From contig CAIPTO010000083.1 in assembly GCA_903867985.1 (NCBI GenBank), positions 20,664 to 84,663 on the forward strand: 64,000 nucleotides of DNA, written 5' to 3'. Origin of the DNA: an uncultured Elusimicrobia bacterium. GTDB taxonomy: Bacteria; Elusimicrobiota; Elusimicrobia; Elusimicrobiales; UBA9959. Within the stretch, counting starts at the first letter, position 1. Every line of letters begins with the position of its first letter. The notes below the pieces were generated by a model. The model was not told where the DNA came from and did no database searches. It saw only the letters and a program-made list of their open reading frames with translations. Of the stretch, positions 1 to 64,000 are shown piece by piece. The translations under genes were made by a program, and so were the position numbers.

Positions 1-30
1 GCGCCATAAGCTATAGGCTGTAAGCCATAG

Positions 31-66
31 GCCCTTAAGGAATCCCCTTAAGGGCTTATGTTTTAT
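31..66 (+). terminator. Intrinsic terminator-like hairpin for an upstream gene outside the window
   Basis: Perfect 10 bp stem gcccttaagg (31-40) / ccttaagggc (46-55) with a 5 nt loop, followed by T-rich ttatgttttat. Confidence 0.5.
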
Positions 67-115
67 ATTGTGCGCATGGACCGAAGCGTACAGCTTATGG
101 CTTATGGCGCTCTTA

Positions 116-124
116 TGATATAAT
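116..124 (+). promoter_or_regulatory. Extended -10 promoter element (TGaTATAAT) upstream of smc
   Basis: tgatataat at 116-124, 64 nt upstream of the smc ATG. No good -35, which is acceptable for an extended -10. Confidence 0.35.
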
Positions 125-187
125 AATGTTATAAACCCGCCGCGAGTTTACGGCGGCCGCCTGATTTTCATATAAAAGGACAATCTG

Positions 188-3100
188 ATGTATTTGAAAG
201 GTATTGAGATTTACGGTTTTAAGTCATTCGCGAACAAGGTTAAACTGCCGCTTAAACCCGGCATAACCTGCATCGTGGGTCCCAACGGCTGCGGCAAGTC
301 CAACGTGGTAGACTCGCTGAAATGGTGTATAGGCGAGATGTCCTGGAAGTCGCTTCGCATGCCGTCCATGATGGACGTCATATTTGCCGGCACCACCAAG
401 CGTTCCCAGCTAAATATGGCCGAAGTGGCCATGACCTTCGATAATGAATCCCGCAAGCTTCCTTTGGATTTCAGCGAAGTAACGGTAACCCGCAAGATCT
501 ACCGTTCCGAAGAATCCGAATATTTTATAAATAAGGTTCAGTGCCGCCTTAAAGATATCCGCGAGATGTTCCTGGACACAGGTGTCGGCACAGACGGCTA
601 CGCAATTATAGACCAGGGCGAAGTGGAATATGTCCTGTCCGCCAGCGCCGAGGAGCGCAGGGAGCTTTTTGAAGAGGCCGCCGGTGTTTCAAAATACAAG
701 GCCAAGCGCGAAGAAGCTTTGAGAAAACTGGAAAAAGTGGACGCGGATCTGGCGCGCCTGGCCGATTCCATGACCCTGATAGACGAGCAGATAAAAAAAC
801 TGGACGCCGAAGCCAAGCGCGCCCGCACCCAGCAGAAGTACAAGGAAGAACTCACGGCGGCTGAGGTCTCCATGCTGGTTAAGGAAATTTCCGGGTTCAA
901 CACTGAGGTGGAAGCTGAAAATGCAGCTCTTTTACCGGTGCAGAAGGATATCGAAGAAACCGCGACAGCCATAACCGCGCTTGAAGGCGAGCTCGCGGCC
1001 ATGAACCTTACGCTCACCCAGAGGCAGGAAGAAGAGCGGGTACTGAATGAAGCCATAGCGTCCGTAAAATTTGAAAAAGTCCGCCTTGAAGGCACCATCG
1101 TCAGCAACGGCAGTATGGCTGAAGTTGTAGCCAAACAGACAAAAACCGTTGAGGAGTCCGGGCTGCGCAATGATACGGCTATCGCGGCTGCCGCTCCCCG
1201 CATAGAAGAAACGCGGGCGGCCCTGGCAAACGGCGAAGCGGGACTGGGCGCGCTTAAAAATGATTATGAGACCGGCCTGGCGGAGCTTGCCAAGATAGAA
1301 GAGGAAATGAACTCCGTGGACGCCTCCACTAACGCCATAGAGAAAGACATAACAGCCGCTTACCAGACCGAAGTTGAAGTCTCCAGCGATATCGCCTCTA
1401 CAGGTTCCAGCATCGGCCACTACAAAGAAAATATTCTGAGTTTAAAAAAAGATCTGGAGGGCTTAAACGTCCGCCGCGCCGAAATTGCGGAGAAGCTTTC
1501 CGGTATTCGCGCCCGCTCGGCCGAGAATGAAGCGGCCCTGAACGCCGAAAAAGCCCTTCTCGCTGAAGCCGAAGCCGCCAGGAGAGCCTCCTCCGGCCGC
1601 CTGGACGCCATAATCCTCCGCCTGAACGAGTTGAACGCCGAAAAAACCGGCGCCCGCTCGCGCCTGGAAGCCATTCTGGCCCAGGGAGAAAAAGATTCTT
1701 ATTGGGTCGGGATCAACAATGTGCTCAATTCAGGCGTCTCCGGTATCCGGGGCACGCTTCGCCATCTCCTGACCGTCAAGAAAGAAGACAAGCTGGCAGT
1801 GGAAGAGGCGCTGGGCCGTTTCATGGACGCCGTCGTATGCGATAATTCCGAGCGCGCCCAGGAAGCAATAGATTATCTGAAACATCTGGGCAAGGGCCGC
1901 TGCCGTTTCCTCATCCTGGACAAGGTCAGTTCCGTTGGCGAACCCTCCGCCTGGGCTATCCCCAATGCGGTTAAGATCCGCGAGAAGATTTCAACCTCCG
2001 CCGAATACGACGCCGCGCTAAACCATCTTCTGAGCGGCATCTACTCTTCCGGCGGTTCCGTGATGGGCTCCTTCTGGGTGTCGGGCGGGGTTGAGGCGGT
2101 TACCTCAAACGAACCTTACTGGGAAGAGGAGGGCGACCTTAAGGACAAGATACGGGCTTACGAAGAAGAGGAGACCAAACTTTCCGCCGAAAAGGCAGAA
2201 GTCGCGGCTAAACTGGCTGAAGTCTCAGCCAGGGCCGAAGCTCTGGATATAAAGATAAACGATATCAATATGAACCTGCACCGCACGCAGGTGGAGACCG
2301 AGAACGCCGAGGGCGAAGCCGGGATCAACGCGCAGAATATTGAATTAATCTGCGGTGAAACCGCCAAAGCTGAAAGTGTCCTGGCTGACGCCGAAAGGCG
2401 CCTCACGGACTTAAACGCGCGGCTTGAGGACGCCAGACGGATATCCGAGAGTAAAAGGGCGGACATGGCCGCCCTGGCCGGCAAAAAGGATTCCCTGCAC
2501 TCGGCTTACTCCGGAGCCAAGCAAGATATCGGCGGCAAGAAAGCTAATCTGGAAAATCACCAGAAGAATCTGGAACTTATGAAGGAAGAGGCGGTCCGTC
2601 TGGAAAGTCATGTCGCCAGCCTGCGGGCCGAGAGGGAACACTCCGCCATCCGCGTGAAAGAACTGGCGGAACAAGCCGCCCAGCTTGTCATTGAGACCGG
2701 CGAGGCCCGCAACCGGCTTATGGAAGTTATGAGCGAGCTGGCGGAAAAAGAGATCATGGAGAAACAGCTGTCCGGTGAGACTAACGCGCTGCGCAACGAT
2801 TACGGCCGCCTGAACATAAACCTGAGCGACTCCAGGGAGCTGAGCGCGGAGAGCGAAAAAAAACGCTACGGCATAGAGCTAAGGATAAATACTTTAAAGA
2901 CTCGCAGCGAAGACCTGACCAAGAGGCTCAACGAGGAATGGAACCTGGTCCTGGAAGACGCCAGGGAAAAATTCGGCGCGGTTGAAGTGGACGCCGAACG
3001 GGTGAAATTCCTGCGTAAGCGCCTGGAGAATATGGGCGCGGTAAATATGACCGCCCCCGAGGAATACGACGCCCTGATCAACCGCTTCAATTTTATGAAT

Positions 3101-3679
3101 TCGCAGGTTGAGGACCTGAACCGCGCAAAGGCGGATCTGCGCTCCGCCATCGCCAAGATCAACGAGACTACCCGCGAGAACTTTAAGCTCACTTTTGACA
3201 AGGTACAGGGGCATTTTAAACAGATATACGGGCTTCTGTTCAACGGCGGAGAGGCGAACCTGATCCTGACCCAGCCGGAGAATATCCTTGAGACCGGGGT
3301 GGAAATACTGGCGCACCCCCCGGGCAAGAAACTTGTGAGCATTTCCCAGCTTTCCGGAGGAGAAAAAGCCCTCACTGCCCTGGCGCTGCTGTTCAGTTTC
3401 TTCTGCGTAAACCCTTCACCCTTCTGCGTGATGGACGAAGCCGACGCTCCCCTGGACGAAGCCAACGTGGAACGCTTTGTGCGCCTGCTGCGCGAATTTT
3501 CCGGCACAACGCAGTTTATTGTTATCACTCACAACAAACGCACCATGGAAGCCGCGGACGTGCTTTATGGCGTTACCATGGAAGAGCTCGGCGTGTCCAA
3601 GCTTATCTCGGTGGACCTCAAGAAAGCGTCGGCGATGACCGAGGGCGGGGGGAAAGTGAAGGCCCAGGTCGGAGCGTGA
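188..3679 (+). CDS. smc: Chromosome segregation ATPase SMC
   Basis: 1163 aa. Walker A GPNGCGKSN, long coiled-coil middle with hinge, signature LSGGEKALTALALLF, Walker B FCVMDEADAPLD. AAGGA RBS upstream of the ATG. Confidence 0.95.
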   Translation: MYLKGIEIYGFKSFANKVKLPLKPGITCIVGPNGCGKSNVVDSLKWCIGEMSWKSLRMPSMMDVIFAGTTKRSQLNMAEVAMTFDNESRKLPLDFSEVTVTRKIYRSEESEYFINKVQCRLKDIREMFLDTGVGTDGYAIIDQGEVEYVLSASAEERRELFEEAAGVSKYKAKREEALRKLEKVDADLARLADSMTLIDEQIKKLDAEAKRARTQQKYKEELTAAEVSMLVKEISGFNTEVEAENAALLPVQKDIEETATAITALEGELAAMNLTLTQRQEEERVLNEAIASVKFEKVRLEGTIVSNGSMAEVVAKQTKTVEESGLRNDTAIAAAAPRIEETRAALANGEAGLGALKNDYETGLAELAKIEEEMNSVDASTNAIEKDITAAYQTEVEVSSDIASTGSSIGHYKENILSLKKDLEGLNVRRAEIAEKLSGIRARSAENEAALNAEKALLAEAEAARRASSGRLDAIILRLNELNAEKTGARSRLEAILAQGEKDSYWVGINNVLNSGVSGIRGTLRHLLTVKKEDKLAVEEALGRFMDAVVCDNSERAQEAIDYLKHLGKGRCRFLILDKVSSVGEPSAWAIPNAVKIREKISTSAEYDAALNHLLSGIYSSGGSVMGSFWVSGGVEAVTSNEPYWEEEGDLKDKIRAYEEEETKLSAEKAEVAAKLAEVSARAEALDIKINDINMNLHRTQVETENAEGEAGINAQNIELICGETAKAESVLADAERRLTDLNARLEDARRISESKRADMAALAGKKDSLHSAYSGAKQDIGGKKANLENHQKNLELMKEEAVRLESHVASLRAEREHSAIRVKELAEQAAQLVIETGEARNRLMEVMSELAEKEIMEKQLSGETNALRNDYGRLNINLSDSRELSAESEKKRYGIELRINTLKTRSEDLTKRLNEEWNLVLEDAREKFGAVEVDAERVKFLRKRLENMGAVNMTAPEEYDALINRFNFMNSQVEDLNRAKADLRSAIAKINETTRENFKLTFDKVQGHFKQIYGLLFNGGEANLILTQPENILETGVEILAHPPGKKLVSISQLSGGEKALTALALLFSFFCVNPSPFCVMDEADAPLDEANVERFVRLLREFSGTTQFIVITHNKRTMEAADVLYGVTMEELGVSKLISVDLKKASAMTEGGGKVKAQVGA

Positions 3680-3801
3680 GCAGCGCTCTAGTACGACAGC
3701 GGGACAGCGCGGCAGTTTGAGATCCGACAGGGTATGTCGGGAATACTTTGTTTAAATGTCGTACTTGTTTGATGTAGTACTGCCGCTCTATCCAATAATT
3801 T

Positions 3802-4536
3802 ATGCTCTACGGGGTTTTTTCTGATGTCCACGCCAACTTTGAAGCCCTGAAAGCGGTGCTGGCTTTTTTCCGGAAAAATACGGTTTCGCGTTTTATCTGC
3901 TGCGGGGACCTGGTAGGCTACGGCCCACAGCCCGGAGAGTGTGTGCGTGAAGTTATGGGGTTGCCGGGCCTCGATATCGTCCTTGGGAACCACGACGCCG
4001 CGCTGACAGGGAAAATGGAGTTGCGCTGGTTCAATAAAAACGCGTTGACAGCTATAGCGTTCGCCAAAAAAGAATTATCCAAAATAGAACTGGTTTATCT
4101 GGCCGCCCTGCCCGAAACCGTAAAGACCGAAGATTTTACTCTTGTCCACGGCACGCCCAGAAAACCTCTCACTGAATATCTCCTGAGCGAAGATCAGTTT
4201 CTGGAAAATCTGGCCTATTGGGATAGATCACCCTGCTTTATGGGCCATAGCCATACGCCGATCTATTTCCGTCAGAGCGGCGGGCTTCCGCCGGAAACCG
4301 GTTTCCTGCGGCCCAAGGCCAAGATTGTTTTGGACGGCGCGCGCTATATGCTCAATCCCGGGTCCGTGGGGCAGCCACGCGACGGCAATCATCGCGCCTC
4401 CTGCGGGTTGTATAATTCAAAAAAAAAGACTTTTGAAATATTCCGCGTAGATTATGATTTTTCCAAAACGCAGGAGCTTATGCGGGCCGCCGGCTTTCCC
4501 GGAGTGCTTATAGAGCGCCTGGCTTTCGGATTATGA
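3802..4536 (+). CDS. Metallophosphoesterase (calcineurin-like, YfcE/MJ0936-type)
   Basis: Motifs SDVHAN, CCGDLVGYG, LGNHD, GHSH typical of the calcineurin-like phosphoesterase fold. Confidence 0.75.
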   Translation: MLYGVFSDVHANFEALKAVLAFFRKNTVSRFICCGDLVGYGPQPGECVREVMGLPGLDIVLGNHDAALTGKMELRWFNKNALTAIAFAKKELSKIELVYLAALPETVKTEDFTLVHGTPRKPLTEYLLSEDQFLENLAYWDRSPCFMGHSHTPIYFRQSGGLPPETGFLRPKAKIVLDGARYMLNPGSVGQPRDGNHRASCGLYNSKKKTFEIFRVDYDFSKTQELMRAAGFPGVLIERLAFGL

Positions 4537-4605
4537 GTTGTAAAGCGGAAACAGTTTGAGTTTTTAATTTTATAGCAGTTCGACGCGATAAGGATAAAAA
4601 AATTA

Positions 4606-4989
4606 ATGGAAATGAACATGCTGATAGTAGATGATGACAGGAATTTCATCGACACTCTTTCGGACGGTCTTAAACTTAAGAACGTGGAGGCCCAGATAAC
4701 CGTGGTCAACTCCGCCCGTGAGGCCATCGATGTGCTGGCTAAGACGATCCCGTCCATCATTATCCTGGATGTGCAGTTGCCTGACATGCACGGCGTGGAG
4801 TTTATGCGCACTATAAAACAAACGGAGCGGCTTAAGAACATCCCCGTTATTTTTATCTCCGCCAAATATACAGAACCGGCTGATCGTTCGGAGGCTATGC
4901 TCGCGGGCGGGGGGTCGTTCTTCTCCAAACCGGTAGATATTGACGAGCTCTGGGCCGAAGTCAAGTATCTGCTTGACAAGAAAAATTAA
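4606..4989 (+). CDS. Stand-alone response regulator receiver domain (CheY-like)
   Basis: 127 aa. N-terminal LIVDDD acidic pocket, phospho-acceptor context IILDVQLPDMHG, conserved Lys in FISAKY. No output domain and no adjacent histidine kinase. Confidence 0.8.
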   Translation: MEMNMLIVDDDRNFIDTLSDGLKLKNVEAQITVVNSAREAIDVLAKTIPSIIILDVQLPDMHGVEFMRTIKQTERLKNIPVIFISAKYTEPADRSEAMLAGGGSFFSKPVDIDELWAEVKYLLDKKN

Positions 4990-5079
4990 GTCTTATAACA
5001 TAGGTGAGGCAGGAGTAAGAATCAAGTTTTAAAACCCTGTTTCCTCCCACTTACAGTTTTTAAAAAATAGGAGCACGAT

Positions 5080-5406
5080 ATGTCCAATGAAATACAGCTG
5101 ACAGACGCCAGTTTTGACCAGGAAGTTATCAAAAGCGCCATCCCGGCGCTGGTGGATTTTTGGGCGCCATGGTGCGGCCCCTGCAAAATGATCGCGTCCA
5201 CCATTGAAGAGCTGGCCAAGGAATACGAGGGCAAAGTTAAGGTTTGTAAATTGAACACCGACGAGAATCCTGATTCATCCGCCGCTTACCGCATTTCCGC
5301 CATCCCTACCATATTGTTGTTCAAGGGCGGAAAACTGGTGCAGGAACTTGTGGGTCTGCAGCCAAAAGATGAGCTCAAGCGTCATCTGGACGAGCTGATA
5401 AAATAG
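5080..5406 (+). CDS. trxA: Thioredoxin
   Basis: 108 aa with active site WAPWCGPCK. AGGAG RBS upstream. Confidence 0.95.
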   Translation: MSNEIQLTDASFDQEVIKSAIPALVDFWAPWCGPCKMIASTIEELAKEYEGKVKVCKLNTDENPDSSAAYRISAIPTILLFKGGKLVQELVGLQPKDELKRHLDELIK

Positions 5407-5513
5407 GGTACAGGGGTCAGGGTTGAGGGTAAAGAAATAAAGAAGTCCTCATCCTAACTCCTGACAGCATGCCGTATACCCTTTTTCACCCTCAACCCTA
5501 ACCCCTTTCCCCC
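5406..5513. repeat. Inverted heptamer word arrays (GGGTnnA x4, then nnnCCC-type words); G4-motif pair
   Basis: gggtaca ggggtca gggttga gggtaaa at 5406-5433. Complementary array of about four words (three clean heptamers tcaaccc taacccc tttcccc plus tttcaccc) within 5478-5513. agggttgagggt pairs with accctcaaccct. Confidence 0.8.
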
Positions 5514-5519
5514 TAGCGT

Positions 5520-8084
5520 ATGTCCAAAAAAACAATCTTTATCATAGACGCGCACGCGTTCCTGCATCGCAGCTATCACGCCTTGCCTAAATTGACAACC
5601 TCCAGAGGGGAGCCGGTCGGAGCTTTGTACGGTTTCCTGCGCCTGCTTCTTAAAATAAAAAAAGAGCACAAGCCGTACTACGCGGCCGTTTGTTTTGACG
5701 CGCCCGGGAGTACTTTCCGCGATGTCATTTATGCCGAGTATAAAGCCAATCGGAAAGAGATCGAACCCGATTTGCTGGCGCAGCTTAAAGCCGCCGCGGA
5801 ATTGCCTAAAGCGGTGGGGCTCAAAGCCGTGGTCTTGCCCGGTTATGAGGCTGACGATATTATCGCTACTCTGGCGCGCAGGTTCGCGGCCGCTGGTTAT
5901 GAAGCCGTCATTGTGACCGGCGATAAGGATGCCGCACAATTGGTTGGGGACGAAATAAAACTCTGGGACGGCAGCGCCGCCTCATTTTCCGGAGAGGCGG
6001 AAGTTATTGCTAAGTTCGGGGTTAAGCCTTCCCAGATAGCGGATTATCTGGCCCTTACCGGTGACGCTTCCGATAATGTGCCGGGTGTGGCCGGTATAGG
6101 CCCGAAGGGCGCGGCCAAATTGCTGGGGGCGTACGGCGCGCTGGAAAACATACTGAGCGCAGCCTCAGACCCGCGGCAGGCGGTCAAGGATAAATTATTG
6201 GCCAAGGTGGCAGGGCATAAAGATGAAGCCGCGTTGTCCAAGCGGCTTGTTACGCTTGAAGGCAAGGCTCCAGTAGAGGGTGATATAGATGAATTTGAGG
6301 TTAAAGCTCCTGACGCCGCTCTGGCCGCCGAACTCGCCCGGCGTTACGAGTTCAGGGATCTGGCCGCCGTAACTCCGCAGCAGACTCTGTTTGACGCGCC
6401 GCTGACGGCCGAGATGCCGCTTTCTGAAGTGCTGGCGCGCGGAAAGAGTGACGGTTTTATCTGCCTGGCCCATTCCCTTGGCGCGGTTTGCGCCGGCTCG
6501 GACAAGGGGGCGGCGTACTTCGGGCAAGGCGAGCTTAAAAGTGAAGATAAGGCCGGCCTTTCCGTCCTTGTGCAGGACAGCAGGGTTTTCAAGGTCGCGG
6601 CCGGTCTCAAGAGCGTTCTCCATCTCATTAATTTTGAGCCGACCCGCGAAATGAATAATTTTTTCGAACTTGAGATCGCTCATTCGCTTTTGAGCGCGCG
6701 CAAGAGCGATATCTCAAAACTGGTTTTTGAGAAGACAGGCGCTCTGACGCGGGAGGAAGGCTCCAGGGAGGAGCTCCTCACCGCGGCCGGAGCGATGGCG
6801 CGCATCTACCCAGACATCAAGAAGGAGCTGGCTTCGGCCGGGATGGAAAAGGTTTACTCCGAACTGGAGCTGCCGCTGATACCGGTGATCTACGCGATGG
6901 AAGCGGCGGGCTTCAGGGTGGATGTCGGGCTGCTCAGGGAACTATCAGAAGATTTTTCGGCCAAATTAGCGGCTATCGAGGCTGAGGCCGAGCGGCTTAC
7001 CGGCCATAAAATAAATCTAAATTCTCCCAAGCAGCTGGGCTGGCTTTTGTACGAGAAACTGAATATACAGCTGGATGACGCGCAGAAAAAGATGTTTAAG
7101 ACCAAGGATGGATACTCGACCGCGGAGGAGGTCCTCACTTTTCTCAAACCGGCCCATCCCGTCATAGAAAAGCTTCTGGAATTCCGCGAGATCTCAAAGC
7201 TTAAGTCCTCTTTCGTTGACAATCTCCTGGACGTTGCCGACGGGAATGGGCGGGTGCACAGTACATTTGAGCAGGCGGGCACGGCCACCGGCAGATTTTC
7301 AAGTTCCAAACCCAATCTGCAGAATATCCCGGTACGCTCCGCTTACGGACAGCTGGTGCGCCGCGCTTTCCGCGCCCGGAACGGAAGCTCGCTTATGAGC
7401 GCCGACTATTCGCAGATCGATCTGCGGGTGCTTGCCCATGTCTCCGGAGATAAAAATCTGCTGGCTGCTTTCCGCGCCAACGAGGATATACATTTGCGCA
7501 CGGCCAGCGAGGTTTTTCACGCCGCCCCCGAGCTGGTTACAAAGGAGATGCGGCGTTCAGCCAAGGCCATAAACTTCGGCATAGTCTACGGCCAGACCGC
7601 CCAGGGGTTGGCCCGGGAATTGGGCATACCAAGGGCGGAGGCGGCTAAATATATAAAGCATTATTTCGAGGTTTATTCGGGAGTTAAGTCCTGGATAGAC
7701 GGCACAATAGCCGCCGCAAAGATTAACGGTTGTGTTACCACTTTCACCGGCCGGCGGCGGGCCGTGCCGGATATCAACGGGACCAACGGCAATATGCGCG
7801 CTTTTGCCGAGCGCGTGGCGATGAATACGCCCATACAAGGCGGCTCAGCCGACATAATAAAGAAAGCCATGATCGATATCCACGCGAAGATAAAGGGCTC
7901 CGATAAGATAATCCTGGTGCTGCAGGTGCACGACGAGCTGGTCTTCGAGGTTAAAGCGGGTTATGAAACAGAGGCCGCGCTCATTATAAAGGACGGCATG
8001 GAGAACGCCTTCAAGCTTGAAGTGCCGCTGCGCGCCGATATAAAAGCCGGCCCCAACTGGCAGGACATGAAACCTGTTCTTTAG
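5520..8084 (+). CDS. polA: DNA polymerase I
   Basis: 854 aa. N-terminal 5'-nuclease domain (FIIDAHAFLHRSYHA, GDASDNVPGVAGIGPKGA). Pol motifs DYSQIDLRVLAH, RRSAKAINFGIVYG, QVHDELVFE. The middle domain lacks recognisable DxE / NxxxD / YxxxD 3'-5' exonuclease carboxylates (Taq-like). Confidence 0.95.
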   Translation: MSKKTIFIIDAHAFLHRSYHALPKLTTSRGEPVGALYGFLRLLLKIKKEHKPYYAAVCFDAPGSTFRDVIYAEYKANRKEIEPDLLAQLKAAAELPKAVGLKAVVLPGYEADDIIATLARRFAAAGYEAVIVTGDKDAAQLVGDEIKLWDGSAASFSGEAEVIAKFGVKPSQIADYLALTGDASDNVPGVAGIGPKGAAKLLGAYGALENILSAASDPRQAVKDKLLAKVAGHKDEAALSKRLVTLEGKAPVEGDIDEFEVKAPDAALAAELARRYEFRDLAAVTPQQTLFDAPLTAEMPLSEVLARGKSDGFICLAHSLGAVCAGSDKGAAYFGQGELKSEDKAGLSVLVQDSRVFKVAAGLKSVLHLINFEPTREMNNFFELEIAHSLLSARKSDISKLVFEKTGALTREEGSREELLTAAGAMARIYPDIKKELASAGMEKVYSELELPLIPVIYAMEAAGFRVDVGLLRELSEDFSAKLAAIEAEAERLTGHKINLNSPKQLGWLLYEKLNIQLDDAQKKMFKTKDGYSTAEEVLTFLKPAHPVIEKLLEFREISKLKSSFVDNLLDVADGNGRVHSTFEQAGTATGRFSSSKPNLQNIPVRSAYGQLVRRAFRARNGSSLMSADYSQIDLRVLAHVSGDKNLLAAFRANEDIHLRTASEVFHAAPELVTKEMRRSAKAINFGIVYGQTAQGLARELGIPRAEAAKYIKHYFEVYSGVKSWIDGTIAAAKINGCVTTFTGRRRAVPDINGTNGNMRAFAERVAMNTPIQGGSADIIKKAMIDIHAKIKGSDKIILVLQVHDELVFEVKAGYETEAALIIKDGMENAFKLEVPLRADIKAGPNWQDMKPVL

Positions 8085-8099
8085 ATGGAAGGGTTCGCG

Positions 8100-8263
8100 G
8101 GTTCTGTCGGAGGCCCGGAACGCGAAAACGGTGTCGGCCACACCGTGGCCGCGCCTCCGGAGCGGGCCCAGTGTCGCCGGGCTCCACCCAGTCGCCGCGC
8201 TATGCAAGCGGCTCTTTCCGGTACGGTTTCGCTTATCCGGATCCCCCGCCACCCGCTCCAATT
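8100..8263. other. GC-rich multi-helix intergenic element (possible structured RNA; function unknown)
   Basis: Nested complementary segments. cggaggc 8108-8114 pairs with gcctccg 8153-8159. acggtgt 8128-8134 pairs with acaccgt 8140-8146; a mutually exclusive alternative is ggccac 8136-8141 with gtggcc 8145-8150. ggagcggg 8159-8166 pairs with cccgctcc 8252-8259. Confidence 0.3.
8217..8263 (+). repeat. 47 bp perfect direct repeat, copy A (left flank of decarboxylase gene)
   Basis: tccggtacggtttcgcttatccggatcccccgccacccgctccaatt, identical to 10069-10115. Confidence 0.95.
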
Positions 8264-8394
8264 AAGGTCTAAAACTCTTAATGGAGCGGAAGGACAGATA
8301 TTATTTCTTTAGTGCTCCAGTAAACGGGGGTACGTCACTCAGATTAGATTTTGTATCACAACTGTAAAGTTTAAAATAAACTAGTGAGGTTTTT

Positions 8395-10062
8395 ATGACA
8401 GAGCCACAATCCACTACTATCTCCCGCTATCTGCTTTACCGGCTGAAGGAAGCAGGCATCAATCATCTTTTCGGCGTGCCGGGCGACTATGTCCTCGATT
8501 TTCTGGACGAAGTTGTCGCCAGCCCGGTCCGGTGGGTGGGCACCTGCAACGAGCTTAACGCCGGCTATGCCGCTGACGGGTACGCCCGGATGAAGGGCGC
8601 GGGCGCGGCCGTGGTTACCTACGGGGTCGGCGGCCTGAGCATTCTTAACGCCGTGGCCGGCGCGTACGCCGAGCGGGTACCCCTTATTATCATCAGCGGC
8701 GCCCCGGCGAGCCGGCGTCGCGAGGCGGGGGCCCTCGTCCATCACCTTATAACCGATTATTATCTCCAGTTGGAGGTCTTCAAGAAAGTCACTACCGACG
8801 CGGCTATTCTCCTCAGGCCGGAAACGGCCCCGGACGATATCGATCGGATAATCCGCAACTGCATTATCCGTAAGCTGCCCGTTTACATCGAACTGCCGGC
8901 TGATCTCGCCCGCGCCTCCTGCCGCGCCCCCGGACCGCTCTCATTTGCCCCGGCGGAGCGCTCCGACGAGGACAGCCTTAAGGATTGTGTCGCGGAAGCG
9001 GCCGAAATGATAAATCAGGCTGCCTCACCCTTAGTGCTGGCGGGCGTAGAACTCTCGCGTTTCGGCCTGGGGCCCGACGCTCTCCGGCTGGTGGAGGCGG
9101 TAGAACTGCCCTTTGCTACCATGCTCAGCAGCAAGAGCGTTCTCCCGGAACTGCATCCCCAGTTCGTTGGCCTCTACCAGGGAGCGTGGAGCCGGGAAAG
9201 CGTCCGCCGGCAGGTGGAATCCTCCGACTGCCTGTTGTCGCTGGGGGTCTGGATGACCGACCTTGACACCGGCTTGTTCAGCTTAAAGATAGACAGCCGC
9301 CGGATGATCGCCGCCGCGAACGACCGCGTCCGTCTCAGGAATCACTACTACGATAATGTCCGGCTCGGCGATTTCGTCCGGGCCCTGATACCGGCCATAC
9401 GGCCGCGGTCCTACCTGGCTTCCCACCCGGCCGCGACTAACCTTGTCCGCAAGCCCTTCACGGCCGACCCGGACCGGCCCCTCACCGCCCCTCGGGCCTA
9501 CGAGCGCCTGAACTGTTTCCTCAACGACAAGATGGTCCTGCTGGCCGAACCGGGCGACGCTTTCTGCGCGGCGCCGGAGTTCCAGATAGAGGAGGCGCGC
9601 AACTTTATAGTGCAGTGCTATTACTGTTCGATCGGTTATTGCACTCCCGCCGCGCTGGGGGTGGGCCTTGCGGAGCCCGGGAAGAGGCCCGTGGTGCTTA
9701 CCGGAGACGGCGCTTTCCAGATGACGGCTCAGGAGCTTTCCACTTTGATCCGGCTGAAATGCCCAGCCATCGTGCTGGTGGTCAACAATGACGGCTACCT
9801 CATCGAGCGCGTTCTTCACGAGGACGGGCCTTACAACGATATCCAGCGGTGGGACTACGCGAAGCTTCCGGCGGCTTTTGCCGGCGACGGTCAGGCTATC
9901 GGCATCCGGGTCACCACGGAGGGCGAGCTGGAGGGCGCACTTGCCGTGGCTTCAAAGGAAGCAGACAAGCTGGTTCTCATCGACCTCTGTCTGACCGGCC
10001 GCGAATGCTCCCAGGGGCTGGCGCGTCTGGGCGAATCTTTCCGCTCTACGCAGCGCAAATAG
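8395..10062 (+). CDS. Thiamine-diphosphate-dependent alpha-keto-acid decarboxylase (IpdC / PDC family)
   Basis: 555 aa. N-terminal FGVPGDYVLDFLDE and NELNAGYAADGYAR, catalytic His pair in ALVHHLI, TPP-binding GDGAFQMTAQEL...VVNNDGY. The layout closely resembles indolepyruvate / phenylpyruvate decarboxylases. Visibly more GC-rich than its neighbours. Confidence 0.8.
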   Translation: MTEPQSTTISRYLLYRLKEAGINHLFGVPGDYVLDFLDEVVASPVRWVGTCNELNAGYAADGYARMKGAGAAVVTYGVGGLSILNAVAGAYAERVPLIIISGAPASRRREAGALVHHLITDYYLQLEVFKKVTTDAAILLRPETAPDDIDRIIRNCIIRKLPVYIELPADLARASCRAPGPLSFAPAERSDEDSLKDCVAEAAEMINQAASPLVLAGVELSRFGLGPDALRLVEAVELPFATMLSSKSVLPELHPQFVGLYQGAWSRESVRRQVESSDCLLSLGVWMTDLDTGLFSLKIDSRRMIAAANDRVRLRNHYYDNVRLGDFVRALIPAIRPRSYLASHPAATNLVRKPFTADPDRPLTAPRAYERLNCFLNDKMVLLAEPGDAFCAAPEFQIEEARNFIVQCYYCSIGYCTPAALGVGLAEPGKRPVVLTGDGAFQMTAQELSTLIRLKCPAIVLVVNNDGYLIERVLHEDGPYNDIQRWDYAKLPAAFAGDGQAIGIRVTTEGELEGALAVASKEADKLVLIDLCLTGRECSQGLARLGESFRSTQRK

Positions 10063-10068
10063 CCGAGC

Positions 10069-10115
10069 TCCGGTACGGTTTCGCTTATCCGGATCCCCCG
10101 CCACCCGCTCCAATT
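10069..10115 (+). repeat. 47 bp perfect direct repeat, copy B (right flank of decarboxylase gene)
   Basis: Identical to 8217-8263. Begins 7 nt after the decarboxylase stop codon. Confidence 0.95.
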
Positions 10116-10148
10116 TATATGTGAAGTTAACACACCGGATATAAAGGT

Positions 10149-10973
10149 ATGAACTTTTCACTGCGACCACCATCATTGAACGACTTGCCGCCGGCTACCC
10201 GGGGACTGGTGGCGGCTTCTTTCTGCGGGTGGATACTGGAGATGGCGTTCAGGGGCCCGCTGAATTATTATTTCGGTCTAGTGCCGCTCAAAGTGGCCGG
10301 CTCCGGCTGGCTCTGGCAGCCGATTACCTATATCTTTATTCACGGCGGGTTCTGGCATTTCCTCTTCAACGCTTTCATGCTCTGGATGATGGGGGCAATT
10401 ATTGAGCCGGTCATGGGTTCCAGGAAATTCTTTGTTTATTTCCTTTTCTGCGGCGCGGCGGCGGGGGTGATCACCGTGGCGGTCAGCCCCGGTTCCGCGA
10501 CAGCCGTCATAGGCGCTTCCGGAGCTGTTTACGGACTGCTATACGCCTTTGCCGCGCTTTACCCCGATCAGACTGTATATATGTATTTCCTTTTCCCTAT
10601 GAGCGCGCGCCAATTAGTGATGTTCCTTGCGGGGCTTTCCCTGGTGCTCAGCTTTACCACGCCTAATTCAAGCGTGGCCAACTTTACGCATTTGAGCGGG
10701 CTTGCGGCGGGCTGGCTGTATTTTAAAACCACAAGGCGGTTTGAGAGCAGGGCGGCAGCGCGGCAGCGGGACAGTGCGGCAGGAACAGGGCCAGGATTTT
10801 GGGCCAGGATTTTTGGCGGCTTGTCGCGGGAGACTGGCGACGGTGAAATGGAAACTTCCAGGAAAGTGGACGCCATTCTTGAAAAGATTTCCAGGAAAGG
10901 CGAAGCCGCCCTGACAGCCGGTGAACTCCGCGCACTGGATGAATATGCCCGAAATAAGGGGGGGAGGGCGTAG
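10149..10973 (+). CDS. Rhomboid family intramembrane serine protease
   Basis: Multi-TM protein with HGGFWHFLFNAFMLW, catalytic GASGAVYG and a downstream His in FTHLSGLAAG. Carries a soluble C-terminal tail of about 70 aa. Confidence 0.85.
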   Translation: MNFSLRPPSLNDLPPATRGLVAASFCGWILEMAFRGPLNYYFGLVPLKVAGSGWLWQPITYIFIHGGFWHFLFNAFMLWMMGAIIEPVMGSRKFFVYFLFCGAAAGVITVAVSPGSATAVIGASGAVYGLLYAFAALYPDQTVYMYFLFPMSARQLVMFLAGLSLVLSFTTPNSSVANFTHLSGLAAGWLYFKTTRRFESRAAARQRDSAAGTGPGFWARIFGGLSRETGDGEMETSRKVDAILEKISRKGEAALTAGELRALDEYARNKGGRA

Positions 10974-11035
10974 GACAGCGCGGCAGAGCGGCAGCAAGAC
11001 GGCGCGGCAGGGGGGGCGGCGGAGGCTGCCAAAAA
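10974..11035. repeat. Octamer-phased word array (CGGCAGnn family)
   Basis: ggacagcg cggcagag cggcagca agacggcg cggcaggg ggggcggc, closed by ggaggctgcc. Starts at the first base after the rhomboid stop codon. Confidence 0.75.
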
Positions 11036-11053
11036 ACAGGAGATTAAAACTGA

Positions 11054-11695
11054 ATGAATAAAGAAATGAAACAACTTTGCCGCCGGTTCAAAACAATGAA
11101 AGGCAAGACCATTATCGGGCTTACCGGGGCCGCCGCTTCGGGTAAGAGCGCCGCCCTTGAGTGCTTCAGAAAACTGGGCGCTTTTTGCGTTTCCACGGAC
11201 GCTCTCGCAAAAGAAGTGTTGACATCCAGGGCTTGTTATAATAAAATTTTAAGGAAGTTTGGTTCCGGGGTATTCCTAAAAGACGGTTCGATAGACAGAA
11301 AGAAGCTCGCCAAAGAAGTTTTTTCTGACAAATCCAAACGAAAACGGCTAGAAAGCATACTTCATCCCGAAATTCTCAAACACGCTCTCGCATTAATCAA
11401 AACATCCAATGACAATGTAATCATTTTAGAAGTCCCGCTGCTGTTCGAAGCCGGCCTTGAACAATGCCTCGCTTTAACAATATGCGTGGATGCACCCTAC
11501 AGATTGCGCCTTGAACGCGCGGCGGTAAGGGGGTGGACTTCCGGAGAGTTCAGGCGCAGGAGCGGGGCGCAGTTTACAGCCGGAGAAAAGGCGGCCAGGG
11601 CGGATATTGTGATAGGGAACGCAGGGTCAGTGAGAGCCCTTAGGACTAAAGTCGGGTGGGTTTACGATTTTTTAAATAAATTGGAGAAAAAATGA
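11054..11695 (+). CDS. coaE: Dephospho-CoA kinase
   Basis: P-loop [12 protein letters not shown] and overall CoaE layout. The start could instead be the internal Met at 11096. Confidence 0.8.
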
Positions 11696-13128
11696 CGGAC
11701 AACGGCGGAGACAGGAATCCCAGGACAGCTTTCGCTCAGGAAGTAAAAGGCGGGCCGCGGAACAACCATGTTGCGCCCGCGGATACAAGGAGAAATAATA
11801 CGATGGAAAACAATAACACTCACGCGCAGGGTTCGGGCAGCGGATCCGGGTCCCAGAACAATATGCCTAAGATGGATACGGCGGTCCTCTCAAAGATGAC
11901 CGTGGCCGAACTGCTCAAGATCGCCGACCAGTTCAAGCTTGAAGGCGTGTCCGGTATGCGCAAGCAGGAACTCATCGGCAAACTCATGGAAGCCCAGGCC
12001 AAACAGAACGGCATCGTCAAGGGCACCGGCGTGCTTGAGATCCTTCCGGACGGCTTCGGCTTTCTGCGCTCGCAGGAATACGATTACCTCTCAAGCCACG
12101 AGGATATCTATGTTTCTCCTTCCCAGATAAAGAAACTCGGTCTCCGTAAAGGCGACGAGGTTACGGGTCTGATCCGTCCGCCGAAGGAAGGCGAGAGATT
12201 CTTCGCGCTTCTGCAGGTAAAGACCGTCAACGGGATGGAAATTGAAAAGATAATCAACCGCGATCTCTTTGATAATCTGACGCCGCTGCATCCCAACCAG
12301 CGCTTTATACTGGAGACCACCAAGAACGACATGACCGCGCGCGTGATAGACCTTATCTCGCCCATCGGTAAAGGCCAGCGCGCCCTTATCGTGGCCGCGC
12401 CCAAGACCGGCAAAACCATGATCCTTCAGCGGATCGCCAACTCGCTTACCACCAATCACCCGGACATCGAACTTATCGTGCTGCTCATCGACGAGCGCCC
12501 CGAAGAAGTCACCGATATGAAGCGCTCCGTGAAGGGCGAGGTTATAGCCTCCACCTTCGACGAACCGGCCGACCGGCATGTGCAGGTGGCCGAAATCGTG
12601 CTTGAAAAAGCCAAGCGTATGACCGAACTCAAGAAAGATGTCGTCATCCTGCTGGATTCCGTTACCAGGCTGGCCCGCGCCTACAACACCATCTCGCCCT
12701 CAAGCGGAAGGGTTCTGTCCGGCGGTCTTGAATCCACCTCACTCCAGAGGCCCAAGCGCTTTTTCGGCGCCGCACGCAACATCGAAGAGGGTGGATCGCT
12801 GACCATAATCGCCACGGCGCTGGTGGAAACCGGCAGTCGCATGGACGATGTCATATTCGAAGAGTTCAAGGGAACCGGCAATTCGGAGATATATCTGGAC
12901 AGGAAACTTTCAGACCGCAGGATGTTCCCTGCGATAGATATAAACAGGACCTCCACCAGAAAAGAAGAACTCCTTATGAGCGAAGACGAACTTAATAAGG
13001 TGTGGATCCTTCGCAAGGTCCTGGCGCCGCTGTCGCCAGTTGACGCTATGGACCTGCTGCATTCAAAACTCTCGGCCACCAAATCCAATAAGGATTTCCT
13101 GAAGTCCATGGAAATGGCTGGAATGTAA
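11692..13128 (+). CDS. rho: Transcription termination factor Rho with an N-terminal low-complexity extension
   Basis: Rho_N ([17 protein letters not shown]), cold-shock-like RNA-binding domain ([14 protein letters not shown]), Walker A AAPKTGKT, Walker B VVILLDS. ATGA overlap with the coaE stop. Confidence 0.93.
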
Positions 13129-13129
13129 A

Positions 13130-13213
13130 TAAGGGTATAGGGTGTAGGGGGAAAGGGTTGAGTTATAGGGAACTCCTTACCCTAAACCCTGACACCTGAA
13201 CCCTCTACCCTGT
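13130..13213. repeat. Inverted heptamer word arrays (nnTAGGG, then CCCTnnn); G4-motif pair
   Basis: tataggg tgtaggg ggaaaggg ... tataggg, followed by ccctaaa ccctgac acctgaa ccctcta ccct. Confidence 0.8.
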
Positions 13214-13228
13214 TGCGGTGGAGACCGT

Positions 13229-14155
13229 TTGCGAATAGCCACAAAAAGTTATCTTATAGCGGTGGTCTGCGTGGCCGCGCTGGCGATGTTTTCTGCCGCA
13301 TTCATTCCTGCGGGCGGAAGTTCGGATTACGCCAGATTTTCCGTGCTTACTCCTTCCGGCCCGGCGGAACCGCCGCCTGAAGCTTTCCGCAGGATACCGC
13401 GCCTCATACACGCCCGGCACAAAGTTCTTAAGGGCGAGGACATCAGGACTATCGCGGCCGATTACGGCACGGACGTCAGGTCACTCCAAAGCACGAATAA
13501 TAACGACTTCATCTTTCTTTCCAGAGGAGGGTATATCCGGGTGCATAACGGCCGGGGATACCTTTACGAGGCGGTTGTGGACGGAGAGACCCTGGAAGGC
13601 ATTGCCCGCCGCTTTAAGCCGAATGAAACTAATCTGAAAGACTTTAAGGCCGCGATTATCAAAGACAACCAGCTGCCGGCGATGGCGATGTTGGTCCCGT
13701 ATAAATTTAAGAAAGGCGACCGCTTGCAGCTGCCGGCAGTCTACCTGAATTTAGACACTTACCGAATGCCGCTTCCGTATTTTTCCAGAATCAGTTCCAA
13801 CTTTGGCATGCGCTATCATCCGGTTCTGAAACGCAAAGTCTTTCATAAGGGCTGCGACATCCCGATGCCCGTAGGTACGCCTGTATTCCCCTCCAGATCA
13901 GGCACGGTTACGTTTGCCGGCTGGAAGGAGGGCTACGGCAATATTGTGGAGGTGCGCCACAAGGACGGTTCGCTTACGCGATACGGACACCTTTCCAAAG
14001 TGTCGGTGGGCGTCGGAGAGACGGTTCAGAAATCCAAAAACATGCTGGGGCGCGTAGGCGCCACCGGCATGTCCACGGGGCCTCACCTGCATTTTGAAAT
14101 AATCACGCCTTTAGGCAAATCCGTGAACCCCCTGGCCAGGATCGGTAAGCGATAA
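13229..14155 (+). CDS. LysM-domain M23 family metallopeptidase
   Basis: TTG start behind GGTGGAG. Signal/TM segment, two LysM-like segments (HKVLKGEDIRTIAADYG; VVDGETLEGIARRF). M23 motifs HKGCDI and GPHLHFEI. Confidence 0.85.
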   Translation: MRIATKSYLIAVVCVAALAMFSAAFIPAGGSSDYARFSVLTPSGPAEPPPEAFRRIPRLIHARHKVLKGEDIRTIAADYGTDVRSLQSTNNNDFIFLSRGGYIRVHNGRGYLYEAVVDGETLEGIARRFKPNETNLKDFKAAIIKDNQLPAMAMLVPYKFKKGDRLQLPAVYLNLDTYRMPLPYFSRISSNFGMRYHPVLKRKVFHKGCDIPMPVGTPVFPSRSGTVTFAGWKEGYGNIVEVRHKDGSLTRYGHLSKVSVGVGETVQKSKNMLGRVGATGMSTGPHLHFEIITPLGKSVNPLARIGKR

Positions 14156-14160
14156 CCGGA

Positions 14161-14297
14161 TCTAAAGCCGTTTAGAGGCAAAGCCGTCCAGATGTAAAGC
14201 GATTTAGCAAAATTGCCAACCTGCTTTGCCTCCAGACTGCTGGACTGCTTTGCATCCAAGCTGCTTTACATCCGGGTTGGACTGCTCTGCCTCTGCA
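14161..14297. repeat. Word arrays of the AAAGC / TTTAGAG family with complementary CTGCTTTG octamer array
   Basis: 5' part: taaagcc gtttagaggcaaagcc gtccagatgtaaagc gatttagc. 3' part: ctgctttg cctccaga ctgctgga ctgctttg catccaag ctgcttta catccggg. Confidence 0.75.
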
Positions 14298-14302
14298 TTT
14301 TA

Positions 14303-14311
14303 TGGTATAAT
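14303..14311 (+). promoter_or_regulatory. Extended -10 promoter (TGgTATAAT) for rpmE
   Basis: tggtataat lies 38 nt upstream of the rpmE ATG. AAGGA RBS at 14333-14337. Confidence 0.5.
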
Positions 14312-14348
14312 TTGAACACTATATTAACCGTTTAAGGACAAGATTATT

Positions 14349-14708
14349 ATGAAAACCGATATCCACCCCAAATATGTAGTCTCAGAGGTTTCCTGCGTGT
14401 GTGGCAACGCTTTCGTCACCCGCTCTACCAGAGCCTCTATCAAAGTTGAAGTCTGCTCCGCCTGCCATCCCTTTTATACCGGTAAGCAGAAAATGCTGGA
14501 CACCGCCGGCAGAGTGGAGAAGTTCAATAAAAAGTTCTCCGCCAGCGGCGGCAAGACCGTGGTGCGCAAGCCTAAAAAGGCCGCAAAGACCTCAGTGGCG
14601 CCCAAGCATTCCAAAAAAGTGCTTTCCTCCGCGCCCAAAGCCAAGACTGCTAAAGCCGCCAAGGCTGAGGCCAAAGCCGTGAAGAAGCCGGAAAGCAAGG
14701 CCGCCTGA
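14349..14708 (+). CDS. rpmE: 50S ribosomal protein L31 (Zn-ribbon type) with Lys/Ala-rich C-terminal tail
   Basis: MKTDIHPKY start, CxC...[11 protein letters not shown] zinc motif, then a tail of about 55 aa rich in K/A/P. Confidence 0.9.
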
Positions 14709-14730
14709 CGCGCATGGCGTAGTTTTCAGA

Positions 14731-14771
14731 GGCAGGCAAATCATGATATACATGTTTGCCTGCTTTTTTTT
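14731..14771 (+). terminator. Rho-independent terminator after rpmE
   Basis: Stem gcaggcaaa (14732-14740) / tttgcctgc (14755-14763), then a run of eight T. Confidence 0.8.
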
Positions 14772-14812
14772 AGCCCGATACTGCCGGCCTGACAGTTGCC
14801 TGAACGGGACAC

Positions 14813-15889
14813 ATGCTTGAAAAAGAACTGGAAAAAATAATCTCCGAACTTGCCGAAACTGAATCGCGCCTCTCTTCCGGCGGACTCAAGTCCGGAGAGA
14901 TAGAGGCCCTTTCCAAAAAACACGCCCGCCTTAAAACAATCATCGACACCAAGCGCGAGCTGGATGCCGCGCGTGCCGAGCTCGCCCAGACCCAGGGAAT
15001 GTTGACCGACACCGATCCCGCCATGGCGGAACTTGCTGCTGGCGAACTGGGACAAGTAAAGGCTAAAACCGAAGCTCTTGAGAAAAAAATGGAGCTCCTT
15101 ATCCTGCCCCCGGATCCGCAGGATTCAAAAAATATTTTTATGGAGATACGCGCGGGCGTGGGCGGAGATGAATCCGCACTTTTTGCCGCCGACCTGCTTC
15201 GGATCTACACCAGGTTCGCCGCTGCCATGGGTTGGAAAGCCGAGCTGCGCGACCTGAACTCTACGGGGCTTAAAGGCATAAAGAACGCGGTTCTGTTTAT
15301 CGAGGGGGTCAACGCTTTCGCCTGGTTGAAATACGAGGGGGGCGTGCACCGCGTACAGCGGGTGCCGCTAACGGAGGCTTCCGGGCGCGTCCACACCTCC
15401 ACTGTCACGGTGGCTATAATGCCGGAGCCGGAGGAGGTTGAGATAAAGATAGAAGCTAAGGACCTGAAAGTCGACACCTTCCGCGCCGGCGGCGCGGGCG
15501 GACAGAACGTAAACAAGGTTGAGACCGCTGTGCGCATCACTCATATCCCCACAGGAACAATCACCCAATGCCAGCAGGAACGCTCCCAGGGACAGAATAA
15601 GCAGAAGGCGTTACAGCTTCTGGCGGCCAAGCTGATCCTGGTGGCCGAGGAAACTCAGGCCGCCTCGCTGGCAGGCGAACGGAAGAAGCAGGTGGGCACG
15701 GGCGGCCGCACCGAAAAGATACGGACCTATAATTTCCCGCAAAACCGCGTGACCGACCACCGAATTCAGATGTCATGGTACAACATGGATGAGATCATTG
15801 AGGGCGGCATAAAGAATATGCTCGAAGATGTTAAATTAAATATCGGAAAAAAGAAGGAAAATGCCGACAACGAAAGCTTTGCTGACTAA
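14813..15889 (+). CDS. prfA: Peptide chain release factor 1
   Basis: GGQ motif ([24 protein letters not shown]). PxT-type anticodon tripeptide, here PLT in [14 protein letters not shown]. Confidence 0.93.
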
Positions 15890-16712
15890 AGGAGCCGAAC
15901 GGCTTGAAGCCGCCGGCATCTCCGAAGCCGCGCTCAACTGCGCCTGGCTGTTGGCGCATTTGCTGAAGACAGACAGGCTCTCCATGCTGGCCGACGGCGG
16001 AGCTCTGGTGCCGGCCGGAATCGTCGCGGACTTTGAAAAATTACTTTCACGCAAGGCGGAGGGCGAGCCGCTGGCTTATATACTCGGTTCCCAGCCTTTC
16101 TGCGGCCTGTCTCTTAAAGTTGATCACCGGGTGCTGGTTCCCAGGCCTGAGACGGAGGAACTGGTGGGGCTTGCCGTGGATTTTATACTTAAATCGCGCA
16201 GAGGTGGCGCACCCGCTATACTTGACTTCGGCGCCGGTTCAGGCGCCATCGCGCTGGCCCTGGCGCGCAGATTCCCGGCGGCAGCGGTGACCGCGGCGGA
16301 AAAATCCCGGGGAGCCCTGGCCTGCGCCGAGGAGAACGCCCGCGCGCTGGACCTGGCGGGACGGATGAAGTTCCTGAAAATTTCTTCGGTCAGCGATTGC
16401 GGCGGACCTTTCGATCTTATTGTTTCCAATCCGCCTTATATCCCTACCGGGGTCATAGCCGGGCTGGATAAAGAAGTTTTATCCGAACCGCGGCTTGCGC
16501 TGGACGGCGGGGCCGACGGGCTGGTTGTGGCCAGAGAAATAATCGCGGCCGCGCCAACTGCGCTCAAAAAAGGCGGAGCTCTCCTGCTGGAGTTGGGAGA
16601 TACGCAGGGCCCGCTGGCACTAAAGCTGCTGGATGAGAAAGTATGGAAGGAGCGGCAGGTCATAAAAGATTTAAACGGGAAGCAGCGGTTTGTAAAAGCG
16701 ATAAAGAAATAG
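15861..16712 (+). CDS. prmC: Release factor glutamine N5-methyltransferase
   Basis: SAM motif [12 protein letters not shown] and catalytic NPPY (VSNPPYIP). Overlaps the prfA end by 29 nt. Confidence 0.9.
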
Positions 16713-16756
16713 ATGCAAAGCCATTTAGAGGCACGGCAGTTTAGAGGGTGAAAAAT

Positions 16757-18013
16757 ATGGACAATTTTATTATACACGGCGGCAGGACCGTGAGCGGTGA
16801 GGTTAAGATAAGCGGTTCAAAAAACGCGGCTCTGCCGATACTTGCGGCCACGATGCTTACCAGGGAAAAATGCGAGATCAAGAACGTTCCCGACCTCATG
16901 GACATAAAGTCCACTTTTGAGCTCCTGAACTATATGGGCAAGCGGTGCTTTTTCGGTTTTAACACCTTTACCGTGCACGAAACCTCCGGTCTTAAGCATC
17001 ACGCCCCCTACGACCTTGTCCGCAAGATGCGCGCCTCCATGCTGGTGGCAGGGCCGTTGCTCGCTCGCTTTAAAAAGGTGCGCTTCTCCCTCCCTGGAGG
17101 CTGTTCGATAGGCGTGCGCCCTATAGATATACATTTGGAAGCTTTTAAAAAAATGGGCGCCGCAGTTTCCTATGAGGGTGGCGATGTTATACTCACCGCC
17201 GCCCGACTCAGGCCCGCGCGCCTTAAATTCCGGTTCCCGAGCGTGGGCGCTACAGAAAACCTTATGATGTGCGCCTCCCTGCTCAAAGGAACCACCGTGC
17301 TTGAGAACTGTGCCCGCGAACCTGAGATAGAAGACCTGGCCAGGGCCCTCGTTAAAATGGGTGCCTCGGTGGAGGGCGCGGGCACCTCCCTCATCAGAAT
17401 TTCAGGCGTGGATGAACTTAAGGGTCTTAAATATGAAGTTATGCCGGACAGAATAGAGACAGGCACATTCATGCTGGCCGCCGCAGCGGCCGGGGGAACG
17501 CTGAAACTTCTGAATACTGATATTGCGCTCATGAAGCCGGTCGCGCGCGCTCTCAAAAAAGCCGGAGTAAAGATAACTTCTGAAAAGGGCAGCATAACGA
17601 TCACTTCTTCCGGCGGCCGCCCGAAGCCTGTGAATATTGCAACTAAACCCCACCCCGGTTTTCCTACCGATCTACAGGCACCCTGGATGGCTTTTATGGC
17701 CCGCGCCAAGGGCTCGTGCGAAGTGCATGAAGCCATATTTGAAAATAGATTTATGCACGCGGCCGAACTTATGCGCATGGGCGCCGATATAACTGTCACG
17801 GACCGCAAGGCCGTTATACGGGGCGTAGAGCGCTTATTGGGCGCTCCTGTCATGGCGTCCGACATCCGTGCCGGCGCCGCATTAATAGTGGCCGCTGTTG
17901 CCGCCAAAGGTAAGTCGATCATAAGGCGCATTTACCATATAGACCGCGGCTATGAGAAGATTGAAAATAAACTTCGACTCTCAGGCGTCAGAATAGAAAG
18001 GGTGAAGGCATGA
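16757..18013 (+). CDS. murA: UDP-N-acetylglucosamine 1-carboxyvinyltransferase
   Basis: MDNFIIHGG start preferred over the GTG at 16748 (GAGGGTG RBS 7 nt upstream). Active-site Cys in LPGGCSIGVRPID. C-terminal IYHIDRGYE. Confidence 0.93.
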   Translation: MDNFIIHGGRTVSGEVKISGSKNAALPILAATMLTREKCEIKNVPDLMDIKSTFELLNYMGKRCFFGFNTFTVHETSGLKHHAPYDLVRKMRASMLVAGPLLARFKKVRFSLPGGCSIGVRPIDIHLEAFKKMGAAVSYEGGDVILTAARLRPARLKFRFPSVGATENLMMCASLLKGTTVLENCAREPEIEDLARALVKMGASVEGAGTSLIRISGVDELKGLKYEVMPDRIETGTFMLAAAAAGGTLKLLNTDIALMKPVARALKKAGVKITSEKGSITITSSGGRPKPVNIATKPHPGFPTDLQAPWMAFMARAKGSCEVHEAIFENRFMHAAELMRMGADITVTDRKAVIRGVERLLGAPVMASDIRAGAALIVAAVAAKGKSIIRRIYHIDRGYEKIENKLRLSGVRIERVKA

Positions 18014-18037
18014 TTTTTTGCTATGGCAAAAAAATGC

Positions 18038-18065
18038 CATAGGCCGTACGCCGTATGCCATAAGC
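18038..18065. repeat. Four tandem heptamers CrTAnGC
   Basis: cataggc cgtacgc cgtatgc cataagc. Preceded by hairpin ttttttgc-tatg-gcaaaaaa (18014-18033). Complementary words (ggcctatgcc) at 18111-18120. Confidence 0.8.
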
Positions 18066-18140
18066 TTTTAAGAAGTTTCTTAACATTTCTGCGTAAAGCC
18101 TAAAGTATATGGCCTATGCCAATATGTGTTTTTTAAAATT

Positions 18141-19427
18141 ATGACTTTTGAACAAGCTTCAAAAATATTGATGGAGAGGCAGGGCTTTGTTAAGAAGGAC
18201 GGTTTAGACCGGGTATGCGCGGCCCTTAATAATTTAGGGAACCCCCATGAGAAGATCAGGACCGTGCATGTTACCGGAACGAACGGCAAAGGTTCCGTTT
18301 GCGCGCTTTTTGATTCCGTGTTCCGGGCGGCGGGATACAAAACCGGCCTGTTTATCAGCCCCCACCTTCTGACCCTGACCGAGCGGATAAAGATAAACGG
18401 AGAGGAGATAGCAGAACAGAAATTCGCCGACTTGCTGGAGGAGGTTTTTAAAGCCGGCCCGGACCTGAATTTCTTTGAAATTCTGACTTGCATGGCTTTT
18501 CTCTATTTTGAGCGCGAGAAGACTGACATCGCCGTCATAGAGGTGGGTATAGGCGGACGTTTTGACACGACCAATGTTCTGCCGCGGCCGGAACTGTCGG
18601 TAATCTCCTCGGTGGATTACGATCATAAAAAATATCTCGGGGACACTCTCTGTGAGATAGCCGGTCAGAAAGCGGGTATCATTAAAAGCGGCGGCGTATG
18701 CCTGGCCCCTCTCCTGCCTGAAGCTGCCCGCGGGCCGGTGCTGCTGGCGGCCCAGGAGAAAAGCGCGCGGGTGCATTTTCTGGCTCCGGTCTTTGAAATC
18801 TCAGGCTACGACTGGAAGCGCGGACGAATGCGCCTAAAGCATAAAAAGACCGGCGACGAGCTGGAGTTGGGTCTCATGGGTGACGTCCAGGTTTCTAACG
18901 CAACGCTGGTTTACGAGGGAGTGTCTATTTTAAACGGAGCCGGGTTTAAGATAAGCAGGGAAGATATCGTCCGGGGCTTCGCGCGCGTGGACTGGCCGGG
19001 CCGTTTTCAGGTGTTGAGCCGCGGGGAGTGCGTATATATCCTGGACGGCGCGCATAATCCGGAAGCTGTAAGGGCTTTTGCTGCGACTTTCAGCCGGTCC
19101 CCTTTCAAAGACCGGGACGCTGTTTTTGTGGTGGGTCTTCTGAACGACAAGGACCACCTATCCATACTTACGACGCTGGCCCCTTACGCCGCAAAGGCTA
19201 TTTTTACCAAGCCGCCTTCCGAAAGAGCCATTGATCCCTGCGTTTTGGCGGATGAATTTTCCAGGCTGCGACCGGAAGCCGAAGTAGAAGTGCAGGAAGA
19301 CATAGAGGCCGCCCTGTCTGCCGGGGCCAGGACGGGGACGATAGTGATTCTCGGTTCTTTTTATCTGATAGGATCCGTTCTTTCTGTTTTGAAACCGATT
19401 TTTTGTGAACCGGTAATTGGTCGGTAG
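18141..19427 (+). CDS. folC: Folylpolyglutamate synthase / dihydrofolate synthase
   Basis: Mur-ligase P-loop HVTGTNGKGS. ATG at 18141 preferred over the GTG at 18126. Confidence 0.85.
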   Translation: MTFEQASKILMERQGFVKKDGLDRVCAALNNLGNPHEKIRTVHVTGTNGKGSVCALFDSVFRAAGYKTGLFISPHLLTLTERIKINGEEIAEQKFADLLEEVFKAGPDLNFFEILTCMAFLYFEREKTDIAVIEVGIGGRFDTTNVLPRPELSVISSVDYDHKKYLGDTLCEIAGQKAGIIKSGGVCLAPLLPEAARGPVLLAAQEKSARVHFLAPVFEISGYDWKRGRMRLKHKKTGDELELGLMGDVQVSNATLVYEGVSILNGAGFKISREDIVRGFARVDWPGRFQVLSRGECVYILDGAHNPEAVRAFAATFSRSPFKDRDAVFVVGLLNDKDHLSILTTLAPYAAKAIFTKPPSERAIDPCVLADEFSRLRPEAEVEVQEDIEAALSAGARTGTIVILGSFYLIGSVLSVLKPIFCEPVIGR

Positions 19428-19517
19428 CGATAAGCAGTAAGGATTAAGTGGTGAGCGGAAAATGGTAAGTTTGGAAAGCGCACAACTTAATCCTTTACTG
19501 TATGGAATGGGAGAATT

Positions 19518-20459
19518 ATGAAAGGTATCGGTATAGACATCGGCGGCACCAACACCAAACTTATAGTCATGGATGACAAGAACACTCTCCTACACGAGGA
19601 AAGATTCCATACCGCGCCGGAGAACGGGCAGGCTGATTTCATAAAGAGGCTGGGCGCCGCTGCCAAAAGGCTTAAGCAGGAATGGAAGGCCGTTTCCATC
19701 GGTATAGGCGCGGCCGGAGATATGGACCCTGAGAAAGGAATATTACGCTTCGCTCCCAATCTGAACCAGTGGAGAAATGTCCCCCTGGCGGTCTCCCTGA
19801 AGAAGATTACAGGCCTGGATTGTGTGCTGGAGAACGACGCCAATATGGCCGCCTGGGGCGCCTATGAGCTGGAGATAAAGCGCAGATACAGGAATGTGGT
19901 TGCCGTTACTTTGGGCACCGGCATAGGCAGCGGTATTATTATGGACGGCAGACTCTATCACGGCTCTACAGGGTCGGCCGGAGAATTAGGGCATTGTAAG
20001 CTTGATCGCGCCGGGGAGCAGTGCCACTGCGGCGCTAAAGGCTGCCTGGAGGCATACTGCGGCAGCTACGCTATAATGCGCAGCGCCCGGCGGGCCATAA
20101 AGAACCCCGAAGCTTTTATCGCCAGATACGCCGCCCCTGGCAGAGAGAGGCTTAATACCATCTGCCTCACAAGGGCTGCCGACAACGGGCACAAGCCGGC
20201 GCTTAAAATATGGCGGGACATGGGTGAGAATCTTGGGCGCGGATTGGCCGACATGATACTCTTTTTTAACCCGGACTGCGTCGTTCTTACCGGAGGGGTT
20301 TCCAAGGCTTCCAGGCATTTTCTGGGTCCTCTGAAGAGTGTTTTGGCCTCCCAGCAGATAACCACTCCATTCGTTAAAGTTAAACTTGTAGTGGCCAGGA
20401 ACGCCGACCTGGGTGTTTACGGGGCGGCTCTGCTGGGCATGGAAAGAGCGAGACACTAA
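19518..20459 (+). CDS. ROK family glucokinase
   Basis: GIDIGGTNTK ATP-binding start. ROK zinc motif HCKLDRAGEQCHCGAKGCLEAY. Confidence 0.85.
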   Translation: MKGIGIDIGGTNTKLIVMDDKNTLLHEERFHTAPENGQADFIKRLGAAAKRLKQEWKAVSIGIGAAGDMDPEKGILRFAPNLNQWRNVPLAVSLKKITGLDCVLENDANMAAWGAYELEIKRRYRNVVAVTLGTGIGSGIIMDGRLYHGSTGSAGELGHCKLDRAGEQCHCGAKGCLEAYCGSYAIMRSARRAIKNPEAFIARYAAPGRERLNTICLTRAADNGHKPALKIWRDMGENLGRGLADMILFFNPDCVVLTGGVSKASRHFLGPLKSVLASQQITTPFVKVKLVVARNADLGVYGAALLGMERARH

Positions 20460-20471
20460 CCCGGGCTCCAC

Positions 20472-22547
20472 ATGAGAAAAAAAATAATTCTGGCCATCCT
20501 GCTTGCCGGTCCCGCGTCTCCGGCGCGGGCTTACGACCTGCCTTCTTCCACAGGCACGCACAGGGTTGTGTTTTCATCCGAGTTGGGAGATTTTAACGAA
20601 AACACGCGGATCATAAATCTTCAGGGCAATGTTCAGCTGGACGAGCTGGGGCCGGATAATATGCTGGTGAAGACCATAAAGGCGGGACGCCTGACTGTGA
20701 ATTCATCCAGCAGTACGGTTTACGCTCCCGAGGACTTTGTGCTGAACGACACATCCGGCACGATCTCCGGTAAAAGCGGCTTATTTAACTATTCGGAGAA
20801 TACCGGCTATATAAACGACGCCCGTCTGAGCCAGAAGAATTTTTTCATTACAGGCAAACGGGGAGAGATGACCCCCACCCGCCAGATCTATAAAAAAGCG
20901 GAGTTCACTTCCTGCGAGGAGACCCCGCCCGATTATAAAATAAAGGCCTCGCGCGTCTACCTGGCACCGAATAAATATTTCCTGTCTTTTAATAACTTCT
21001 TTTATATCGGCCGGGTGCCTGTTTTATATTTCCCGGTGCTTTATAAGCCGCTCATACCCGGTACGCCTTTCGTGAGCGCATTCAATTTCGGCCATGACCA
21101 TCGGAGTGAATATTTCGTAAGGTCCAGCTATTCTTATCGATTCAATAATGAAACCAAAGGCAAGCTTTACCTTGATCACTTCGGAAAGCAGGGTTTCGGC
21201 ACCGGCGCGGAGGGTGATTATAGGAACGATAAGACCATCGCCAATATTTCCGCGTACCGCATACGCGAATACGGGACCTCTACCGATCGCTGGGGCCTGA
21301 ATGGGGGTTATTGGCGCCGCCTTGATCTGTTTCGCGGCATAGATTCGGCTTCATACTACAGCCAATCATATTTTCGACTGCTTTCCGACCCGGAATTTAA
21401 TAACGATTATTTCAGAACCAACCCTTTCGCCATCAGCCCCGACAGGCAGGCTAATCTGGCTTTTACCAGGACATCCAACACCACGGTCACACGGGTCAGC
21501 GCCGCCGTTCTTTACCAAGGCACGACCGATATGAAGCAATTTAGCAAAGCCTATGAAGCAACTCCCAGGCTGGATTTTCAGAAGTTGCCGTTCACTATAG
21601 CCAAGATACCTGTCCTTAATTCTTTCAACGGTTTTTTTGAGAGCGTAAAGGAGATCGGTGTGCCTTATTACCAGCGCAAAGCCGGCGGTACATGGACGAT
21701 TGCCAAGACGGTTCCGCTGCTCCACGGGGTAACCCTTGCGCCATCCGTTTTCTATAATCAAAGTCTTTATATTGCCACCAGCCCCCTCACCACTAATATC
21801 TGGACCGGGCGTTACGGAAGTAATGTAAACCTTCGTTATGACCGTCTTTTGGGTTCACTGGACCTTACCCATTCTTACCAAGTCCGTATGGCTATCAATC
21901 GCTTAGAACAGGACCGGAGAGCCGGTGATAAAGGGGAGGAAATAAATTCCTTATTTTCCCAGCTCTTTTTAATGCCGGTCTATAACACCTATTTTAAAAC
22001 TAATATCTCATATGATATGCGCTCGTGGGTGCGGGGCGCGGTTTCCAGGCGTCTTTCACCGCTTTTCGCGGAGTTGTACCATGCTCCGCGTAAAAATTTG
22101 AATATTTACATTCAGGATTCTTACATTTTTTCCGAAGGAAACAGCAGCCTTGTCGCCCAGGTTTACTCAGGCGACGAAAAAGATTACGTGGGGATGGGCC
22201 TGGCCAATTATAGCAACAAGCCTAATACATATGTGGTCAACCAGATGCTTGGTTTTCGTCTGCCATGGGCCAAGTCCTGGCGCGCCGAAAGTATTCTGCG
22301 GTGTGAGATCACGCGCTTTAACACGGACAGGGTCAGAAGCACCAGATTTTTTGAAAAAGGCCTCATCCTGTACAAAGATTTCCATGATTTTCACACGACC
22401 TGGTCCTATAAAGTCCGCAGAGGTGTGAAGGAATTCTTTTTTCTTTTAAGTCTGAAAAAGAGCGATCCTGCCAGACATGATTCGTTCGAGGACGCCTCAA
22501 GGAACTATTGGCACCCCTGGCGCAAAGAGGGGGATTTGAGGGACTAG
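20472..22547 (+). CDS. LptD/OstA-like outer-membrane LPS-assembly protein
   Basis: Signal peptide, N-terminal OstA-like beta-jellyroll pattern (INLQGNVQLDE ... TIKAGRLTVN ... GTISGKSGLFNY), then about 550 aa of amphipathic beta-strand sequence. This is a pattern-based assignment. Confidence 0.55.
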   Translation: MRKKIILAILLAGPASPARAYDLPSSTGTHRVVFSSELGDFNENTRIINLQGNVQLDELGPDNMLVKTIKAGRLTVNSSSSTVYAPEDFVLNDTSGTISGKSGLFNYSENTGYINDARLSQKNFFITGKRGEMTPTRQIYKKAEFTSCEETPPDYKIKASRVYLAPNKYFLSFNNFFYIGRVPVLYFPVLYKPLIPGTPFVSAFNFGHDHRSEYFVRSSYSYRFNNETKGKLYLDHFGKQGFGTGAEGDYRNDKTIANISAYRIREYGTSTDRWGLNGGYWRRLDLFRGIDSASYYSQSYFRLLSDPEFNNDYFRTNPFAISPDRQANLAFTRTSNTTVTRVSAAVLYQGTTDMKQFSKAYEATPRLDFQKLPFTIAKIPVLNSFNGFFESVKEIGVPYYQRKAGGTWTIAKTVPLLHGVTLAPSVFYNQSLYIATSPLTTNIWTGRYGSNVNLRYDRLLGSLDLTHSYQVRMAINRLEQDRRAGDKGEEINSLFSQLFLMPVYNTYFKTNISYDMRSWVRGAVSRRLSPLFAELYHAPRKNLNIYIQDSYIFSEGNSSLVAQVYSGDEKDYVGMGLANYSNKPNTYVVNQMLGFRLPWAKSWRAESILRCEITRFNTDRVRSTRFFEKGLILYKDFHDFHTTWSYKVRRGVKEFFFLLSLKKSDPARHDSFEDASRNYWHPWRKEGDLRD

Positions 22548-22703
22548 CCAGCAGGGAGTTATAAGGATTAAGGGATCATGGTAAATGAAACGGAAATGGG
22601 GCGAAATTAATCCTTAATGCTTAATTCTGCCGGTTTTTGATTTTTTTCAAAAATGCTAGACTATAAACATTGAGGGCCGCGGGTTAAAAGGTAAGGAGTT
22701 TTT

Positions 22704-23648
22704 ATGAAAAAACCTGTTTGGGTGGTGACCGGCGGAGCCGGCTTTATCGGCTCCAACATAACGGAAGAATTAGTGCGCCGCGGTGAGACGGTGCGCGTTT
22801 TTGATAATTTTTCTACCGGCAAAAAAGAGAACCTCGCTCCTTTCCTGAATAAGATACAGCTCGTCAAAGGTGATATACGCAATCCCGAACACCTGAAAAA
22901 GGCGATGAAGGGCGCGGTTTATGTTCTCCATCAGGCCGCTCTGCGCTCAGTGCCGAGATCCGTGGACAATCCCGTGGATTCCAACGATGTTAATGTCACC
23001 GGTACGCTTAATGTGTTAATGGCCGCCCGAGACGCCGGAGTCAGGCGCCTGGTGTATGCTTCTTCCAGTTCAGCCTACGGCGACTCCAGAGTTTTTCCGC
23101 AGGTTGAAACTCTCGCCACCAATCCGATATCCCCTTACGCTGTCTCAAAACTTGCCGGCGAACATTATTGCATGGTCTTCGCGCGGACTTACCGCTTTGA
23201 GACTGTCGCCCTCAGGTATTTTAATGTTTTTGGCCCCAGGCAGAATCCGGAATCGCTTTACTCCGCCGTCATTCCCAAGTTTATGGAAACTGCTTTGGCC
23301 GGCAAGTGTCTTGAGATACACTGGGACGGGAAACAATCCAGGGATTTCACTTTTATAAAGAACGTAGTGGACGCCAATATTTTAGCCGCCATGGCGCCTA
23401 AGGCCGCCGGCAATGTTTACAATATTGCCACCGGCACCTCTGTATCGCTCATGGATATCGTGTCGGGCCTGGAGGAGATTCTCGGACGTAAGCTTGATAA
23501 GAAGTTTCTGCCCAAGCGCGCCGGCGATGTGCGCAGAACCTGGGCGAATATTTCAAAGGCCCGCCGCGACATGGGCTACAAACCGCAGGTCGCTTTCCGG
23601 GACGGTTTGAAGGCCACCTGGGAATACTTCGGTGAACATTGGAAGTAA
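22704..23648 (+). CDS. NAD-dependent sugar-nucleotide epimerase/dehydratase (extended SDR, GalE/WbpP-like)
   Basis: Rossmann VTGGAGFIGSN, catalytic YAVSK. AAGGAG RBS. Confidence 0.85.
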   Translation: MKKPVWVVTGGAGFIGSNITEELVRRGETVRVFDNFSTGKKENLAPFLNKIQLVKGDIRNPEHLKKAMKGAVYVLHQAALRSVPRSVDNPVDSNDVNVTGTLNVLMAARDAGVRRLVYASSSSAYGDSRVFPQVETLATNPISPYAVSKLAGEHYCMVFARTYRFETVALRYFNVFGPRQNPESLYSAVIPKFMETALAGKCLEIHWDGKQSRDFTFIKNVVDANILAAMAPKAAGNVYNIATGTSVSLMDIVSGLEEILGRKLDKKFLPKRAGDVRRTWANISKARRDMGYKPQVAFRDGLKATWEYFGEHWK

Positions 23649-23725
23649 TAAGTCTTAAGTGGTAAGTCGTAATCGTAAAACTGTGAAGCTTAATATTTAC
23701 CCATAATTCTTAATGGAGCGCTTAA
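23649..23725. repeat. Entire intergenic spacer is a 7 nt-phased array (TAAnnnn x about 11)
   Basis: taagtct taagtgg taagtcg taatcg taaaact gtgaagc ttaatat ttaccca taattct taatgga gcgctta. Confidence 0.85.
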
Positions 23726-24292
23726 ATGATCCCTAATATAGTTTCTTCTTCATCGGGCTGGATAGAGGTTGTCTGCGGCAGTATGTTCTCCGGCAAGACG
23801 CAGGAACTCATCAGGCGGCTTCGGCTCGCCAATATCGCCAGACAGAAAGTACAGGTCTTTAATTCGCACCTGGATGTGCGCTATGGCAAAGAACATCTTG
23901 TCTCGCACGACAAATCCATGCTTCCGTCCAGACCCGTTAAAACGGCAAAAGACATTCTCAAGGAGATAGACCACGACACACAGGTGGTGGGTATAGACGA
24001 GGCGCATTTTTTTGCCGAAGATATCGTTGATGTATGCCAAAAACTGGCCAACTCCGGCAAGCGCGTGATCGTGGCTGGCCTGGACCAGGATTACCGCGGA
24101 GAGCCTTTCGCCAACATGGCCCGCCTTATGGCGGTTTCCGAGTTCGTTACCAAAAACCTTGCGATCTGCATGGTTTGCGGCAACCCGGCGCATTTTAGCC
24201 AGCGTCTGACAGACAGTTCTAGGCGTATAGAAGTCGGAGCCGGCGATAAGTACGAGGCCCGCTGCCGCAAATGTTTTACTCCGGAAAAGTAA
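23726..24292 (+). CDS. tdk: Thymidine kinase
   Basis: P-loop GSMFSGKT. Zn-ribbon cysteines CMVCGNPA...CRKCF. Confidence 0.92.
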   Translation: MIPNIVSSSSGWIEVVCGSMFSGKTQELIRRLRLANIARQKVQVFNSHLDVRYGKEHLVSHDKSMLPSRPVKTAKDILKEIDHDTQVVGIDEAHFFAEDIVDVCQKLANSGKRVIVAGLDQDYRGEPFANMARLMAVSEFVTKNLAICMVCGNPAHFSQRLTDSSRRIEVGAGDKYEARCRKCFTPEK

Positions 24293-24431
24293 TTGACGTA
24301 AAATGTGAAGCGTAAAGCGCAAAGAGTTAAAAACTTGTGGGGAATTTCGCCTGCTATGGCCATTTACGGCTTACGCTTTCCGCTTTACGATGAGTGTGGA
24401 AATAGATTTTATTTCGATAAGGTAATTCTTC

Positions 24432-24929
24432 ATGTACCGCTCTGAAAAAAACAATAACCCGATGCTTTTTCCCAAACTTTTTCACCTTGGGGGAAGGTTG
24501 GATGACTCCAATCGCTGGCTAAAGCTTGGCGAAGCTATGCCTTGGGAAAAGCTGGACGAACTTTATGGTAAGTATTTCACCAAAGGTTACGGCCGCCCGG
24601 CCAAGGATTCCCGCCTCATAACAGGGCTCCTGACAGTTAAACTGATCAAGAATCTTTCGGACGAGGAGGCTGTGCAGGAATTCATGGAGAACCCCTACAT
24701 GCAGGCTTTCTGCGGAGCCGAATATTTTGCCGTGGAAGACGTTATCAGTTCCAGCGTTCTTTCTGAACGCCGCAAGCGCCTCGGCGCAGATTTCTTCTCT
24801 TTCTTTGACTCCGAAGTTGGACGTGTTATTAGAGATTCCAAAACTTTCCGCCTCAGGTCCGCAAAAGACCCCTCCAGGGCCGGTTTAATAGGCCGCGTCA
24901 TTAATAAAATAAAAACCCTGTTCAATTGA
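24432..24929 (+). pseudogene. Truncated IS5/IS1182-like transposase (N-terminal DUF772-type domain only)
   Basis: 165 aa resembling the transposase N-terminal domain (NRWLKLGEAMPWEKLDELY ... GRPAKDSRLITGLLTVKLIKNLSDEEAV ... ENPYMQAFCG). No DDE catalytic domain follows. The ORF ends inside the tolB terminator hairpin. Lower GC than the flanks. Confidence 0.6.
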
Positions 24930-24935
24930 ACAGGG
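24905..24935 (-). terminator. Rho-independent terminator of the pal-cpoB-tolB unit
   Basis: Minus-strand hairpin ccctgttc-aatt-gaacaggg (24935-24916), followed by tttttatttta. Confidence 0.65.
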
Positions 24936-24967
24936 GAATTCTCAACTGCATTCTTTATACGGTGGGT

Positions 24968-26260
24968 TTAAGGACTCCAGTTGGGCGTGTAGGTCTGTCC
25001 CTCAAGATCGGTCAGGGGATGGGGAGCGGAGCCGTCCGCATCCATTATGTATAATTCCCTGCGTCCGCGCCGGCTGGAGGTGAAGGCTATAAATCTTCCG
25101 TCCGGAGACCAGGACGGATCCTCATTATCGCCGCTGTCGCTGGTAAGACGGCGGATCTGACTGCCGGTCAGATCGGTGAGAAAAATATTCAATTTTTCTT
25201 TAACGGTTTCCCGGCCGGAGAAAACTATCCATTCTCCGGTGGGAGACCAGTTAGGGGAATCGCACCAATTCATGCGAGTAAGCTTGCGCATTTTATTGGT
25301 TTCCATATCCAGTACGAATATCTGCGGATTGCCGGCGCGGTCCGAGATAAAAGCTATCTGTTTTCCGTCAGGGGCATAGGTCGGGGAAGAGCTGACTCCA
25401 AATCGGCTCAGCAGCTTCTTCAATTCCCGCGTCACGATATTAAGGCTGTAGATATTGGGGTCGTCGCCCTTTGAAAGGGTCATTACCATGGTCTGGCCGT
25501 CGGGGGAGAAGCCTCCTGGAATATTGAGGCCCTGGAAAGTGGCGAAGGGCCGTATTTTGCCGGCTTTCAAATCTATCTCAAACATATCCGGGTTGTCGTG
25601 GCGGTAGGTGGTGTAGTAGATCCGCGCGGCGTCCTGTGACCACCTCGGCAGGAGGGCTATCGATCGGTCGTTGGTGAATTTGACAAGGTTCTCACCGTCA
25701 TAATCTACGGCGTAGATCTCTTTTGAGCCTGTGGAATTGTTGGAAAAAGCTATTTTTGAGTGCGCAAGACCTTTCCTGCCGGTAACCCTTAGTATGATGT
25801 CATCTGAGAAAAGATGCGCGGCCCGACGCATGGCCCGGGGCTCACCCTGATAGAATTTTTCCAGGAGGATCCTGCCGCTTTCCAGGTCATGCAGACGGGC
25901 AGTGAAGGTCCAGACCTTTTCGTTTTGAGAGGCTTTACCGCTCACCAGCCATCCCGCGCCCAATGTCTTCCAAAAGTTCAGCGAGTCCGGATCATTTGAG
26001 AGGTTGGCGGGGCTAAAAGGTTCTTCTTTGACGTCAAAATATCGGGAAAACATGAGGTCCGCGCGGATGATGTCTCGGAACTGCTCTGCGAGTTCCAGAT
26101 CTTTGGGGTTGTCTGGCCTGACCGGAAGGAACTTGGCCATGGCCAGCGCGGTTTTATTGTACTCTTTGCCGGCTGCGACGCCTATGTATACATCGGTCTG
26201 CGCCAGCGCAACCTGGACCAAGGCGAGGCCAAGAATAACGATTGCTAAAACTCTTTTCAT
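24968..26260 (-). CDS. tolB: Tol-Pal system beta-propeller protein TolB
   Basis: 430 aa. Signal peptide, N-terminal TolB domain, repeated propeller blades with SPDG/APDG motifs (SPDGQTMV, APDGKQIAF, SPTGEWIVF, SPDGRFIAF). Confidence 0.9.
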   Translation of the reverse strand: MKRVLAIVILGLALVQVALAQTDVYIGVAAGKEYNKTALAMAKFLPVRPDNPKDLELAEQFRDIIRADLMFSRYFDVKEEPFSPANLSNDPDSLNFWKTLGAGWLVSGKASQNEKVWTFTARLHDLESGRILLEKFYQGEPRAMRRAAHLFSDDIILRVTGRKGLAHSKIAFSNNSTGSKEIYAVDYDGENLVKFTNDRSIALLPRWSQDAARIYYTTYRHDNPDMFEIDLKAGKIRPFATFQGLNIPGGFSPDGQTMVMTLSKGDDPNIYSLNIVTRELKKLLSRFGVSSSPTYAPDGKQIAFISDRAGNPQIFVLDMETNKMRKLTRMNWCDSPNWSPTGEWIVFSGRETVKEKLNIFLTDLTGSQIRRLTSDSGDNEDPSWSPDGRFIAFTSSRRGRRELYIMDADGSAPHPLTDLEGQTYTPNWSP

Positions 26261-26270
26261 CGGAGGCGGT

Positions 26271-27014
26271 CTATTTTGTCTTTTCGGTCTTGGTTTTAGG
26301 CTGACGCAGTTTTGCGATATACGTCTTGGCCGTACCGGCTTCCTGCGATTTGGGGTAGTCCCGGGTGATGGATTCCAGATATTTCAGGGATTCAGCCTTT
26401 TTGTCCTCGGGAAATTTCAGAATGGATAGGGCGTATTTAAGCCTGGCCGCCGGTATCCGCGGCGACTTGGGAAATTTGTCCAGAATAGTGGCGTAACTGA
26501 GGGCGGCATCCTGCCATTTTTCCTTCAGATAAAGTGATTCGCCCAGATAGAAGTAGGCGTTCTCCGCCAGTTCTCCCGCGGGAAACTTGGCCAGGTAGGA
26601 TTTGAAGCCGGCCGAAGCGCCGTCGAAGTTGTTGTTCAGAAAAGAGTTGTATGCGTCGTTGTAAATCTTGGCGGGCAGGAGGGCCGATTCCATATCCTCC
26701 TGCTGTTTTTTAATGGTGGCGCCTATGGCGTTGACGCGCTTGTTCATCATCGCGTCCAGTTCGTCAAGGCGGCCTGAAAGGCGCGCCATTTGGGAGATTA
26801 TATCCTTGAGGTTCTCGGAGAATACATTAAGGTTGGTGGAGAGAGAATCTATCTTTAAAGCCAGGTCGGCCTGGTTCTTTTGCATGTTGTTTAGGTTCGT
26901 GTTTAAATCATCCATCTGGCTCTGCATCTGGAGCATGTCCTGCTGTGTCGCAACGCAACCCCAGAGCGGAGCGAGCGCGAGCAGAACCGCAGCGGTTTTA
27001 AAAAAATTATTCAT
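26271..27014 (-). CDS. cpoB: Tol-Pal system protein CpoB/YbgF (coiled coil + TPR)
   Basis: Signal peptide, N-terminal coiled coil (QQDMLQMQSQMDDLNTNLNNMQKNQ), C-terminal TPR repeats (AENAYFYLGESLY; DAALSYATILDKFPKSP). Confidence 0.8.
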   Translation of the reverse strand: MNNFFKTAAVLLALAPLWGCVATQQDMLQMQSQMDDLNTNLNNMQKNQADLALKIDSLSTNLNVFSENLKDIISQMARLSGRLDELDAMMNKRVNAIGATIKKQQEDMESALLPAKIYNDAYNSFLNNNFDGASAGFKSYLAKFPAGELAENAYFYLGESLYLKEKWQDAALSYATILDKFPKSPRIPAARLKYALSILKFPEDKKAESLKYLESITRDYPKSQEAGTAKTYIAKLRQPKTKTEKTK

Positions 27015-27015
27015 A

Positions 27016-27558
27016 TTATTTTGATTTCACCTTAGTTTCGGATTTTCTGTTTTTCGCCCAGCAGGCGTCGGTTTCTTCCACGCAGGACGGTTTTTCCTTG
27101 CCGTATGAAATAGTGCCTATGGATGATTCCGGCACTCCGAGGCGGGTGTAATAATCTCTGACTTCCTTGGCTCGTTTCTGGCCCAGAGCGAGGTTGTATC
27201 CCACCGTCCCGCGGAGGTCGCAGTATCCTTCTACCAGAACGGTCCAATCCTTGCGGGTTTTCAGGACGTCGGCGTTTTTCTGCAGAGTCTTGCGCGCATC
27301 ATCTGAAAGGCCGTACATGTCAAAATCGAAATATATGGGTTGTATGGTTTCCTGATATGCGAACTCTCCGCCCCGGATATTGCCCTCCGTGCTCATTGTG
27401 TTGGTACTCTCCTGTATGTCCAGAGCCGGATTGGCGGCGAAGTCGGTAATCACATCGGTTTTATTGCCGGGATTTTTAATGTTCTTCTTGTTGCAGGAAA
27501 CAGCGCACAGCGCTATAAAAATGGAAAACAGGCTTACCAGGAAAGTATTTATCTTCAT
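27016..27558 (-). CDS. pal: Peptidoglycan-associated lipoprotein Pal (OmpA family)
   Basis: Lipobox ALCAVSC. OmpA-like domain YFDFDMYGL ... VLVEGYCDLRGTVGYNLALGQKRA. GGAGGA RBS. Confidence 0.88.
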   Translation of the reverse strand: MKINTFLVSLFSIFIALCAVSCNKKNIKNPGNKTDVITDFAANPALDIQESTNTMSTEGNIRGGEFAYQETIQPIYFDFDMYGLSDDARKTLQKNADVLKTRKDWTVLVEGYCDLRGTVGYNLALGQKRAKEVRDYYTRLGVPESSIGTISYGKEKPSCVEETDACWAKNRKSETKVKSK

Positions 27559-27632
27559 CTTTGATCCTCCGAACAGCGTTTATGTACACAATACTCTATA
27601 AAAAAAAGAGCCGTAAACCAAATAATACCGGG

Positions 27633-28475
27633 TCAAATCCAGAGGCCGACGGAGAAAAGCAGGCCGAAAACGGTCACGAATTTAGCGGTTTCTCTGACCA
27701 GATGGCGGAAGTCCCCGCCGGCGGATATCGCTTCCAGTTTGAGAGCTAACGGCAACGAGACAGCGACGAAGACAGCAGGCCAGAGACCGAGGGTTATGGC
27801 TAAAGCGTAGGGAGTGAATAAGAGAGCCCGATAAAATGTTCTGGACCTTTCAGGTCCCAGCAGTCCTGCCAGCGTTTTTATTCCGGAATCCAGGTCAGAA
27901 TTGATGTCGCGCATATTGTTGGCATGAAGTACTGCTGTTATCAAAAGTCCAACCGGCACCGAGGTCCACAGGGCTTCAGGGAGAATCTTCCCAGTCTGGA
28001 TAAGCGCTGTGCCGGTTACCATGAGCGGACCAAAAGCGAAAAATATTCCCAGGTCGCCTATCGCCCTGTATTTATAGCTTACGCCGCCAGCCGTATAGAA
28101 CCAGGCCAGCAGAAAGCCGGCCGCGCCCAGAACGAGCATGAGCGGGAGGCGGTGCGTTACGGAAAGATATAAGCCTATGGCCGCTCCGGCGGCGAACAGA
28201 GCTACAGTAAGGCGCAGGGCCGCGGCCGGGGTGATCAGGCCATCGACCAGCGCGCGGTCATCCGAAAGGCCCGGCTTATCCACTCCGTTCTTGAAGTCAA
28301 AATATGTGTTGGCAAGATTAGCTCCGGAGTGGACAAAAATAGCCGCCAGCAGAATCAGTATGAAATCCGCCCAGGAAAAAGCGCCGGTGTTGTGTGCGAC
28401 GACCGATCCTAATATCACCGGCACGACCGAGGCCGGCCAGGAATAAGCCCTAAGGATGATCAAAATTTTCTTCAT
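27633..28475 (-). CDS. menA: UbiA-family prenyltransferase, MenA-like (1,4-dihydroxy-2-naphthoate polyprenyltransferase)
   Basis: Polytopic membrane protein with Asp-rich motif NTYFDFKNGVD. Start chosen at MKKILII (28475) rather than the upstream Met at 28502. Confidence 0.7.
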   Translation of the reverse strand: MKKILIILRAYSWPASVVPVILGSVVAHNTGAFSWADFILILLAAIFVHSGANLANTYFDFKNGVDKPGLSDDRALVDGLITPAAALRLTVALFAAGAAIGLYLSVTHRLPLMLVLGAAGFLLAWFYTAGGVSYKYRAIGDLGIFFAFGPLMVTGTALIQTGKILPEALWTSVPVGLLITAVLHANNMRDINSDLDSGIKTLAGLLGPERSRTFYRALLFTPYALAITLGLWPAVFVAVSLPLALKLEAISAGGDFRHLVRETAKFVTVFGLLFSVGLWI

Positions 28476-28579
28476 ACAACGGTATGGAAAGATACAAAGC
28501 AATTTAGACGCATAGCAATACGGGAATTTGGCTAAATCACTTTATATCTAAACTGCTTTACCTCCAGCGGGCTTTACCT

Positions 28580-29542
28580 TTACTTTGTCCGCGTTGAGAA
28601 GGCAGAAATGTAATCCATGAAAGCGGTGGCCGCTTTTCGTTCTGGCAGGCGCGCTATTTCCGTTTCGAGGGCGCGGATTTTTACCGCAGCCAGAGCCCGT
28701 GCGCTGTCGGTGAATCCGTTCTCCCTTATGATGGCCGCTATGCGGAGCGCGGGAGCCAGATCTCTGTTCTCGCCTGCTTGCAAGGCCGTAAGATTTCTTT
28801 CTATTTCTTCGCAGAAGCGGGAATCGTTTATAGCAAGTATCAGGGGGAGGGTGGTGCGACCCTCCGTAATATCTTTTAATGCGTCCTTGCCGGTCAGTCC
28901 GGTTTCGCCTTCAAAGTCCAGAATGTCGTCCACAATCTGGAAGACTACTCCGGTTTCCCTGCCTATGGTCTCGCAGGCGTCGCGCAAATCCGGCTTTTTA
29001 GCCACACATGCCGCAGTCGTGGCGCACCAGCGGAAGAGTTCTCCGGTCTTAAGCTGTAAGATGCGCTCCGCCTGTTCGGCCGAAATCTTTTTATAGCGGA
29101 GGTTTTCCTCAAGGAGAGCGCCTTCTGTCATGCTGCGCACGGTTTTTACCAGGTCGCCGGGTGTCTCGGGGGTGATATTAACGGCGTAATCAAAAGCGAA
29201 TGATGCAACCAGGTCCCCAACCAGTATGGCGGTATTGACTCCCAGCTTTTCGTTCAGTGTGGGCAGGCCGCGCCTGAGAGACGACCTGTCGACGCAGTCG
29301 TCGTGCATAAGTGAAGCTGTGTGGATTAATTCAGCCGTGGCGCCGATGCGTTCGGCCGCGGCACGCTGGAGGCCGAGCGCGTCTCCGAGCAGCAGCGTGA
29401 AGCGTGACCTGACCGCCTTGCCCATAAAATTAAAGTTGTTCCTGCTGCGGTCGTATACCGTCTTATCCACGCGGTCCAGCAGCGAATTTATTTCCAGATT
29501 TATGCGGTGGAGTGAATCGTCAATAGAAATGATCTTATTCAT
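28580..29542 (-). CDS. trans-Polyprenyl diphosphate synthase (IspB/HepT-like)
   Basis: First Asp-rich motif LMHDDCVD and second FQIVDDILDF. Confidence 0.88.
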   Translation of the reverse strand: MNKIISIDDSLHRINLEINSLLDRVDKTVYDRSRNNFNFMGKAVRSRFTLLLGDALGLQRAAAERIGATAELIHTASLMHDDCVDRSSLRRGLPTLNEKLGVNTAILVGDLVASFAFDYAVNITPETPGDLVKTVRSMTEGALLEENLRYKKISAEQAERILQLKTGELFRWCATTAACVAKKPDLRDACETIGRETGVVFQIVDDILDFEGETGLTGKDALKDITEGRTTLPLILAINDSRFCEEIERNLTALQAGENRDLAPALRIAAIIRENGFTDSARALAAVKIRALETEIARLPERKAATAFMDYISAFSTRTK

Positions 29543-29737
29543 GTGATAAAAAGTATTTTAGCATAAAACGATTGCCGCATAATTAAACCGGCAGCCACTA
29601 TGCGCGCTTGGTCGGCAAGGGTGGCCGGCTTGATAACCATAGCTTCTGGTCCGGCACTACCATAGGTTTGTATGGCCGCAAAACGCGCTTTGTTATGCGG
29701 GGGAAAGGTTTAATTGAAACTCTCAGACTGATATCGG

Positions 29738-29766
29738 TTGACATGCGTGAAACGGATGCTTATAAT
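29738..29766 (+). promoter_or_regulatory. Perfect consensus sigma70 promoter for the FecR-OMP-giant protein-PorV-like locus
   Basis: TTGACA (29738-29743), 17 nt spacer, TATAAT (29761-29766). Predicted leader of about 145 nt before the ATG at 29920. Confidence 0.7.
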
Positions 29767-29919
29767 ACTAAGATAGGGTTGGGAATACAAGTTGAATTTA
29801 TAAATGCAATCGTGAATTACCGGAGCTTAAGCTCAGGCAATTGCCCCGATAAATATCAGGCTGGCGACGTATTGGCGTTTGTTAGTCGTATGAGGCTGAT
29901 GAAAGAGGTTTTAACACTT

Positions 29920-31356
29920 ATGAGATACATATCGTCATTATTTGTGATTATTGTTTTTGCCGGCTTTTCCTCAGCGGCGTATCTTTCCGGCTACCGGGGG
30001 GAGGTGAGCCTGAAAAAGACCGGGACCGCTGAATGGGTCAGGCTCAGCGAAGAGAAAAAAATTGAGTTAAACGAGGGCGATGAGATACGCACTGCGCGCG
30101 CATCTACCGTCGAGGTCTATATGGAAGACGGCTCCAGAATAAAACTGGCGCCGGTTACAGCTTTTAAAATGAGCGCCGAAAACAAAGATGTTGTTTCGTT
30201 GGGCCTTTACTTTGGCCGCGTCAGATCCTGGGTTAAGAAATTATCGCGTAAATTTGAAGTGCGCACTCCTTCCGCGGTCTGCGCCGTGCGCGGCACGGAT
30301 TTTATGGTTTATTCCGATGAGGGCGGCAACACCCGCGTAGAGGTATACGAAGGCACGGTTCTTGCCGGTGACGCCCATGGCCGCACAATACTTGTACGCC
30401 AGGGGGAATTTAGTGATATTCCGCGCGGCGGGAATGTAGGCGCTCCCAGGGGGCACTCAGGTTCGCCCTCCAATATGGATTCTTCAATCGGCGACGCGGT
30501 TACGATCGCCAGGAAGGAGATCTACGGTGAAATTTCCAAAGAGGACGTTATCTCCAGGGCCCAGCAGGAAATACAGTCCGCAGAATACCAGAACCGTAAA
30601 GTGGCGATAGACGCTTTCGGCAATCGCGTGCGCATGGAGGAGTATGTCATCCGTCCGGCGGCCGATCAGTTCAAGTATGTTGTTCTGAATACGCGCGCGG
30701 ATCGGTTCGACTTCGGGAAAATACTGTTCACTTTCGATAAGGCCCTGCCTGACGACCTTACGCTTGCCACCACCAACATGACCAGCTCCGCCTCACAGCC
30801 GGAGTGGGTGCTTACAGCGATGAATAGCGTCATGTCCAATACCATCGATAAGGTGACGGAGGACGCCTCCGGGGGAAAGATGGTCCCGGATAACGCCGCC
30901 AATCCGTCCGTGTGGACTCATTTCTTTCCCCAATATGCGGTTTACGCGGCAGGGCCTGCCGAGGCGGGCGATAACGGAGGCTTGGGCAAGAACCTTTGGT
31001 CTTATGCTGATCTGAACTCCGACAACGCCATTCAGTCCGGAGAGATGTCATTCCTGGGCGGCTCCGCGCCGGCCGGGGTTACCCTCTTTCCCGCCGGAGA
31101 GGATGTGTTCAATACCGTGATCAAGAATACTTACAGCGACGGCACCTGGATACAAGCCGCCGACTACGTAGTTTTTGATGACGGCAAAATTGTGAGCAAG
31201 GGGGATTTCGCCTCGCGGCTTGACGAAACCATGGACACTGTCACGGATAAGCTAAATTTTGAAAGGGTTTACACGAGCTCGCTTTTCGGCGGCCGCAAGA
31301 TAGATCTGGAATTCTCTGCCAAGCTCCTCAAAGACGCCGGACTATTGAGATTTTAA
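29920..31356 (+). CDS. Secreted FecR-domain protein with a C-terminal region of about 330 aa of unknown fold
   Basis: Start at ATG 29920 (AAGAGG RBS about 10 nt upstream; the consensus promoter lies inside the longer ORF call). Signal peptide MRYISSLFVIIVFAGFSSAAYL. FecR-type segment GEVSLKKTGTAEW...LNEGDEIRT...VRTPSAVCAVRGTDFMV...VYEGTV. No cytoplasmic anti-sigma domain. Confidence 0.75.
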   Translation: MRYISSLFVIIVFAGFSSAAYLSGYRGEVSLKKTGTAEWVRLSEEKKIELNEGDEIRTARASTVEVYMEDGSRIKLAPVTAFKMSAENKDVVSLGLYFGRVRSWVKKLSRKFEVRTPSAVCAVRGTDFMVYSDEGGNTRVEVYEGTVLAGDAHGRTILVRQGEFSDIPRGGNVGAPRGHSGSPSNMDSSIGDAVTIARKEIYGEISKEDVISRAQQEIQSAEYQNRKVAIDAFGNRVRMEEYVIRPAADQFKYVVLNTRADRFDFGKILFTFDKALPDDLTLATTNMTSSASQPEWVLTAMNSVMSNTIDKVTEDASGGKMVPDNAANPSVWTHFFPQYAVYAAGPAEAGDNGGLGKNLWSYADLNSDNAIQSGEMSFLGGSAPAGVTLFPAGEDVFNTVIKNTYSDGTWIQAADYVVFDDGKIVSKGDFASRLDETMDTVTDKLNFERVYTSSLFGGRKIDLEFSAKLLKDAGLLRF

Positions 31357-31434
31357 GTGACTGGTGTCGGGCGACGAGCGTGGAAAAACAGACTTCGGAT
31401 TTGTGGTCAACAATTATAGAAAGGGACTTTTTAT

Positions 31435-32682
31435 ATGAAAAAAACAAAGATCTCAGTCCTGAAAATATTCAGGTTTTTTATTCTTATCGCTCTTCCAGCT
31501 GCGTTGGCACCGCTGCCCCGCCTTTACGCACAGGTAAGGGTAATACCGGTGGCTAATATCTCTCTGATGGGAGGGAAATATTATCTGGACGATAAGGCGG
31601 CCTCTTTTCAGGGCAAGGCGGACGCTTTCATCTCGTCCGATATCAAGTTTTCGGAATCCAGCGATCTTATCCCGGTCTATTCAGGCTACTATAACGGCAC
31701 GCAGGATATTCAGGAGCTGGCCGGCGGCGGCGTACTGACGCGCAAGCGCCAGGGCCACACTTTTTCTTTGAAGTATGTGAATACCAGGGAGTTCGATAAA
31801 TATAAACCGCGGGTCTCGTATTCTAAAAATCTTATCAGCGAGACCAAAGATGAAAAATGGGGTGACGGTTTATTTGATTATGCCACCTTTTCGGCCGGCT
31901 TCGAAGCCGAGCAGGAGCGCCCGTATGGTACCTTCACCGAATCCTACGACTATTACTCGGTAAAGTATGGCAATTACGCCACACTGCTTTCCAAGTCGCA
32001 GACCGTTATCGACACCGCCACTTTCAACGAGCTTTCCGCTAACGCCGGAGCCAACACCATGGACAATGTGAACCACCGCCTGGGCTTCGCCTATACCTGG
32101 TTCCCGGACCCTTTGGTGCTGCAGGCCGGTTGCGATTTCACCTGGCGCGGCTATGGCGATCAGGCCGTGGTGTCCCGCCCGGTGGCCGGTTCGCCGTTCT
32201 TCAAGACCGACAAGCGATCAGACTTTCTTCAAAATGTCACTTTCAGGCTGACCCGCAATATCAAACCGCTGATGCTTTCTGTCGGCTCCCGCGTTTCTTA
32301 TTTAAGTTCGAATCAGAACTCGTATGACGCCTCCAGGACTAAGTTTATAGAGGATTATTACAGCTATGTGGAGTTCGGAGTTTCTCCGTCCATGAATTTT
32401 GCTTTCAAGAACGGCGCCATGTTCGGATTCTCGGTGGATTATTCAAAGCTTTATTACCTTGGCCGCCTTAAGCAGGATGACGCGGGCAATTATTCCAGGA
32501 CAAAGGCCAACCAGGACACCTGGCTTACCTCGCTTTCAGTCCGCTACCCGGTCATGAACAGGTTTTTCGCCCGTGCGGGGTACAATTACCAGATCGCAAG
32601 TTCCAATACGCGTTATGAGGCGAATTACAAATACAACTATCGGGCCAGTACTTACCTGATGGGTCTGGAGTGGGAGTTTTAA
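31435..32682 (+). CDS. Outer-membrane beta-barrel protein, family unknown
   Basis: Signal peptide, alternating hydrophobic beta-strand pattern rich in Y/S/N/G. C-terminal OMP signature ending in ...YLMGLEWEF. Confidence 0.6.
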   Translation: MKKTKISVLKIFRFFILIALPAALAPLPRLYAQVRVIPVANISLMGGKYYLDDKAASFQGKADAFISSDIKFSESSDLIPVYSGYYNGTQDIQELAGGGVLTRKRQGHTFSLKYVNTREFDKYKPRVSYSKNLISETKDEKWGDGLFDYATFSAGFEAEQERPYGTFTESYDYYSVKYGNYATLLSKSQTVIDTATFNELSANAGANTMDNVNHRLGFAYTWFPDPLVLQAGCDFTWRGYGDQAVVSRPVAGSPFFKTDKRSDFLQNVTFRLTRNIKPLMLSVGSRVSYLSSNQNSYDASRTKFIEDYYSYVEFGVSPSMNFAFKNGAMFGFSVDYSKLYYLGRLKQDDAGNYSRTKANQDTWLTSLSVRYPVMNRFFARAGYNYQIASSNTRYEANYKYNYRASTYLMGLEWEF

Positions 32683-32778
32683 ACAGAGGGCTGGGAACTG
32701 ATAATTAAGTTCGGTCAGACCTTAAAAACATACGGCTTGCAGTCTGCGGCTTATGCCGGGTATTTTTTAGGAGAAATT

Positions 32779-35700
32779 ATGTTTAACATTAGAAAAAATA
32801 TTTTAACTCTGACGACCGCGGCCGGTCTCTGGGCCGGATTGATCGGAAGCGCCGGAGCCGTTGCCACCCTTCCCCCGAGCGGGCTTAGCGTGGTAAGCGG
32901 CGATTATAACGGTTCCGTGAATCTATCCTGGAACGCGCCGGAAGCGCTTGCGGGAGGTAAATTTTACATTCAGTACAGCACTACGAACGGTCCATGGATC
33001 TCTACCGGTTCGGCGCAGATCGTCATAACCACTGCCACTATCGGGGCTCAGAGTATGCGCGTAAGCGGTCTGGAGTATGGCCGTAATGGCTCCGACCCCG
33101 CTTTCATATACTACTTTCATGTCTGGATAGAAAACACCGGCATCGTTTCCGCCCCTGTCACATCGGTTTCCGCTATTCCTTTGACCCCGGCCGCGCCTTC
33201 CACAGGCGTTTTGGCGCTGGCTGCCGGCTCTGTGCTATCCATAAACTCCCAGGGAGGCGGCTACGGATCCAAGCTTGCCGTAGACTCGTCCGGGAATTAT
33301 TACGCGCTTGCTTCCATGATGTTTTCATCATCAACCACGGGCACCGGTGGGACGAACTCATCGTCAGCCATAGCCCTGATAAAATTTTTACCGTCCGGCG
33401 CCGTGTCGTGGTACCGCGCGTACAACAGCACGATGAGTCTCTCCGGTTCGGATTGGACCAATGATCAGGCTACCGCCATGGCTCTCGGTTCGGACGGGAA
33501 CCTGATCATAGCCGGTAGGATAGATAAAGGCGCTAATGTCATGTTAAGGAAGTACACCGCCAACGGAGATATCTTGTGGACGAGGCTAATTGCGGCGGAT
33601 ATGTCCAGCAATAGCCGCATCAACGCTATTTCCATAAATTCCTCTACCGAGATATATACCGCAGGCGAGAAGTATTCCGGCACCGGGAATCTGTGGCTGG
33701 CAAAATTTAACAAGGATGGCGTCCAGCAGGGAGCGAACGCTTTTTATTCCAACGCGCAGTCCGGTTCATACGCCGGCAACGGGATAGCGTTGTATGGGGG
33801 GTATATTTATGTGGTCGGCACCAGGAATGTCCGCAACAACGACGACATCTTTGTGGAGAAATATGGAGATACCTGGCCCACGGTCCCGACACAGATCGGA
33901 GCGGTTACCGCAGGCGGTCCCAATTACGACCAGGGAAAGGGGATAAAGATAGACGCTTCGGGTAGCATTTTTGTGACAGGCGCGTATTATAGTTCCGCCA
34001 CGTATAATAATGCCTGTTGGACCGCTAAGTACGATTCCTCGCTTGTTCAGCAATGGCAGGACCTTTATTCCTACAGCGGTAATATGGCCTCCGGCGCGGC
34101 GCTGGAACTGGATCTAACCGGCAACGCTTATATTACCGGCAGTGAATATCGTAGCGACATATACCAGGGTGGCAATCTTTTGCTGCTGAAATATTCACCT
34201 GGCGGCGCGCGCCTGATGGTTCGCAGCGTGGACTACAATAAGGGTTATGAAGAAGGTTACGACGTTAAAGTGTCCAGCCTGGGCGTGATTTACGCCGTCG
34301 GAAGTTTCCCGAACGTGAACATGGGAACGAGTGTGAGCAGCCTGGGGATATATAAACTGGATATGACTTCGTCATCCTCCGGGCTTCTGGCCGACAAGGG
34401 CCCTTTCACCGGTTCCGTGAACCTGAGCTGGCTCTACCCGGCCGCCATGCCTGCCGGTTCCAAGTATTATGTTCAGTACAGCACTTTTTACAGTGTAAAC
34501 TGGTCCACGGCCTCCGCGGCAGAGTTCCCCATTAATGCCGCCGTCTCCGCTTTGTCGGCGCAAACCCACACGGTAGGCGGCCTGCAGGCCGCCCGCGGCG
34601 CCCTGAACAATATCAGCTCGCCTGTATATGCGTTTAGGGTCTGGTATTATAACGGAACAACTCTTACCGCCCTGCCCAACCTTGCTACTGCCTACACTAA
34701 CGTCCCCACCGCTCCGACAGAGAGCGTGATCACCAGTGCGGACGGTAATTTGCTCAAGCAGCTGGACGGCACGCCCGTCATGGGCTGGACCTCCGGCCCT
34801 TCCTTGGCCCGTGATAATGCCGGCAATGCCTATATGCTTTTTAGCGCAAATTTAGGCGTGGCCAGAGCTGATAACGCGGGTATCGCTCTCAGGAAATACA
34901 ATCCCTACGGTACACTTCTCTGGACCCGCTTCTATCACGGCGAACTTTCCGCCACCTATAACGCTTCCGCCATAGCCGCGGACGCGGACGGCAATATTAT
35001 AATAGCCGGCGAGGAGAACGCGCCCTCGCTGGAACAGGGTGACAATATCTGGGTCAGTAAGCTGGACTCCGACGGCAACCAGATCTGGACCAGAATTTAT
35101 GACGGCGCCGGTCATGGCGACGACTCCGTCAAAGCCGTGGCAACAGACGTTTCCGGAAATATTTATGTTACCGGCAAAGTTGAGGGTGCTTCCGGATCAG
35201 ATCTCGTTGTGATAAAATACACCGCGGCCGGCAGTCCTACGGCGCAAACCTATGATGGCGGCTCGACCGATGAAGGCACGGCTATAGACGCGGGAGCAGA
35301 CGGTTTCGTTTATGTGACCGGTAAATCCATGATCAACGCGTCTGGAGCGGATCCGGCCCATTATAGAATGATTTTCATTAAGTATAATTCTTCCCTTGCG
35401 TTTTCCTCAACCTGGACCAATAATCCTTTCTTTTACGAGTATCGCGCTGACAGGGATAATATTCCCTACGCCGTAAAGGTTTCTACGTGGGGCGACATCT
35501 ATGCCGCCGGTCAGGTATATGTTATCGGCTCCGATCTGCTGGATGCCTGGGCTGCCAGGATATCTCCGGCCGGTGTTATTACTTCCACTTCCGCTTCCGG
35601 CGCCGCCAGCGAATTCAGAGCGCTCACAATTTCCACCGCGACCGGAGAGGTCTTTGCCGCCGGCCGCCAGATATATCCCGTAGAAACGTTATGGTTCCAG

Positions 35701-38700
35701 AAACTAAACCCCTCTGACGTGAGTTACATGTGGAGCAAGAAGTTCCCTAATATCGGTCTGACCGGGCCTATATCCCCCGTGAATATCGTTATAGACAGCC
35801 GGGGGGACTTCAGCCTGAGCGTGATTATTTCCACCACGGTCAGCAGCCAGCCCGGTAGTTTTAAATTCAGTTCGCCGGCGGCGGCTATGTCCGCTGGTGT
35901 CACCGCGATCACTGGAACCGTGCCCGGCGGCGCGGAGCTATCCTGGGTCACCGGCGTCGCTCTGCCGGCCGGAACCTCTTATTATGTGCAGGCCAGCACC
36001 TGGAATGGCGGCTGGGATTTCGCCCTCGCGAAGCAGTCTTATCCGTCCCCCTACCAATATCAGCCACAGGCGTATACCGAGGGTTCGCTTGTCCGCATCA
36101 AAGCAGGTGATCTCACCGCCGGCCGCGACGCGCGGGGCAATACAACAGCGCCTTACTATTTCAATGTCTGGTACTATGCGGGCGGCGTCAGTACCACTAC
36201 GGTAACCGGTAATCCCTCAGCTCTGCCGAATATCCCAGTGATTTCAGAGACTTCCTACCCATACCCGCTCGGGCAGCTTTACCTGACCACGGGTCTCAAC
36301 ACCACCAGTCCGGTCAAAATGGTCCGTGCCGTTTCGGGAGATATCTATCTTGCCATCCAGACCTATTCCTCACAGGGCGACGCCTCATCTTCCGTCATCC
36401 TCAAAAAGTATAACCTGAGCGGCGTTTTGCAGTGGGTGCGCTATTATTTCTCGGGCAACGGCAGCGGCCTGCGTGCCTTGGCCAGCGACGCTTCCGGTAA
36501 TGTTTACATTTCCGGTTCCGGAAGGGACGCTGCCGGGACCAATCCATATATCGCAAAGTATTCCGACGCCGGAGAATTGCTCTGGTCCCGGACCATTCCT
36601 TCACGCGGAGCTTATGAGGATTTCAGCGGCTTAACGGCCGCGTCCGACGGAAGTATCTATCTGACCGGGCAGTACAACGCGGTAAGTTCAGGCGCGAATA
36701 TCTCCAGTGGCGCCGCTCTTCTGGCCAAGTATTCTCAGGCCGGAGTCCTGCTGGCTTCCTCAACGTATAGCGGGAGTTACAACTCTGTCCGGGCCGTTGG
36801 GATAACCTATAACGCGGTTGACGGCAATCTTTATGTGTCAGGCCAGGCGGGCATAAACACCTCCACAGCCTGCTTCTGGGTAGGAAAGTTTGACACCGGC
36901 CTGACATTCGTCGCAGATAAAAAATACTGTCCTTCCGCGCCCTATGGTTATTCATCCGGCAACACTATCAAAGTTGACGCTGCCGGCAGCATCTATGCCG
37001 CCGGCAGCGTTTATGACCAGTACCAGTATGACAATATGTTTATTGTGAAACTCACCCCGGCTCTTTCTGAGGTCTGGTCCAGCACCTACAATTCACCGGC
37101 CAATTCCTACGAATCAATACAGGGCCTTGCGGTGGACACGAGCAGCGGTGCGTATGTCAGCGGCTACGAGAACCGCAGCGACCTTAATCAGGGGTATAAC
37201 CTTTTCTTCAGGAAATACAATACCGGAACCGGCGACATAGTCTGGACCAATACTTTTAACAGTTCCGGGAACTCCTACGAGTATGCCGATGACATAGCCG
37301 TGGACTCATCCGGTTTCGTCTATGTGCCGGGCAGCTATAGCTATGGTGTTAATTACCAGTACGCCGCCGGCTATTTCAAATATAAACAGTTCAGCACTTC
37401 CGCCACCAATCCGATTATCACCGCATCCGTTAAATATAACGGGAGCAGCACGCCGCTGAAGGACGTGAATGTGATTTTGTTAGCGTTTAATCAGACGGGG
37501 GGGATGGACCCAGCCGGCATCCGGGTCAGCGCCACGGACGCCAACGGCAGATTCTCGGCCGCCGTGCCGGGCGGTTTAAAGTATTTTATCGGCCTTTCCA
37601 CACCCGGCTATGTGCCTACCGTAAAGGACCAATTAATGGATCCCAGCGGCAATTTTTACCTTACGCTCAACAGTGATACCACGAGAGAATTCTCTCTTTA
37701 TCCACGTGCGGCCTCTGACCCGATAAGCACACTGACCGTCAATGTTTCCGAGGGCCTGACGCCCGGTGACTTTCTGATGGGCGAGGTTTCAGTCAACAGG
37801 ACCGGAGAAAAAGTAGCCTACGGTGTATTGGCGGCCAGCGCCCCGGCCGGCCAGCTCCAGATTTTCAACGTGCCGTCCGCTCCGGCCGGAACCTACGGCG
37901 TGGCTTTGAGCGTACCCGGGAAGAATAAGTTCCTGAATTTTTTCCTGGACACAGCCTTTCCGGCCGATTCGGTTTACACGGTCAACATGTCCAGCGCTAT
38001 TTCTTCCAGCGGCGGTTTTGACACCTCCGGTTCCACCGTTCCTCCCTCTTTTCAGGGCGTAGTGCGCAGCAGTCCGACCATGGTTCCGTTGGAGGGCGCA
38101 AGGATAGAATTATTCATAAATCAGTGTTCCGGGGCCAACACCTGTTCCAAAGCGATTAGCTATGAGAATCTTACCGACGTAAACGGCCAATTCAGTTTCT
38201 ATAATCTCCCTTCCACTTCCACGCCGTATAATGTGAATGTTAAGAAACAGGGCTCGCGCAGCTGGTTTGACATGATCATGATCTCAAGCATGCCGGCGGG
38301 CGCCAATACAGCCGCTGCCGTGGCGCAGTACCGCGAGTACGCACTTTTCCCGGCCACTTATACTTTAACCGGCCTGATCAAATATAACGGTATACCCGTA
38401 CCCAACGCCCGAGTCATGGTCTACGGCGACTGGGCCACCGGCTCCGGGGACGATTCCTATTCCGGTTATTGGGACGGGGCCATGCAGAGCGACGCCCAGG
38501 TTCGCACCGGGGCGGACGGTTTATTTACCGCTGAAGGTCTGCCGGACGGCCGCGTGCGTGTGAATATGGACTTTATGGGCAACTGGCGAGACCTGAATAA
38601 CGGCCCGGATGGTACCAACGGCAACTCTGACGACTTGAAGATAATAATTTCTTCCGCCGGGGCCACCGGTCCCAGCGAGCCGGGAGGCAATCCCTGCCTG

Positions 38701-41700
38701 CCCGGGGCCAATTGGATACTTGACAGCGCCGGTGCCTGCCAGTCCGCCGGTCTTGTGACGTTCAATCTGACTCCGGACAGCGGCAACACCGCCGGCACCC
38801 TTTCCGGCACGGTGATTTTTGTCACCACCTATACGGTCAGCGCCGAAATGCCGCTGGTCGTGCCGGCGGAGTCGCCAGTCACCATCATGGCCACACAGTA
38901 TTGCGAGGGAGGTAACTGCCAGAACCGGCAGATGGGGTTCGCCTCAATCTCCGGCGAATTCACCAGCAACGCTACCACCTATTCGGTTACGCTTTCTACC
39001 GGCTTCTCTTATTACGCCAGCGTTATGTCCGGTGAATGGGGGAAGATGTCCAACTTCAACGACCGGGTCGACCTGACTTCCGCTACCACCGCCGCCATGG
39101 ACTTCACCCTGACCCGCTCCGGCGCGCTGCGCGGGGCTGTCAAAATGCCCGACGGCACCAGTTTCAAGCCCGTCTACAGTGTGGCCAGTGACGATCCCGG
39201 ATATATGACCGCCAGTATAGATGTGCGAGGCGTTAATGTTCAGTATAACTCCGGCACCGGCCTGGATGAATTCGGAAATTTTGAATTCCCTAACCTGCCG
39301 CCCGGCCTCTATAATGTCTACCTCAGGCCGCAAGGCGGGGCTTTCCGCTGGCCCCCCGCGGAAGTGGAGAATGTGCGTGTCACGCTGGGAAATACTACTG
39401 AGGTCAAGATAAAACTGAATGACGGTCTGACGGTACAGCCGCAGATCATCGGTCTGCAGGCGCTTTCAACGGCTACCTGGAGCTATACGGTTCTTGGCGT
39501 GCCTTCCGGTTTTCAGATGAATCAGAAGAATATCACCGAGATGTTCTTCGAGCAGCCGCAGTATTCCTTCAGCTACGACGCGGATTCCGCCAGCTGGGAT
39601 AAAAAGTTCATGGAGCCCGGGCAATACGACTTCTACCTGGTCGTAGGCGTCAATTATGATTGCGGCAAAAGCGTCGGGGCGAGTTGCGACCAGTTCGCCA
39701 CATTCATCGGCCGTGTGAAAAATGTCTCCATACAGAAAGATCCCAATAACGCGAATCTCGGTACCCTTACCCAGCCTATCCCTATAAATATTAAGGGCTC
39801 CCTGGGCCAGGCGGAGATGAAGGGCCGGGTTATTGGCGATAAGATATTCACGGCCGGAGATTTTGAGAAGATATTCTCTAACTTCGACTCGGAGATAATG
39901 GGCATCATTCCGGCCGTCATGCTGTACGATAATGCCGGCGATCTGAGGGCTTTTACCAACGCCATGCCGGATGCGGTCGGTCTGGTAGGGTTCGAGAGCG
40001 GCCTTAAAACCCGCAGTACGACCACCATCATAAATTCGCTTGCCGATAATCCTCTGCGCTACATGGCTTGGGGGCTGCCTCCGGGCAGGTATACCGCTGT
40101 TTATGTTAACCCTAATTATCCGCCCGTAACCGCGGATGTGACCCTGCCCAGGTCCGGTTCGGAGGAGACCACCCCCTTCGACTTCGACGCCCAGAAAAGT
40201 GTCGTGGGCACGATCCACGGTGTGGTGAAGAGCTCCGAGGCTGTCTCCTCGTTCGTGGGGAATGCTCTGGTCCGCCTGAAGCACAGGACTGTGGAAAAAT
40301 TCGTCGTAACCGATTCCTCCGGCGCCTATAGATTTTCAAACCTGCCCACCGGCATCTACAGGCTGGAAGTGACCCGGGATGGATTCGTAACCGTAGGTCA
40401 GAAAACCAGTCTCGCCGGTAACGACGAGGCGGAATTCAACTTCTTTATGCGGCCTTCCGAATCGAAGATAACCGGCAAAATTTACATGAGTAAGTTCCCG
40501 GCTCCGGTTACCAGGGCCGGGGTCAAGATAGTGGCATACGACGAGACCATGAATGTGGAAGCGCCGTCTTCCTATCTGCCCAAAATGGAAGTCCAGACTG
40601 ACGATGCCGGCTATTATGAGGTTCATGGCGTCATACCTGGCCATAAATACAAGCTTTCCGCCATGTTCAGCGGCAAAATGCCGGAAATAGTGGATGTCAA
40701 CGACGCGGCGGACGGCGTAACCGTGCTGGACGACATCGTGCTAAGGGATATCCCGCCGCAGATCATGGTCAAAGTGCGCCGGAATGCGGATTCCGTCAAC
40801 AAGGTAAATGTGGAAATACGCAGTCCGAGAGAACTGATCTCTACGCCGGTGTGCAAATACAACGCCGGTGATACTTACGAGGCGGCTTCCGCGGATGACA
40901 CTGTATGCGCTTCTACATCGGCGGTCATCCTCACGCTGGAGCTTGGCCCCGATAATACGTATCTGGGAGAGTTTACTGTCTCGCGGAACCAGCCGACTTA
41001 CAGCGTCTGCGTGTCGGCGGGGGACAATAATAAAATGAAAAAAGTTGTGGTGTACGACCAGGTCAGCGACGCCAAAACAGAGCAGTACATACAGGAAGAG
41101 GCCCTGGCCGGAGGCGAGATCAGCATGGATAAGGAAAAAGAGGAATATTCCGGCATGGAGCTTGACGCCGGTACTCTGTCCTATTCCACTTCTTCGGTTT
41201 CCGATGTCAATTTTCAGGACCTGGTCGGCGGCTTCTTCAGCGCCCTTCCCTCGGTTCGGACGGTAAAGACGGCCAAAGGCAATCTGAGCATTGAGGCGTC
41301 CCTGCAGGACTTGATGGCATCTGAAGTCTACAATATGGACCTTTCTAACGCCGATGTCAATAAGCCGTTCACCCTCACGCTGAAGTATGACAAAGAGCGG
41401 GTGATAAGTACCGGTAACCTTCGGATCTACCAGTATGACGAAGTCTCCGGCCAATGGAAGGAAGTTCCCGGCAACTATACCGTGGACCCGATGTCCGGAG
41501 TGATCGCGGTTGACATCGTTAATCTTAACTTCGCCTACGAAGGCACCGGCGGTTCCAATACCCCTCTGGGCCGCAAGCACTTCAAGATGAGCGCGGTGAG
41601 CAACGGGCGTTATGTTACCCGCGCGGCGCCAGCACTTCAGACCGGCAAATTCGCGGTGTTCACCGCCAAGCCCGGCAGCGGTGTGGCATACGCCGGTTCG

Positions 41701-42072
41701 TCGTACGAGGTTTACAATATGCCTAATCCGTTCAACCTTAAAGATAAGAACGTTACCATAAGCGCTGACGGCGGAGCGGCAATAGCCGCAGGGGCGCATA
41801 CCGTTAGGGGTACTATTATAAAATACCATCTTCCCGCCGGAAAATCAGGTGATCTTAAGTTTGTGATCTATAACCTGGCCGGAGAAAAGGTCAGGACCAT
41901 AGATGAAGGCGTCCGGACGATAACCACCGGCAGCGGAGAAGTGTTCTATTCCGAATGGGACGGAAAGAACGACACCAACCAGGATTGTGCTTCCGGCGTT
42001 TACTTCATGCTGACCTACCTTGACGGCAAGAAGCTGGGTAATAAGGTGCATAAGATGGCGATAATTAAATAG
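32779..42072 (+). CDS. Giant secreted surface protein: 3 x (FN3-like cap + SBBP beta-propeller) + CarboxypepD_reg-like array + T9SS-type C-terminal domain
   Basis: ATG 32779 behind AGGAG. Signal peptide MFNIRKNILTLTTAAGLWAGLIGSAGA. See the domain sub-features. 3097 aa from this start. Confidence 0.85.
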   Translation: MFNIRKNILTLTTAAGLWAGLIGSAGAVATLPPSGLSVVSGDYNGSVNLSWNAPEALAGGKFYIQYSTTNGPWISTGSAQIVITTATIGAQSMRVSGLEYGRNGSDPAFIYYFHVWIENTGIVSAPVTSVSAIPLTPAAPSTGVLALAAGSVLSINSQGGGYGSKLAVDSSGNYYALASMMFSSSTTGTGGTNSSSAIALIKFLPSGAVSWYRAYNSTMSLSGSDWTNDQATAMALGSDGNLIIAGRIDKGANVMLRKYTANGDILWTRLIAADMSSNSRINAISINSSTEIYTAGEKYSGTGNLWLAKFNKDGVQQGANAFYSNAQSGSYAGNGIALYGGYIYVVGTRNVRNNDDIFVEKYGDTWPTVPTQIGAVTAGGPNYDQGKGIKIDASGSIFVTGAYYSSATYNNACWTAKYDSSLVQQWQDLYSYSGNMASGAALELDLTGNAYITGSEYRSDIYQGGNLLLLKYSPGGARLMVRSVDYNKGYEEGYDVKVSSLGVIYAVGSFPNVNMGTSVSSLGIYKLDMTSSSSGLLADKGPFTGSVNLSWLYPAAMPAGSKYYVQYSTFYSVNWSTASAAEFPINAAVSALSAQTHTVGGLQAARGALNNISSPVYAFRVWYYNGTTLTALPNLATAYTNVPTAPTESVITSADGNLLKQLDGTPVMGWTSGPSLARDNAGNAYMLFSANLGVARADNAGIALRKYNPYGTLLWTRFYHGELSATYNASAIAADADGNIIIAGEENAPSLEQGDNIWVSKLDSDGNQIWTRIYDGAGHGDDSVKAVATDVSGNIYVTGKVEGASGSDLVVIKYTAAGSPTAQTYDGGSTDEGTAIDAGADGFVYVTGKSMINASGADPAHYRMIFIKYNSSLAFSSTWTNNPFFYEYRADRDNIPYAVKVSTWGDIYAAGQVYVIGSDLLDAWAARISPAGVITSTSASGAASEFRALTISTATGEVFAAGRQIYPVETLWFQKLNPSDVSYMWSKKFPNIGLTGPISPVNIVIDSRGDFSLSVIISTTVSSQPGSFKFSSPAAAMSAGVTAITGTVPGGAELSWVTGVALPAGTSYYVQASTWNGGWDFALAKQSYPSPYQYQPQAYTEGSLVRIKAGDLTAGRDARGNTTAPYYFNVWYYAGGVSTTTVTGNPSALPNIPVISETSYPYPLGQLYLTTGLNTTSPVKMVRAVSGDIYLAIQTYSSQGDASSSVILKKYNLSGVLQWVRYYFSGNGSGLRALASDASGNVYISGSGRDAAGTNPYIAKYSDAGELLWSRTIPSRGAYEDFSGLTAASDGSIYLTGQYNAVSSGANISSGAALLAKYSQAGVLLASSTYSGSYNSVRAVGITYNAVDGNLYVSGQAGINTSTACFWVGKFDTGLTFVADKKYCPSAPYGYSSGNTIKVDAAGSIYAAGSVYDQYQYDNMFIVKLTPALSEVWSSTYNSPANSYESIQGLAVDTSSGAYVSGYENRSDLNQGYNLFFRKYNTGTGDIVWTNTFNSSGNSYEYADDIAVDSSGFVYVPGSYSYGVNYQYAAGYFKYKQFSTSATNPIITASVKYNGSSTPLKDVNVILLAFNQTGGMDPAGIRVSATDANGRFSAAVPGGLKYFIGLSTPGYVPTVKDQLMDPSGNFYLTLNSDTTREFSLYPRAASDPISTLTVNVSEGLTPGDFLMGEVSVNRTGEKVAYGVLAASAPAGQLQIFNVPSAPAGTYGVALSVPGKNKFLNFFLDTAFPADSVYTVNMSSAISSSGGFDTSGSTVPPSFQGVVRSSPTMVPLEGARIELFINQCSGANTCSKAISYENLTDVNGQFSFYNLPSTSTPYNVNVKKQGSRSWFDMIMISSMPAGANTAAAVAQYREYALFPATYTLTGLIKYNGIPVPNARVMVYGDWATGSGDDSYSGYWDGAMQSDAQVRTGADGLFTAEGLPDGRVRVNMDFMGNWRDLNNGPDGTNGNSDDLKIIISSAGATGPSEPGGNPCLPGANWILDSAGACQSAGLVTFNLTPDSGNTAGTLSGTVIFVTTYTVSAEMPLVVPAESPVTIMATQYCEGGNCQNRQMGFASISGEFTSNATTYSVTLSTGFSYYASVMSGEWGKMSNFNDRVDLTSATTAAMDFTLTRSGALRGAVKMPDGTSFKPVYSVASDDPGYMTASIDVRGVNVQYNSGTGLDEFGNFEFPNLPPGLYNVYLRPQGGAFRWPPAEVENVRVTLGNTTEVKIKLNDGLTVQPQIIGLQALSTATWSYTVLGVPSGFQMNQKNITEMFFEQPQYSFSYDADSASWDKKFMEPGQYDFYLVVGVNYDCGKSVGASCDQFATFIGRVKNVSIQKDPNNANLGTLTQPIPINIKGSLGQAEMKGRVIGDKIFTAGDFEKIFSNFDSEIMGIIPAVMLYDNAGDLRAFTNAMPDAVGLVGFESGLKTRSTTTIINSLADNPLRYMAWGLPPGRYTAVYVNPNYPPVTADVTLPRSGSEETTPFDFDAQKSVVGTIHGVVKSSEAVSSFVGNALVRLKHRTVEKFVVTDSSGAYRFSNLPTGIYRLEVTRDGFVTVGQKTSLAGNDEAEFNFFMRPSESKITGKIYMSKFPAPVTRAGVKIVAYDETMNVEAPSSYLPKMEVQTDDAGYYEVHGVIPGHKYKLSAMFSGKMPEIVDVNDAADGVTVLDDIVLRDIPPQIMVKVRRNADSVNKVNVEIRSPRELISTPVCKYNAGDTYEAASADDTVCASTSAVILTLELGPDNTYLGEFTVSRNQPTYSVCVSAGDNNKMKKVVVYDQVSDAKTEQYIQEEALAGGEISMDKEKEEYSGMELDAGTLSYSTSSVSDVNFQDLVGGFFSALPSVRTVKTAKGNLSIEASLQDLMASEVYNMDLSNADVNKPFTLTLKYDKERVISTGNLRIYQYDEVSGQWKEVPGNYTVDPMSGVIAVDIVNLNFAYEGTGGSNTPLGRKHFKMSAVSNGRYVTRAAPALQTGKFAVFTAKPGSGVAYAGSSYEVYNMPNPFNLKDKNVTISADGGAAIAAGAHTVRGTIIKYHLPAGKSGDLKFVIYNLAGEKVRTIDEGVRTITTGSGEVFYSEWDGKNDTNQDCASGVYFMLTYLDGKKLGNKVHKMAIIK
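32869..34369 (+). other. Giant protein module 1: FN3-like cap plus SBBP beta-propeller repeats
   Basis: Cap: GSVNLSWNAPEALAGGKFYIQYST...YYFHVWIEN. Blades: DSSGNYYALAS, GSDGNLIIAGR, SSTEIYTAGE, GGYIYVVGT, DASGSIFVTGA, DLTGNAYITGS, SSLGVIYAVGS. Confidence 0.65.
34370..35880 (+). other. Giant protein module 2: FN3-like cap plus SBBP beta-propeller repeats
   Basis: Cap: GSVNLSWLYPAAMPAGSKYYVQYST...YAFRVWYYN. Blades: DNAGNAYMLFS, DADGNIIIAGE, DVSGNIYVTGK, GADGFVYVTGK, TWGDIYAAGQ, ATGEVFAAGR. Confidence 0.65.
35881..37400 (+). other. Giant protein module 3: FN3-like cap plus SBBP beta-propeller repeats
   Basis: Cap: GGAELSWVTGVALPAGTSYYVQAST...YYFNVWYYA. Blades: VSGDIYLAIQ, DASGNVYISGS, ASDGSIYLTGQ, VDGNLYVSGQ, DAAGSIYAAGS, DTSSGAYVSGY, DSSGFVYVPGS. 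Confidence 0.65.
37410..40700 (+). other. Giant protein: array of at least six CarboxypepD_reg-like (prealbumin-fold) domains
   Basis: Recurrent pattern G.V....G.P...A.V.L........TD..G.F.F..LP.G.Y.L. Examples: ATDANGRFSAAVPGGLKYFI, LTDVNGQFSFYNLPSTSTPY, TGADGLFTAEGLPDGRVRV, DEFGNFEFPNLPPGLYNVYL, TDSSGAYRFSNLPTGIYRLEV, TDDAGYYEVHGVIPGHKYKL. Confidence 0.6.
41704..42069 (+). other. Giant protein: T9SS type A sorting / FlgD-Ig-like C-terminal domain
   Basis: YNMPNPFNLKD...LKFVIYNLAGEKVRTI...EWDGKNDTNQDCASGVYFMLTYLDGKKLGNKVHKMAIIK. This matches the PNPF ... IY(N/D)xxG(R/E)xV ... WDG ... SGVY ... K pattern of Por-secretion-tail domains. Confidence 0.65.
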
Positions 42073-42214
42073 GGCTGCTGGTCGGTGAGTTTTAGAGTTA
42101 AGAGTTTTACAAGTTGCGGAGTTGAGGATTGTGTGTTGACTGCCGCGCTTCGGGCGAATCCTGACTGGGGGATTCGGAATCCGGGTAATGGATATTTTGC
42201 TGAAGAGGTAATTT

Positions 42215-43144
42215 ATGAAGAAAACACTATTTTTAGTGCTGACGCTGGCTTTGCCGGCTGGCGCTTACGCTTCGGGGGCCGGCACTACCGCCGCCCCGTT
42301 CCTGAAAGCTGCAATGAGCCCCAGGGCCGTGGCTATGGCTGGCGCATTCAGTCCGCTGGCCAACGATTCCGGCGCGGTCTTCGTGAATCCGGCCGGTCTG
42401 GCCCAGTTCGATAACAGGGAGGCGGGCGTGGACTTCACCAACTATTTTCAGGACGCCAAGATGGGGAACTTTTCTTACGCCGGTGAGATCGCCAATAACC
42501 GCTTCGGGTTTGGCGTGACGCTTATGAATGTTCCCGGAATAGAGAGGCGTTCCAACACTGACTCCGTGGGCGTGGTGCCGGATATCGGCTCATTCGATTC
42601 CAACGACCTGGCCGTTTCTCTGGCCTATGCCAGGAAGAATGTCTTCCCGGGCGCGTTGGACAATCTTGACGCGGGCGTGACTATCAAATTCATCCGCTCG
42701 TCCATAGATGATAATAACGCTTACGCCTTCGCGACGGACGCGGGTGCTATTTATCATGCCACTGATAAAATGAATTTTTCTCTGGTGATGCAGAACCTCG
42801 GTACCGGGATGAAATTTGAAGACGTCTCAGATCCGCTGCCCCTCAGCCTTAAAACCGGAATGCTTTACAAACTCTCTCCCCGGCTTAACCTCACCGGTGA
42901 GCTTGGGGAATATTTTAGAGATGAAAAGTTCTATCCCGCCTTTGGGGCTGAATACTGGTTCCGTGATTCTTTTGCGCTTCGCGGCGGATATAAGTTCGGC
43001 TATGACACCGTAAACCTCGGAGCCGAGGTCGGTTTGAGTCTGGGTTTCGGTCTTAAAGTAGCTGGTTTAGGGGTGGACTACGCCTATCTGCCATTCGGCG
43101 ATCTTGGCAATATTCACCGTTTCGGTTTTTGGATGCAGTTCTGA
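42215..43144 (+). CDS. PorV/PorQ-family-like outer-membrane beta-barrel
   Basis: Signal peptide, then the family-typical N-terminus GAGTTAAPFLKAAMSPRAVAMAGAFSPLANDSGAVFVNPAGLAQF. A barrel of about 290 aa ending in ...IHRFGFWMQF. Confidence 0.6.
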   Translation: MKKTLFLVLTLALPAGAYASGAGTTAAPFLKAAMSPRAVAMAGAFSPLANDSGAVFVNPAGLAQFDNREAGVDFTNYFQDAKMGNFSYAGEIANNRFGFGVTLMNVPGIERRSNTDSVGVVPDIGSFDSNDLAVSLAYARKNVFPGALDNLDAGVTIKFIRSSIDDNNAYAFATDAGAIYHATDKMNFSLVMQNLGTGMKFEDVSDPLPLSLKTGMLYKLSPRLNLTGELGEYFRDEKFYPAFGAEYWFRDSFALRGGYKFGYDTVNLGAEVGLSLGFGLKVAGLGVDYAYLPFGDLGNIHRFGFWMQF

Positions 43145-43152
43145 CCCGTCTT

Positions 43153-43782
43153 TTATTTTAAAAAATCCTGGTTAGGCCAATCGCTCGGCTGGCCTTCTAT
43201 CGAGACCAACCTGGCATCCTCGTTGGAGAGGGCGCTCATTTTTTGGAATGATTCCCTGAGCTCTGTCAATGATACATCCAGACGTTTTATTTTCATAAGG
43301 ATGATATAGGTTACCACCGCCATTGCCAGGGATAGCGGCAGAATAAGCATCCATGTTGAGGATTTCAGGCTCATGAGTATGCAGGCGCACAGAAAAACCC
43401 AGTAGCTCAGGGTGGCGCTGGCCCCGGCGAGTATATAGGCGATGATGATATTGTGTTCCTCGTTCCTGGGCAGGGAGAGCAGGATCACTATCAGGGCTAT
43501 ATCCATTATCAAAAGGTATACCGCCCGGGCCACCCAGCTTTTCCAGCGGCTTTTGGAGACCATGAATACGCCTCTGACCGAATCGTTTATCAATTCCGCG
43601 TCGTCGTAATCCACGGAAACAATTTCTTTTAGGACCTGTGATGCTTCATCGCCGGGGGGTGTGTAGTCGAAAGCCTGCTGTTTTGCGTCGCTATCGTATT
43701 GGGCCGCGGCAGGCAGAGCGGCGGCAAAGAACGGGAGCGCGAGAGTGAGCGCCAAAAAAACTCGGTTAATTCCCATTATCAA
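43153..43782 (-). CDS. Hypothetical membrane protein (signal peptide + 3-4 TM)
   Basis: MIMGINRVFLALTLALPFFAAALPAAAQ leader and hydrophobic helices (VYLLIMDIALIVILLSL; IIIAYILAGASATLSYWVFLCACILM; MLILPLSLAMAVVTYIILM). No recognisable family. Confidence 0.5.
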   Translation of the reverse strand: MIMGINRVFLALTLALPFFAAALPAAAQYDSDAKQQAFDYTPPGDEASQVLKEIVSVDYDDAELINDSVRGVFMVSKSRWKSWVARAVYLLIMDIALIVILLSLPRNEEHNIIIAYILAGASATLSYWVFLCACILMSLKSSTWMLILPLSLAMAVVTYIILMKIKRLDVSLTELRESFQKMSALSNEDARLVSIEGQPSDWPNQDFLK

Positions 43783-44074
43783 CCTCCGGGAGGGCGGGTA
43801 TCTTGGTAAGGGTACCCTTTTCTTCCAGTGTGTAATATTGCGTGGCGCCTACGCGAAACTTCGGGGCGTAGAACTGGGCCTCCTTCAGTTTCTGGGACTC
43901 CTGCGCCTTTGAGATCTTTTGCTGATGGATTTTTATGTTTGGCCTTACCGCCATGCGGTCGGAAAAGTGCCAGTAGGATGAAACGAATCCGCCTATAACG
44001 CAGGTCACCATTACCCCGCATAAAAAGTATTCTTCCCTGTCCGGGCGTATCCAAAATTTTCGCAGAGACATCAT
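43766..44074 (-). CDS. Small single-TM hypothetical protein, translationally coupled to valS
   Basis: 102 aa with TM FLCGVMVTCVIGGFVSSYW. Its ATG overlaps the valS TGA (ATGA). Overlaps the next ORF by 17 nt. Confidence 0.45.
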   Translation of the reverse strand: MMSLRKFWIRPDREEYFLCGVMVTCVIGGFVSSYWHFSDRMAVRPNIKIHQQKISKAQESQKLKEAQFYAPKFRVGATQYYTLEEKGTLTKIPALPEVDNGN

Positions 44075-46797
44075 AGAGCCAGATCCTTCGCAATTTCCCT
44101 GAGGCGGTTTATTCTGCTTTCAGCGTCGGCTTTACGCAATGTGATCTTTTCGATTTCTTCCTTCGGGGCGTGGCTGACGAAATTCTCGTTCTGAAGCCTG
44201 GTGTCGGCGGCGAATAGTTCTGCTGTCAGCTTTTCTGTTTCTTTAGCTATGCGCGAGCGCTCTTTTTCCAGGTCTACAACTCCGTCGACAGGGATATAAA
44301 TATTAAAAGGTCCTGATAATGATGTGACGGCGTGCGGCGGTTTGGCCAACCCGGGTGCAATATCCAGTTTATCAGTTTTGGCCAGGCGCGTTATGTAGCC
44401 GGGGTGCTTTTTAAGCAGTTCCAGGTCTTTTTCGTTCGCGGACGTTATAAGAGCGTTTATGTTTTTTGCGGGAGAGATTTCAAGCTGGGCGCGCACCATG
44501 CGTATCTGTGTGATGATGTCCATGATCTTCTTCATGTCCGCTTCAGTATTTACGCTGCCCGTTTTCCCTCCGCCCGGGTATGGTTCCTTCAGGAGGAAAG
44601 GTTTATCTGAGCCCAGATAAGGTTTGAGACTGGCGAAGATCTCTTCCGTCACATAAGGCATGAACGGGTGCAGGGCCTTCAGCGTTCCGCCGAAGACATG
44701 GAGGAGCAGACCCAGGACACGGTACTTATCAGCCGTCTCCAGGCGCGGCTTGGCGAGTTCCAGATACCAGTCGCAGAACTCGTCCCAGAGGAAAGAGTAG
44801 AGCGCCCCCACGGAAGCGGGGATATCGTAATCAGTCATTGAAACCCTGACTTTTTCGAGGGTTTTGTTGTAGCGCTCTAGGATCCATTCATCGGCAAGTT
44901 CCAGATCTTCCGGCACCGCGGACATCACCCGGGGAGTCTCCGGCAGATTCATCTGGATGAATCTGGAGACATTGTATATCTTGTTGACAAAATTTCTACC
45001 GCCGACCAAAGCTTCCTCTGAGAAAGGTATATCTTTGCCGCCGATCGCCTGGCTGAGGATGGTGAAGCGCATGGCGTCCGTTCCGTATTTTTCTATCATG
45101 GTCAGCGGGTCTATGCCGTTGCCGAGCGACTTGGACATTTTCTTGCCGTGTTTGTCGCGTATGATGCCGTGCACATAGACATGGCTGAAGGGGACGCGGC
45201 CCATATGTTCCAGACCGCTCATGACCATGCGGGCAACCCAGAGGTAGATGATCTCGTAGCCTGTCACCATGACCGAGGTGGGATAATAGTAATTCAATTC
45301 TTCGGTTTTTTTAGGCCAGCCGAACACTGAGAATGGCCAGAGGGCCGAGGAGAACCAGGTATCCAGCACATCCGGGTCCTGTATCAGATCATGCCCGCCG
45401 CACTTAGGACATTTCTCAGGTGTATTCATGCTCAGGATCGGGTTTGAGCCTTTCCTGGATCCGGGCAGCAATACGCCGCTTTCACCTGTTCTTGCGGACG
45501 CCGCTCCGGCTACATAAGGCAGGGTATTCTTATCGCAATCGAGGCAGTACCATACTGGTATGCGATGACCCCACCAGATCTGTCTGGAAACGCACCAGTC
45601 CTGGATGTTTTTCAGCCAGTCGATAAAAGGTTTTTTCCAGGAGACAGGGTAAAATTTAACTTCCTCTTTTTCAGCCGCCGCTATAGCCGGCGCGGCCAAG
45701 TCCTTCATCTTTACGAACCACTGCTCCGAAACCAAAGGCTCTATATGCTGCTTGCAGCGGTCGCATTTACCTACGGAATGTTTGTACTGCTCTTCTTTCT
45801 CCAGAAATTCTCCGGTTTTAAGGTCTTCCAAAATTTCTTTTCTTGCTGCCTGCACGCTTTTCCCTTTATACTTTTCGGGACAATTTATCATCTTGCCGTT
45901 AAAATCTATCACCTGGATAGTTTCAAGTCCGTGGCGCTGGCCTATGGTAAAGTCCAGCGGATCGTGGGCCGGAGTAACTTTTACCGCCCCGGTTCCGAAC
46001 TCAAGATCAACTTCTGTGTCGCCTATGACGGGAATGAGGCGGTCGGTGAGCGGGAGCTTAAGCTTTTTACCGATGAGGACTTTATATCTGGGGTCCTCCG
46101 GGTTTACGGCTACGGCCGTGTCTCCGACCATGGTTTCGGGGCGGGTGGTCGCCACCACCAGTCCTCTGGAACCGTTTTCAAGGGGGTAATGGATATGCCA
46201 GAGTTTTGACTTCTCCTCTTCATATTCAACTTCTATATCCGAGAGCGCGGTCTCGCAGCGGGTGCACCAGTTTATCATGCGCTCGTCGCGGTAAAGCAGC
46301 CCTTTCTCCCAGAGGGTTCTGAAAGCCTCAAAAACGGAGCCGGCCCGCGTCTCGTCCATAGTGAAGCGGACATTGTCCTTGCTCGTGTCGAGGGCGCAGC
46401 CCAGCTTTCTGAGCTGGTTCAGGATAGTCCCGCCGCATTCTCCGTACCAGACCCACATGCGCTCCAAAAATTTTTCCCGCCCCAGATCTTCCTTGGTTTT
46501 ACCTTCGGCTCTGAGCATCTTTTCCATTACATTTTGCGTGGCTATGCCGCCGTGGTCCGTGCCCGGCACCCAATAAGCTTCTTTTCCGGTCATCCGTTCA
46601 TAGCGGATCAGCGAGTCCTGCAGAGAATTGTTGAGGGCGTGGCCCATATGCAGAGCCCCGGTGATATTGGGCGGGGGGATGACTACGACAAAGGCTTTTT
46701 TGCTCTTGTCCACGGTTGAGACAAAAAGTTTCTCTTTTTGCCAGAGTTCCGACCACTTGTCCTCTACCGGCTTTGGATCATAAACCTTGGGGAGCAT
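44071..46797 (-). CDS. valS: Valine--tRNA ligase
   Basis: 908 aa. HIGH motif PNITGALHMGHAL, KMSKS motif KMSKSLGN, C-terminal coiled coil. Confidence 0.96.
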   Translation of the reverse strand: MLPKVYDPKPVEDKWSELWQKEKLFVSTVDKSKKAFVVVIPPPNITGALHMGHALNNSLQDSLIRYERMTGKEAYWVPGTDHGGIATQNVMEKMLRAEGKTKEDLGREKFLERMWVWYGECGGTILNQLRKLGCALDTSKDNVRFTMDETRAGSVFEAFRTLWEKGLLYRDERMINWCTRCETALSDIEVEYEEEKSKLWHIHYPLENGSRGLVVATTRPETMVGDTAVAVNPEDPRYKVLIGKKLKLPLTDRLIPVIGDTEVDLEFGTGAVKVTPAHDPLDFTIGQRHGLETIQVIDFNGKMINCPEKYKGKSVQAARKEILEDLKTGEFLEKEEQYKHSVGKCDRCKQHIEPLVSEQWFVKMKDLAAPAIAAAEKEEVKFYPVSWKKPFIDWLKNIQDWCVSRQIWWGHRIPVWYCLDCDKNTLPYVAGAASARTGESGVLLPGSRKGSNPILSMNTPEKCPKCGGHDLIQDPDVLDTWFSSALWPFSVFGWPKKTEELNYYYPTSVMVTGYEIIYLWVARMVMSGLEHMGRVPFSHVYVHGIIRDKHGKKMSKSLGNGIDPLTMIEKYGTDAMRFTILSQAIGGKDIPFSEEALVGGRNFVNKIYNVSRFIQMNLPETPRVMSAVPEDLELADEWILERYNKTLEKVRVSMTDYDIPASVGALYSFLWDEFCDWYLELAKPRLETADKYRVLGLLLHVFGGTLKALHPFMPYVTEEIFASLKPYLGSDKPFLLKEPYPGGGKTGSVNTEADMKKIMDIITQIRMVRAQLEISPAKNINALITSANEKDLELLKKHPGYITRLAKTDKLDIAPGLAKPPHAVTSLSGPFNIYIPVDGVVDLEKERSRIAKETEKLTAELFAADTRLQNENFVSHAPKEEIEKITLRKADAESRINRLREIAKDLAL

Positions 46798-46915
46798 AGG
46801 TATCCTTTTAGGGAGTCAGCGGGTTGAAAAGTTCGGCGGAGTCAGGGAGTTTAAAAGTAAAAAGTTCAAAATTCTGAAACTTCTGAACTCGCAACTTTCG
46901 AAACCCCTGAACTTA

Positions 46916-48007
46916 TTACACAAATTCCCGAAAAACCGCGTTGGAAATATAGAGCGCTTCTTTTTTAATCCTTATATTCCGGCCTGAGACTTCAATCAGG
47001 CCCTGCGCGGACAGCTTGTCTATCTGTTCTTTAGATTCTATAAATATATCGTCAGGTAATTCAATTCCGCCGGTTTTTCGCAGGCCCAGAATTATTTTTT
47101 CCGCCCGGCGCTGGGCCTGGGTTAGGGTTTCCGAGCATTCGAGCGTTGGTCCTTCGGCTCCGGCCGCGGTTTTTATATATAGCTCCGGGTCTTTTGTATT
47201 GGCCCAGCGTTTACCGTTGCGGTGCGAAGCCGCCGCGGCGCCAAGGCCCAGATAATCGCCCTGATCCCAGTAGTTAAGGTTGTGACGCGACTCCCTGCCC
47301 GGTTTGGCGAAATTGGATATTTCGTAATGGCTGAAACCGGCGGCTTCAATAAGCGGGCCAGCCAGCGCGAACATGGCTGCCGCCGGCTCCGGCGCCTCGC
47401 AAACCCCTTCGGCTGCGAAAGCCGTTCCTTCATGAACTTCCAGGGCGTAAAATGACAAGTGCTCCGGTTGTAAGGCCAATATCAGTTCAAGTGTCTCACG
47501 GAAATGCGCTTCGCTCTGGCCCGGCAGGCCGGTCATCAGGTCGACGTTGATGTTTTCAAACCCGGCTAGTCTTAGTTGACTGAAGGCCCTCAGAAAATCA
47601 TCAAATGACGCGAGGCGCCCCAATCGGTCCAAAAGATTATCCTGCGAGGCCTGAAGCCCGAGACTTATCCGGCTGACGCCGGCGGCCTTCAGCAGCCCTG
47701 TTTTTTCAGGTGTCAGGCTTTCTGGGTTCGCCTCAAAAGTCGTTTCCTTCAGATCTTTTATAGGTCCGAAAGTGTCTTCCACCAGCGAAAAAAGGGTTTT
47801 CAATTGCTCCGGCCCCAGCAGACTGGGGGTTCCGCCGCCTATATAAAGCGTGGTTGGCCGGGGGAAAATACGTTTTAAGCGCGCGGCCTCCGCTTTTAAG
47901 GCGTGAAGATAGGGGCTGATGAGCTCATCTCTTCCAGCCAGCGAGGCAAAATCGCAATAGTTGCACTTGCGCCTGCAGAAAGGTATATGAATGTACAGAC
48001 CGGGCAT
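46916..48007 (-). CDS. hemW: Radical SAM heme chaperone HemW-like (coproporphyrinogen III oxidase family)
   Basis: LYIHIPFCRRKCNYCDF radical-SAM cluster motif. GGGTPS. HemN_C-like tail. Confidence 0.85.
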   Translation of the reverse strand: MPGLYIHIPFCRRKCNYCDFASLAGRDELISPYLHALKAEAARLKRIFPRPTTLYIGGGTPSLLGPEQLKTLFSLVEDTFGPIKDLKETTFEANPESLTPEKTGLLKAAGVSRISLGLQASQDNLLDRLGRLASFDDFLRAFSQLRLAGFENINVDLMTGLPGQSEAHFRETLELILALQPEHLSFYALEVHEGTAFAAEGVCEAPEPAAAMFALAGPLIEAAGFSHYEISNFAKPGRESRHNLNYWDQGDYLGLGAAAASHRNGKRWANTKDPELYIKTAAGAEGPTLECSETLTQAQRRAEKIILGLRKTGGIELPDDIFIESKEQIDKLSAQGLIEVSGRNIRIKKEALYISNAVFREFV

Positions 48008-48124
48008 ATGACATTATAACTAAAGTGGATAGTGGTTAACGGACAAGGAGAAGATTGAAATATGAAAAAGGGAGCAGCGTTTTAGCGCCGCTCCCTTTTA
48101 ATCTGTTTGTTATCCGCCACGTCC

Positions 48125-48865
48125 CTATTTTTTCATGAACATGTTTATCATGTCTATCGGCACGGGGAAGATGGTGGTCGAGTTATTGTCTGTCGCTATC
48201 TCAGTCAGGGTTTGCAGGTATCTGAGCTGGATGGCGGCGGGATTTATGGCCATGATCGCGGCCGCATCGGAAAGCTTCTGGGCGGCCTGGAATTCGCCTT
48301 CGGCGTGGATGACCTTGGCGCGGCGTTCGCGCTCGGCCTCAGCCTGCTTTGCGATAGCGCGCTGCATTTCCTGCGGCAGGTCCACGTTTTTCACTTCCAC
48401 GCTGGAGATCTTTATGCCCCAGGGTTCGGTGTGAAGGTCCAGGATCTCCTGCAGATTCTTGTTAATTTTGTCGCGGTTGGCGAGAAGGTCGTCCAGTTCC
48501 TGCTGCCCGAGTACGCTTCTGAGAGTGGTCTGAGCAAGCTGGCTGGTTGCGTACATATAGTTCTCCACATTCAGGACGGCGGTCTGGGGATTGACCACCC
48601 TGAAGTAAATAACGGCGTTGACCTTGACCGATATATTATCGCGGGTGATCACATCCTGAGGGGGGACATCCAGCACGACCACGCGGGTACTCATACGGAA
48701 TATCTGCTGCACTCCGGGGAACACGAATATGAGGCCCGGGCCTTTAACGCCCGTGAAGCGTCCCAGCGTCAATATAACTCCTCTTTCATACTCATTGAGC
48801 ACCTTGATACTTGTGAAAACTATGACGATGACAATTATTATAATCGGGGTCATGCCAATAAACAT
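48125..48865 (-). CDS. SPFH/Band 7 (stomatin-like) membrane protein
   Basis: N-terminal TM, then [15 protein letters not shown] ... [20 protein letters not shown] ... [21 protein letters not shown]. Confidence 0.88.
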
Positions 48866-49135
48866 TGAAACCTCCCTTACCTTACTGTATTCTGAGCGCG
48901 GGAAGTTACTACTTGCCCCGCTATCTAGAGTCTACCAAAAAACCATATACATAACAAACGCGCCCGCAAATTAGAAGCGACAGCGCAGCAGCAAGACAGC
49001 GCGGCAACGCAAATCCGACAGTGGTCAACTATAAGCCTAAACGGGGTTATCAGTTACCACTAGTCACGGTTTTTGACGAGTCCGGGTGGAAATTTTGTAT
49101 TATATAATTGATTTGAAAGGTTCTTTGAAGGAATT

Positions 49136-49558
49136 ATGAGCAAAAGAAGACTATCCCGCGAACAGTGCCTGCAGTCGCTTTACCTGGCGGATGTTTCGAT
49201 ATTGGAGACGCAGGACATACTCGCCATGTTCCAGATGCAGGAATTCGCCCTGGAGGAGAAAGTCTTTGAGTTCTATAAAACCCTTTTCACCGACACTATC
49301 ACCAACCGGGAAAAAATAGATGGGATCATAACGTCCACCAGTAAGAACTGGGGACTTGAGCGCATGTCGGCTATCGACCGCTGCATCCTGCGGCTCGCCG
49401 TCTGTGAAATGATATTCCTGGAAGACGCGCCCGTCCCGGTCATCATCGATGAGGCCATAGAACTGGCTAAAAAGTATTCCACCGAGAATTCCGGCAAATT
49501 TGTGAACGGGGTTCTTGACAGTATCGCGAAACAACACAATCTTCACCTGCCCAAATGA
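49136..49558 (+). CDS. nusB: Transcription antitermination factor NusB
   Basis: 140 aa. NusB pattern ...RLAVCEMIFLEDAPVPVIIDEAIELAKKY...KFVNGVLD. Confidence 0.88.
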   Translation: MSKRRLSREQCLQSLYLADVSILETQDILAMFQMQEFALEEKVFEFYKTLFTDTITNREKIDGIITSTSKNWGLERMSAIDRCILRLAVCEMIFLEDAPVPVIIDEAIELAKKYSTENSGKFVNGVLDSIAKQHNLHLPK

Positions 49559-51561
49559 CCAGTCAGGGTCCCAGAGATGAAATAGAGCGTCTCCGGCATG
49601 AGATCCGGCGGCATGACCATTTTTATTATGTTGTGGATAACCCCCGTATCTCCGATGGGGAATATGACGCTTTACTAAGCCGTCTTAAAATTCTTGAAGC
49701 CGCGCACCCCGACCTGATAACTCCGGACTCTCCCACGCGCCGTGTGGGGGGGAAGCCCTCTATAGCTTTCGCACCGGTGGCCCATAAGATCCCGATGCTT
49801 TCTCTTGATAATGCCTATTCCGAAGCGGAATTCCTGGATTGGGATAAGCGGGTGCGCAGCAGCCTTAAAGGGGCGCCGTACGAATTGGTCGTGGAGCCAA
49901 AGATAGACGGCCTGTCCTGTTCAATTGAATACGAGCGCGGCGTCTTCGCGCGGGCCTCTACCCGGGGTGACGGGGAGACAGGAGAAGATGTTTCTCTTAA
50001 CGTGCGGACCATACGCGCTGTGCCGCTTAAGCTGAATATGGAGGAACCACCGGCTTTTTTTGAGGCCCGTGGAGAAGTTTACATAGATAAAAAGGATTTC
50101 GAATCCATCCGCGGCGAACAACTGAACCAAGGCGCGGAACCATTTGCCAATCCCAGAAACGCCGCGGCCGGATCGCTCCGTCAGAAAGATCCAGCCGTAA
50201 CCGCCAAAAGGAAATTGAAATTTTTTGCGCATTCTTACGGCTATTTTGAAGGTATGTCTGAGCCTGAAACGCATCTGGAATATCTGGAGTATTGCGGAAA
50301 AGCCGGTTTCCCGGTTCCGCTTATAAGCAAAAAACCCTGCAAGGACGCCTCCGAGGTCCTGAAGCTTTACAAAGAATACGCTTCAAAAAGATTTATGCTC
50401 CCTTATGAGATAGACGGCCTGGTGGTGAAGGTCAACGCCCACAGTTCGAAGAAACTGCTGGGCTTTACCTCTAAAAGCCCGCGCTGGGCCATAGCCTTCA
50501 AGTATCCCGCCCAGCAGGCGACAACTACCGTCAAAAATGTATGGTTCTCTGTAGGCCGCACCGGAGTCATTACTCCTGTGGCGGATCTTGAACCGGTAAA
50601 ATGCGGAGGCGTAACCATATCAAGTTCCACTCTGCATAACTTTGACGAGATAAAAAGGCTAGGGCTTAAAGCGGGTGATAAAGTGGTCATCGAAAGGGCC
50701 GGCGAGGTCATCCCCAAAGTTATAAAGGTCGTAGCGTATTCCCGGACCGGGCATGAAAGGGATATACTCCCGCCGATACACTGCCCCTCCTGCGGTTCGA
50801 ACGTTTTTAAAGATGAGGAGGTTGTGGCCTATCGCTGCCTTAATCCCTCCTGCCCCAGTCAGATACAGAGAAGTCTGCTCCACTTCGCATCCAGGGACGC
50901 CATGAATATAGACGGCCTTGGCGAAGCGTCAGTGGAACAGCTTACGGCTAAGAAATTGGTCGCTAAATTTTCCGACATCTATCGGTTGAAAAAAGAGGAC
51001 TTGTTGGCGCTGGAACTCTTTAAGGATAAAAAGGCCGCAAATCTTCTGGCACAGATAGAAGCGAGCAAAAAGCAGCCGCTCTCCCGGTTGGTCTACGCCC
51101 TTGGGATCCCGCATATCGGTGAGAAAAGCGCCCGTGTGCTGGCTGAGCATTTTAAAAATATGAACGCCCTGATGCGGGCCGGACTTGAAGACCTCAGCCG
51201 GGTAAGCGACATCGGGCCCGTAATTGCCAAGGCGATAATTGATTTTTTCAGCGAAAAGCATGTGCGGGCTCTGGCGCATGAACTTGAAAATCTCGGGGTC
51301 AGCATGACAGAGCCTGAGAAAGCGAAAGGCTCCAAACTGGCCGGAAAAAGTTTTGTTTTTACGGGCGAACTGAGAGCCATGTCCCGCGCAGAGGCAGAGC
51401 TTCAGGTACGGGAACTGGGTGGTAAAGAAGCTACAAGCGTTTCCTCAAAGACTTCATACGTGGTTGCGGGGGAGAATCCAGGCTCAAAACACGACAAGGC
51501 CAAAAAGCTGGGCGTAACGATACTTTCCGAAGAAGAATTCCTCAAACTAATCGGGCGATAA
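49555..51561 (+). CDS. ligA: NAD-dependent DNA ligase
   Basis: Adenylation motif VEPKIDGLS, four-Cys Zn finger (CPSCGS...CLNPSCP), HhH repeats, C-terminal BRCT. ATGA overlap with nusB. Confidence 0.95.
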   Translation: MTSQGPRDEIERLRHEIRRHDHFYYVVDNPRISDGEYDALLSRLKILEAAHPDLITPDSPTRRVGGKPSIAFAPVAHKIPMLSLDNAYSEAEFLDWDKRVRSSLKGAPYELVVEPKIDGLSCSIEYERGVFARASTRGDGETGEDVSLNVRTIRAVPLKLNMEEPPAFFEARGEVYIDKKDFESIRGEQLNQGAEPFANPRNAAAGSLRQKDPAVTAKRKLKFFAHSYGYFEGMSEPETHLEYLEYCGKAGFPVPLISKKPCKDASEVLKLYKEYASKRFMLPYEIDGLVVKVNAHSSKKLLGFTSKSPRWAIAFKYPAQQATTTVKNVWFSVGRTGVITPVADLEPVKCGGVTISSSTLHNFDEIKRLGLKAGDKVVIERAGEVIPKVIKVVAYSRTGHERDILPPIHCPSCGSNVFKDEEVVAYRCLNPSCPSQIQRSLLHFASRDAMNIDGLGEASVEQLTAKKLVAKFSDIYRLKKEDLLALELFKDKKAANLLAQIEASKKQPLSRLVYALGIPHIGEKSARVLAEHFKNMNALMRAGLEDLSRVSDIGPVIAKAIIDFFSEKHVRALAHELENLGVSMTEPEKAKGSKLAGKSFVFTGELRAMSRAEAELQVRELGGKEATSVSSKTSYVVAGENPGSKHDKAKKLGVTILSEEEFLKLIGR

Positions 51562-51662
51562 CTTCGGGATATGGATGCACAGCAGTTTAGATGTAAAGCA
51601 ATTTCGCTAAATTGCTGAATTGCGGTGCATCTAAATGGCTAGATTGCTTTCATCTCGTTCTT

Positions 51663-53162
51663 ATGAATAAAGTCGCTTATCTGAGCGTTTACGATAAGAC
51701 CGGTATCGTTGATTTCGCACGCGGTCTGGACGAACTCGGCTTTGAAATCTACGCGTCCGGGTCCACGTTTAAACTTTTAAAGGATTCCGAAGTGGAAGCG
51801 GAAGAGATCCGCTATTCTCCTCCGGTTCCCGTTTCCGTCCTCAAGGCGCTCGCCGGCGCGTCGGCTGTGGTTTCCGAGAACGGAGTTGAAGTCCCGAAGC
51901 CTTACTTAGTGGCCGCCAATCTCTATCCTATCGCCAGCATAGTGGGGCAGGAAGAATTCGCCATTGAGGAACTTTCCAGTTATCTGGACCAGGCCAACGC
52001 TTCAGTGCTGCGCGCCGCCGCCAGGGATTTTGAAAATGTGATAACCCTCTGCCGACCGGAGGACTATCTGATTGTCCTTGAGAAATTTAAGGCCGCGGGC
52101 GGGCTTGAGCCTGAGCAAAAGCGGCAGCTCTCAGCCAAAGCCTGGCAGTACATGGCCGCCTACGACGCAACCATCGCTCAGTATCTTTCCGAGACGAGGG
52201 ACCTGCTGGGTGAAGAAGTTGTGATGAGCCTTAAGAAAGTGTCAAACCTGGCCTACGGAGAGAACCGCCACCAGAAAGCCGCTTTTTACGCGCTGAGCGG
52301 CGCCAGACCGCGCGGCCTTAACGCCGCCAGGATACTTTCCGGCGGGCAGTTTAACCTTAACCATTATCTTGATCTGGACACGGCTTTTGAATTGGCCGCG
52401 GAGTTTGAAGAACCGGTCTGCGTCATCTCAAAGCACGCCAAACCGGCCGGAGTCTGCTCCGCCGGTAAACCGCTGGATTGCTTCCGGGGGGCTTTGACGG
52501 CCAATCCGGCGGGCGCGGCGGGTGGTACGGTCGCCTTTAACAGACAGGTAGATTCGGATACGGCCAGGGCTCTTGCAGAGGCTTTTATAGAGAGCGTGGT
52601 GGCGCCGGATTATAGCGGCGAGGCTCTGACGCTGCTGCGCGCTAAGGAAGGACTCAGGGTCGTCACCCTGCCGCCCCCGGTGCTTTCGCCGCATGAGGTA
52701 GAACTTTACGCGGTGGCGGGGGGAGTATTGATCGAGTCTAAAGATCAGGCTGTCCTGGGGCAGGAACTGCAATGCGTTACCAGGCGCAAGCCGTCCGACC
52801 AGGAGTTGAGGTCGCTGAAACTGGCCTGGAAGACGTCCAAATACGCAAAAACCTACGCGGTGGTGCTGGCTTCAGGCGGCACGGCCGTTTCCGTGAGCGC
52901 GGCAGAAAGTTCAACTTATGACGCGCTTTGTAGCGCTGTTTTAAAACTTAAGAATAAGCATCCGATATTTGAGGGTAAGGCGCCGCTGGTTATGGCCTGC
53001 GACGCGGCGCTGCCGTTGAGCACTCTTGAGGCCGCGCTGATGAGCGGCGTCAGCGCGGTAATCCAGCCGGGAGGCTGGCGGGAAGATCTTTTGTGCGCCC
53101 AATTCTGCGACCTCAAGAACGCGGCAATGCTCCTTACAGGCATCCGTCATTTCCGTCACTGA
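51663..53162 (+). CDS. PurH-like protein (AICAR transformylase/IMP cyclohydrolase family) with degenerate motifs
   Basis: MGS-like start AYLSVYDKTGIVDFARGL. Transformylase motifs LAYGENRHQKAAFY and VISKHAKPAG. C-terminal VIQPGG...GIRHFRH. Start moved to ATG 51663. Confidence 0.65.
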   Translation: MNKVAYLSVYDKTGIVDFARGLDELGFEIYASGSTFKLLKDSEVEAEEIRYSPPVPVSVLKALAGASAVVSENGVEVPKPYLVAANLYPIASIVGQEEFAIEELSSYLDQANASVLRAAARDFENVITLCRPEDYLIVLEKFKAAGGLEPEQKRQLSAKAWQYMAAYDATIAQYLSETRDLLGEEVVMSLKKVSNLAYGENRHQKAAFYALSGARPRGLNAARILSGGQFNLNHYLDLDTAFELAAEFEEPVCVISKHAKPAGVCSAGKPLDCFRGALTANPAGAAGGTVAFNRQVDSDTARALAEAFIESVVAPDYSGEALTLLRAKEGLRVVTLPPPVLSPHEVELYAVAGGVLIESKDQAVLGQELQCVTRRKPSDQELRSLKLAWKTSKYAKTYAVVLASGGTAVSVSAAESSTYDALCSAVLKLKNKHPIFEGKAPLVMACDAALPLSTLEAALMSGVSAVIQPGGWREDLLCAQFCDLKNAAMLLTGIRHFRH

Positions 53163-53177
53163 TAGTTCAAGGAAGTA

Positions 53178-53849
53178 TTACAGAGGGGGGATGAAGAGTG
53201 TAACTTCCTGCGCTGCCGAATCGAGTTTGCTTTTAAGTTTCCCCAGGACGATTTTTTCTATTCGTGAACCGGCGTTAGGTATATGTGCCGACTCCACCAG
53301 GTATACCGGGTGTGAGTGCGCATAAGTCTTAGACAGTTTTGCCATGAATTTGGACCTGATTGCCTGATGTCTGATCAGCTCACTGAAGCGGAAGATAAAA
53401 AGCGGAAGGCCGGCATCAAGTTGCGTCTTATGCAGGTGCAGCGCCTGGTGAGCCTGGAACCCAGCCGGGCCCACCACGTAGCCAAGTTCGCAAAGGACCG
53501 CGTCCACGGCCGAAATGCCGGGTATTACCCGGCACTCTATGCCGCGGGCCCGGCACTCCCCTGCCAGAAAGGCCGCGGGTTTGTCGAAGATAAGCGGATG
53601 ACCCATAGTGCATAAACCAACTGTTTTTCCGCGCGCCGCCTCGGCCAGTACGGCTTCCGTCACCCGGAGTTCCGCGCCTTCGCCCTGGTAGAGTTGCACA
53701 ATGTCGCGGAAGTCAGGAATCGTCCTGAGTATATCTGGCGGGATGGCTCCCTTTGGTCCGAACACTATATCGCAACCTTGGAGCATTTTAAGTCCCTGCA
53801 GGGTCAAATGTTCTCCACACGAGATGCCGAAGCCTATTATTGTAACCAT
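53178..53849 (-). CDS. Tetrapyrrole (corrin/porphyrin) methylase-family SAM-dependent methyltransferase-like protein
   Basis: VTIIGFGIS...LTLQGLKMLQGCDIVF ... GHPLIFD ... VIPGISAVDA pattern of the TP_methylase fold. Substrate unknown. Confidence 0.5.
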   Translation of the reverse strand: MVTIIGFGISCGEHLTLQGLKMLQGCDIVFGPKGAIPPDILRTIPDFRDIVQLYQGEGAELRVTEAVLAEAARGKTVGLCTMGHPLIFDKPAAFLAGECRARGIECRVIPGISAVDAVLCELGYVVGPAGFQAHQALHLHKTQLDAGLPLFIFRFSELIRHQAIRSKFMAKLSKTYAHSHPVYLVESAHIPNAGSRIEKIVLGKLKSKLDSAAQEVTLFIPPL

Positions 53850-53905
53850 ACGTTCCCGGTTGCTTTTCCTGTTTTTTGCTGTTAACCCCGGCTTGGCCCC
53901 GGAAC

Positions 53906-55087
53906 TTATATTATGTTCAGTTCTTTGCCCACTTTGCGGAACTTATCTACGGCGAATTCAAGGTCCTTTATCGTGTGGCCGGCGGTCACTATCGTGCGCA
54001 GGCGCTCTTTGCCCCTTGGGACAGTGGGAAAACCGAGGGCGAGAGCGAACACGCCCTCTTCGAAAAGGCGGTTTGAGAACTCTACGGCTTTCGCCGTCAT
54101 GACGGGCGTGATGGGTGTTACCGAGGCGCCGGTGTCGAAACCGGCTTTCTTCAGTTCTTCTTTCAGAAATGCGGTGTTGTCCCAAAGGCTTTTTAAATGC
54201 CGCGGTTCGGTGAGCAATAGGTCAAGAACCGCCAGCGAGGTCGCAGCCACTGACGGCGGCTGTGAACTGGAGAATAGGAAGGGTCTGGCTACTGAGCCCA
54301 GATAATCTCTGAGATTCCGTGTCGTGGCCGCGTATCCGCCTACGGACGCGAAAGCTTTTGAAAGCGTTCCTATTTGTATCTCCACCTTCCCGTCAAGATT
54401 GAAATGGCTTACGGTGCCGCGGCCTTCCTTGCCGATGACGCCGCTGGCGTGCGCGTCGTCCACCATAACAAAAGCTCCGTATTTATGCGCCGTGGCCACA
54501 ACCTCGTCGAGTTGCGCGATATCGCCGTCCATGGAAAACACCCCGTCGGTGACCACCATCTTTCTGCGGGCCTTTCTCGCCTCCGGGGTTTCAAGTATCT
54601 CTATCAGATGCTTGGTATCTTTGTGACGGTAAATCTTACGGGGAGCTTTGGCCAGGCGCGCGCCGTCTATTATTGAGGCATGGTTGAGTTCGTCGGAAAT
54701 AAGCAGGTCGGCTTCACTTGACATCAGGGACTGGCAGACCGCGACGTTCGAGGTAAAGCCGGACTGGAAGAGGATGGAGGCTTCGGAGTGTTTGAAGGCG
54801 GCAAATTTGCTTTCCAGTTCTTCATGGATCGACATGGTGCCGATGATGGTGCGCACGGCCGCGGAGCCCACGCCGTATTTTTCTATTGCTTCGATGGCGG
54901 CTCTTTTTACTTTGTGGTTATTGGCCAGGGCCAGGTAATTATTGGAGGTAAGGTTGATAACTCTTTTCCCGTCAATTACGGAAACCGGTTCCTGCGCGGA
55001 CTCCAGGACGCGGGGCTTAATGAAACGGCCTTCCTTTTTAAGCGCGGCGACTTCGTCTTGCGCGAATTTCAGCGTATCAAAAATCAT
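53906..55087 (-). CDS. kbl: Glycine C-acetyltransferase (2-amino-3-ketobutyrate CoA ligase)
   Basis: 393 aa class-II aminotransferase. PLP-lysine context GTLSKAF. VDDAHASG. Confidence 0.9.
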   Translation of the reverse strand: MIFDTLKFAQDEVAALKKEGRFIKPRVLESAQEPVSVIDGKRVINLTSNNYLALANNHKVKRAAIEAIEKYGVGSAAVRTIIGTMSIHEELESKFAAFKHSEASILFQSGFTSNVAVCQSLMSSEADLLISDELNHASIIDGARLAKAPRKIYRHKDTKHLIEILETPEARKARRKMVVTDGVFSMDGDIAQLDEVVATAHKYGAFVMVDDAHASGVIGKEGRGTVSHFNLDGKVEIQIGTLSKAFASVGGYAATTRNLRDYLGSVARPFLFSSSQPPSVAATSLAVLDLLLTEPRHLKSLWDNTAFLKEELKKAGFDTGASVTPITPVMTAKAVEFSNRLFEEGVFALALGFPTVPRGKERLRTIVTAGHTIKDLEFAVDKFRKVGKELNII

Positions 55088-55124
55088 GTGGTTGTCTCCT
55101 TAATCGACGAAAATGAAAATTTAC

Positions 55125-55249
55125 CGCCATATCCGCCATTGGCCATTCGCGGAAAAATCAGGCAACTCCTTTAAAGCATATGGCGTACGGCTAATAGCAA
55201 GTGGCAGTCCTTTTCTGTTTATGGCAAACGGCTAACGATACTCTGGCGC
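55125..55249. repeat. Inverted word arrays (GCCAT words, then nnnnGGC/ATGGC heptamers) in the tdh-kbl spacer
   Basis: cgccata tccgccat tggccat (55125-55150). Then atatggc gtacggc taatagc aagtggc (55178-55205) and tttatggc aaacggc ... gcctatggc. Confidence 0.8.
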
Positions 55250-56287
55250 CTATGGCGTAAGAATAACTTTGCCGCATTTCTTTTCTTTCGACCCTACCAG
55301 TTCAAAGGCTTTTTTGAAATCCTTGAATTTGAAAGTATGGGTGATTATCGGTCGTGGATCTACCGCGTTTGATTTCAGTATGCTTTCCATCTTGTACCAG
55401 CTCCTGAAAATCTCGCGTCCGGCCACGCCGTAGAGGCGTATGCCTTTTGAGATTATGTCTTTGGCATAATCAAGTTCTATTTTCTTGCCGGGCATACCGA
55501 AGGCGGTGAATCTGCCTCCGTAGCGGAGCACGGATAACCCCAGCCCTATGGCTTTAGGGTCCCCTGACATTTCTATGACGGTATCAACGCCGTCCGGAGA
55601 TTTCGCGGCGTGCTTTATCTTTGTAAAAATATCCTCGGACTGCGGGTCCAGAACGTGGCCCGCGCCCGCTTTTTTTGCCAGCTTCTGCCGGTAGGCGGAG
55701 GAGTCGAGCGCGATAATGTTCTTGGCGCCGCCGGCTCTGGCTATGCCTATGCCGAACAGCCCCTGGGGATCGCAGCCGGAGATAAGCACTGTTTTGCCCA
55801 CGATGTCCTCGGCCAGTACGCCGTAGACGGCGTTGCCGAATGGCTCCATGATGGCGCCAATATCTTTCAGCGAATCGTCTGTGTGCTTCCAGGCGCAGCG
55901 GGCCGGCACGGCCGCGTATTCGGCGAAGCCGCCCGGCGTGTCTATGCCTATCATGCGCACATTGGCGCATACATGGCGCTGATCATTGCGGCACTGATAG
56001 CAGAGACCGCAGAAAATGTGGGATTCAACGGACACGAAATCGCCTTTATTAAAGCCTTTATCCAACTGGCCCATTTCCACTACTTCGCCACAGAGCTCGT
56101 GCCCGAATATCATGGGGGTTTTGACCCGGTCCGGCGCCCAGCCTGTCCAGTTGTAGATCGCCAGATCATTCTCGCAAATGGCGGCGTGATCCACCCTCAA
56201 AAGCAGCTCGTCTTTATTGATGACCGGGACGTCGCAGTCTGTATATTCGGCGCCGGGTCCGGGAGATAGTTTGCAGATAGCTTTCAT
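55250..56287 (-). CDS. tdh: L-threonine 3-dehydrogenase (Zn-dependent MDR)
   Basis: GHELCGEVVEMG catalytic Zn motif, structural Zn cysteines CGLCYQCRNDQRHVC. Adjacent to kbl. Confidence 0.88.
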   Translation of the reverse strand: MKAICKLSPGPGAEYTDCDVPVINKDELLLRVDHAAICENDLAIYNWTGWAPDRVKTPMIFGHELCGEVVEMGQLDKGFNKGDFVSVESHIFCGLCYQCRNDQRHVCANVRMIGIDTPGGFAEYAAVPARCAWKHTDDSLKDIGAIMEPFGNAVYGVLAEDIVGKTVLISGCDPQGLFGIGIARAGGAKNIIALDSSAYRQKLAKKAGAGHVLDPQSEDIFTKIKHAAKSPDGVDTVIEMSGDPKAIGLGLSVLRYGGRFTAFGMPGKKIELDYAKDIISKGIRLYGVAGREIFRSWYKMESILKSNAVDPRPIITHTFKFKDFKKAFELVGSKEKKCGKVILTP

Positions 56288-56512
56288 GAAGGCTCCTTGT
56301 TCAAATAGGCCGGGTTGTTCAGGTTAAACATCTGACTTCTATCATATAAAAAAACAAAACATAAAAAAATGTTTTTAATTAGGGGCAAATTTAGTAAATT
56401 ATCTGTAGCAGTCAGGTCGCTCAGCCTGGAGGCCGGTGGTTTAAAATTTACGCTTCTTCTCCGCAGTCTGACTGTCTATAGTCTATTCGCTTGAGCGGTT
56501 CCTTTTCCCTAT

Positions 56513-56908
56513 ATGGCCAACGAAACACTTTTCACTCCGTCAAGCGACAGGGTTTACCTGCTGCCCAAGAACCCGGCCGCGGTTTTTGTCTGCTGGACCT
56601 GGAGCCGGTCCATGGAGGAAACTTTTGAAGCCCGGACATACGAGCCGGAAATAATTGTGAAGATCTCCGCCGTGGACGACAAAGCTCTGACCTCGGAAGT
56701 TTCCGCCCAATGGAATGCGGGTAAGCTTTATATGAAACCGCCCGTTGAAGGCCGGACATATACCGCCGCCGTCTATGTCCGCAAAAAAGACGGCACCCAG
56801 GAAAAAATCCTGGAGAGCAACGTAGCGGCCACACCCATATCGGCTCCCAGACAGATTCTGTCGGCCGGGTACTCAAGTTCCGAATTTTTCCGGAAGGATC
56901 CTGTATGA
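56513..56908 (+). CDS. DUF4912-like small protein coupled to the GH57 gene
   Basis: 131 aa. DRVYLLPKNPAAVFVCWTWS pattern. ATGA overlap with the downstream GH57 gene. Confidence 0.55.
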   Translation: MANETLFTPSSDRVYLLPKNPAAVFVCWTWSRSMEETFEARTYEPEIIVKISAVDDKALTSEVSAQWNAGKLYMKPPVEGRTYTAAVYVRKKDGTQEKILESNVAATPISAPRQILSAGYSSSEFFRKDPV

Positions 56909-58509
56909 GTTCCAAAGGTTCTCTGCTTTTCCTCCTGCACGCGCATCTTCCGTATGTCAATCATCCGGAGCAGCAGGATTTTCTGGAAGAGAACTGGTTC
57001 TTTGAAGGCGTGGTGGAAACCTATATACCGCTTATTTCCATGCTTGACAGGCTTGTGCGGGACGGTATCAGGCCCGGCATCGCCATTTCTATCTCGCCGA
57101 CCCTTGGCGCGATGCTTGAGAACGAGCAGTTGGAAAAAAAACTCAACCGCTACATTGACGCGCGCCTGGAACTGATAGATAAAGAACTTATCCGCACTGA
57201 GAACGATCCTGTACTTTCAAAGACAGTGAGGCTTTACGCCGGGCTTTACGGTGAAGCGGCTAGGATCATCCATAAGTATAGCGGCGATCTTATCACCCCT
57301 TTAAAGCAACTTCAGCACGCAGGGCATATTGAGATCATAACCACTTCAGCCACGCACTCGATTCTGCCTCTGTTGGCGCACCCTGAAGCGCTGCGCGCTC
57401 AGATATCTGCCGCGGCTGATGATTATTTTGACAGGTTTAACAGGAAAGCGTCCGGTTTCTGGCTGCCGGAATGCGCTTATGACGCCCGTCTTCAGACTTA
57501 CCTTAAGCTTTCCGGATTCAAATACATTTTTACGGAGTCTCACGCCGTTAGTTTTTCCGACGCGGCGCCCAAGAACGGCGTCTATGCGTCCTACCGTACG
57601 CCCAATGGTCTCAACCTTTTTGCCCGCGACGCTGACTCTTCCAAAGAAGTATGGAGCGCTAAATTCGGCTATCCGGGAGCCCCCGCCTACAGAGAGTTTT
57701 ACCGCGACTTAGGATACGACGCCGACTATGATTACATAAAGCCTTATTTGAGCACAGACGGCACGCGCCGATCCCTGGGCCTGAAGTACCACCGCATCAC
57801 GGGTTCCGTGGACCTTGCCCAAAAGCTTTATTACGATTCCGACGAAGCCCTGGCCACCGTTGAGCGCCACGCCGCCGATTTCCTTGCCCGCCGTATGAAA
57901 CAGATTGACGAAATTCACGCCTCTAAAAGTATTCGGCCGGTAATCGTGGGTTGCTATGACGCGGAACTGTTCGGTCACTGGTGGTTTGAAGGGCCGGCCT
58001 TCCTGGAAAGTGTCATAAGGAAGATAAGGCAGGATCGGCTGCCCCTGCAATTCGTCACACCCGAAGAATACATGAATACCTGTCCTGAACCCGTTGAAAT
58101 AAATCCTCAGATTTCTTCCTGGGGAGAGAATGGCTATTTTGATCCTTGGGTTAACGAGTCTAATGATGTTATCTATCCAAAGATCCTGGACGTGACGGAC
58201 AAGATGATCATGACCGCCAACAGATTCCGCAACCAAGACCTGTCCACTGTCACTCTCAGGGCCCTTAACCAGGCCGCCCGGGAGGTCCTGCTCGCTCAGA
58301 GTTCCGATTGGCCGTTTCTTATGTATATAGGTTCCCACTCGCAATATGCCGCCGGTCGCGTAGAAACTCATACAACCAACGCCATACGACTGCTTTCCGA
58401 AGTCCTGGAGAAGCGCGTTGATGAAAAAAATCTTCTCAGCCTGGAAAAAAAGAACAGCCTGTTCCCCAAACTGGATTTCAGGCTGTTCGCTTCAGTGTCT
58501 AAGTTATAA
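56905..58509 (+). CDS. Glycoside hydrolase family 57 (alpha-glucan branching enzyme-like)
   Basis: LFLLHAHLPYVNHPE start. GHIEIITTSATHSILPLL. WLPECAY. CYDAELFGHWWFEGP. Confidence 0.85.
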   Translation: MSSKGSLLFLLHAHLPYVNHPEQQDFLEENWFFEGVVETYIPLISMLDRLVRDGIRPGIAISISPTLGAMLENEQLEKKLNRYIDARLELIDKELIRTENDPVLSKTVRLYAGLYGEAARIIHKYSGDLITPLKQLQHAGHIEIITTSATHSILPLLAHPEALRAQISAAADDYFDRFNRKASGFWLPECAYDARLQTYLKLSGFKYIFTESHAVSFSDAAPKNGVYASYRTPNGLNLFARDADSSKEVWSAKFGYPGAPAYREFYRDLGYDADYDYIKPYLSTDGTRRSLGLKYHRITGSVDLAQKLYYDSDEALATVERHAADFLARRMKQIDEIHASKSIRPVIVGCYDAELFGHWWFEGPAFLESVIRKIRQDRLPLQFVTPEEYMNTCPEPVEINPQISSWGENGYFDPWVNESNDVIYPKILDVTDKMIMTANRFRNQDLSTVTLRALNQAAREVLLAQSSDWPFLMYIGSHSQYAAGRVETHTTNAIRLLSEVLEKRVDEKNLLSLEKKNSLFPKLDFRLFASVSKL

Positions 58510-58556
58510 AGGGCTGGATTATGTCTGGTCCGTCGTTCTTCCAATTCCTGGATTCT

Positions 58557-59474
58557 CTATTTGTCCGCTTTTTTGATTTTGGTCCATTCCCGCAGGAAAT
58601 CTTCCGGCAGCTCCACTTTCAGAGTCATGTTCTTGTTCTTCGAGGGGTGCATAAAAGTTATTTCGCGCGAGTGAAGCATGAGGCGGGAAGCTCTTTCCCC
58701 GGCGTAAAGCCTGTCGCCGACTATCGGGTGGCCTATGAACTCCAGATGAATTCTTATCTGGTTGGTGCGGCCCGTGCGGGGGTAAACCTCGAGCATGGCG
58801 TGTTTCCCTGTTTTTTCCGTCACCTTGAAATCCGTGAGCGCGGCCCGGCCGTACTCCCATACTTTTATTTTTTTGAAGCCTGAAGCGCGGCCTATAGGCG
58901 CATCTATGGACCCGGTCTTTTTAGACGGCACTCCTCCGACAACGCCAACATATGTTTTTTCCACCAGCCTTTCGCGGAATTGGGTTTGCAGGGCGGTTTG
59001 CGCTTGAAGCGTTTTCGCAACCAGCATGAGGCCGCTAGTGTCCCGGTCCAGGCGGTGTACCAGGCCCATGCGGGGGACTTTATTATTACCCAGTTCCGGG
59101 CGCGCCCGGAGCAGCATCGATACAAGTGTGGGTTCACAGATAAGGCAGGCTTCGGGGCGGCGCTCCCAGTTGGAATCGTTGGGATGCACGCTTACGCCCG
59201 CAGGTTTTGAGACTGCCAGCAGGTCTTTGTCCTCATATATTATAATGGAGTCGAGTGCGGCAGTTTCCTTTTTCCCCATGGCCGGAAGGTCTATTGTAAC
59301 AGAGTCGCCGGGTTCAAGCAAAAAAGACGGTTTTCTTACCGTGCCGTTTACCAGTGCCCTGCCGTCATTGATCATCCGCTTTACGAATTCCCTTGATAGC
59401 CCGGATTCAGAGCGGGTTATAAATACGTCAAGCCTTTCCGGCGCGCCTTCAAATATCATTGCCTGTGTTTTCAT
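58557..59474 (-). CDS. rluD: 23S rRNA pseudouridine synthase, RluA/RluD family
   Basis: S4-like N-terminus, catalytic HRLDRDTSG. Start set at ATG 59474, which forms an ATGA overlap with the lgt stop. Confidence 0.88.
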   Translation of the reverse strand: MKTQAMIFEGAPERLDVFITRSESGLSREFVKRMINDGRALVNGTVRKPSFLLEPGDSVTIDLPAMGKKETAALDSIIIYEDKDLLAVSKPAGVSVHPNDSNWERRPEACLICEPTLVSMLLRARPELGNNKVPRMGLVHRLDRDTSGLMLVAKTLQAQTALQTQFRERLVEKTYVGVVGGVPSKKTGSIDAPIGRASGFKKIKVWEYGRAALTDFKVTEKTGKHAMLEVYPRTGRTNQIRIHLEFIGHPIVGDRLYAGERASRLMLHSREITFMHPSKNKNMTLKVELPEDFLREWTKIKKADK

Positions 59475-60250
59475 TTTTTTCTCACAATAGTAATTATAAA
59501 TATCGCGGCTGAAGCCACGAGGAGCGACAATATCTGAGCGGGTGAAAGCCCCAGCCACGATCCTCCGCGGTCGTCTCCCCTCAGGAATTCCACCAGGAAG
59601 CGCAGGATCGAATACGCCAGCATATAGGCGGCTAATATCACGCCTCCGGGCAGCGGTTTTTCACGGCGTGACAACCAGACCAGACCTCCGAATATTAAAA
59701 AATTTCCAGCCGCTTCAATAAGTTGTGTCGGATATAGCGGCACGCCCAGGTATGCCTGCGGGACCTCTGATAAAGGGTCAGTAAAGGCCATTCCTAAATT
59801 GCCGGGTGAGGGGCGGCCATAGCAGCAACCGGCCATAAAACAGCCTATTCTGCCGAATCCATGCGCCAAGGCCAGCGCCGGAGCGAAATAGTCTGCGGCT
59901 TTGAGGAAATTAAGTTTATGGCGGCGGCAATAGACAAAGAAGGCCGCGGCGCCGGCGGCAAAACCGCCGTAAAACACGAAACCGTACTTGAAAGATTTCA
60001 TAACATAAAGGAGCTTTGAGATGAGGTCCGGACCCAATTCGCTCCAGTATGTGACGGCGAATACAACTTTCGCGCCCAATATCCCTGACAGGGCCGAATA
60101 AAATACCAGATCAGCGGTCTGTTCCCTGGTGATAGCGGAGCTGGCGCGGCTCTTAAGAAGATAGAAAATCGCAGCCGAGTACCCGAGGGCTACCATAAAC
60201 CCGTAGGCTGGCAGTTTAAAACCGACGAGGTGTAATAAAAAAGGGTGCAT
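59471..60250 (-). CDS. lgt: Prolipoprotein diacylglyceryl transferase
   Basis: Polytopic. GRIGCFMAGCCYGRP signature. Confidence 0.92.
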   Translation of the reverse strand: MHPFLLHLVGFKLPAYGFMVALGYSAAIFYLLKSRASSAITREQTADLVFYSALSGILGAKVVFAVTYWSELGPDLISKLLYVMKSFKYGFVFYGGFAAGAAAFFVYCRRHKLNFLKAADYFAPALALAHGFGRIGCFMAGCCYGRPSPGNLGMAFTDPLSEVPQAYLGVPLYPTQLIEAAGNFLIFGGLVWLSRREKPLPGGVILAAYMLAYSILRFLVEFLRGDDRGGSWLGLSPAQILSLLVASAAIFIITIVRKK

Positions 60251-60371
60251 GTTCAGTATTTAAGACCGTGCGATTCAACATCTTTGGATTACGATTTAAA
60301 AGCGATAATCCTTTAATTAGTTTATCCTTTAAGGATTGTCCGCGCAAGCGCAGATTCCGCCCAGGCCCTTC

Positions 60372-61001
60372 TCATGCCGCGGCTTTCAGGAATTCAGCCT
60401 CGCTTTTAGCGGCCAGTTTCATATAAATATTACATTCCTTCTGCACCCCGATGGTGGAACTGTTTCCGTTGTAGGAGTGACCGGGGTAAAGCGTTGTTTC
60501 TCCGCTGAGGGCGGCGAGCTTTAAAAGACTAATGCGCAGAGCTTTGGGGTCGGAGCCGGGCAGATCCACTCTGCCGCATCCGCCCACAAAGAGCGTGTCT
60601 CCCGTGAACACGCAGCCGCCTGCCACATAAGAGACAGAACCGGGGGTATGTCCCGGAGTATGTATCACCTTTATTTTAACGCGCCCGAGAACGAGTTCGT
60701 CATTGTCTTTAATCAGGTTCAGCGGTTTAATGTCGTCACCCAGGAGGAACAGGTCGTTCTTATGCATGGTAAGGGTAAGGGCCTTATCCTTATCCAGAAA
60801 ATAGCGGGCGGCGTTGACGTGATCAGGATGAGCGTGAGTCAGAAGCAGGAGTTTAAGGGCGAGTTTTTCTTTTTGCAGGAAGTCCTCGATTTTTTTCGGC
60901 TGCCAGGCCGGGTCGATAACGGCGGCTTCTCTCAGATGTGTGTCCCAGACCACGTAGGAAAAATTATCCATGGGGCCCAGCTTGAGTTGTTCTGCCTTCA
61001 T
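60372..61001 (-). CDS. MBL-fold metallo-hydrolase (glyoxalase II-like)
   Basis: HxHxDH motif LLTHAHPDHV. Downstream HTPGHTPGS. Confidence 0.85.
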   Translation of the reverse strand: MKAEQLKLGPMDNFSYVVWDTHLREAAVIDPAWQPKKIEDFLQKEKLALKLLLLTHAHPDHVNAARYFLDKDKALTLTMHKNDLFLLGDDIKPLNLIKDNDELVLGRVKIKVIHTPGHTPGSVSYVAGGCVFTGDTLFVGGCGRVDLPGSDPKALRISLLKLAALSGETTLYPGHSYNGNSSTIGVQKECNIYMKLAAKSEAEFLKAAA

Positions 61002-61285
61002 TTATCGTCCTTTGGCGGCGGAAAGCGGTATTCTATTTCGCCGGGTTTTATTAGGCCCAGTTCTTTGCGGGCCGTATGTTCTATCTGCCCGGGTTCCTTC
61101 ATTGTTGAAAAACTTTTTTCGAGTCCCAACTCCTCCGATTTAAGTTCTATTTTCTGGTTTTTAAGCCGCCTTAATTCCAGGTAGTTTTTTATCAGCGACC
61201 TGAAGCCTCTGTTTGCCAATAGAAATATAGTCAGCGCAAGTAGAATAATATATTTAAGCTTGGCTTTATGCTTTTTAGGCTGCAT
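60998..61285 (-). CDS. ftsB: Septum formation initiator (FtsB/DivIC family)
   Basis: 95 aa. N-terminal TM, coiled coil, C-terminal IEHTARKELGLIKPGEIEYRF. Immediately downstream of eno, a commonly conserved synteny. Confidence 0.8.
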   Translation of the reverse strand: MQPKKHKAKLKYIILLALTIFLLANRGFRSLIKNYLELRRLKNQKIELKSEELGLEKSFSTMKEPGQIEHTARKELGLIKPGEIEYRFPPPKDDK

Positions 61286-61289
61286 AGTT

Positions 61290-61392
61290 GAGGTTGTGAA
61301 ACAACGAACAGCGAAACAGCGAAGCAGTCGGCTGACAAGAATTTTATTCTCTGCGCGCCATTTCGCTGCTTCCCTACTTCGCTGTCAGCTGA
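61290..61392. repeat. Inverted word arrays (GAAACAGC words, then complementary GCTG words) between eno and ftsB
   Basis: gaaacaac gaacagc gaaacagc gaagcag tcggctgacaag ... atttcgctgcttc cctacttcgctgtcagctg. Confidence 0.75.
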
Positions 61393-61398
61393 ATTTTT

Positions 61399-62682
61399 CT
61401 ATTTAAATCTGAACGCCATGTCTTTGGCGTATTTGGCTTTCTTGCCCAGTTCTTCCTCTATCCTGATGAGCTGGTTGTATTTGCACAGGCGCTCCGAACG
61501 GCAGGGCGCACCGGTCTTTATGGCTCCGGCGTTTGTTGCCACTGCCAGGTCGGCTATAAAGGCGTCTTCCGTCTCGCCGGAGCGGTGAGAGATGATGGTC
61601 GCGTAATCGGCTTTCTGCGCCATTTCTATAACGCGCACGGTTTCGGTCAGGGACCCTATCTGGTTCAGTTTGATCAGGATGGCGTTGGCTATGCCCTCTT
61701 CTATTCCGCGTTTCAGGCGCTCCGGGTTGGTGACAAAAATATCGTCGCCCACGATGCGGGCCTTTTTCCCCAGCTGTTTGGTCATGTGCTCCCAGCCTTC
61801 CCAATCGTCCTCGGCAAGGGGGTCTTCATAGGAAATAAGAGGGAAATGTTTTTTCCATTCCGAATATTTGCTGGTCATCTCCTGGTGGGTGAGGTTAGAA
61901 CTCTCAAACACGTAGCGGTCATTCTGGTGGAACTCGCTAGCGGCCGAATCCAGGGCCAGTTGGACTTCCTTGAAGGTATAGCCGGCGTCCTTTATTGCCT
62001 TGCAGATAGTTTCAAGCACGGATTCGTGGGTGAAGATCTTGGGGGCGAAACCGCCTTCGTCTCCTACGGACACCGTATAACCGCCCTTGGACAGGATGCC
62101 TTTGAGGGTGTGATATATTTCCGATCCGACGCGTATAGCCTCGGAAAACTTTGTGACGCCTGTAGGGACGATCATAAATTCCTGAATGTTGATGCCGGAG
62201 TCGGCGTGCTTGCCGCCGTTTACGATATTGAGCATAGGGGCCGGGATAATAAAGTCCTTGTGCCTTATGCCGTAAGCTTTGCGAATATAGGCGTAAAGCG
62301 GCAGCCTGGCGGACGCCGCGGCGGCCCGCGCCAGGGCCATGGAAACCGAGAGTATGGCGTTCGCGCCCAGCTTTGATTTCGTATGGGTGCCGTCCAGCTC
62401 TATCATAAGCTCGTCTATTTTAACCTGGTCTGTTTTCAGGCCGGCGATTTCGGGTGCGATAAGGTCGTTGACATTTTCAACGGCCTTGACCACGCCCTTA
62501 CCCTGATAGCGCTTGCCGCCGTCGCGCAGTTCCAGGGCCTCGTGAGTGCCGGTGGAGGCACCGCTCGGGACCGCGGCGCGTCCGAAGGACCCGTCCGTTA
62601 AATATATGTCGGTTTCAACCGTGGGGAAACCTCGTGAGTCAAGTATCTCTCTTGCAGTTACTTTTTTAATTTTAGCGTCCAT
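61399..62682 (-). CDS. eno: Enolase
   Basis: 427 aa. ILDSRGFPTVE start. SHRSGETED. Confidence 0.97.
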   Translation of the reverse strand: MDAKIKKVTAREILDSRGFPTVETDIYLTDGSFGRAAVPSGASTGTHEALELRDGGKRYQGKGVVKAVENVNDLIAPEIAGLKTDQVKIDELMIELDGTHTKSKLGANAILSVSMALARAAAASARLPLYAYIRKAYGIRHKDFIIPAPMLNIVNGGKHADSGINIQEFMIVPTGVTKFSEAIRVGSEIYHTLKGILSKGGYTVSVGDEGGFAPKIFTHESVLETICKAIKDAGYTFKEVQLALDSAASEFHQNDRYVFESSNLTHQEMTSKYSEWKKHFPLISYEDPLAEDDWEGWEHMTKQLGKKARIVGDDIFVTNPERLKRGIEEGIANAILIKLNQIGSLTETVRVIEMAQKADYATIISHRSGETEDAFIADLAVATNAGAIKTGAPCRSERLCKYNQLIRIEEELGKKAKYAKDMAFRFK

Positions 62683-62724
62683 ATTTTTCTCCTCTCAATC
62701 GTATCTGGCACATTCCGCCAGGGT

Positions 62725-64000
62725 TTAGAACTTTCCGTTTATTATTTTTTTACCGGTCTCTATGAGCGCTTCCATCCGGGGTTTGGTCGAAGCTTCGGCG
62801 TATATTCTTATTGTCGGATCAGTGTCTGAAGGTCGCAGACCCATCCAGCTGCCGTCCTTCATGATGAATTTGAACCCGTCTGTGTGGTCTATACGCCATA
62901 CCGAGGCACCGGACAGGTTCAGGGGCGGGCGATGAGTGAGCTTTTCAAGCACCGCGGCCAAATTGACGCCCTTATCCACGCACTGGTCAATCCTGGAATT
63001 GACAAAATTACCTACTTTCCTGTTAAGCTCGGCCAGTATTTTCTTTATGGGCCTGCGTTCATAAGCGACCATTTCCGCCATAAGCAAACAGGCAAGGATG
63101 CCGTCCTGCTCCGGAGCGTGTCCCATTATCGAGAGCCCGCCGGACTCTTCGCCGCCGATCAGATATTGGCCTGTGCGCAGCAGATTTCCTACGTGTTTGA
63201 AGCCCACGGGTGTCTCCCTTACGGTCAGGCCGTACTGCCGTCCGACCGCGTCGGCGAAATGGGAGGTCATGAGCGACCGCGCAATCTTGCCTTTAAAACC
63301 GCGATTCTTCACCAGGTGTTCGAGTGCGAGTCCAAACACCAGGTTGGGGGAGATCCAGGTTCCGTCTGAATCAATGATCCCGAAACTGTCGGCGTCGCAA
63401 TTACAGGCCAGACCGAGGTTCAGCCGGTTCTTTACAACTGCTGTTTTAAGCTCTCTGAGGTTCTCTTCGGCAGTGTCCGGCGCGCGGCTGCCGAAAAGCA
63501 CGTCTCTGGTCTCCCGTAAGGGGATAACTTTCGCGCCTAGTTTTTCAAGCGCGGGACGCAAATAGGTGCGGGCGGCGCCATAAACGGAATCCGCCGCGAC
63601 TTTTAATCCGGCTTTCTTTATGGCTGAGGAGTCCAACAGGGAATAAAGTTGCTTAAAATAGTTTTCGTGAAAATCCAGAACCTTGATGACGCCGGCGGAT
63701 ACCGCGTGGTCAAACGGCAGAAACTTTTCTGATTCGGCGATAGTCAGGCTCTGTATCCTGGCTTCCAGGTCGTCCGTTACTTCAGGCAGGGCGGGACCGC
63801 CCCAGTATGGCATCCACTTGAAACCGTTATAGTGGGCCGGGTCGTTGCCGGCGGTTATTACGAGGCCGCCGGCAGCGAAGGTTTTCATAACCGTACAGGC
63901 GACTGCGGGCGCGGGCGTCTCCATATTGGAAAACAGGACCGTAAGTCCCTCGGCGGCGAAAGCTTCCGCTACATTCCTGGCGAATTCCTCTGAGAGATAT
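62725..64000 (-). CDS. alpha-D-phosphohexomutase (PGM/PMM)-like protein, 5' end outside the window, catalytic serine motif degenerate
   Basis: The reading frame stays open upstream of the called Met to the window edge (...YLSEEFARNVAEAFAAEGLTVLFSNMETP...). Sugar loop GGEESGG and phosphate loop RPSDTDP are present. The active-site loop reads ITAGNDPAHYNGFKW instead of T(A/G)SHNP. Confidence 0.75.
   Translation of the reverse strand, partial: YLSEEFARNVAEAFAAEGLTVLFSNMETPAPAVACTVMKTFAAGGLVITAGNDPAHYNGFKWMPYWGGPALPEVTDDLEARIQSLTIAESEKFLPFDHAVSAGVIKVLDFHENYFKQLYSLLDSSAIKKAGLKVAADSVYGAARTYLRPALEKLGAKVIPLRETRDVLFGSRAPDTAEENLRELKTAVVKNRLNLGLACNCDADSFGIIDSDGTWISPNLVFGLALEHLVKNRGFKGKIARSLMTSHFADAVGRQYGLTVRETPVGFKHVGNLLRTGQYLIGGEESGGLSIMGHAPEQDGILACLLMAEMVAYERRPIKKILAELNRKVGNFVNSRIDQCVDKGVNLAAVLEKLTHRPPLNLSGASVWRIDHTDGFKFIMKDGSWMGLRPSDTDPTIRIYAEASTKPRMEALIETGKKIINGKF

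Follow-up and report, generated by a model that had tools for sequence, protein, structure and literature searches.

The window (the whole 64,000-nt stretch that was analysed, from an uncultured Elusimicrobia bacterium) contains 47 genes, among them smc, rho, rpmE, murA, folC, tdk, ligA, purH and an enolase gene. No tRNA or tmRNA genes were found there, and Rfam 15 at gathering score gave no match in the 64 kb. Arrays of 7- and 8-base words and hairpin repeats were found between the genes and are a genuine, lineage-specific feature of this Elusimicrobiales stretch (Table 1). The word strings quoted in the preliminary description of this DNA were all located, at most 1 nt off, while its figure of at least 19 such spacers was slightly too high; about 14 passed stringent thresholds and 18 were recognised by eye.

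Table 1. Word arrays, hairpins and contrasting terminators in the window. F1 to F6 are word families; L-numbers are related genomes.
Position	Strand	Element	Details
1..112		F1 hairpin	5' arm 3-32, four GCCATAA-type heptamers; 3' arm 86-110, TTATGGC words; 88% over 25 nt; z = -8.6
26-60		Terminator-like hairpin nested in the 1..112 element	Followed by TTTTAT; T-tract within 26-66
3683..3793		F3 hairpin, GACAGCG/CGGCAG words	Begins right after the smc stop codon; related to 10969
5403..5517		F2 hairpin	Arms GGGTNNN x4 and NNNACCC x4; 84% over 31 nt; first word includes stop codon TAG; apex related to that of 13129
10973..11030	+	F3 direct octamer array	GACAGCGC GGCAGAGC ...; reverse-complement partner only a short GGCTGCC; words recur within the rhomboid coding region, 10745-10785
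13129..13216		F2 hairpin	Between rho and M23 peptidase gene, which abut in L096; 4-6 bp helices, 1-nt mismatches at the word period
14156..14300		F4 hairpin	16-nt units of two octamers each
16713..16747	+	F4, two direct 16-nt units without reverse-complement arm	prmC-murA spacer; matches 14151 at 94% over 17 nt
18014..18125		F1 hairpin	Between murA and folC; z = -4.6; orthologous to the L088 4108-4243 array
19428..19505		F5 hairpin, TAAGCAG TAAGGAT TAAGTGG ...	z = -5.6/-8.0; among the first five words, four start with a stop triplet
22548..22635		F5 hairpin, terminator-like	Followed by TTTTTGATTTTTTT; T-run 22632-22650
23649..23725	+	TAAGTNN direct heptamer array	Reverse complementarity weak; junction 39-62 nt or overlapping in relatives
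24293..24395		F6 hairpin, GTAAAGC words	tdk-DUF772 spacer; in L090-L092 the genes overlap there as TAATG
28495..28585		F4 copy	Flanked by two minus-strand genes; matches 14151 at 82.5% over 40 nt; weak fold
46798..46915		Hairpin, mixed 7/8/9-nt words	GAGTCAG.. / AGTTCAGAA..
48975..49027	+	F3 direct array	Sole array-bearing divergent spacer; 87% over 30 nt to 10969
51562..51660		F4 hairpin after ligA	Extends into the TTG called as start codon of purH
55108..55250		F1 words, GCCATNN ... NNATGGC	Fold at shuffle level
61290..61395		Octamer hairpin, AACAGCGA-type words	Adjoins the enolase stop codon, minus strand
14728..14771	+	Canonical intrinsic terminator (contrast, outside the array families)	GC stem and T8; after rpmE
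48068-48103		Second canonical intrinsic terminator	

Periodicity was scored in 41 spacers (4,264 nt) as the fraction of same-base matches against 300 dinucleotide shuffles. The intergenic enrichment of lag-7 and lag-8 periodicity expected from the preliminary description was present, with matches exceeding the shuffles at lag 7 (z = 7.7) and lag 8 (z = 5.3) and also at lag 14 (z = 5.2) and lag 16 (z = 6.0), while lags 4-6 and 9-13 stayed within about 2 sd of the shuffles. Coding DNA of the window showed the lag-3 series only, with no lag-7/8 signal. A 28-nt segment in which 14 or more of the 21 comparisons matched was taken as a stringent lag-7 array. The 4.3 kb of spacer contained 14 such arrays and the 59.7 kb of coding DNA contained 2, which corresponds to 3.24 and 0.034 per kb, an approximate 95-fold difference. 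Lag-8 arrays numbered 4 in spacers and 2 in coding DNA, and lag-16 arrays 2 and 1. The arrays had the make-up of heptamer SSRs, namely head-to-tail 7-nt units in at least two to three perfect or degenerate copies with a strong non-coding bias, and 8- and 16-nt periods occurred besides. Variation focused on two or three positions of each word, as first described, was recovered in aggregate only (sum of squares 280 vs 240 ± 9.7 under uniform mutation). In control loci taken from other bacteria, about 70 of 75 lacked the periodic signal, and the same architecture was seen in some Acidobacteriota loci (L081, L073 and L025).

Ten of the 14 lag-7 arrays formed five array/reverse-complement pairs, and the longest inverted repeats of the window were located in the spacers already cited in the preliminary description. 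The stems were made of short helices separated by periodic 1-3-nt internal loops, and complementarity at shifts of ±7, 8 or 16 nt almost equalled that of the best register. RNAfold confirmed that spacers on average fold more strongly (mean z -1.55, 10 of 35 at or below -2.3) than 40 coding windows (mean -0.59; Mann-Whitney p = 0.03). Long imperfect hairpins built from arrays and reverse-complement arrays, as had been suggested, were found at most loci, but RNAfold gave results no better than shuffles at five of the cited loci (22548, 23649, 28503, 51562 and 55088), and four (10974, 16713, 23649 and 48975) were direct arrays in which the reverse-complement arm was minimal or missing. The purine-rich arm was the 5' arm in 18 of 19 strongly skewed hairpins, the remaining one being reversed. 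A role of the hairpins at the RNA level is possible; the advantage of sense over antisense is weak, the sense fold being more stable in just 16 of 25 hairpins (GU pairs 99 vs 73; Wilcoxon p = 0.17). The F2 words (GGGTNNN x4) also constitute a formal G-quadruplex motif.

Generally, the arrays began 0-10 nt past stop codons and ahead of the RBS or promoter of the next co-directional gene, and many lay within operon junctions, 8-25 nt before the next RBS (5512 to 5520; 19500 to 19518). The 35 nt that follow stop codons had an excess of sense stop triplets, with 53 vs 31 on the reverse complement in the window and 34 vs 20 in the relative L088. The feature first reported is intergenic and has a genome-wide style. 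Its placement at gene ends and inside probable operons was upheld, but the divergent promoter regions were reduced to a single locus (48975). Convergent spacers held no array, the four of the window being 8-47 nt long and array-free.

The earlier statement that the sequences differ between loci was half true. Several distinct words were present, but about seven recurrent word families were recognised, some with shared apexes, each at 2-6 loci within the 64 kb and in L088. A 12-mer was shared by 26 spacer pairs vs 3.7 ± 2.0 in shuffles, and blastn between non-orthologous spacers gave 82-89% identity over 27-40 nt with no near-identical copy within the 64 kb. Homologous non-periodic apexes occurred at non-orthologous sites in several families, and the elements W13125 and W5400 of the window and L088_13160 could be aligned through the apex. 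From the recurrent families and these homologous apexes, the loci appear, at the level of sequence, to behave as REP-like families of dispersed repeats. Local slippage leaves the same families at unlinked loci unexplained, so some copy mechanism would be needed.

Comparison with relatives showed the same operon, array-free and with its genes overlapping or abutting, in close relatives. L094, L095, L096, L087 and L090-L092 had same-junction spacers of -16 to +50 nt and canonical terminators. In the window, L088 and L093 these junctions measured 12-176 nt, and most of the longer spacers contained arrays, so that two other relatives (L088 and L093) share the array positions. Same-junction length and sequence varied among close relatives, as in heptamer SSRs. 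Unit number and word sequence varied between relatives, while both arms of a hairpin retained one word. As a case of concerted arm evolution, the tdk-DUF772 spacer was built from GTAAAGC words in both arms in the window and from GCCATAN words in both arms in L088; the two spacers retained some homology, and their 3' 40 nt were conserved (97.5% identical). A slippage-type process, also proposed before, was supported by unit-number differences between orthologous spacers and by perfect tandem units (93-106; L088 5540-5579; GAGTCAAG x3 in L088). The folC-ROK spacer of L094 contained only a direct GACTCTCA-type array, which makes up the 3' arm in L088, and L088 5585-5624 showed conserved GACTC with random 3-nt linkers. 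About 10 assemblies obtained independently from one population showed no copy-number polymorphism; they were clonal with zero SNPs, and the power of this comparison was low.

Overall, the spacers probably hold lineage-specific dispersed hairpin repeats of the STRR/REP kind, with heptamer or octamer arms that evolve by slippage, a reading we hold with moderate confidence. An element would measure about 60-130 nt and consist of a short, mostly non-periodic apex between two arms of 2-6 tandem units. One arm would repeat a degenerate word of 7 or 8 nt, or in one family 16 nt, and the other arm the reverse complement of that word. A slippage loop of 7-8 nt is too long for mismatch repair, and replication slippage of such units may drive growth and turnover of the arms. 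The opposite arm would follow, either through template switching that creates an inverted duplicate or through selection for pairing. Since pairing of periodic arms can be restored in any register, duplication in one arm would never be disruptive and stems could lengthen stepwise. The 7-8-nt period and the purine-first order are two properties for which this reading does not account. The elements would be co-transcribed and form long stems in which small internal loops separate helices of 4-7 bp. REP/BIME and REPIN elements are plausible mRNA 3' stem-loops, and the present elements might at most serve as similar generic 3' or intercistronic stem-loops in mRNA-end protection, partial termination or the uncoupling of neighbouring cistrons; they may also be merely tolerated.

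Dispersal could also be due to non-autonomous mobile elements (MITE- or REPIN-like), in which a transposase or RAYT encoded elsewhere would move whole hairpins and the periodic arms would be subterminal repeats. Apex-homologous families at non-orthologous loci and in different genomes agree with this, as do insertions of 100-140 nt where the junctions of relatives measure 0-10 nt, an identical apex insert in two L088 hairpins with different arm words, and a perfect 28-nt inverted repeat in L095 that contains a tandem octamer. The arms are inverted repeats as in MITEs, but target-site duplication was missing in three filled-versus-empty comparisons (tdk-DUF772, rho-M23 and TPR-Tricorn) with boundaries blurred by divergence, the copies were merely 82-89% alike, and none of the 47 window genes encoded a Y1 or DDE transposase. 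The sole transposase-related gene, for a DUF772-only protein, was syntenic in array-free relatives too, the upstream gene's own stop codon was often inside the first word, and one-arm (direct-only) stages occurred; mobile elements of this type are on balance rather doubtful. A dedicated copy-and-grow mechanism is unlikely. Its agent might be a small mobile element that targets hairpins, or else a polymerase or a repair activity extending both arms symmetrically by units of 7-8 nt. It would work alike in phyla without close kinship, namely this clade of Elusimicrobiales, some Acidobacteriota, Xanthomonas and heterocystous cyanobacteria, and would leave the fixed purine-first polarity. If true, such hairpins would be a new class of self-assembling intergenic element and not ordinary microsatellites.

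If each spacer had instead amplified a 7-8-mer beside the stop codon and then acquired an inverted copy by template switching, the arrays would be local neutral by-products with no dispersal and no function. Stop codons within first words, the excess of sense stop triplets, one-arm arrays and the relatives without arrays fit this, but it is decidedly unlikely given that non-trivial words (GACAGCG; the 16-mer AAAGCnnTTTAGAnG) and non-periodic apexes recurred at unlinked loci far above chance. In addition, array-free convergent spacers are unexpected if any unconstrained DNA fills up, and the 64 kb already points to most arrays in few families with alignable apexes. It is very unlikely that the arrays are the main factor-independent or Rho-assisting terminators or attenuators of the organism, working without U-tracts. 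They begin at stop codons, T-tracts are present in two (26-66; 22632-22650), and promoter-like motifs follow some: an extended -10 promoter-like TGGTATAAT 3' of 14156-14300 and upstream of rpmE, read by eye and not reported by the promoter scan, and the conserved promoter-like motif of the epimerase-TK operon downstream of 22548-22635. However, canonical terminators with GC stem and T-tract were found in the same window and in array-free relatives, many arrays are inside operon junctions, and convergent gene ends lack them. That most loci lack a U-tract was borne out, only two carrying T-tracts. As members of the intrinsic terminator class (GC stem of 5-15 bp, short loop and U-tract), only 26-60 with TTTTAT and 22548-22632 with its T-run qualified. 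The protein-binding arrays first considered would serve a DNA- or RNA-binding protein, either a ribbon-helix-helix (RHH) protein polymerising on 7-8-bp heptads or a Csp/S1-type protein (about 7 nt per domain). The period fits known heptad operators, such as those of omega of pSM19035 and the ParG boxes, and cores were more conserved than linkers; candidate binding proteins have been discussed for the TAACTGA repeats (PMC4679880). This is nevertheless highly improbable. Seven or more unrelated cores occur within 64 kb, orthologous sites differ in their words, no regulator gene is adjacent, and close relatives have the same genes and no arrays. RHH heptad operators and type Ib-II centromeres, which use a single cognate heptad beside the regulated promoter or par genes, were rejected on the same diversity of cores and words and on the lack of adjacent RHH or par genes.

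Among known systems, dispersed hairpin repeats as favoured here resemble the REP/BIME/REPIN elements of proteobacteria in being imperfect palindrome families in transcribed spacers, after stops and inside operons, that are species-specific and vary in presence between close relatives. The arms here are internally periodic, whereas REPs are not. REPs exist as numerous near-identical copies of an imperfect palindrome of 20-40 nt, and their genomes encode a RAYT (Y1 transposase) flanked by REPs. Here the conserved 5' GT[AG]G tetranucleotide (GTAG/GTGG) at the palindrome foot was not found in the hairpins inspected by eye and no RAYT was present among the 47 window genes, but the families are dispersed like REPs. 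GTAG occurred inside some F1 and F2 words at no fixed position, and F3 and F4 were without it. Cyanobacterial STRR heptanucleotide repeats, reportedly described by Mazel et al. in 1990, and the TAACTGA repeats of Beggiatoaceae are likewise lineage-specific tandem heptamers dispersed over many intergenic sites, but they use one to three fixed heptamers, for the most part in direct and near-perfect arrays. The TAACTGA repeats lie just upstream of start codons, with only one indirect repeat reported (MacGregor 2015, PMC4679880). Stem-loop families from genome surveys (PMC1590033, PMC2267715) are also reported as dispersed and intergenic with a length of about 50-150 nt, but an internal 7-8-nt periodicity of the arms is not known to be among their described properties.

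Although no description of such arrays was known at the outset, degenerate heptamer arrays, often as inverted pairs, have been described for Xanthomonas and Nostoc, and by sequence the present feature resembles these heptamer repeats of Xanthomonas and cyanobacteria. Rehm et al. 2015 (PMC4692102) reported (GGGANTN)n in Xanthomonas and GGGGA(C/T)T in Nostoc. These heptamers are degenerate around a conserved core, and about 90% are intergenic. They lie close to where the upstream ORF ends, and the flanking genes are mostly co-directional and rarely divergent. In the same study, 70-75 of about 185 loci were convergent (inverted) pairs capable of forming stem-loops, sister species had arrays of other length and sequence in the same gene neighbourhoods, and slippage was the proposed origin, with no function assigned. 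The window showed the same pattern, with intergenic degenerate heptamers close to the upstream ORF's 3' end, flanking genes that are mostly co-directional, frequent inverted pairs and variation between relatives. In contrast to Xanthomonas and Nostoc, about seven word families were present instead of one, most of them not G-rich, 8- and 16-nt periods occurred besides 7, arrays were short (2-6 units) and the inverted-pair form was the majority. Finally, family-specific non-periodic apexes, purine-first polarity and an Elusimicrobiales host set the present repeats apart.

Every word string quoted in the preliminary description was found at its position in the window, and its proposal that the intergenic DNA is enriched for periods of 7 and 8 nt held against both shuffled and coding controls. 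In the 4,264 nt of window spacer scored, same-base matches were in excess of 300 dinucleotide shuffles at lags 7, 8, 14 and 16 (z = 7.7, 5.3, 5.2 and 6.0, respectively), and the neighbouring lags were within approximately 2 sd of the shuffles. The coding DNA of the window showed the codon period alone, with no lag-7/8 signal. The 4.3 kb of spacer held 14 stringent lag-7 arrays (at least 14 of 21 matches in 28 nt) and the 59.7 kb of coding DNA held 2; five array/reverse-complement pairs accounted for 10 of the 14 spacer arrays. About 70 of the 75 Rho-centred control loci of other bacteria were without lag signal, among them those of five more distant Elusimicrobia, which are GTDB representatives (L007-L010, L046) with a Rho identity of 66-74% and proved too remote to serve as comparators. 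The word arrays in the spacers are real; chance or a base-composition artefact was rejected by the shuffles, the coding control and the 75 control loci. The cited spacers also held the longest inverted repeats of the window. Spacers overall were more stable than their shuffles (mean folding z of -1.55; 10 of 35 at or below -2.3), versus a mean of -0.59 for 40 coding windows (p = 0.03). Hairpins, each an array followed by its reverse-complement array, were confirmed at most of the cited loci, those at 10974, 16713, 23649 and 48975 being essentially direct arrays. Folding was no better than in shuffles at 22548, 23649, 28503, 51562 and 55088.

The sequences had been described as differing between loci; instead, about seven word families with recurring words were found (F1-F7, see the table). 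When the window spacers were pooled with those of two relatives, a 12-mer was common to 26 pairs of spacers versus 3.7 +/- 2.0 in shuffles. Blastn alignments between non-orthologous spacers were 27-40 nt long and 82-89% identical, took in the apexes (the mostly non-periodic stretches between hairpin arms) and linked the sets 14151/28498/51557, 5402/13124/L088_13147 and 10969/48861. The shared 12-mers and blastn links indicate dispersed repeat families and not unrelated products of local slippage. F3 octamers (GGCAGCGC GGCAGCGG GACAGTGC GGCAGG) were also seen in the C-terminal linker of the rhomboid gene, preceding by approximately 190 nt the F3 array behind its stop codon. A metagenome scan with the F2-like pattern CCCTAAACCCTNNNNCCTGAACCCT (matches L097-L176) returned mostly long (CCCTAAA)n / (TTTAGGG)n arrays of eukaryotic telomere type, presumably from microalgae; L097 and L115, unlike the other matches, had the appearance of two-armed hairpin arrays.

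Word families, hairpins and other features with their positions in the window or in compared loci
Feature	Words or content	Source	Positions
F1	GCCATAR	window	1, 18014, 55108
F2	GGGTNNN	window	5403, 13129
F3	GACAGCG / CGGCAGNG	window	3683, 10973, 48975, 61290; rhomboid gene interior 10745-10785
F4	16-mer AAAGCnnTTTAGAnG	window	14156, 16713, 28495, 51562
F5	TAAGGAT / TAAGTGG	window	19428, 22548, 23649
F6	GTAAAGC	window	24293
F7	mixed 7/8/9-nt words	window	46798
Canonical terminators	GC stem and T-tract	window	14728-14771, 48068-48103
Array hairpins with T-tract		window	26-60, 22548-22635
DUF772-only protein	~165 aa	window	24432-24929
Giant ORF	3,111 aa	window	32737-42072
Direct repeat	perfect, 47 nt	window	8217-8263, 10069-10115
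Inverted repeat	perfect, 28 nt, containing ATGACTAT x2	L095 (array-free relative)	1240-1345
GC-rich dispersed repeat	separate, in three spacers	L095	8823-9050, 11068-11250, 13854-14120
Hairpins	CTTGGTA.../...ACAAAGC, twice	L081 (Acidobacteriota)	329-410, 9248-9323
Hairpins	GTGACAG x4 vs CTGTCAC; AGCGATT vs GCTAACA	L073 (Acidobacteriota)	11252-11335, 13859-13955
Hairpin		L025 (Acidobacteriota)	8763-8856

The stems consisted of helices of 4-7 bp broken by 1x1 to 3x3 internal loops at the word period. The clearest case was in the array-bearing relative L088 (5537-5630), where five units of a GAGTCAAG-type array stood opposite GACTC-NNN x5, with the five-base core intact and the three linker bases unrelated. 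Complementarity one or two words off register nearly equalled that of the best register (for example 19/21 versus 15/21, or 15 versus 15), which shows that the arms are an array of a word followed by an array of its reverse complement and not unique palindromes. Mirror-copied arms were also present (L088 2708-2835). Word variation clustered in certain columns in aggregate (280 versus 240 +/- 9.7), single arrays being too short to show it. An apex palindrome TAAGGAAnTCCTTA common to all hairpins was only partly borne out, being present in about 8-9 of 22 with modest enrichment. Two L088 hairpins (13195-13231 and 14658-14782) had different arm words and an identical apex GAAATAAGGAACTTGAT...TGTGCTTCGCAC, which contains the stable mini-hairpin sequence GCGAAGC; one copy carries an additional insert of approximately 85-95 nt, and the pair may represent a very small element targeting hairpin tips. 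Of 25 Elusimicrobia hairpins, 18 had a 5' half that exceeded the 3' half in purine content by over 0.1, and one had the reverse; this configuration is identical when read from either strand and thus belongs to the inverted repeat as such. Mimicry of SD/anti-SD sequences by the purine and pyrimidine arms was rejected, as 40 SD-like 4-mers were counted where composition alone predicts 45 +/- 7.5. For selection on the RNA of one strand by way of G:U pairs there was only a weak trend (sense strand more stable in 16 of 25; G:U 99 versus 73, p = 0.17). Unit-number polymorphism was absent across about 10 assemblies, whose spacers were identical but which all belong to one clonal population, and hypermutable contingency loci were accordingly unsupported.

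Syntenic loci of relatives were found through homologues of thymidine kinase (TK, gene tdk). In L095 and L096 (GC 64-65%), the genes within the prfA-prmC-murA-folC-ROK-lptC-like and epimerase-tdk-DUF772 clusters overlapped or abutted, their spacers measuring -16 to +7 nt. The epimerase-tdk spacer of L087 was -4 nt and its tdk-DUF772 spacer 19 nt, L090-L092 had a TAATG overlap at tdk-DUF772 and epimerase-tdk spacers of 39-55 nt, and L094 (GC 62%) had short spacers (23-50 nt) at most junctions of the two clusters. All these relatives had canonical terminators at gene ends. The window and the array-bearing L088 (GWF2_52_66-like) and L093, all with a GC of 52-54%, had spacers of 12-176 nt at the same junctions, with arrays in most of the longer ones (lag-7 z = 8.6 in L088; lag-8 z = 4.3 in L093). 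Some orthologous arrays were recognisably conserved, for example that at murA-folC in the window and L088, and others had different words at one and the same site. In the tdk-DUF772 spacer, the unique 3' 40 nt were common to the window and L088 and 97.5% identical, while both hairpin arms had GTAAAGC words in the window and GCCATAN words in L088, with a residual homology of ACGGCTTAyG; the arms have evidently changed together. At folC-ROK, L094 had a direct GACTCTCA-type array alone versus a complete two-armed hairpin in L088, so one-arm stages exist. The stop codon of the upstream gene was often part of the first word, as in L088 TAGGAGTC TAGGAGTC AAGGAGTC and at window 19425 (TAGCGA TAAGCAG TAAGGAT), and the first 35 nt past stop codons in the window and L088 held 87 sense stop triplets versus 51 reverse-complement triplets. 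Window arrays were in co-directional spacers and one divergent spacer, and the four convergent spacers (8-47 nt) were array-free. The protein directly after tdk has DUF772 as its sole domain in the window, L087, L088 and L090-L096. DUF772 is the N-terminal domain of IS5/IS1182-type transposases, and the protein may be a domesticated transposase fragment; its presence did not correlate with that of arrays among the relatives.

The window is a housekeeping chromosome stretch with smc, trxA, polA, rho, rpmE, prfA-prmC-murA-folC, tdk, valS, nusB, ligA, purH, eno and others (Pfam), mapped by greedy ORF calls corrected with Pfam. Its Rho had an identity of 66-74% with the Rho proteins of Elusimicrobia MAGs, its TK one of 84-94% with the kinases of many Elusimicrobiales MAGs, and several lake metagenomes gave independent assemblies of the one clonal population of the window. 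No Rfam families or tRNA genes were found in the 64 kb, and a known RNA family or tRNA was therefore rejected as the identity of the arrays. Mechanical ORF starts extended into arrays, as for folC (18126 versus ATG 18149, the start by homology with relatives); the TTG start of purH (51612) falls within hairpin 51562-51660, and source annotations differ on polA, some placing its start at 5520 and others approximately 105 nt further downstream. The perfect direct repeats flank a TPP-enzyme gene (8395-10062), and together with the 8-10 kb segment (GC 0.61 versus approximately 0.53 elsewhere) have the appearance of a cassette insertion or of the junction of a recent duplication. Giant genes (2,419-3,902 aa) with faint to moderate CarboxypepD_reg, SdrD_B and FlgD_ig-type matches were also found in L088 and L094-L096 at the position of the giant window ORF. 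Finally, five independent short-read contigs stopped inside hairpin loops (L003-L005 ends at approximately window 5443-5458; L222 and L224 starts at window 14194-14198), and array hairpins thus fragment short-read assemblies.

Overall, the elements, for which periodicity, inverted pairing, family structure, arm co-variation, polarity and gain relative to compact sister genomes were observed, are read here as dispersed hairpin repeats that form a population specific to this lineage, with periodic arms that evolve by slippage, and that lie at transcribed 3' or intercistronic sites created or enlarged in this sub-lineage. Arms would grow by slippage plus inverted duplication, and periodic arms would tolerate register shifts, making stepwise stem growth easy. 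The elements would be transcribed into imperfect stem-loops, with a function that may be REP-like or null. The strongest rival, that they are MITE/REPIN-like mobile elements, is unlikely; three filled-versus-empty site comparisons showed no target duplication. Purely local neutral slippage is less probable still, given the same words and apexes at non-orthologous spacers. Slightly below it stand terminators without a U-tract: T-tracts occur on two array hairpins, but the ordinary terminators in the window show that the organism does not lack them. Protein-binding arrays are the least credible of these readings, with a very low probability.

For dispersed hairpin repeats of this kind, the lineage is a cleaner natural experiment, with sister genomes with and without elements in the same operon, several word families together, one- and two-arm stages and a strict arm polarity. 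It opens three questions to comparative genomics and metatranscriptomics: by what route long stem-loops arise de novo in bacteria, why their units measure 7-8 nt and whether insertions uncouple once-overlapping genes. The comparative evidence is unusually clean, and the genome signature is real and striking. Cyanobacterial heptamer repeats have reportedly been on record since 1990, and heptamer over-representation among bacterial repeats is said to have been noted in 2007; to our knowledge, neither their origin nor their route of dispersal or function has been established. The intergenic heptamer-repeat phenomenon is not known to have been noted before in this phylum. Acidobacteriota of the control set (L081, L073, L025) had hairpins of the same architecture, a heptamer array and its reverse-complement array, with their own words, those of L081 being pyrimidine-first and of opposite polarity to the Elusimicrobia; control locus L029 carried a perfect direct octamer SSR. 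TAACTGA direct repeats occur in Beggiatoaceae, cyanobacteria and Bacteroidetes (PMC4679880). In Xanthomonas, heptamer repeats have been on record since 2015, with 183-186 (GGGANTN)n loci, 89-93% of them intergenic, at a mean distance of 28 nt to the upstream ORF and chiefly between co-directional genes; 70-75 of the loci are convergent pairs capable of forming stem-loops (PMC4692102). The Xanthomonas arrays differ between Xcc and Xac and are mostly transcribed, with no function found for them, and G-rich heptamers of a similar kind are present in Nostoc (PMC4692102). The Xanthomonas repeats are a close analogue of the Elusimicrobia word-array hairpins, which are best classed with the intergenic heptamer repeats already known, as a variant with several families and mostly inverted pairs.

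Follow-up and report, generated by a model that had tools for sequence, protein, structure and literature searches.

Introduction

Chromosomal hotspots of horizontal gene transfer, which lie between core genes and carry no recognisable mobile-element genes, are a general concept in comparative genomics. Bacterial chromosomes also harbour structured intergenic repeats, that is, the REP/BIME, ERIC, Correia and RUP-type miniature elements. Furthermore, homology-facilitated illegitimate recombination with displacement of the 3' end (“C-terminal” displacement) has been proposed for the rhs loci and for the T6SS effector-immunity arrays of Vibrio cholerae (PMC5361080). A literature search on Elusimicrobia together with integrons or miniature inverted-repeat elements gave nothing relevant.

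This paper deals with a stretch of 64,000 nucleotides from an uncultured Elusimicrobia bacterium, hereafter called the window, in which one decarboxylase gene between polA and a rhomboid gene is bracketed by two identical 47-mers. The 47-mer is the conserved 3' arm of a repeat, here called element E, and it has probably come to stand on both sides of an acquired decarboxylase in a polA-rhomboid hotspot by homology-anchored, microhomology-joined recombination. Like the rhs and T6SS loci, the locus would then have a conserved upstream gene as the homologous anchor with new cargo downstream of it, a remnant of the resident 3' end or element pushed behind the cargo, a short microhomology at the joint, no dedicated recombinase and arrays produced by successive events. 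Unlike them, it uses housekeeping polA and an intergenic repeat instead of a polymorphic toxin gene as the anchor, its cargo is metabolic or toxin-antitoxin genes, and its mechanism is inferred from the junctions alone. As in the hotspots between core genes, the same flanking core genes are found across the clade, the cargo varies in close relatives and an integrase is lacking, but in the present case a structured repeat lies in the spacer, and local duplications of 47-108 nt accompany the insertions. For a phylum that is uncultured and poorly known, this documents a hotspot with variable cargo in close relatives and mosaic cargo alleles in conspecific strains.

Organization of the locus

The features of the locus are listed in Table 1. 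The 47-mer, TCCGGTACGGTTTCGCTTATCCGGATCCCCCGCCACCCGCTCCAATT, has exactly two perfect copies in the window, as the sequence-only reading of this DNA had reported, and both are on the + strand; a third copy was not found in the window even with up to three mismatches, and the number of matches expected by chance was 0 (100 shuffles). Sequence identity between the two copies ends at both borders of the 47-mer. They enclose 131 nt of AT-rich upstream DNA, a single ORF of 555 amino acids and 6 nt, in agreement with the earlier description of one gene with an AT-rich upstream region. Both 47-mers and the same layout recur in contigs of three further assemblies (L001, L002 and L073), so the repeat pair is not an assembly artefact. 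Downstream of the rhomboid gene, coaE and then rho follow in the window. The second 47-mer together with the rhomboid leader is 97.8% identical to the corresponding sequence of two sister genomes, L003 and L011, and the arm may have been conserved as part of the rhomboid promoter; a consensus scan of the + strand of the 47-mer and the leader gave no sigma-70-type promoter.

Table 1. Features of the polA-rhomboid region in the window
Feature	Position	Strand	Basis
polA (DNA polymerase I)	5520..8084	+	Pfam DNA_pol_A and 5'-3' exonuclease domains
Element E, full copy (~177 nt here), starting 3 nt past the polA stop codon	8088..8263	+	Covariance model
47-mer copy 1, 3' arm of E	8217..8263	+	
Extension after E, plus linker	8264..8343	+	Sequence comparison
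Cargo unit: decarboxylase gene with ~50 nt of promoter-like DNA before it and CCGAGC (6 nt) after it	8344..10068	+	
Alpha-keto-acid decarboxylase of the PDC / KdcA / IpdC family (predicted)	8395..10062	+	Pfam, NCBIfam, PDB relatives
47-mer copy 2, 5'-truncated E, 3' arm alone	10069..10115	+	Weak partial covariance-model match, 32.5 bits
Leader, presumed promoter region of the rhomboid-coaE-rho cluster	10116..10148	+	97.8% identity to L003 and L011, taken together with 47-mer copy 2
Rhomboid protease gene, right border of the hotspot	10149..10973	+	Pfam Rhomboid; synteny

The enclosed gene carries the Pfam domains TPP_enzyme N, M and C. Of the proteins with a structure in the PDB, those most similar to its product over the full length are pyruvate, branched-chain keto-acid and indolepyruvate decarboxylases (E-values 1e-90 to 1e-105), the best among these being the pyruvate and branched-chain enzymes (about 1e-100). 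The product is accordingly predicted, at the family level, to be a thiamine-diphosphate-dependent decarboxylase of the PDC / KdcA / IpdC family, and the earlier assignment of a TPP-dependent keto-acid decarboxylase between polA and a rhomboid gene holds. An assignment as indolepyruvate decarboxylase proper is not supported, because the NCBIfam models for that enzyme do match, but with scores under their equivalog cut-offs (TIGR03393, 389 versus 946 bits; TIGR03394, 342 versus 554.5 bits).

The high G + C content that had been judged by eye was borne out by calculation: the gene has a GC of 0.626 and a GC3 of 0.761, and the 37 ORFs of at least 200 amino acids in the window have means of 0.537 (sd 0.026) and 0.623 (sd 0.043), respectively, so that the gene ranks first of the 37 in both (z = 4.2 and 3.85 against the other 36). 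In addition, proteins at least 93% identical to the decarboxylase occur in at least three genomic contexts, homologs of about 88-89% identity in two more, and the family is found at 68-75% identity across many phyla. The decarboxylase is accessory, as had been proposed, and foreign, that is, a horizontally acquired promoter-plus-gene unit, and it is exchanged among Elusimicrobiota. The cargo unit (8344-10068) is 92.4-92.6% identical to positions 4010-5740 of L003 and 4038-5762 of L011, and from 8351 on it is also shared, at 89% identity, with an unrelated context, L074 (3946-5665). The ends of the cargo are thus nearly the same in three contexts, and a discrete mobile unit would predict this as well.

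No integrase or transposase family was detected in the window, either by Pfam among the ORFs of at least 200 amino acids, five of which had no Pfam match at all, or in the gene table of the first ~21 kb; on this point the sequence-only reading was right. Moreover, no recombinase was found in any of the spacers of relatives that were examined. ARAGORN gave no tRNA or tmRNA in the window, and a known RNA or tRNA as the insertion target was dropped after Rfam and ARAGORN had given nothing relevant.

Element E, a structured intergenic repeat

Element E is about 155 nt long in most relatives and 155-177 nt overall. The copy next to polA in the window matches the full covariance model with 145.8 bits, E folds into a three-way junction, and the 47-mer contributes the 3' strands of its three outer helices. 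In an alignment of 13 copies, 91.6% of the cells are paired, against about 45% when the partners are slid by one column, and two-sided changes are seen in 29 of the 49 pairs, against 14.6 ± 2.0 in shuffles and 7-8 in the control with partners shifted by one column (4-10 for shifts of 1-3); the covariation test was also done in a MAFFT-based version. E is a structured repeat family, the fold of which is kept by compensatory changes. With this strong covariation, and with no match in Rfam (gathering threshold for the window and four loci; E-value ≤ 10 for 7950-10300), it represents a new family of structured intergenic repeats.

Searches with nhmmer and the covariance model found E in L043 (three copies), L015 (two copies), L019, L027, L005, L003 and L011, and in the window only the copy at 8088-8264 and the partial one. 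The covariance model also detected it in unrelated contexts (92-123 bits), namely after groEL (L065, which belongs with L005 to one genome), between cydA and cydB (L068-71) and beside a cold-shock gene (L066), and in L015 a copy lies after rho. E occurs in either orientation. A profile of translated E matched 31 small ORFs in a protein collection, and all five of those with a source name came from Elusimicrobia or Elusimicrobiota. Consequently, E is a dispersed intergenic repeat at scattered, unrelated sites of Elusimicrobiota. According to the sequence-only reading, its interpretation would be refuted by a 47-mer that is a common dispersed repeat combined with a normal composition of the gene; the repeat family is indeed dispersed, but the composition does deviate, as described above. 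E was also considered as a small protein gene, as it has several open frames, but this was rejected because indels shift the frame between the copies (for example, a 22-nt difference between L003 and L011) and the helices show compensatory substitutions.

All aligned copies begin with GGGTTCGCGGG and end with CACCCGCTCCA, and there are imperfect terminal inverted repeats (GGGTTCGCGGG against CCCGCCACCC). No target-site duplication was visible in the flanks of 11 copies, and we know of no partner transposase for E. With respect to a possible attP in viral contigs, two motif scans of IMG/VR gave short chance matches only, and no true copy was recovered there with the E profile. E is like the REP/BIME, ERIC, Correia and RUP elements in that it is short (150-180 nt) and intergenic, lies in either orientation, forms an imperfect palindrome the fold of which is kept by compensatory changes, may be placed within an operon (cydA-cydB) and can be a substrate of recombination. 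It is unlike them in having no sequence relationship to them, a three-way junction instead of a simple hairpin, and no target duplication.

With an AT-rich loop between them, CCGCTCC at the tail of E (8253-8259) and GGAGCGG (8283-8289) can form a stem. An extension like that at 8264-8343 follows the first and the second E in L043, where positions 3578-3886 and 4602-4919 match at 80%; L003 and L011 lack the region. A degenerate remnant of the polA 3' end had been suspected at 8293-8312, but it was dropped, since the native extension after E in L043 explains the stretch equally well. The 47-mer is identical in L003 and L011, too, so its perfect identity gives no date for the event. Furthermore, the rest of the first E in the window is only 83% identical to the E of L003, so that, under the mechanism proposed below, the identical 47-mers need an added constraint or gene conversion.

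The polA-rhomboid spacer in related genomes

The order polA-rhomboid-coaE is maintained across the clade, and in distant relatives polA and the rhomboid gene abut. The spacer between them is 116 bp in L006 and consists of E alone in L027, a DinD-like gene in L005, a gene of unknown function with BrnT/BrnA inside a 108-nt direct repeat, which is duplicated polA-downstream sequence, in L004, and an array of the order E-BrnTA-E-ORF176-inverted E in L043. According to ORF listing and partial Pfam and NCBIfam scans, the spacer genes are BrnT/BrnA toxin-antitoxin genes, a DinD-like gene and ORFs of unknown function. The polA-rhomboid spacer is a recombination hotspot in this clade; polA, a conserved core gene, forms its left border and is likely to be the homologous anchor for incoming DNA.

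In L003 and L011 the order is polA, a linker of 38-44 nt, the decarboxylase gene, a 53-nt remnant of the polA 3' end, E and the rhomboid gene, so that E is on the side of the gene opposite to the full copy in the window, and the second 47-mer of the window, adjoining the rhomboid leader, stands where L003 and L011 have a complete E. The sequence-only reading was to be refuted by relatives that carry the decarboxylase at the same place without the repeats; these two, with only one 47-mer and a different bracketing repeat, namely the 53 nt of the polA 3' end, count against it on this point. The empty site that had been suggested for related genomes (polA, one 47-mer and the rhomboid gene without the decarboxylase) was not found within the species.

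The alleles of the decarboxylase gene are mosaic. Over 4.6 kb L072 has the same sequence as the window, then from about 9625 it differs at 39 of 445 positions, and its right junction has a polA remnant in place of the second 47-mer. L073 has a divergent patch of about 500 nt within the gene and the 3' arm of E to the right of it. Homologous recombination is, therefore, active at the locus, its footprint in these metagenome-assembled genomes being the mosaic alleles, with breakpoints inside the gene in near-identical strains. L072 has E before the gene and a polA remnant behind it, and it was considered as an ancestral intermediate but rejected, because the mismatch map shows a recombinant with its breakpoint at about 9625.

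The joints fall at various points: where the 3' arm of E begins in the window, 53 nt inside polA in L003, L011 and L072, after the 5' arm of a mini-E in L004, and about 30 nt into E in L072. The native 3' flank of the decarboxylase gene in L074 reads TAG-CCGCGC-TGC-TCCGG, in which CCGCGC is also the polA joint (CT-CCGCGC-CGA in polA) and TCCGG is the start of the 47-mer, although matches of 5-6 nt can arise by chance in GC-rich DNA. The junction in the window, CCGAGC/TCCGG, could have come from a junction of the L003 type by a deletion of about 180 nt, or from a direct join.

Possible origins of the arrangement

The proposed mechanism can be outlined as follows. Cargo would enter, or be reshuffled, by ordinary homologous recombination anchored in polA, in E or in the decarboxylase gene itself, and its other end would be joined at a short GC-rich microhomology. 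A resident piece would be duplicated and pushed downstream of the cargo because the homology of the donor reaches past the joint; in the window this displaced piece would be the arm of E, in the sister genomes the final 53 nt of polA, and in L004 a stretch of 108 nt from downstream of polA. The second 47-mer is the remainder of an E copy that adjoins the leader of the rhomboid-coaE-rho cluster. A full intermediate, in which a complete E would precede the cargo and a polA remnant plus another complete E would follow it, was not found in any genome; L072 comes near to it, yet it is a recombinant. The joining mechanism and the order of events are our inference from these arrangements.

The sequence-only reading had taken the 47-mers for attL and attR of a recent site-specific insertion, which would have required a tyrosine or serine integrase acting in trans. 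A single foreign gene exactly bracketed by perfect 47-bp direct repeats does look like the direct repeats of tens of bases around foreign DNA in the integrase islands at the 3' ends of tRNA and tmRNA genes, but no integrase was detected in the 64 kb, the repeat is outside any tRNA, tmRNA or known RNA gene, and it differs among carriers of the same gene, for at this locus the sister genomes have a different bracketing repeat around it and one 47-mer only. Furthermore, the 47-mer is the arm of a dispersed repeat family, and the decarboxylase has diverged from its counterparts in L003 and L011 as much as the flanking core genes have (about 92.4% versus about 92.5% identity), so the acquisition at this locus was probably not recent. 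This interpretation is, therefore, extremely improbable, and the case is a caution for genome scans, as a perfect direct repeat around one foreign gene may mimic an att duplication and yet be something else. It is also highly unlikely that two MITE-like copies of E inserted independently on either side of a pre-existing decarboxylase gene and that the second lost its 5' part later. E is dispersed in either orientation and has imperfect terminal inverted repeats, as such an origin would suggest, but independent copies in one genome differ by about 20% (L043), unlike the identical 47-mers here; copy 2 is, by its position, the ortholog of the one E that L003 and L011 have; copy 1 keeps the junction of the polA stop codon with E that is retained as a remnant in those genomes; and target-site duplications are not visible around E copies.

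A single homologous crossover of the Campbell type is an unlikely explanation, though one to be taken into account: circular DNA with the decarboxylase gene and an arm of E, or a longer segment of the polA 3' end and E, would have been integrated and the repeats trimmed afterwards. The observed topology fits, since in three lineages the cargo lies between repeats of local DNA (47, 53 and 108 nt), and homologous recombination is clearly active here. However, the donor must already have had the cargo beside the same local sequence, so that the first event is left unexplained; moreover, 47 nt is short for an efficient RecA-dependent crossover, and neither a circular form nor an empty site was present among the data examined. 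Quite improbable, too, is E as a folded, attC-like recombination site served by an unlinked recombinase, with the decarboxylase, BrnT/BrnA and ORF176 as cassettes. As in integrons and CALINs, cargo of one or two genes lies between folded repeats, the structure of which is conserved over sequence through compensatory changes; two cargo units lie between the three copies of E in L043, and one is a toxin-antitoxin pair, as found in chromosomal integrons; and the same decarboxylase occurs in several contexts. Against this, the attC cores RYYYAAC (R'') and GTTRRRY (R') are absent from E on inspection of the alignment, neither IntI nor another integrase is nearby, and the junctions vary, being in the polA 3' end or at different positions of E in L003, L011, L072 and L004 instead of at one point. 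In addition, many copies of E stand alone with no cargo beside them (those after groEL, between cydA and cydB and in the L027 spacer), and the decarboxylase occurs in L008, L010 and L074 with no E near it and no flanking repeats around it. That E is the site of an unrecognised cassette-exchange system of Elusimicrobiota without a linked integrase, attC-like in function but unrelated in sequence, is a conjecture to which we give very little credence. If true, such a system would move promoter-plus-gene units (decarboxylase, BrnT/BrnA and ORF176) between genomes and loci, and its traces would be seen in the L043 array and in the decarboxylase unit, the ends of which hardly vary in three contexts.

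Occurrence of near-identical decarboxylases

Near-identical copies of the decarboxylase are found in different contexts, some of them in assemblies with neighbouring accessions (ERZ14268xx). This distribution suggests that the exchanged trait is a locally useful keto-acid fermentation.

The repeated 47-mer and the enclosed gene

The 47-mer is present exactly twice in the 64-kb window, where none would be expected by chance, and no near-match to it was found across the window. Its borders are the limits of identity between the two copies at both ends, and the interval between the copies is made up of an AT-rich stretch of 131 nt, a single ORF of 555 aa and a further 6 nt, so that the first claim of the sequence-only reading, perfect 47-bp repeats enclosing a single gene, holds. 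The arrangement with both 47-mers was seen again in contigs of other assemblies (L001, L002 and the near-identical strain L073), which excludes an assembly artefact. The ORF has three thiamine-diphosphate enzyme domains, and among proteins of solved structure it is most similar to decarboxylases of pyruvate, branched-chain keto acids and indolepyruvate. Because its scores are well below the NCBIfam equivalog cut-offs for indolepyruvate decarboxylase, it is described, as judged by sequence, as a PDC/KdcA/IpdC-family alpha-keto-acid decarboxylase with no substrate assigned. The gene is preceded by polA and followed by rhomboid, coaE and rho. With a GC of 0.626 and a GC3 of 0.761 it stands furthest out in composition among the ORFs of the window (z = 4.2 and 3.85, respectively, against the other 36 ORFs; means over all 37 ORFs, GC 0.537, sd 0.026, and GC3 0.623, sd 0.043); by eye it had been judged more GC-rich than polA and the rhomboid gene. 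In addition, no integrase or transposase families were detected among the scanned window ORFs of at least 200 aa, in agreement with the same reading.

Coordinates of the features discussed (window, or comparison locus where named)
Feature	Location	Remarks
First 47-mer	8217-8263	
Second 47-mer	10069-10115	
Element E, window copy E1	8088-8263	GC-rich; from just past the polA stop codon to end of first 47-mer
Retained part of E extension	8264-8300	first ~40 nt only
Decarboxylase ORF	8395-10062	
End of decarboxylase	10058-10062	QRK-stop (AAATAG), as in every context of the 90% cluster
Stretch shared with L003 and L011	8344-10068	~1725 nt
Stretch identical in L072	5001 to about 9624	0 mismatches, 4.6 kb
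Divergent patch in L073	~8644-9240	~500 nt, within the gene, 77-92% identity
E, then conserved extension	L043 3727-3886, 4754-4919, 5640-5800 (inverted); L005 4412-4474	
E in cydA-cydB gap	L068-L071 ~5989-6155	fills the 195-nt gap
BrnT/BrnA pair	L004 4636-5232; L043 3965-4561	85.8% nt identity, flanks differ
Second long palindromic element	L005 5743-5945; L004 5639-5836; L017 123-310 (inverted)	just upstream of rhomboid; 31-nt inverted repeat, perfect in L005; sequence unrelated to E
Three tandem 47-nt units	L006 3082-3222	upstream of polA; sequence unrelated to window 47-mer
Hairpin in polA 3' remnant	L072 5677-5707	31 nt (TAGAATAGGGGACAGCCTCCCGTCCCCTATG); 8-bp flanking duplication CCGCGCCG
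Inverted repeat	5406-5512	thioredoxin gene-polA gap; 31-nt arms, 84% complementary, 45 nt between
3111-aa ORF	32737-42072	Pfam matches only in carboxypeptidase-regulatory-like domain region, near residue 2500

A structured repeat family

The first 47-mer is the 3' arm of a longer element, E, which has homologs on either strand at related loci (one copy each in L003, L011, L019, L027 and L005, two in L015 and three in L043). Aligned copies carry compensatory changes such as GGCCAC-ACC-GTGGCC versus GCGCAC-ACC-GTGCGC versus GGGCAC-ACC-GTGCCC, and GCGAAAAC...GTTTCGC versus GCGGAAC...GTTCCGC, and RNAalifold predicts a three-way junction with 49 pairs. In a MAFFT alignment of nine copies 89.8% of the cells are paired and 21 pairs are changed on both sides (10.9 ± 2.1 in shuffles), and in a model-based alignment of 13 copies, three of which come from loci unrelated to this one, the values are 91.6% and 29 (14.6 ± 2.0 in shuffles); when the partners are slid by one column, about 45% of the cells are paired in both alignments. 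In this fold the three outer helices take their 3' strands from the 47-mer. On the window + strand G-U pairs outnumber A-C pairs (in the 13-copy alignment, at helices 2 and 7), a mild indication that this is the strand that folds, although the prediction of the structure was itself made on it. There is no Rfam match at any threshold tried and no copies were found in IMG/VR; E represents a family of structured repeats in Elusimicrobiota that had not been catalogued before. As a conserved extension follows E in L043 and L005, the complete repeated unit may be about 320 nt; the extension contains a hairpin, in which CCGCTCC and GGAGCGG enclose an AT-rich loop with TATAAT, and the motif CCCGCCCATATTG...TTTACCCACCC.

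When the covariance model was run on 335 kb of clade DNA, a biased sample whose loci were all picked for containing the spacer, copies were found in polA-rhomboid spacers only, plus one after rho (L015), and in the window it found 8088-8264 and a partial copy, with no others. To reach other loci, a profile of translated E was searched against a protein collection for spurious ORF calls, giving 31 small "proteins", of which all five named by source are from Elusimicrobia or Elusimicrobiota. Three contexts were retrieved and E was confirmed in each by the covariance model (92-123 bits): 3' of groEL and its terminator in the genome of L005, immediately past the stop codon of a 331-aa gene and facing a cold-shock gene, and in the cydA-cydB gap, hence within an operon. 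Since in this gap E begins at the cydA stop codon, it must be co-transcribed there and cannot be a full terminator. These unrelated contexts indicate that E is dispersed and not special to the polA-rhomboid locus, a structured intergenic repeat resembling REP/ERIC/Correia-type elements in this respect, and no target duplication is visible around its copies. The alternative of a dispersed repeat without compositional deviation, raised from the sequence alone, is half supported: E is dispersed at unrelated intergenic sites, but the composition of the gene does deviate.

The variable polA-rhomboid spacer

The order polA-rhomboid-coaE is kept in 34 metagenomic and five genomic relatives; polA and rhomboid adjoin in the more distant ones and the spacer is variable in the closer ones. 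ORFs were listed for all spacers, and Pfam or NCBIfam was applied to the candidates of L004, L005 and L043. The spacer holds the decarboxylase in the window and in the sister genomes L003 and L011, 116 bp without E in L006, an inverted E alone filling 166 nt in L027, a DinD-like gene with a degenerate inverted E in L005, several small ORFs with no assigned identity in L017, an uncharacterised 249-aa gene and BrnT/BrnA within a 108-nt direct repeat in L004, and an array of E1, BrnT/BrnA, E2, ORF176 and inverted E3 in L043. The L004 repeat comprises the polA stop, the sequence that follows it and, from a shortened E, the 5' arm, and in L043 E and about 165 nt of extension are repeated at 80% identity. 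Besides a toxin-antitoxin pair and a DinD-like gene, these listings and scans showed ORFs without assigned function in the variable spacers; the spacer is a recombination hotspot in which no integrase was detected. Between the BrnT/BrnA pairs, homology starts ~14 nt ahead of the brnT start codon (L043) and stops 2 nt past the brnA stop. The relative with the empty spacer, L006, is the one with tandem 47-nt units.

The decarboxylase also occurs as a travelling unit in other contexts. Within its 90% protein cluster, relatives 93-94% identical to it occupy two other contexts, one flanked by a 253-aa gene and a thiolase gene, the other with a Peptidase_C1 gene downstream and, upstream, a 296-aa ORF (P0001 contig) or a DUF5979 gene (L074). 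Furthermore, 88-89% homologs occupy two more (L008 and L010), and the family extends at 68-75% identity to many phyla. Nucleotide homology of L008, L010 and L074 to the window comprises the gene, at most ~45 nt upstream and 6 nt downstream, and neither E nor flanking repeats surround the gene there. The L008 and L010 proteins terminate in QRKG-stop (AAGGGGTGA), and their nucleotide homology with the window ends at CGCAA.

Age of the insertion and exchange within the species

The sequence-only reading took the 47-mers for attL/attR-like marks of a recent site-specific insertion, or for the sign of a cassette. That the gene is accessory and flanked by a duplicated target is supported; "recent", "site-specific" and "attL/attR" are not. 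In L003 and L011, whose rhomboid proteins are about 90% identical to that of the window, the decarboxylase also sits between polA and rhomboid, with one 47-mer and another bracketing repeat, the polA 3' end (91% identity in L003); polA is followed by a 38-44 nt linker and the decarboxylase, after which come 53 nt duplicated from the 3' end of polA, then E and rhomboid. The L003 segment right of the gene (polA remnant and E) is homologous to the window segment left of it. The shared stretch is 92.4-92.6% identical, and by sliding identity over 12 kb the flanking genes are at 88-97% (mean about 92.5%) and the decarboxylase at 89-95% (mean about 92.4%), so that the gene, to judge from these divergences, was probably at this locus before the lineages split, which speaks against recent arrival. 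The two 47-mers of the window and those of L003 and L011 are all identical, whereas the 5' 131 nt of E1 differ from those of the L003 E at 22 positions; the perfect identity therefore gives no date and would reflect constraint on the arm or gene conversion. The E arm and rhomboid leader are 97.8% conserved between the window and L003 and L011, which hints at a role in expression of the downstream cluster, and no consensus promoter was found in them.

The near-identical strain L072 matches the window perfectly up to about 9624, and from about 9625 to the gene end 39 of 445 positions differ (about 9%); past the stop codon come a polA 3' remnant, ~30 nt of the E 5' end and other cargo, without a second 47-mer. 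This switch together with the differing right flank identifies L072 as a homologous recombinant with its breakpoint inside the decarboxylase, joining the left flank of the window to the right flank of another lineage. L073 matches the window, including both 47-mers, save for the in-gene patch. These mosaics show that the two flanks of the cargo can be exchanged independently of each other, with the cargo gene and core genes as homology, and they imply that homologous exchange between divergent alleles of the gene is frequent. The 31-nt hairpin of L072 looks like a tiny palindromic insertion with target duplication.

Joints and mechanism

The native 3' flank of the gene in L074 is TAG-CCGCGC-TGC-TCCGG-CC. 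The joint in L003, L011 and L072 is TAG-CCGCGC/CGAC..., and polA there reads CT-CCGCGC-CGA; the window joint is TAG-CCGAGC/TCCGGTACGG..., and the first bases of the E arm are TCCGG. Both joint types therefore lie at short GC-rich identities between cargo flank and resident target, as microhomology-mediated illegitimate joining predicts, and the motifs being short, this is supportive, not conclusive. The joint of the window may have formed directly, or through a ~180-nt deletion from an L003-type right flank.

The most likely mechanism, as we infer, is a homology-anchored, microhomology-joined displacement. Donor DNA from a relative would pair with conserved stretches, namely polA, E or, where already present, the decarboxylase gene, and its non-homologous end would be fused at a microhomology located upstream of the end of the donor homology. 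The overlap would become a direct repeat and the resident copy would be displaced behind the cargo, which would account for the E arm of 47 nt seen in the window, for the polA end of 53 nt in L003 and L011, and for the L004 segment of 108 nt. Arrays like that of L043 would result from several such events. The logic is shared with homology-facilitated illegitimate recombination and "3'-end displacement", which have been put forward for rhs loci and for the T6SS arrays of Vibrio cholerae (PMC5361080). Integration of a circular intermediate by a single Campbell-type crossover would give a topology equal to that observed and is retained as a rival of displacement. An attC-like role of E is disfavoured, because the joints vary in position, many copies have no cargo and the decarboxylase has no adjoining E in other contexts. 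The locus with its displacement-type duplications is an integrase-free recombination hotspot of a known kind, in which a structured repeat family of Elusimicrobiota, uncatalogued before, takes part. Elsewhere in the window, the 3111-aa ORF is probably a giant surface protein.

Follow-up and report, generated by a model that had tools for sequence, protein, structure and literature searches.

Can a bacterium from outside the FCB phyla place a protein of 3,097 residues on its surface with the help of a single four-gene set, and what might each gene contribute? This question is raised by a locus in a 64-kb stretch of DNA (64,000 nucleotides, referred to here as the window) from an uncultured Elusimicrobia bacterium. 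Four plus-strand genes, g1 to g4, encode a secreted FecR-domain protein, an outer-membrane barrel of no recognised family, the giant protein itself and a PorV/PorQ-family barrel. The reading developed below, to which we give about an even chance, is that the locus is a conserved Elusimicrobiota operon for an abundant giant surface protein and a dedicated outer-membrane apparatus.

The genes lie downstream of a sigma-70 type promoter (29738–29766, plus strand) that consists of a −35 element, TTGACA (29738–29743), a 17-nt spacer and a −10 element, TATAAT (29761–29766). It matches TTGACA-17-TATAAT at 12 of 12 positions and is the sole perfect match in the 64-kb window, where two sites with at most one mismatch occur against 0.17 expected from shuffled sequences. 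Matches at 11 or 12 of the 12 positions are also found 5′ of g1 in 37 of 65 related loci, mostly 65–80 nt ahead of the g1 start codon, and the background rate in random 360-nt windows from the same loci is 1.8%. The 5′ leader in the window (29767–29919, plus strand; approximately 153 nt) is about twice as long as in most relatives. Its predicted fold has the same stability as shuffled sequences (z = −0.11), an Rfam scan of the window, leader included, gave no match, and the region 3′ of g4 does not fold more stably than shuffles either. A Shine-Dalgarno sequence, AAGAGG, precedes the g1 ATG at 29920. The four genes are separated by gaps of exactly 78, 96 and 142 nt, and no terminator-like site was found in these three gaps. 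On inspection, each of the four N-termini looks like a Sec signal peptide lacking a lipobox, and the AF2 models show N-terminal helices. The initial annotation had described four same-strand genes with these gaps behind a perfect promoter, a signal peptide on every product and two barrels with an aromatic last residue; all of this is present in the sequence, with g2 ending in EWEF and g4 in WMQF. The four genes probably form one strongly transcribed operon. A fifth candidate member, g5 (43153–43782, minus strand), was rejected; it is convergent and is kept in only 4 loci. The remainder of the window holds housekeeping genes, and g1 is flanked by a polyprenyl synthetase and g2.

The link between the four genes was examined across 80 species-level Elusimicrobiota loci. 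Gene g1 adjoins g2 in 64 of 64 loci, and a large ORF follows g2 on its 3′ side in 65 of 69. Every complete giant (34/34) ends in the same type of C-terminal domain (CTD) and is followed by g4. A permuted order (giant-g1-g2-g4) that keeps all four genes was found in locus L070, and locus L071 has the order g1-g2-g4 with too little sequence 5′ of g1 to reveal a giant. Furthermore, 10 loci carry a second, diverged set of all four genes in the order g3′-g4′-g2′-g1′; the set was confirmed with HMMs, and its g4′ product scores 164.1 bits against the PorV/PorQ family model NF033709. On the strength of the synteny statistics and of the co-duplication, a chance neighbourhood was rejected. The functional link that had been proposed from the single locus is thus backed by near-invariant synteny, by co-duplication and by the conserved promoter. 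Sequence conservation is uneven. Identity across the order is approximately 60–73% for g1, g2 and g4; within the giant it is 45–70% in the C-terminal half and only 18–35% in the head. The records of the related loci and the named homologues of g1, g2 and g4 belong to Elusimicrobia/Elusimicrobiota, a phylum outside FCB, apart from a few under other or generic names.

The giant, g3 (32779–42072, plus strand), is a secreted protein of 3,097 aa, and a 96%-identical copy is named "carboxypeptidase regulatory-like domain-containing protein" by NCBI. HMM searches find SBBP/LipL53-type propeller repeats and CarboxypepD_reg domains. Its variable head (32878–37458, plus strand) consists of three tandem modules of approximately 500 aa (residues 34–530, 534–1035 and 1039–1560), each with an FN3-like segment ahead of an SBBP-type beta-propeller. 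These modules were visible in chunked BLAST, whereas self-BLAST of the whole protein showed no repeats. The N-terminus is of this FN3-like and propeller type and has no TPS domain. The head is 18–35% identical among 18 orthologues and is missing from minimal forms, which keep only the equivalent of residues 1541–3097; the minimal giant of locus L040 has 1,547 aa. The conserved core (37399–41712, plus strand; residues ~1541–2978) is built of CarboxypepD_reg/transthyretin-like and other Ig-like beta-sandwich domains. Apart from the CTD, it is the only part common to g3, the orthologues of 1,547–1,690 aa and the paralogue. Two pieces of the core gave no match to PDB sequences, and HMM and PDB sequence searches found no catalytic or carbohydrate-binding domain in g3. 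The earlier description of g3 as a multi-propeller protein therefore holds for its N-terminal half, and the C-terminal half is instead an array of Ig-like domains.

The giant ends in a CTD (41713–42069, plus strand; residues 2979–3097) with the motifs PNPFN, IYNLAGEKV, WDGKN and ASGVYF and a terminal KMAIIK; the domain is conserved in all g3 orthologues and paralogues. Each of the 12 CTDs sampled matches FlgD_ig, CHU_C and the C-terminal ends of both the PorZ and the PorU model (best E for PorZ, 2.9e-12), and TIGR04183 is matched by 10 of the 12 (best E, 2.5e-6). The highest scores are those against the ends of PorZ and PorU. The CTD of the window itself stays below the cut-offs, with 15.5 bits against 23 for TIGR04183, 24.1 against 27 for FlgD_ig and 16.9 against 27 for CHU_C. 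A PDB search with the single CTD sequence was uninformative, and a profile search performed better. The CTD-like tail that had been suspected on g3 is upheld by these HMM and profile searches. In 1.4 Mb of related DNA, a sample biased to this neighbourhood, the domain was found only on large proteins adjoining PorV/Q-like genes, and more than one such pair occurs in loci L063, L067 and L072.

The adjoining barrel, g4 (42215–43144, plus strand; 309 aa), scores 168.3 bits against NF033709, for which the cut-off is 90, and matches Flavobacterium johnsoniae PorV (PDB chain 6h3i_F) with E = 1.2e-5. These two results uphold its assignment to the PorV/PorQ family, and NCBI calls a near-identical copy "PorV/PorQ family protein". 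The equivalog cut-offs are not reached (PorQ NF033711, 123.2 against 220; PorV NF033710, 64.6 against 250; PorV2, 61.5 against 325). Among these three models g4 is closest to PorQ, and whether its partner specificity might be PorQ-like or PorV-like is a guess from sequence. Among the 120 listed of its 371 homologues, identities range from 41 to 94% and are mostly 60–73%, and all those with a source name come from Elusimicrobia. Some homologues are named "long-subunit fatty acid transport protein" by JGI. For hydrophobic-substrate channels of the FadL/TodX type, the Toluene_X model (PF03349) gives 19.1 bits with g4, below its cut-off of 29.7, and the match to UPF0164 is also weak.

The two remaining products are less familiar. 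The barrel g2 (31435–32682, plus strand; 415 aa) is modelled by AF2 with 16 long strands and a pLDDT of 87. No Pfam or NCBIfam model matches it at E ≤ 0.1, no Pfam match recurs across 61 family members, and a PDB sequence search with the g2 profile found nothing. A fold search of the PDB returned only generic barrels with TM-scores of at most 0.46. Its description as a barrel of no recognised family is therefore well founded. The PorP/SprF model TIGR03519 and the Omp85 and POTRA models gave no match, and the AF2 model contains no periplasmic domain, no plug and no N-terminal signalling domain. An exhaustive profile search of 1.84 billion proteins yielded 513 representatives; the family is compact among the best 150 of these 513 matches and, as judged by sequence, phylum-restricted among the matches listed. 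In the predicted structure, the invariant residues appear to cluster in the putative extracellular loops L3, L4, L6 and L8.

The first gene, g1 (29920–31356, plus strand), encodes 478 aa with a signal peptide, a FecR domain (residues ~20–167), linker helices (193–218) and a beta-rich C-terminal domain (223–478). The reading frame extends 5′ as far as 29608, and the protein has 553 aa in public gene calls; the ATG at 29920 was taken as the start because orthologues have approximately 470–506 aa. Pfam FecR (PF04773) matches with 66.8 bits against a cut-off of 24, and in the AF2 model (pLDDT 87.7) Foldseek aligns the domain with the periplasmic FecR-type structures 4m0n and 6ovk (E ~1e-6). The FecR assignment is thus confirmed by HMM and by fold. 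The FecR equivalog NF007296 reaches 14.6 against a cut-off of 385. For the C-terminal domain, Foldseek found no known fold, and a PDB search with the g1 profile gave nothing useful outside the FecR domain. The protein opens with the signal peptide, its FecR domain starts near residue 20, and it has neither an anti-sigma domain nor a transmembrane segment. Among the 120 listed of 264 homologues, identities are 48–100%, and all those with a source name are Elusimicrobia.

Taken together, these features suggest how the system may be organised. The Sec pathway would carry all four products over the inner membrane. The C-terminal Ig-like domain of the giant would tether it to the cell surface by remaining bound to g4, much as PorQ retains PorZ, and PorV retains PorU, in the attachment complex of type IX secretion. 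The conserved Ig-like core of approximately 1,550 aa could form a membrane-proximal stalk, with the fast-evolving FN3 and propeller modules as the exposed distal head. The g2 barrel and periplasmic g1 may constitute a second complex of the outer membrane and periplasm that is dedicated to this giant. With PorP-PorE-PG1035 as the model, they would most likely dock or assemble the base of the giant, and they might also help to move it across the outer membrane. Neither g2 nor the C-terminal domain of g1 resembles anything known, and their putative role is read from gene position. The physical contacts, the surface location and abundance of the giant and its export route are likewise conditional on this reading. 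A 16-strand barrel is too narrow for folded propellers, so the module as read leaves export unexplained, and nothing in the analysis identifies g2 or g1 as a translocon.

The initial annotation stated that no characterised system combines these parts. This cannot be maintained, as close precedents exist in PorQ-PorZ and PorV-PorU (PMC5562754) and in PorP-PorE-PG1035 and SprF-SprB (PMC9143113); in these, a CTD cargo shares its coding locus or its complex with a barrel of its own and a partner in the periplasm. In Porphyromonas gingivalis, PorV serves as the anchor for PorU and PorQ as that for PorZ (PMC5562754), and, as here, a 14-strand barrel of the PorV/PorQ family is combined with a surface protein anchored by a retained C-terminal Ig-like domain. 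The present pair differs in several respects. The cargo is a 3,097-aa propeller/Ig protein, g4 falls below both equivalog cut-offs, the pair shares its operon with two more proteins of new families, the host is outside FCB, and no SprA, PorU sortase or PorK/L/M/N was found in the regions scanned. The second precedent concerns type B CTD cargo, which binds a cognate PorP-like barrel in an assembly that has periplasmic PorE as its third member (PMC9143113). This system and the present locus both combine a barrel in the outer membrane, a periplasmic partner associated with that membrane and a CTD surface protein; the CTDs here weakly match CHU_C (type B), and the SprF-SprB pair of F. johnsoniae likewise ties a giant adhesin to a dedicated barrel (PMC9143113). 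Unlike PorP-PorE-PG1035, g2 has no TIGR03519 match, g1 is a FecR-domain protein rather than PorE, and an extra PorV/Q-type barrel is present.

More distant likenesses were also considered. As in FecA-FecR and PupB-PupR, a FecR periplasmic domain, recognised in g1 by HMM and by fold, is encoded beside an outer-membrane barrel. However, g1 lacks the anti-sigma domain, the transmembrane helix and the STN-like subdomain and has a novel 255-aa beta domain instead, no ECF sigma factor is found here, and g2 has 16 strands with neither a plug nor a signalling domain. A classical FecIRA system was therefore rejected, there being no anti-sigma domain, transmembrane helix or nearby sigma gene and g2 being a plain barrel. 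Two-partner secretion (TpsA/TpsB) was rejected as well, as g2 has no POTRA/Omp85 and g3 no TPS domain. TfsA and TfsB of Tannerella forsythia are S-layer proteins with CTDs, secreted by the T9SS, that form the cell coat. They resemble the giant as large, abundant CTD-bearing surface-coat proteins, but they depend on a full T9SS, their CTD is cut off by the PorU sortase, and no dedicated barrel or FecR partner is known to be co-encoded. In the Bacteroidota BAM complex, BamG-BamH (PMC12611786) provides a FadL/PorV-like 14-strand barrel as a pillar for an extracellular protein. BamG-BamH is likened to g4 by description only and differs in being part of BAM, conserved in FCB phyla, and without a CTD cargo (PMC12611786).

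The main alternatives concern the way in which the giant reaches the surface. It is possible, though rather unlikely, that a full type IX system is encoded elsewhere in the genome, that the giant is a large but ordinary substrate beside a PorV/PorQ paralogue, and that g1 and g2 are lineage-specific accessories. Canonical T9SS cargo needs SprA/Sov, and folded propellers would fit transport by SprA better than passage through a 16-strand barrel. Both the CTD and g4 genuinely belong to superfamilies associated with the T9SS, and the several CTD-PorV/Q pairs in L063, L067 and L072 are as expected with a general sorting system. Against this, Elusimicrobiota are not FCB bacteria, and a 2024 review describes T9SS genes, SprA/Sov included, as absent outside FCB phyla (PMC11285876). 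A literature search found no paper linking Elusimicrobia with the T9SS or with FecR. No core gene (SprA/Sov, PorK/L/M/N, PorU) was detected in the window, in line with the initial annotation, or among the genes annotated around four related loci. Moreover, the CTD ORFs in the 1.4 Mb, biased to this neighbourhood as the sample is, are all large and beside a PorV/Q-like gene, unlike diverse T9SS cargo. The opposite view is that Elusimicrobiota have no canonical T9SS and that the four genes are self-sufficient, with g2 and g1 delivering the giant and the PorQ-like barrel locking it on the surface; this we consider quite unlikely. In its explicit form, a new, self-contained and T9SS-independent export route in which g2 is the conduit, g1 a periplasmic adaptor, the giant is threaded largely unfolded and folds once outside, and g4 captures the CTD, it is given the same low probability. 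TpsB transporters have 16 strands, the number modelled for g2. Such a route would also agree with the strict coupling of g1 and g2 to each giant and their duplication with it, the phylum restriction of g2 among the matches listed, the reported absence of the T9SS outside FCB (PMC11285876) and the position of the conserved C-terminal half of the giant next to its anchor. It is opposed by the lack of a POTRA or Omp85 signature in g2 and of a TPS domain in the giant, by invariant g2 loops that may plug the lumen, by the recognition of Ig-like CTDs in a folded state by the T9SS and by a cluster with no energy source or chaperone gene.

Two further explanations give the locus a different function. 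In a surface-signalling scheme, which appears very unlikely, g1 and g2 would be a FecA/FecR-like relay, not a structural pair, and would pass on engagement of the giant to CHASE2 cyclases in the inner membrane and to transcription that depends on cNMP. The signalling domains of PupR and BDI_1681 superpose on the g1 FecR domain, a CHASE2 adenylate/guanylate cyclase lies directly 5′ of g1 in one sub-lineage, and a CRP/FNR-like palindrome stands at a fixed distance 5′ of the −35 element, scoring at least 7/10 in 33 of 48 loci compared with 12% of shuffles. Secreted FecR proteins in Burkholderia and Sinorhizobium pair with CHASE2 sensors or are cAMP/Clr targets (PMC5192318, PMC5498481). However, the features that a Fec-type relay would need are missing from g1, from g2 and from the surrounding genes, as described above, the window itself has neither a cyclase nor a CRP-like site, and the scheme leaves unexplained one g1/g2 pair per giant and a very strong, constitutive-looking promoter. 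Nutrient capture of a utilisome-like kind, in which the giant would bind a hydrophobic substrate or a polymer and the products would be imported by g4, acting as a channel of the FadL type, and by g2, acting as a porin, is extremely improbable. Its basis is the weak FadL/Toluene_X and UPF0164 matches of g4, the JGI name of some homologues and a weak SusE-like segment in a related CTD protein of L067. The Toluene_X score of 19.1 is nevertheless set against 168 for the PorV/PorQ model, the searches found no catalytic or carbohydrate-binding domain in the giant, and the cluster encodes no TonB-dependent transporter and no inner-membrane transporter.

Even if the locus is read conservatively, it adds two new protein families, g2 in the outer membrane and the C-terminal domain of g1 in the periplasm, both tied to a defined genomic partner. 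PorV/PorQ barrels and CTD cargo are regarded as hallmarks of the T9SS that are confined to FCB. Across the sampled Elusimicrobiota they make up a conserved module that always includes two partner proteins without known relatives and is in some cases present as two diverged copies. A locus of approximately 13 kb in often small genomes, behind a near-perfect conserved promoter, is probably devoted to a major surface structure of this poorly studied phylum. An orthologous cluster (L066) occurs in a MAG labelled Elusimicrobium minutum, and this cultured species may permit experiments. If the four genes were self-sufficient, they would represent either a new secretion or attachment route or a minimal non-FCB relative of the type IX attachment complex, perhaps its evolutionary precursor. 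If T9SS core genes are truly absent, docking of a CTD on a barrel can work without the T9SS translocon, which would bear on the evolution of the T9SS and on the display of very large proteins by diderm bacteria.

The four plus-strand genes, referred to here as g1 to g4, follow one another in the window, and each is preceded by a Shine-Dalgarno sequence. They encode a FecR-domain protein of 478 aa (g1, 29920-31356), a barrel of 415 aa (g2, 31435-32682), a giant protein of 3,097 aa (g3, 32779-42072), and a PorV/PorQ-like barrel of 309 aa (g4, 42215-43144). The intergenic gaps measure 78, 96, and 142 nt, and a simple scan found no terminator-like sites in them. The mechanical open reading frame (ORF) of g1 reaches back as far as 29608, and in public gene calls the protein has 553 aa; the start was placed at 29920 because orthologues have about 470-506 aa and begin with MRY. 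The promoter, the four genes, and the gaps described in the initial annotation were thus all confirmed, coordinates included.

The promoter (TTGACA-17-TATAAT, 29738-29766, + strand) is the only perfect consensus match in the 64-kb window. Sites with at most one mismatch number two, versus 0.17 expected from shuffles. The next-best site of the window scan (TTGACA-17-TAAAAT, one mismatch, 11219-11247, + strand) falls within the gene for dephospho-CoA kinase, some 450 nt ahead of rho. Among 65 related loci, the top-scoring -35/-10 pair before g1 reaches 12/12 in 20 and 11/12 in 17, usually 65-80 nt ahead of the start codon. A score of at least 11 was reached by 1.8% of random 360-nt windows from the same loci, a rate close to the probability that such a window overlaps the g1 promoters themselves. 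Because 37 of the 65 loci score at least 11 against this control, the g1 promoter is real and conserved across related loci; judged by its match to the consensus, it should be strong. The leader of 153 nt, which is longer than usual in both the window and its 96% relative, has no Rfam match, and its folding stability is not unusual.

The genes upstream of g1 are divergent and encode polyprenyl synthetase, UbiA, Pal, a YbgF/CpoB-like TPR protein, and TolB. Downstream of g4, a 209-aa membrane protein and ValRS are encoded convergently. The 209-aa ORF (43153-43782, - strand), with 8 nt between its stop codon and that of g4, combines a signal-peptide-like N-terminus with a C-terminal half that contains hydrophobic segments, and matches nothing in Pfam or NCBIfam; it keeps this position only in the related loci L012, L040, L047, and L058. 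The remainder of the window consists of housekeeping genes, and no core genes of type IX secretion (T9SS) occur within the 64 kb. A 691-aa secreted protein (20472-22547, + strand) has no Pfam match on record and, by eye, could be an outer-membrane protein. In locus L005, a gene of similar size (693 aa, also without a Pfam match) has the same placement with respect to the epimerase gene.

The linkage of the four genes was surveyed in one genome per GTDB species. A g2 relative was present in 215 genomes, and 80 loci were fetched. Wherever the sequence is long enough (64 loci), g1 immediately precedes g2 without exception, and in 65 of 69 loci g2 is followed by a large ORF. Thirty-four giants end inside the locus; each carries the C-terminal domain (CTD) at its end, and a g4 homologue comes next in every case. 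The following loci depart from this pattern: the order in L070 is giant-g1-g2-g4; L071 reads g1-g2-g4, its sequence ahead of g1 being too short to reveal a giant; ~1 kb separates g2 from the giant in L009; and the 1.7 kb of sequence past g2 in L077 contains no large ORF. A second, diverged set in the order g3'-g4'-g2'-g1' stands immediately upstream in 10 loci (L009, L013, L014, L016, L037, L039, L041, L044, L051, and L055; ~1-8400 in locus coordinates). In HMM searches, g4' matches PorV/PorQ with 164 bits and g1' matches FecR with 64 bits, while g2' matches g2 only. That all four genes were duplicated together speaks for each giant having one barrel pair and one FecR protein of its own, and against g1 and g2 as general housekeeping porins. 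In L013, L014, L037, and L041, the spacer and -10 element of the main-operon promoter form part of a perfect hairpin with a T-run behind it; this hairpin appears to be the terminator of the second set.

The proteins g1, g2, and g4 keep ~60-73% identity over much of the order. Most of their listed homologues are nameless; those with a source name are nearly all labelled Elusimicrobia, and the few with other or generic labels are probably misbinned. Clear cluster orthologues occur in L061, L069, and L073, whose MAG labels are Clostridia, Deltaproteobacteria, and Candidatus Sumerlaeota. L085, labelled Endomicrobium trichonymphae, has long overlapping ORFs on both strands, usually a sign of high G+C. 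These four labels are likely binning or labelling errors. Near-identical copies are named at NCBI as "PorV/PorQ family protein", "FecR family protein", "carboxypeptidase regulatory-like domain-containing protein", and "hypothetical protein", so the parts are annotated already and the system is undescribed.

The giant begins with a signal peptide, followed by three modules of ~500 aa, each with an FN3-like segment and an SBBP-type propeller (together aa 34-1560), a long CarboxypepD_reg/transthyretin-like array, and the CTD; it has no TPS domain. In 18 full-length orthologues, identity to the window's giant is 18-35% over the first 1,500 residues and 45-70% over residues 1600-3097, rising toward the C-terminus. 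Short orthologues (1,547-1,690 aa) and the giant paralogue align only to residues ~1541-3097. Because identity and these alignments favour the C-terminal half, the conserved unit is the core plus the CTD, and from sequence comparison the propeller modules form a head that varies and can expand. Such a polarity fits a giant anchored by its C-terminus with the N-terminus pointing outward.

The CTD comprises the last ~90-120 residues and is conserved in every orthologue and paralogue, with the recurring motifs PNPFN, IYNLAGEKV, WDGKN, ASGVYF, and a terminal KMAIIK. When 12 representatives were scanned singly, FlgD_ig and CHU_C matched all 12, as did the extreme C-terminal ends of the PorZ (best E 2.9e-12) and PorU models, and the type A sorting domain TIGR04183 matched 10. 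A PDB search with the CTD profile recovers Ig domains of FlgD and gives weak matches to the C-terminal ends of PorU (6za2) and PorZ (5m11). Membership can be given at superfamily level only, since the window's own CTD is sub-threshold for each curated model. Over ~1.4 Mb of related DNA, a sample biased toward the four-gene neighbourhood, the CTD profile matches only large proteins adjoining PorV/Q-like genes.

The neighbour g4 is a PorV/PorQ-family barrel (168.3 bits, cut-off 90), closest to the PorQ model and below all equivalog cut-offs; its PDB sequence match is F. johnsoniae PorV. Three relatives (P0398, P0410, and P0474) are called as 435-437 aa with additional Pfam matches to PF05635 and PF22296, which are four-helix-bundle families (23S rRNA intervening-sequence protein and bAvd-like); each is probably a gene call fused with a small downstream gene.

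The other barrel, g2, has no Pfam or NCBIfam match, singly or across 61 family members, and no POTRA or Omp85 features. An exhaustive profile search of 1.84 billion proteins gave 513 cluster representatives of its family; exact copies occur on metagenome contigs, and the best named match is an Elusimicrobiota MAG at 96% identity. The AF2 model (pLDDT 87) is a barrel of 16 long strands with short turns at one end and long loops at the opposite end, and its fold matches in the PDB are generic barrels (TM-score <=0.46). Invariant residues are concentrated in loops L3, L4, L6, and L8, which standard barrel topology would place outside the cell.

Besides its signal peptide, the g1 protein carries a FecR domain (Pfam 66.8 bits); it lacks an anti-sigma domain and a transmembrane helix. 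In its AF2 model (pLDDT 87.7), the FecR domain (residues 20-167) can be overlaid on its periplasmic counterparts in BDI_1681 (4m0n) and PupR (6ovk), and is followed by two helices and a beta-rich domain of 255 residues, the latter with no PDB match. Residues ~49-91 (~30064-30192), at the N-terminal end of the FecR domain, weakly match a LapA-type retention module (NCBIfam E = 0.0097) and have a Foldseek match to 5ix9, a cell-surface anchoring domain (target TM-score 0.74, 69 columns). Together these matches hint at a plug-like role in a barrel, though too weakly to build on.

Signalling was weighed as another reading of the locus. In one sub-lineage (L007/L073, L064, L067, and L068), the gene immediately before g1 encodes a CHASE2 adenylate/guanylate cyclase. 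L072 probably shares this arrangement; in that locus, the adjoining CTD protein and PorV/Q-like ORF alone were detected. In L067, the genes ahead of the cyclase encode a TPR/HEAT protein, a PorV/PorQ-like barrel-TPR fusion (500 aa; 79.9 bits versus a cut-off of 90), and a further Ig-rich protein whose CTD is of the FlgD_ig type. A conserved CRP/FNR-like palindrome (TGTATCCAAAGTCACA, TGTGCCTAAAGTTACA, or GTTAC-N-GTAAC variants) keeps a fixed distance of 9-11 nt upstream of the -35 element of the g1 promoter in L005, L009, L020, L022, L024-L026, L030, L032, L033, L038, L043, L045, L048, L056, L065, and L071. Against TGTGA-N6-TCACA, 33 of 48 loci score at least 7/10, versus 12% of shuffles. Such sites suggest that many lineages, the window not among them, use a cNMP- or redox-type activator. 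Secreted FecR-domain proteins partner CHASE2 sensors in Burkholderia and are cAMP/Clr targets in Sinorhizobium (PMC5192318, PMC5498481). The palindrome is absent at 29688-29737, and the cyclase is not in the window. We regard signalling as a layer of regulation or a less likely alternative, not as the main function.

We favour an operon for a giant protein, presumably abundant and located on the cell surface, with its own outer-membrane apparatus. The CTD would dock to g4, as PorZ does to PorQ and PorU to PorV, the two T9SS proteins reported to be surface-anchored in this way (PMC5562754); among the proposed steps, this docking is the best supported by homology. The g1-g2 pair would form a second, giant-specific complex of the outer membrane and periplasm. 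It can be likened to PorP-PorE-PG1035 and SprF-SprB, in which a CTD protein is held by a barrel and a periplasmic partner (PMC9143113). In the Bacteroidota BAM complex, FadL-like barrels serve as pillars for extracellular proteins (PMC12611786).

Export can be read in more than one way. Canonical CTD cargo is exported folded via SprA/Sov, and no SprA/Sov was seen in the window. If T9SS core genes are present elsewhere in the genome, the locus encodes T9SS cargo of the ordinary kind, along with accessories specific to the lineage. A 2024 review gives T9SS genes as absent outside the FCB phyla (PMC11285876), and a literature search on Elusimicrobia and T9SS found nothing relevant. If the genome has no core genes, g2 and g1 would be a new conduit, or another system exports the giant; a 16-strand barrel such as g2 could pass an unfolded chain only. 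The initial annotation had read the locus as a self-contained module that exports and anchors one giant cargo. That reading is supported in part. Synteny and co-duplication show that the four genes are a true functional module found throughout the phylum, and T9SS offers clear precedents for the way of anchoring; self-contained export is unproven. The favoured reading, an operon for an anchored giant, would extend T9SS-type docking of a CTD to a PorV/Q barrel beyond its known phyletic range and tie it to two new protein families.
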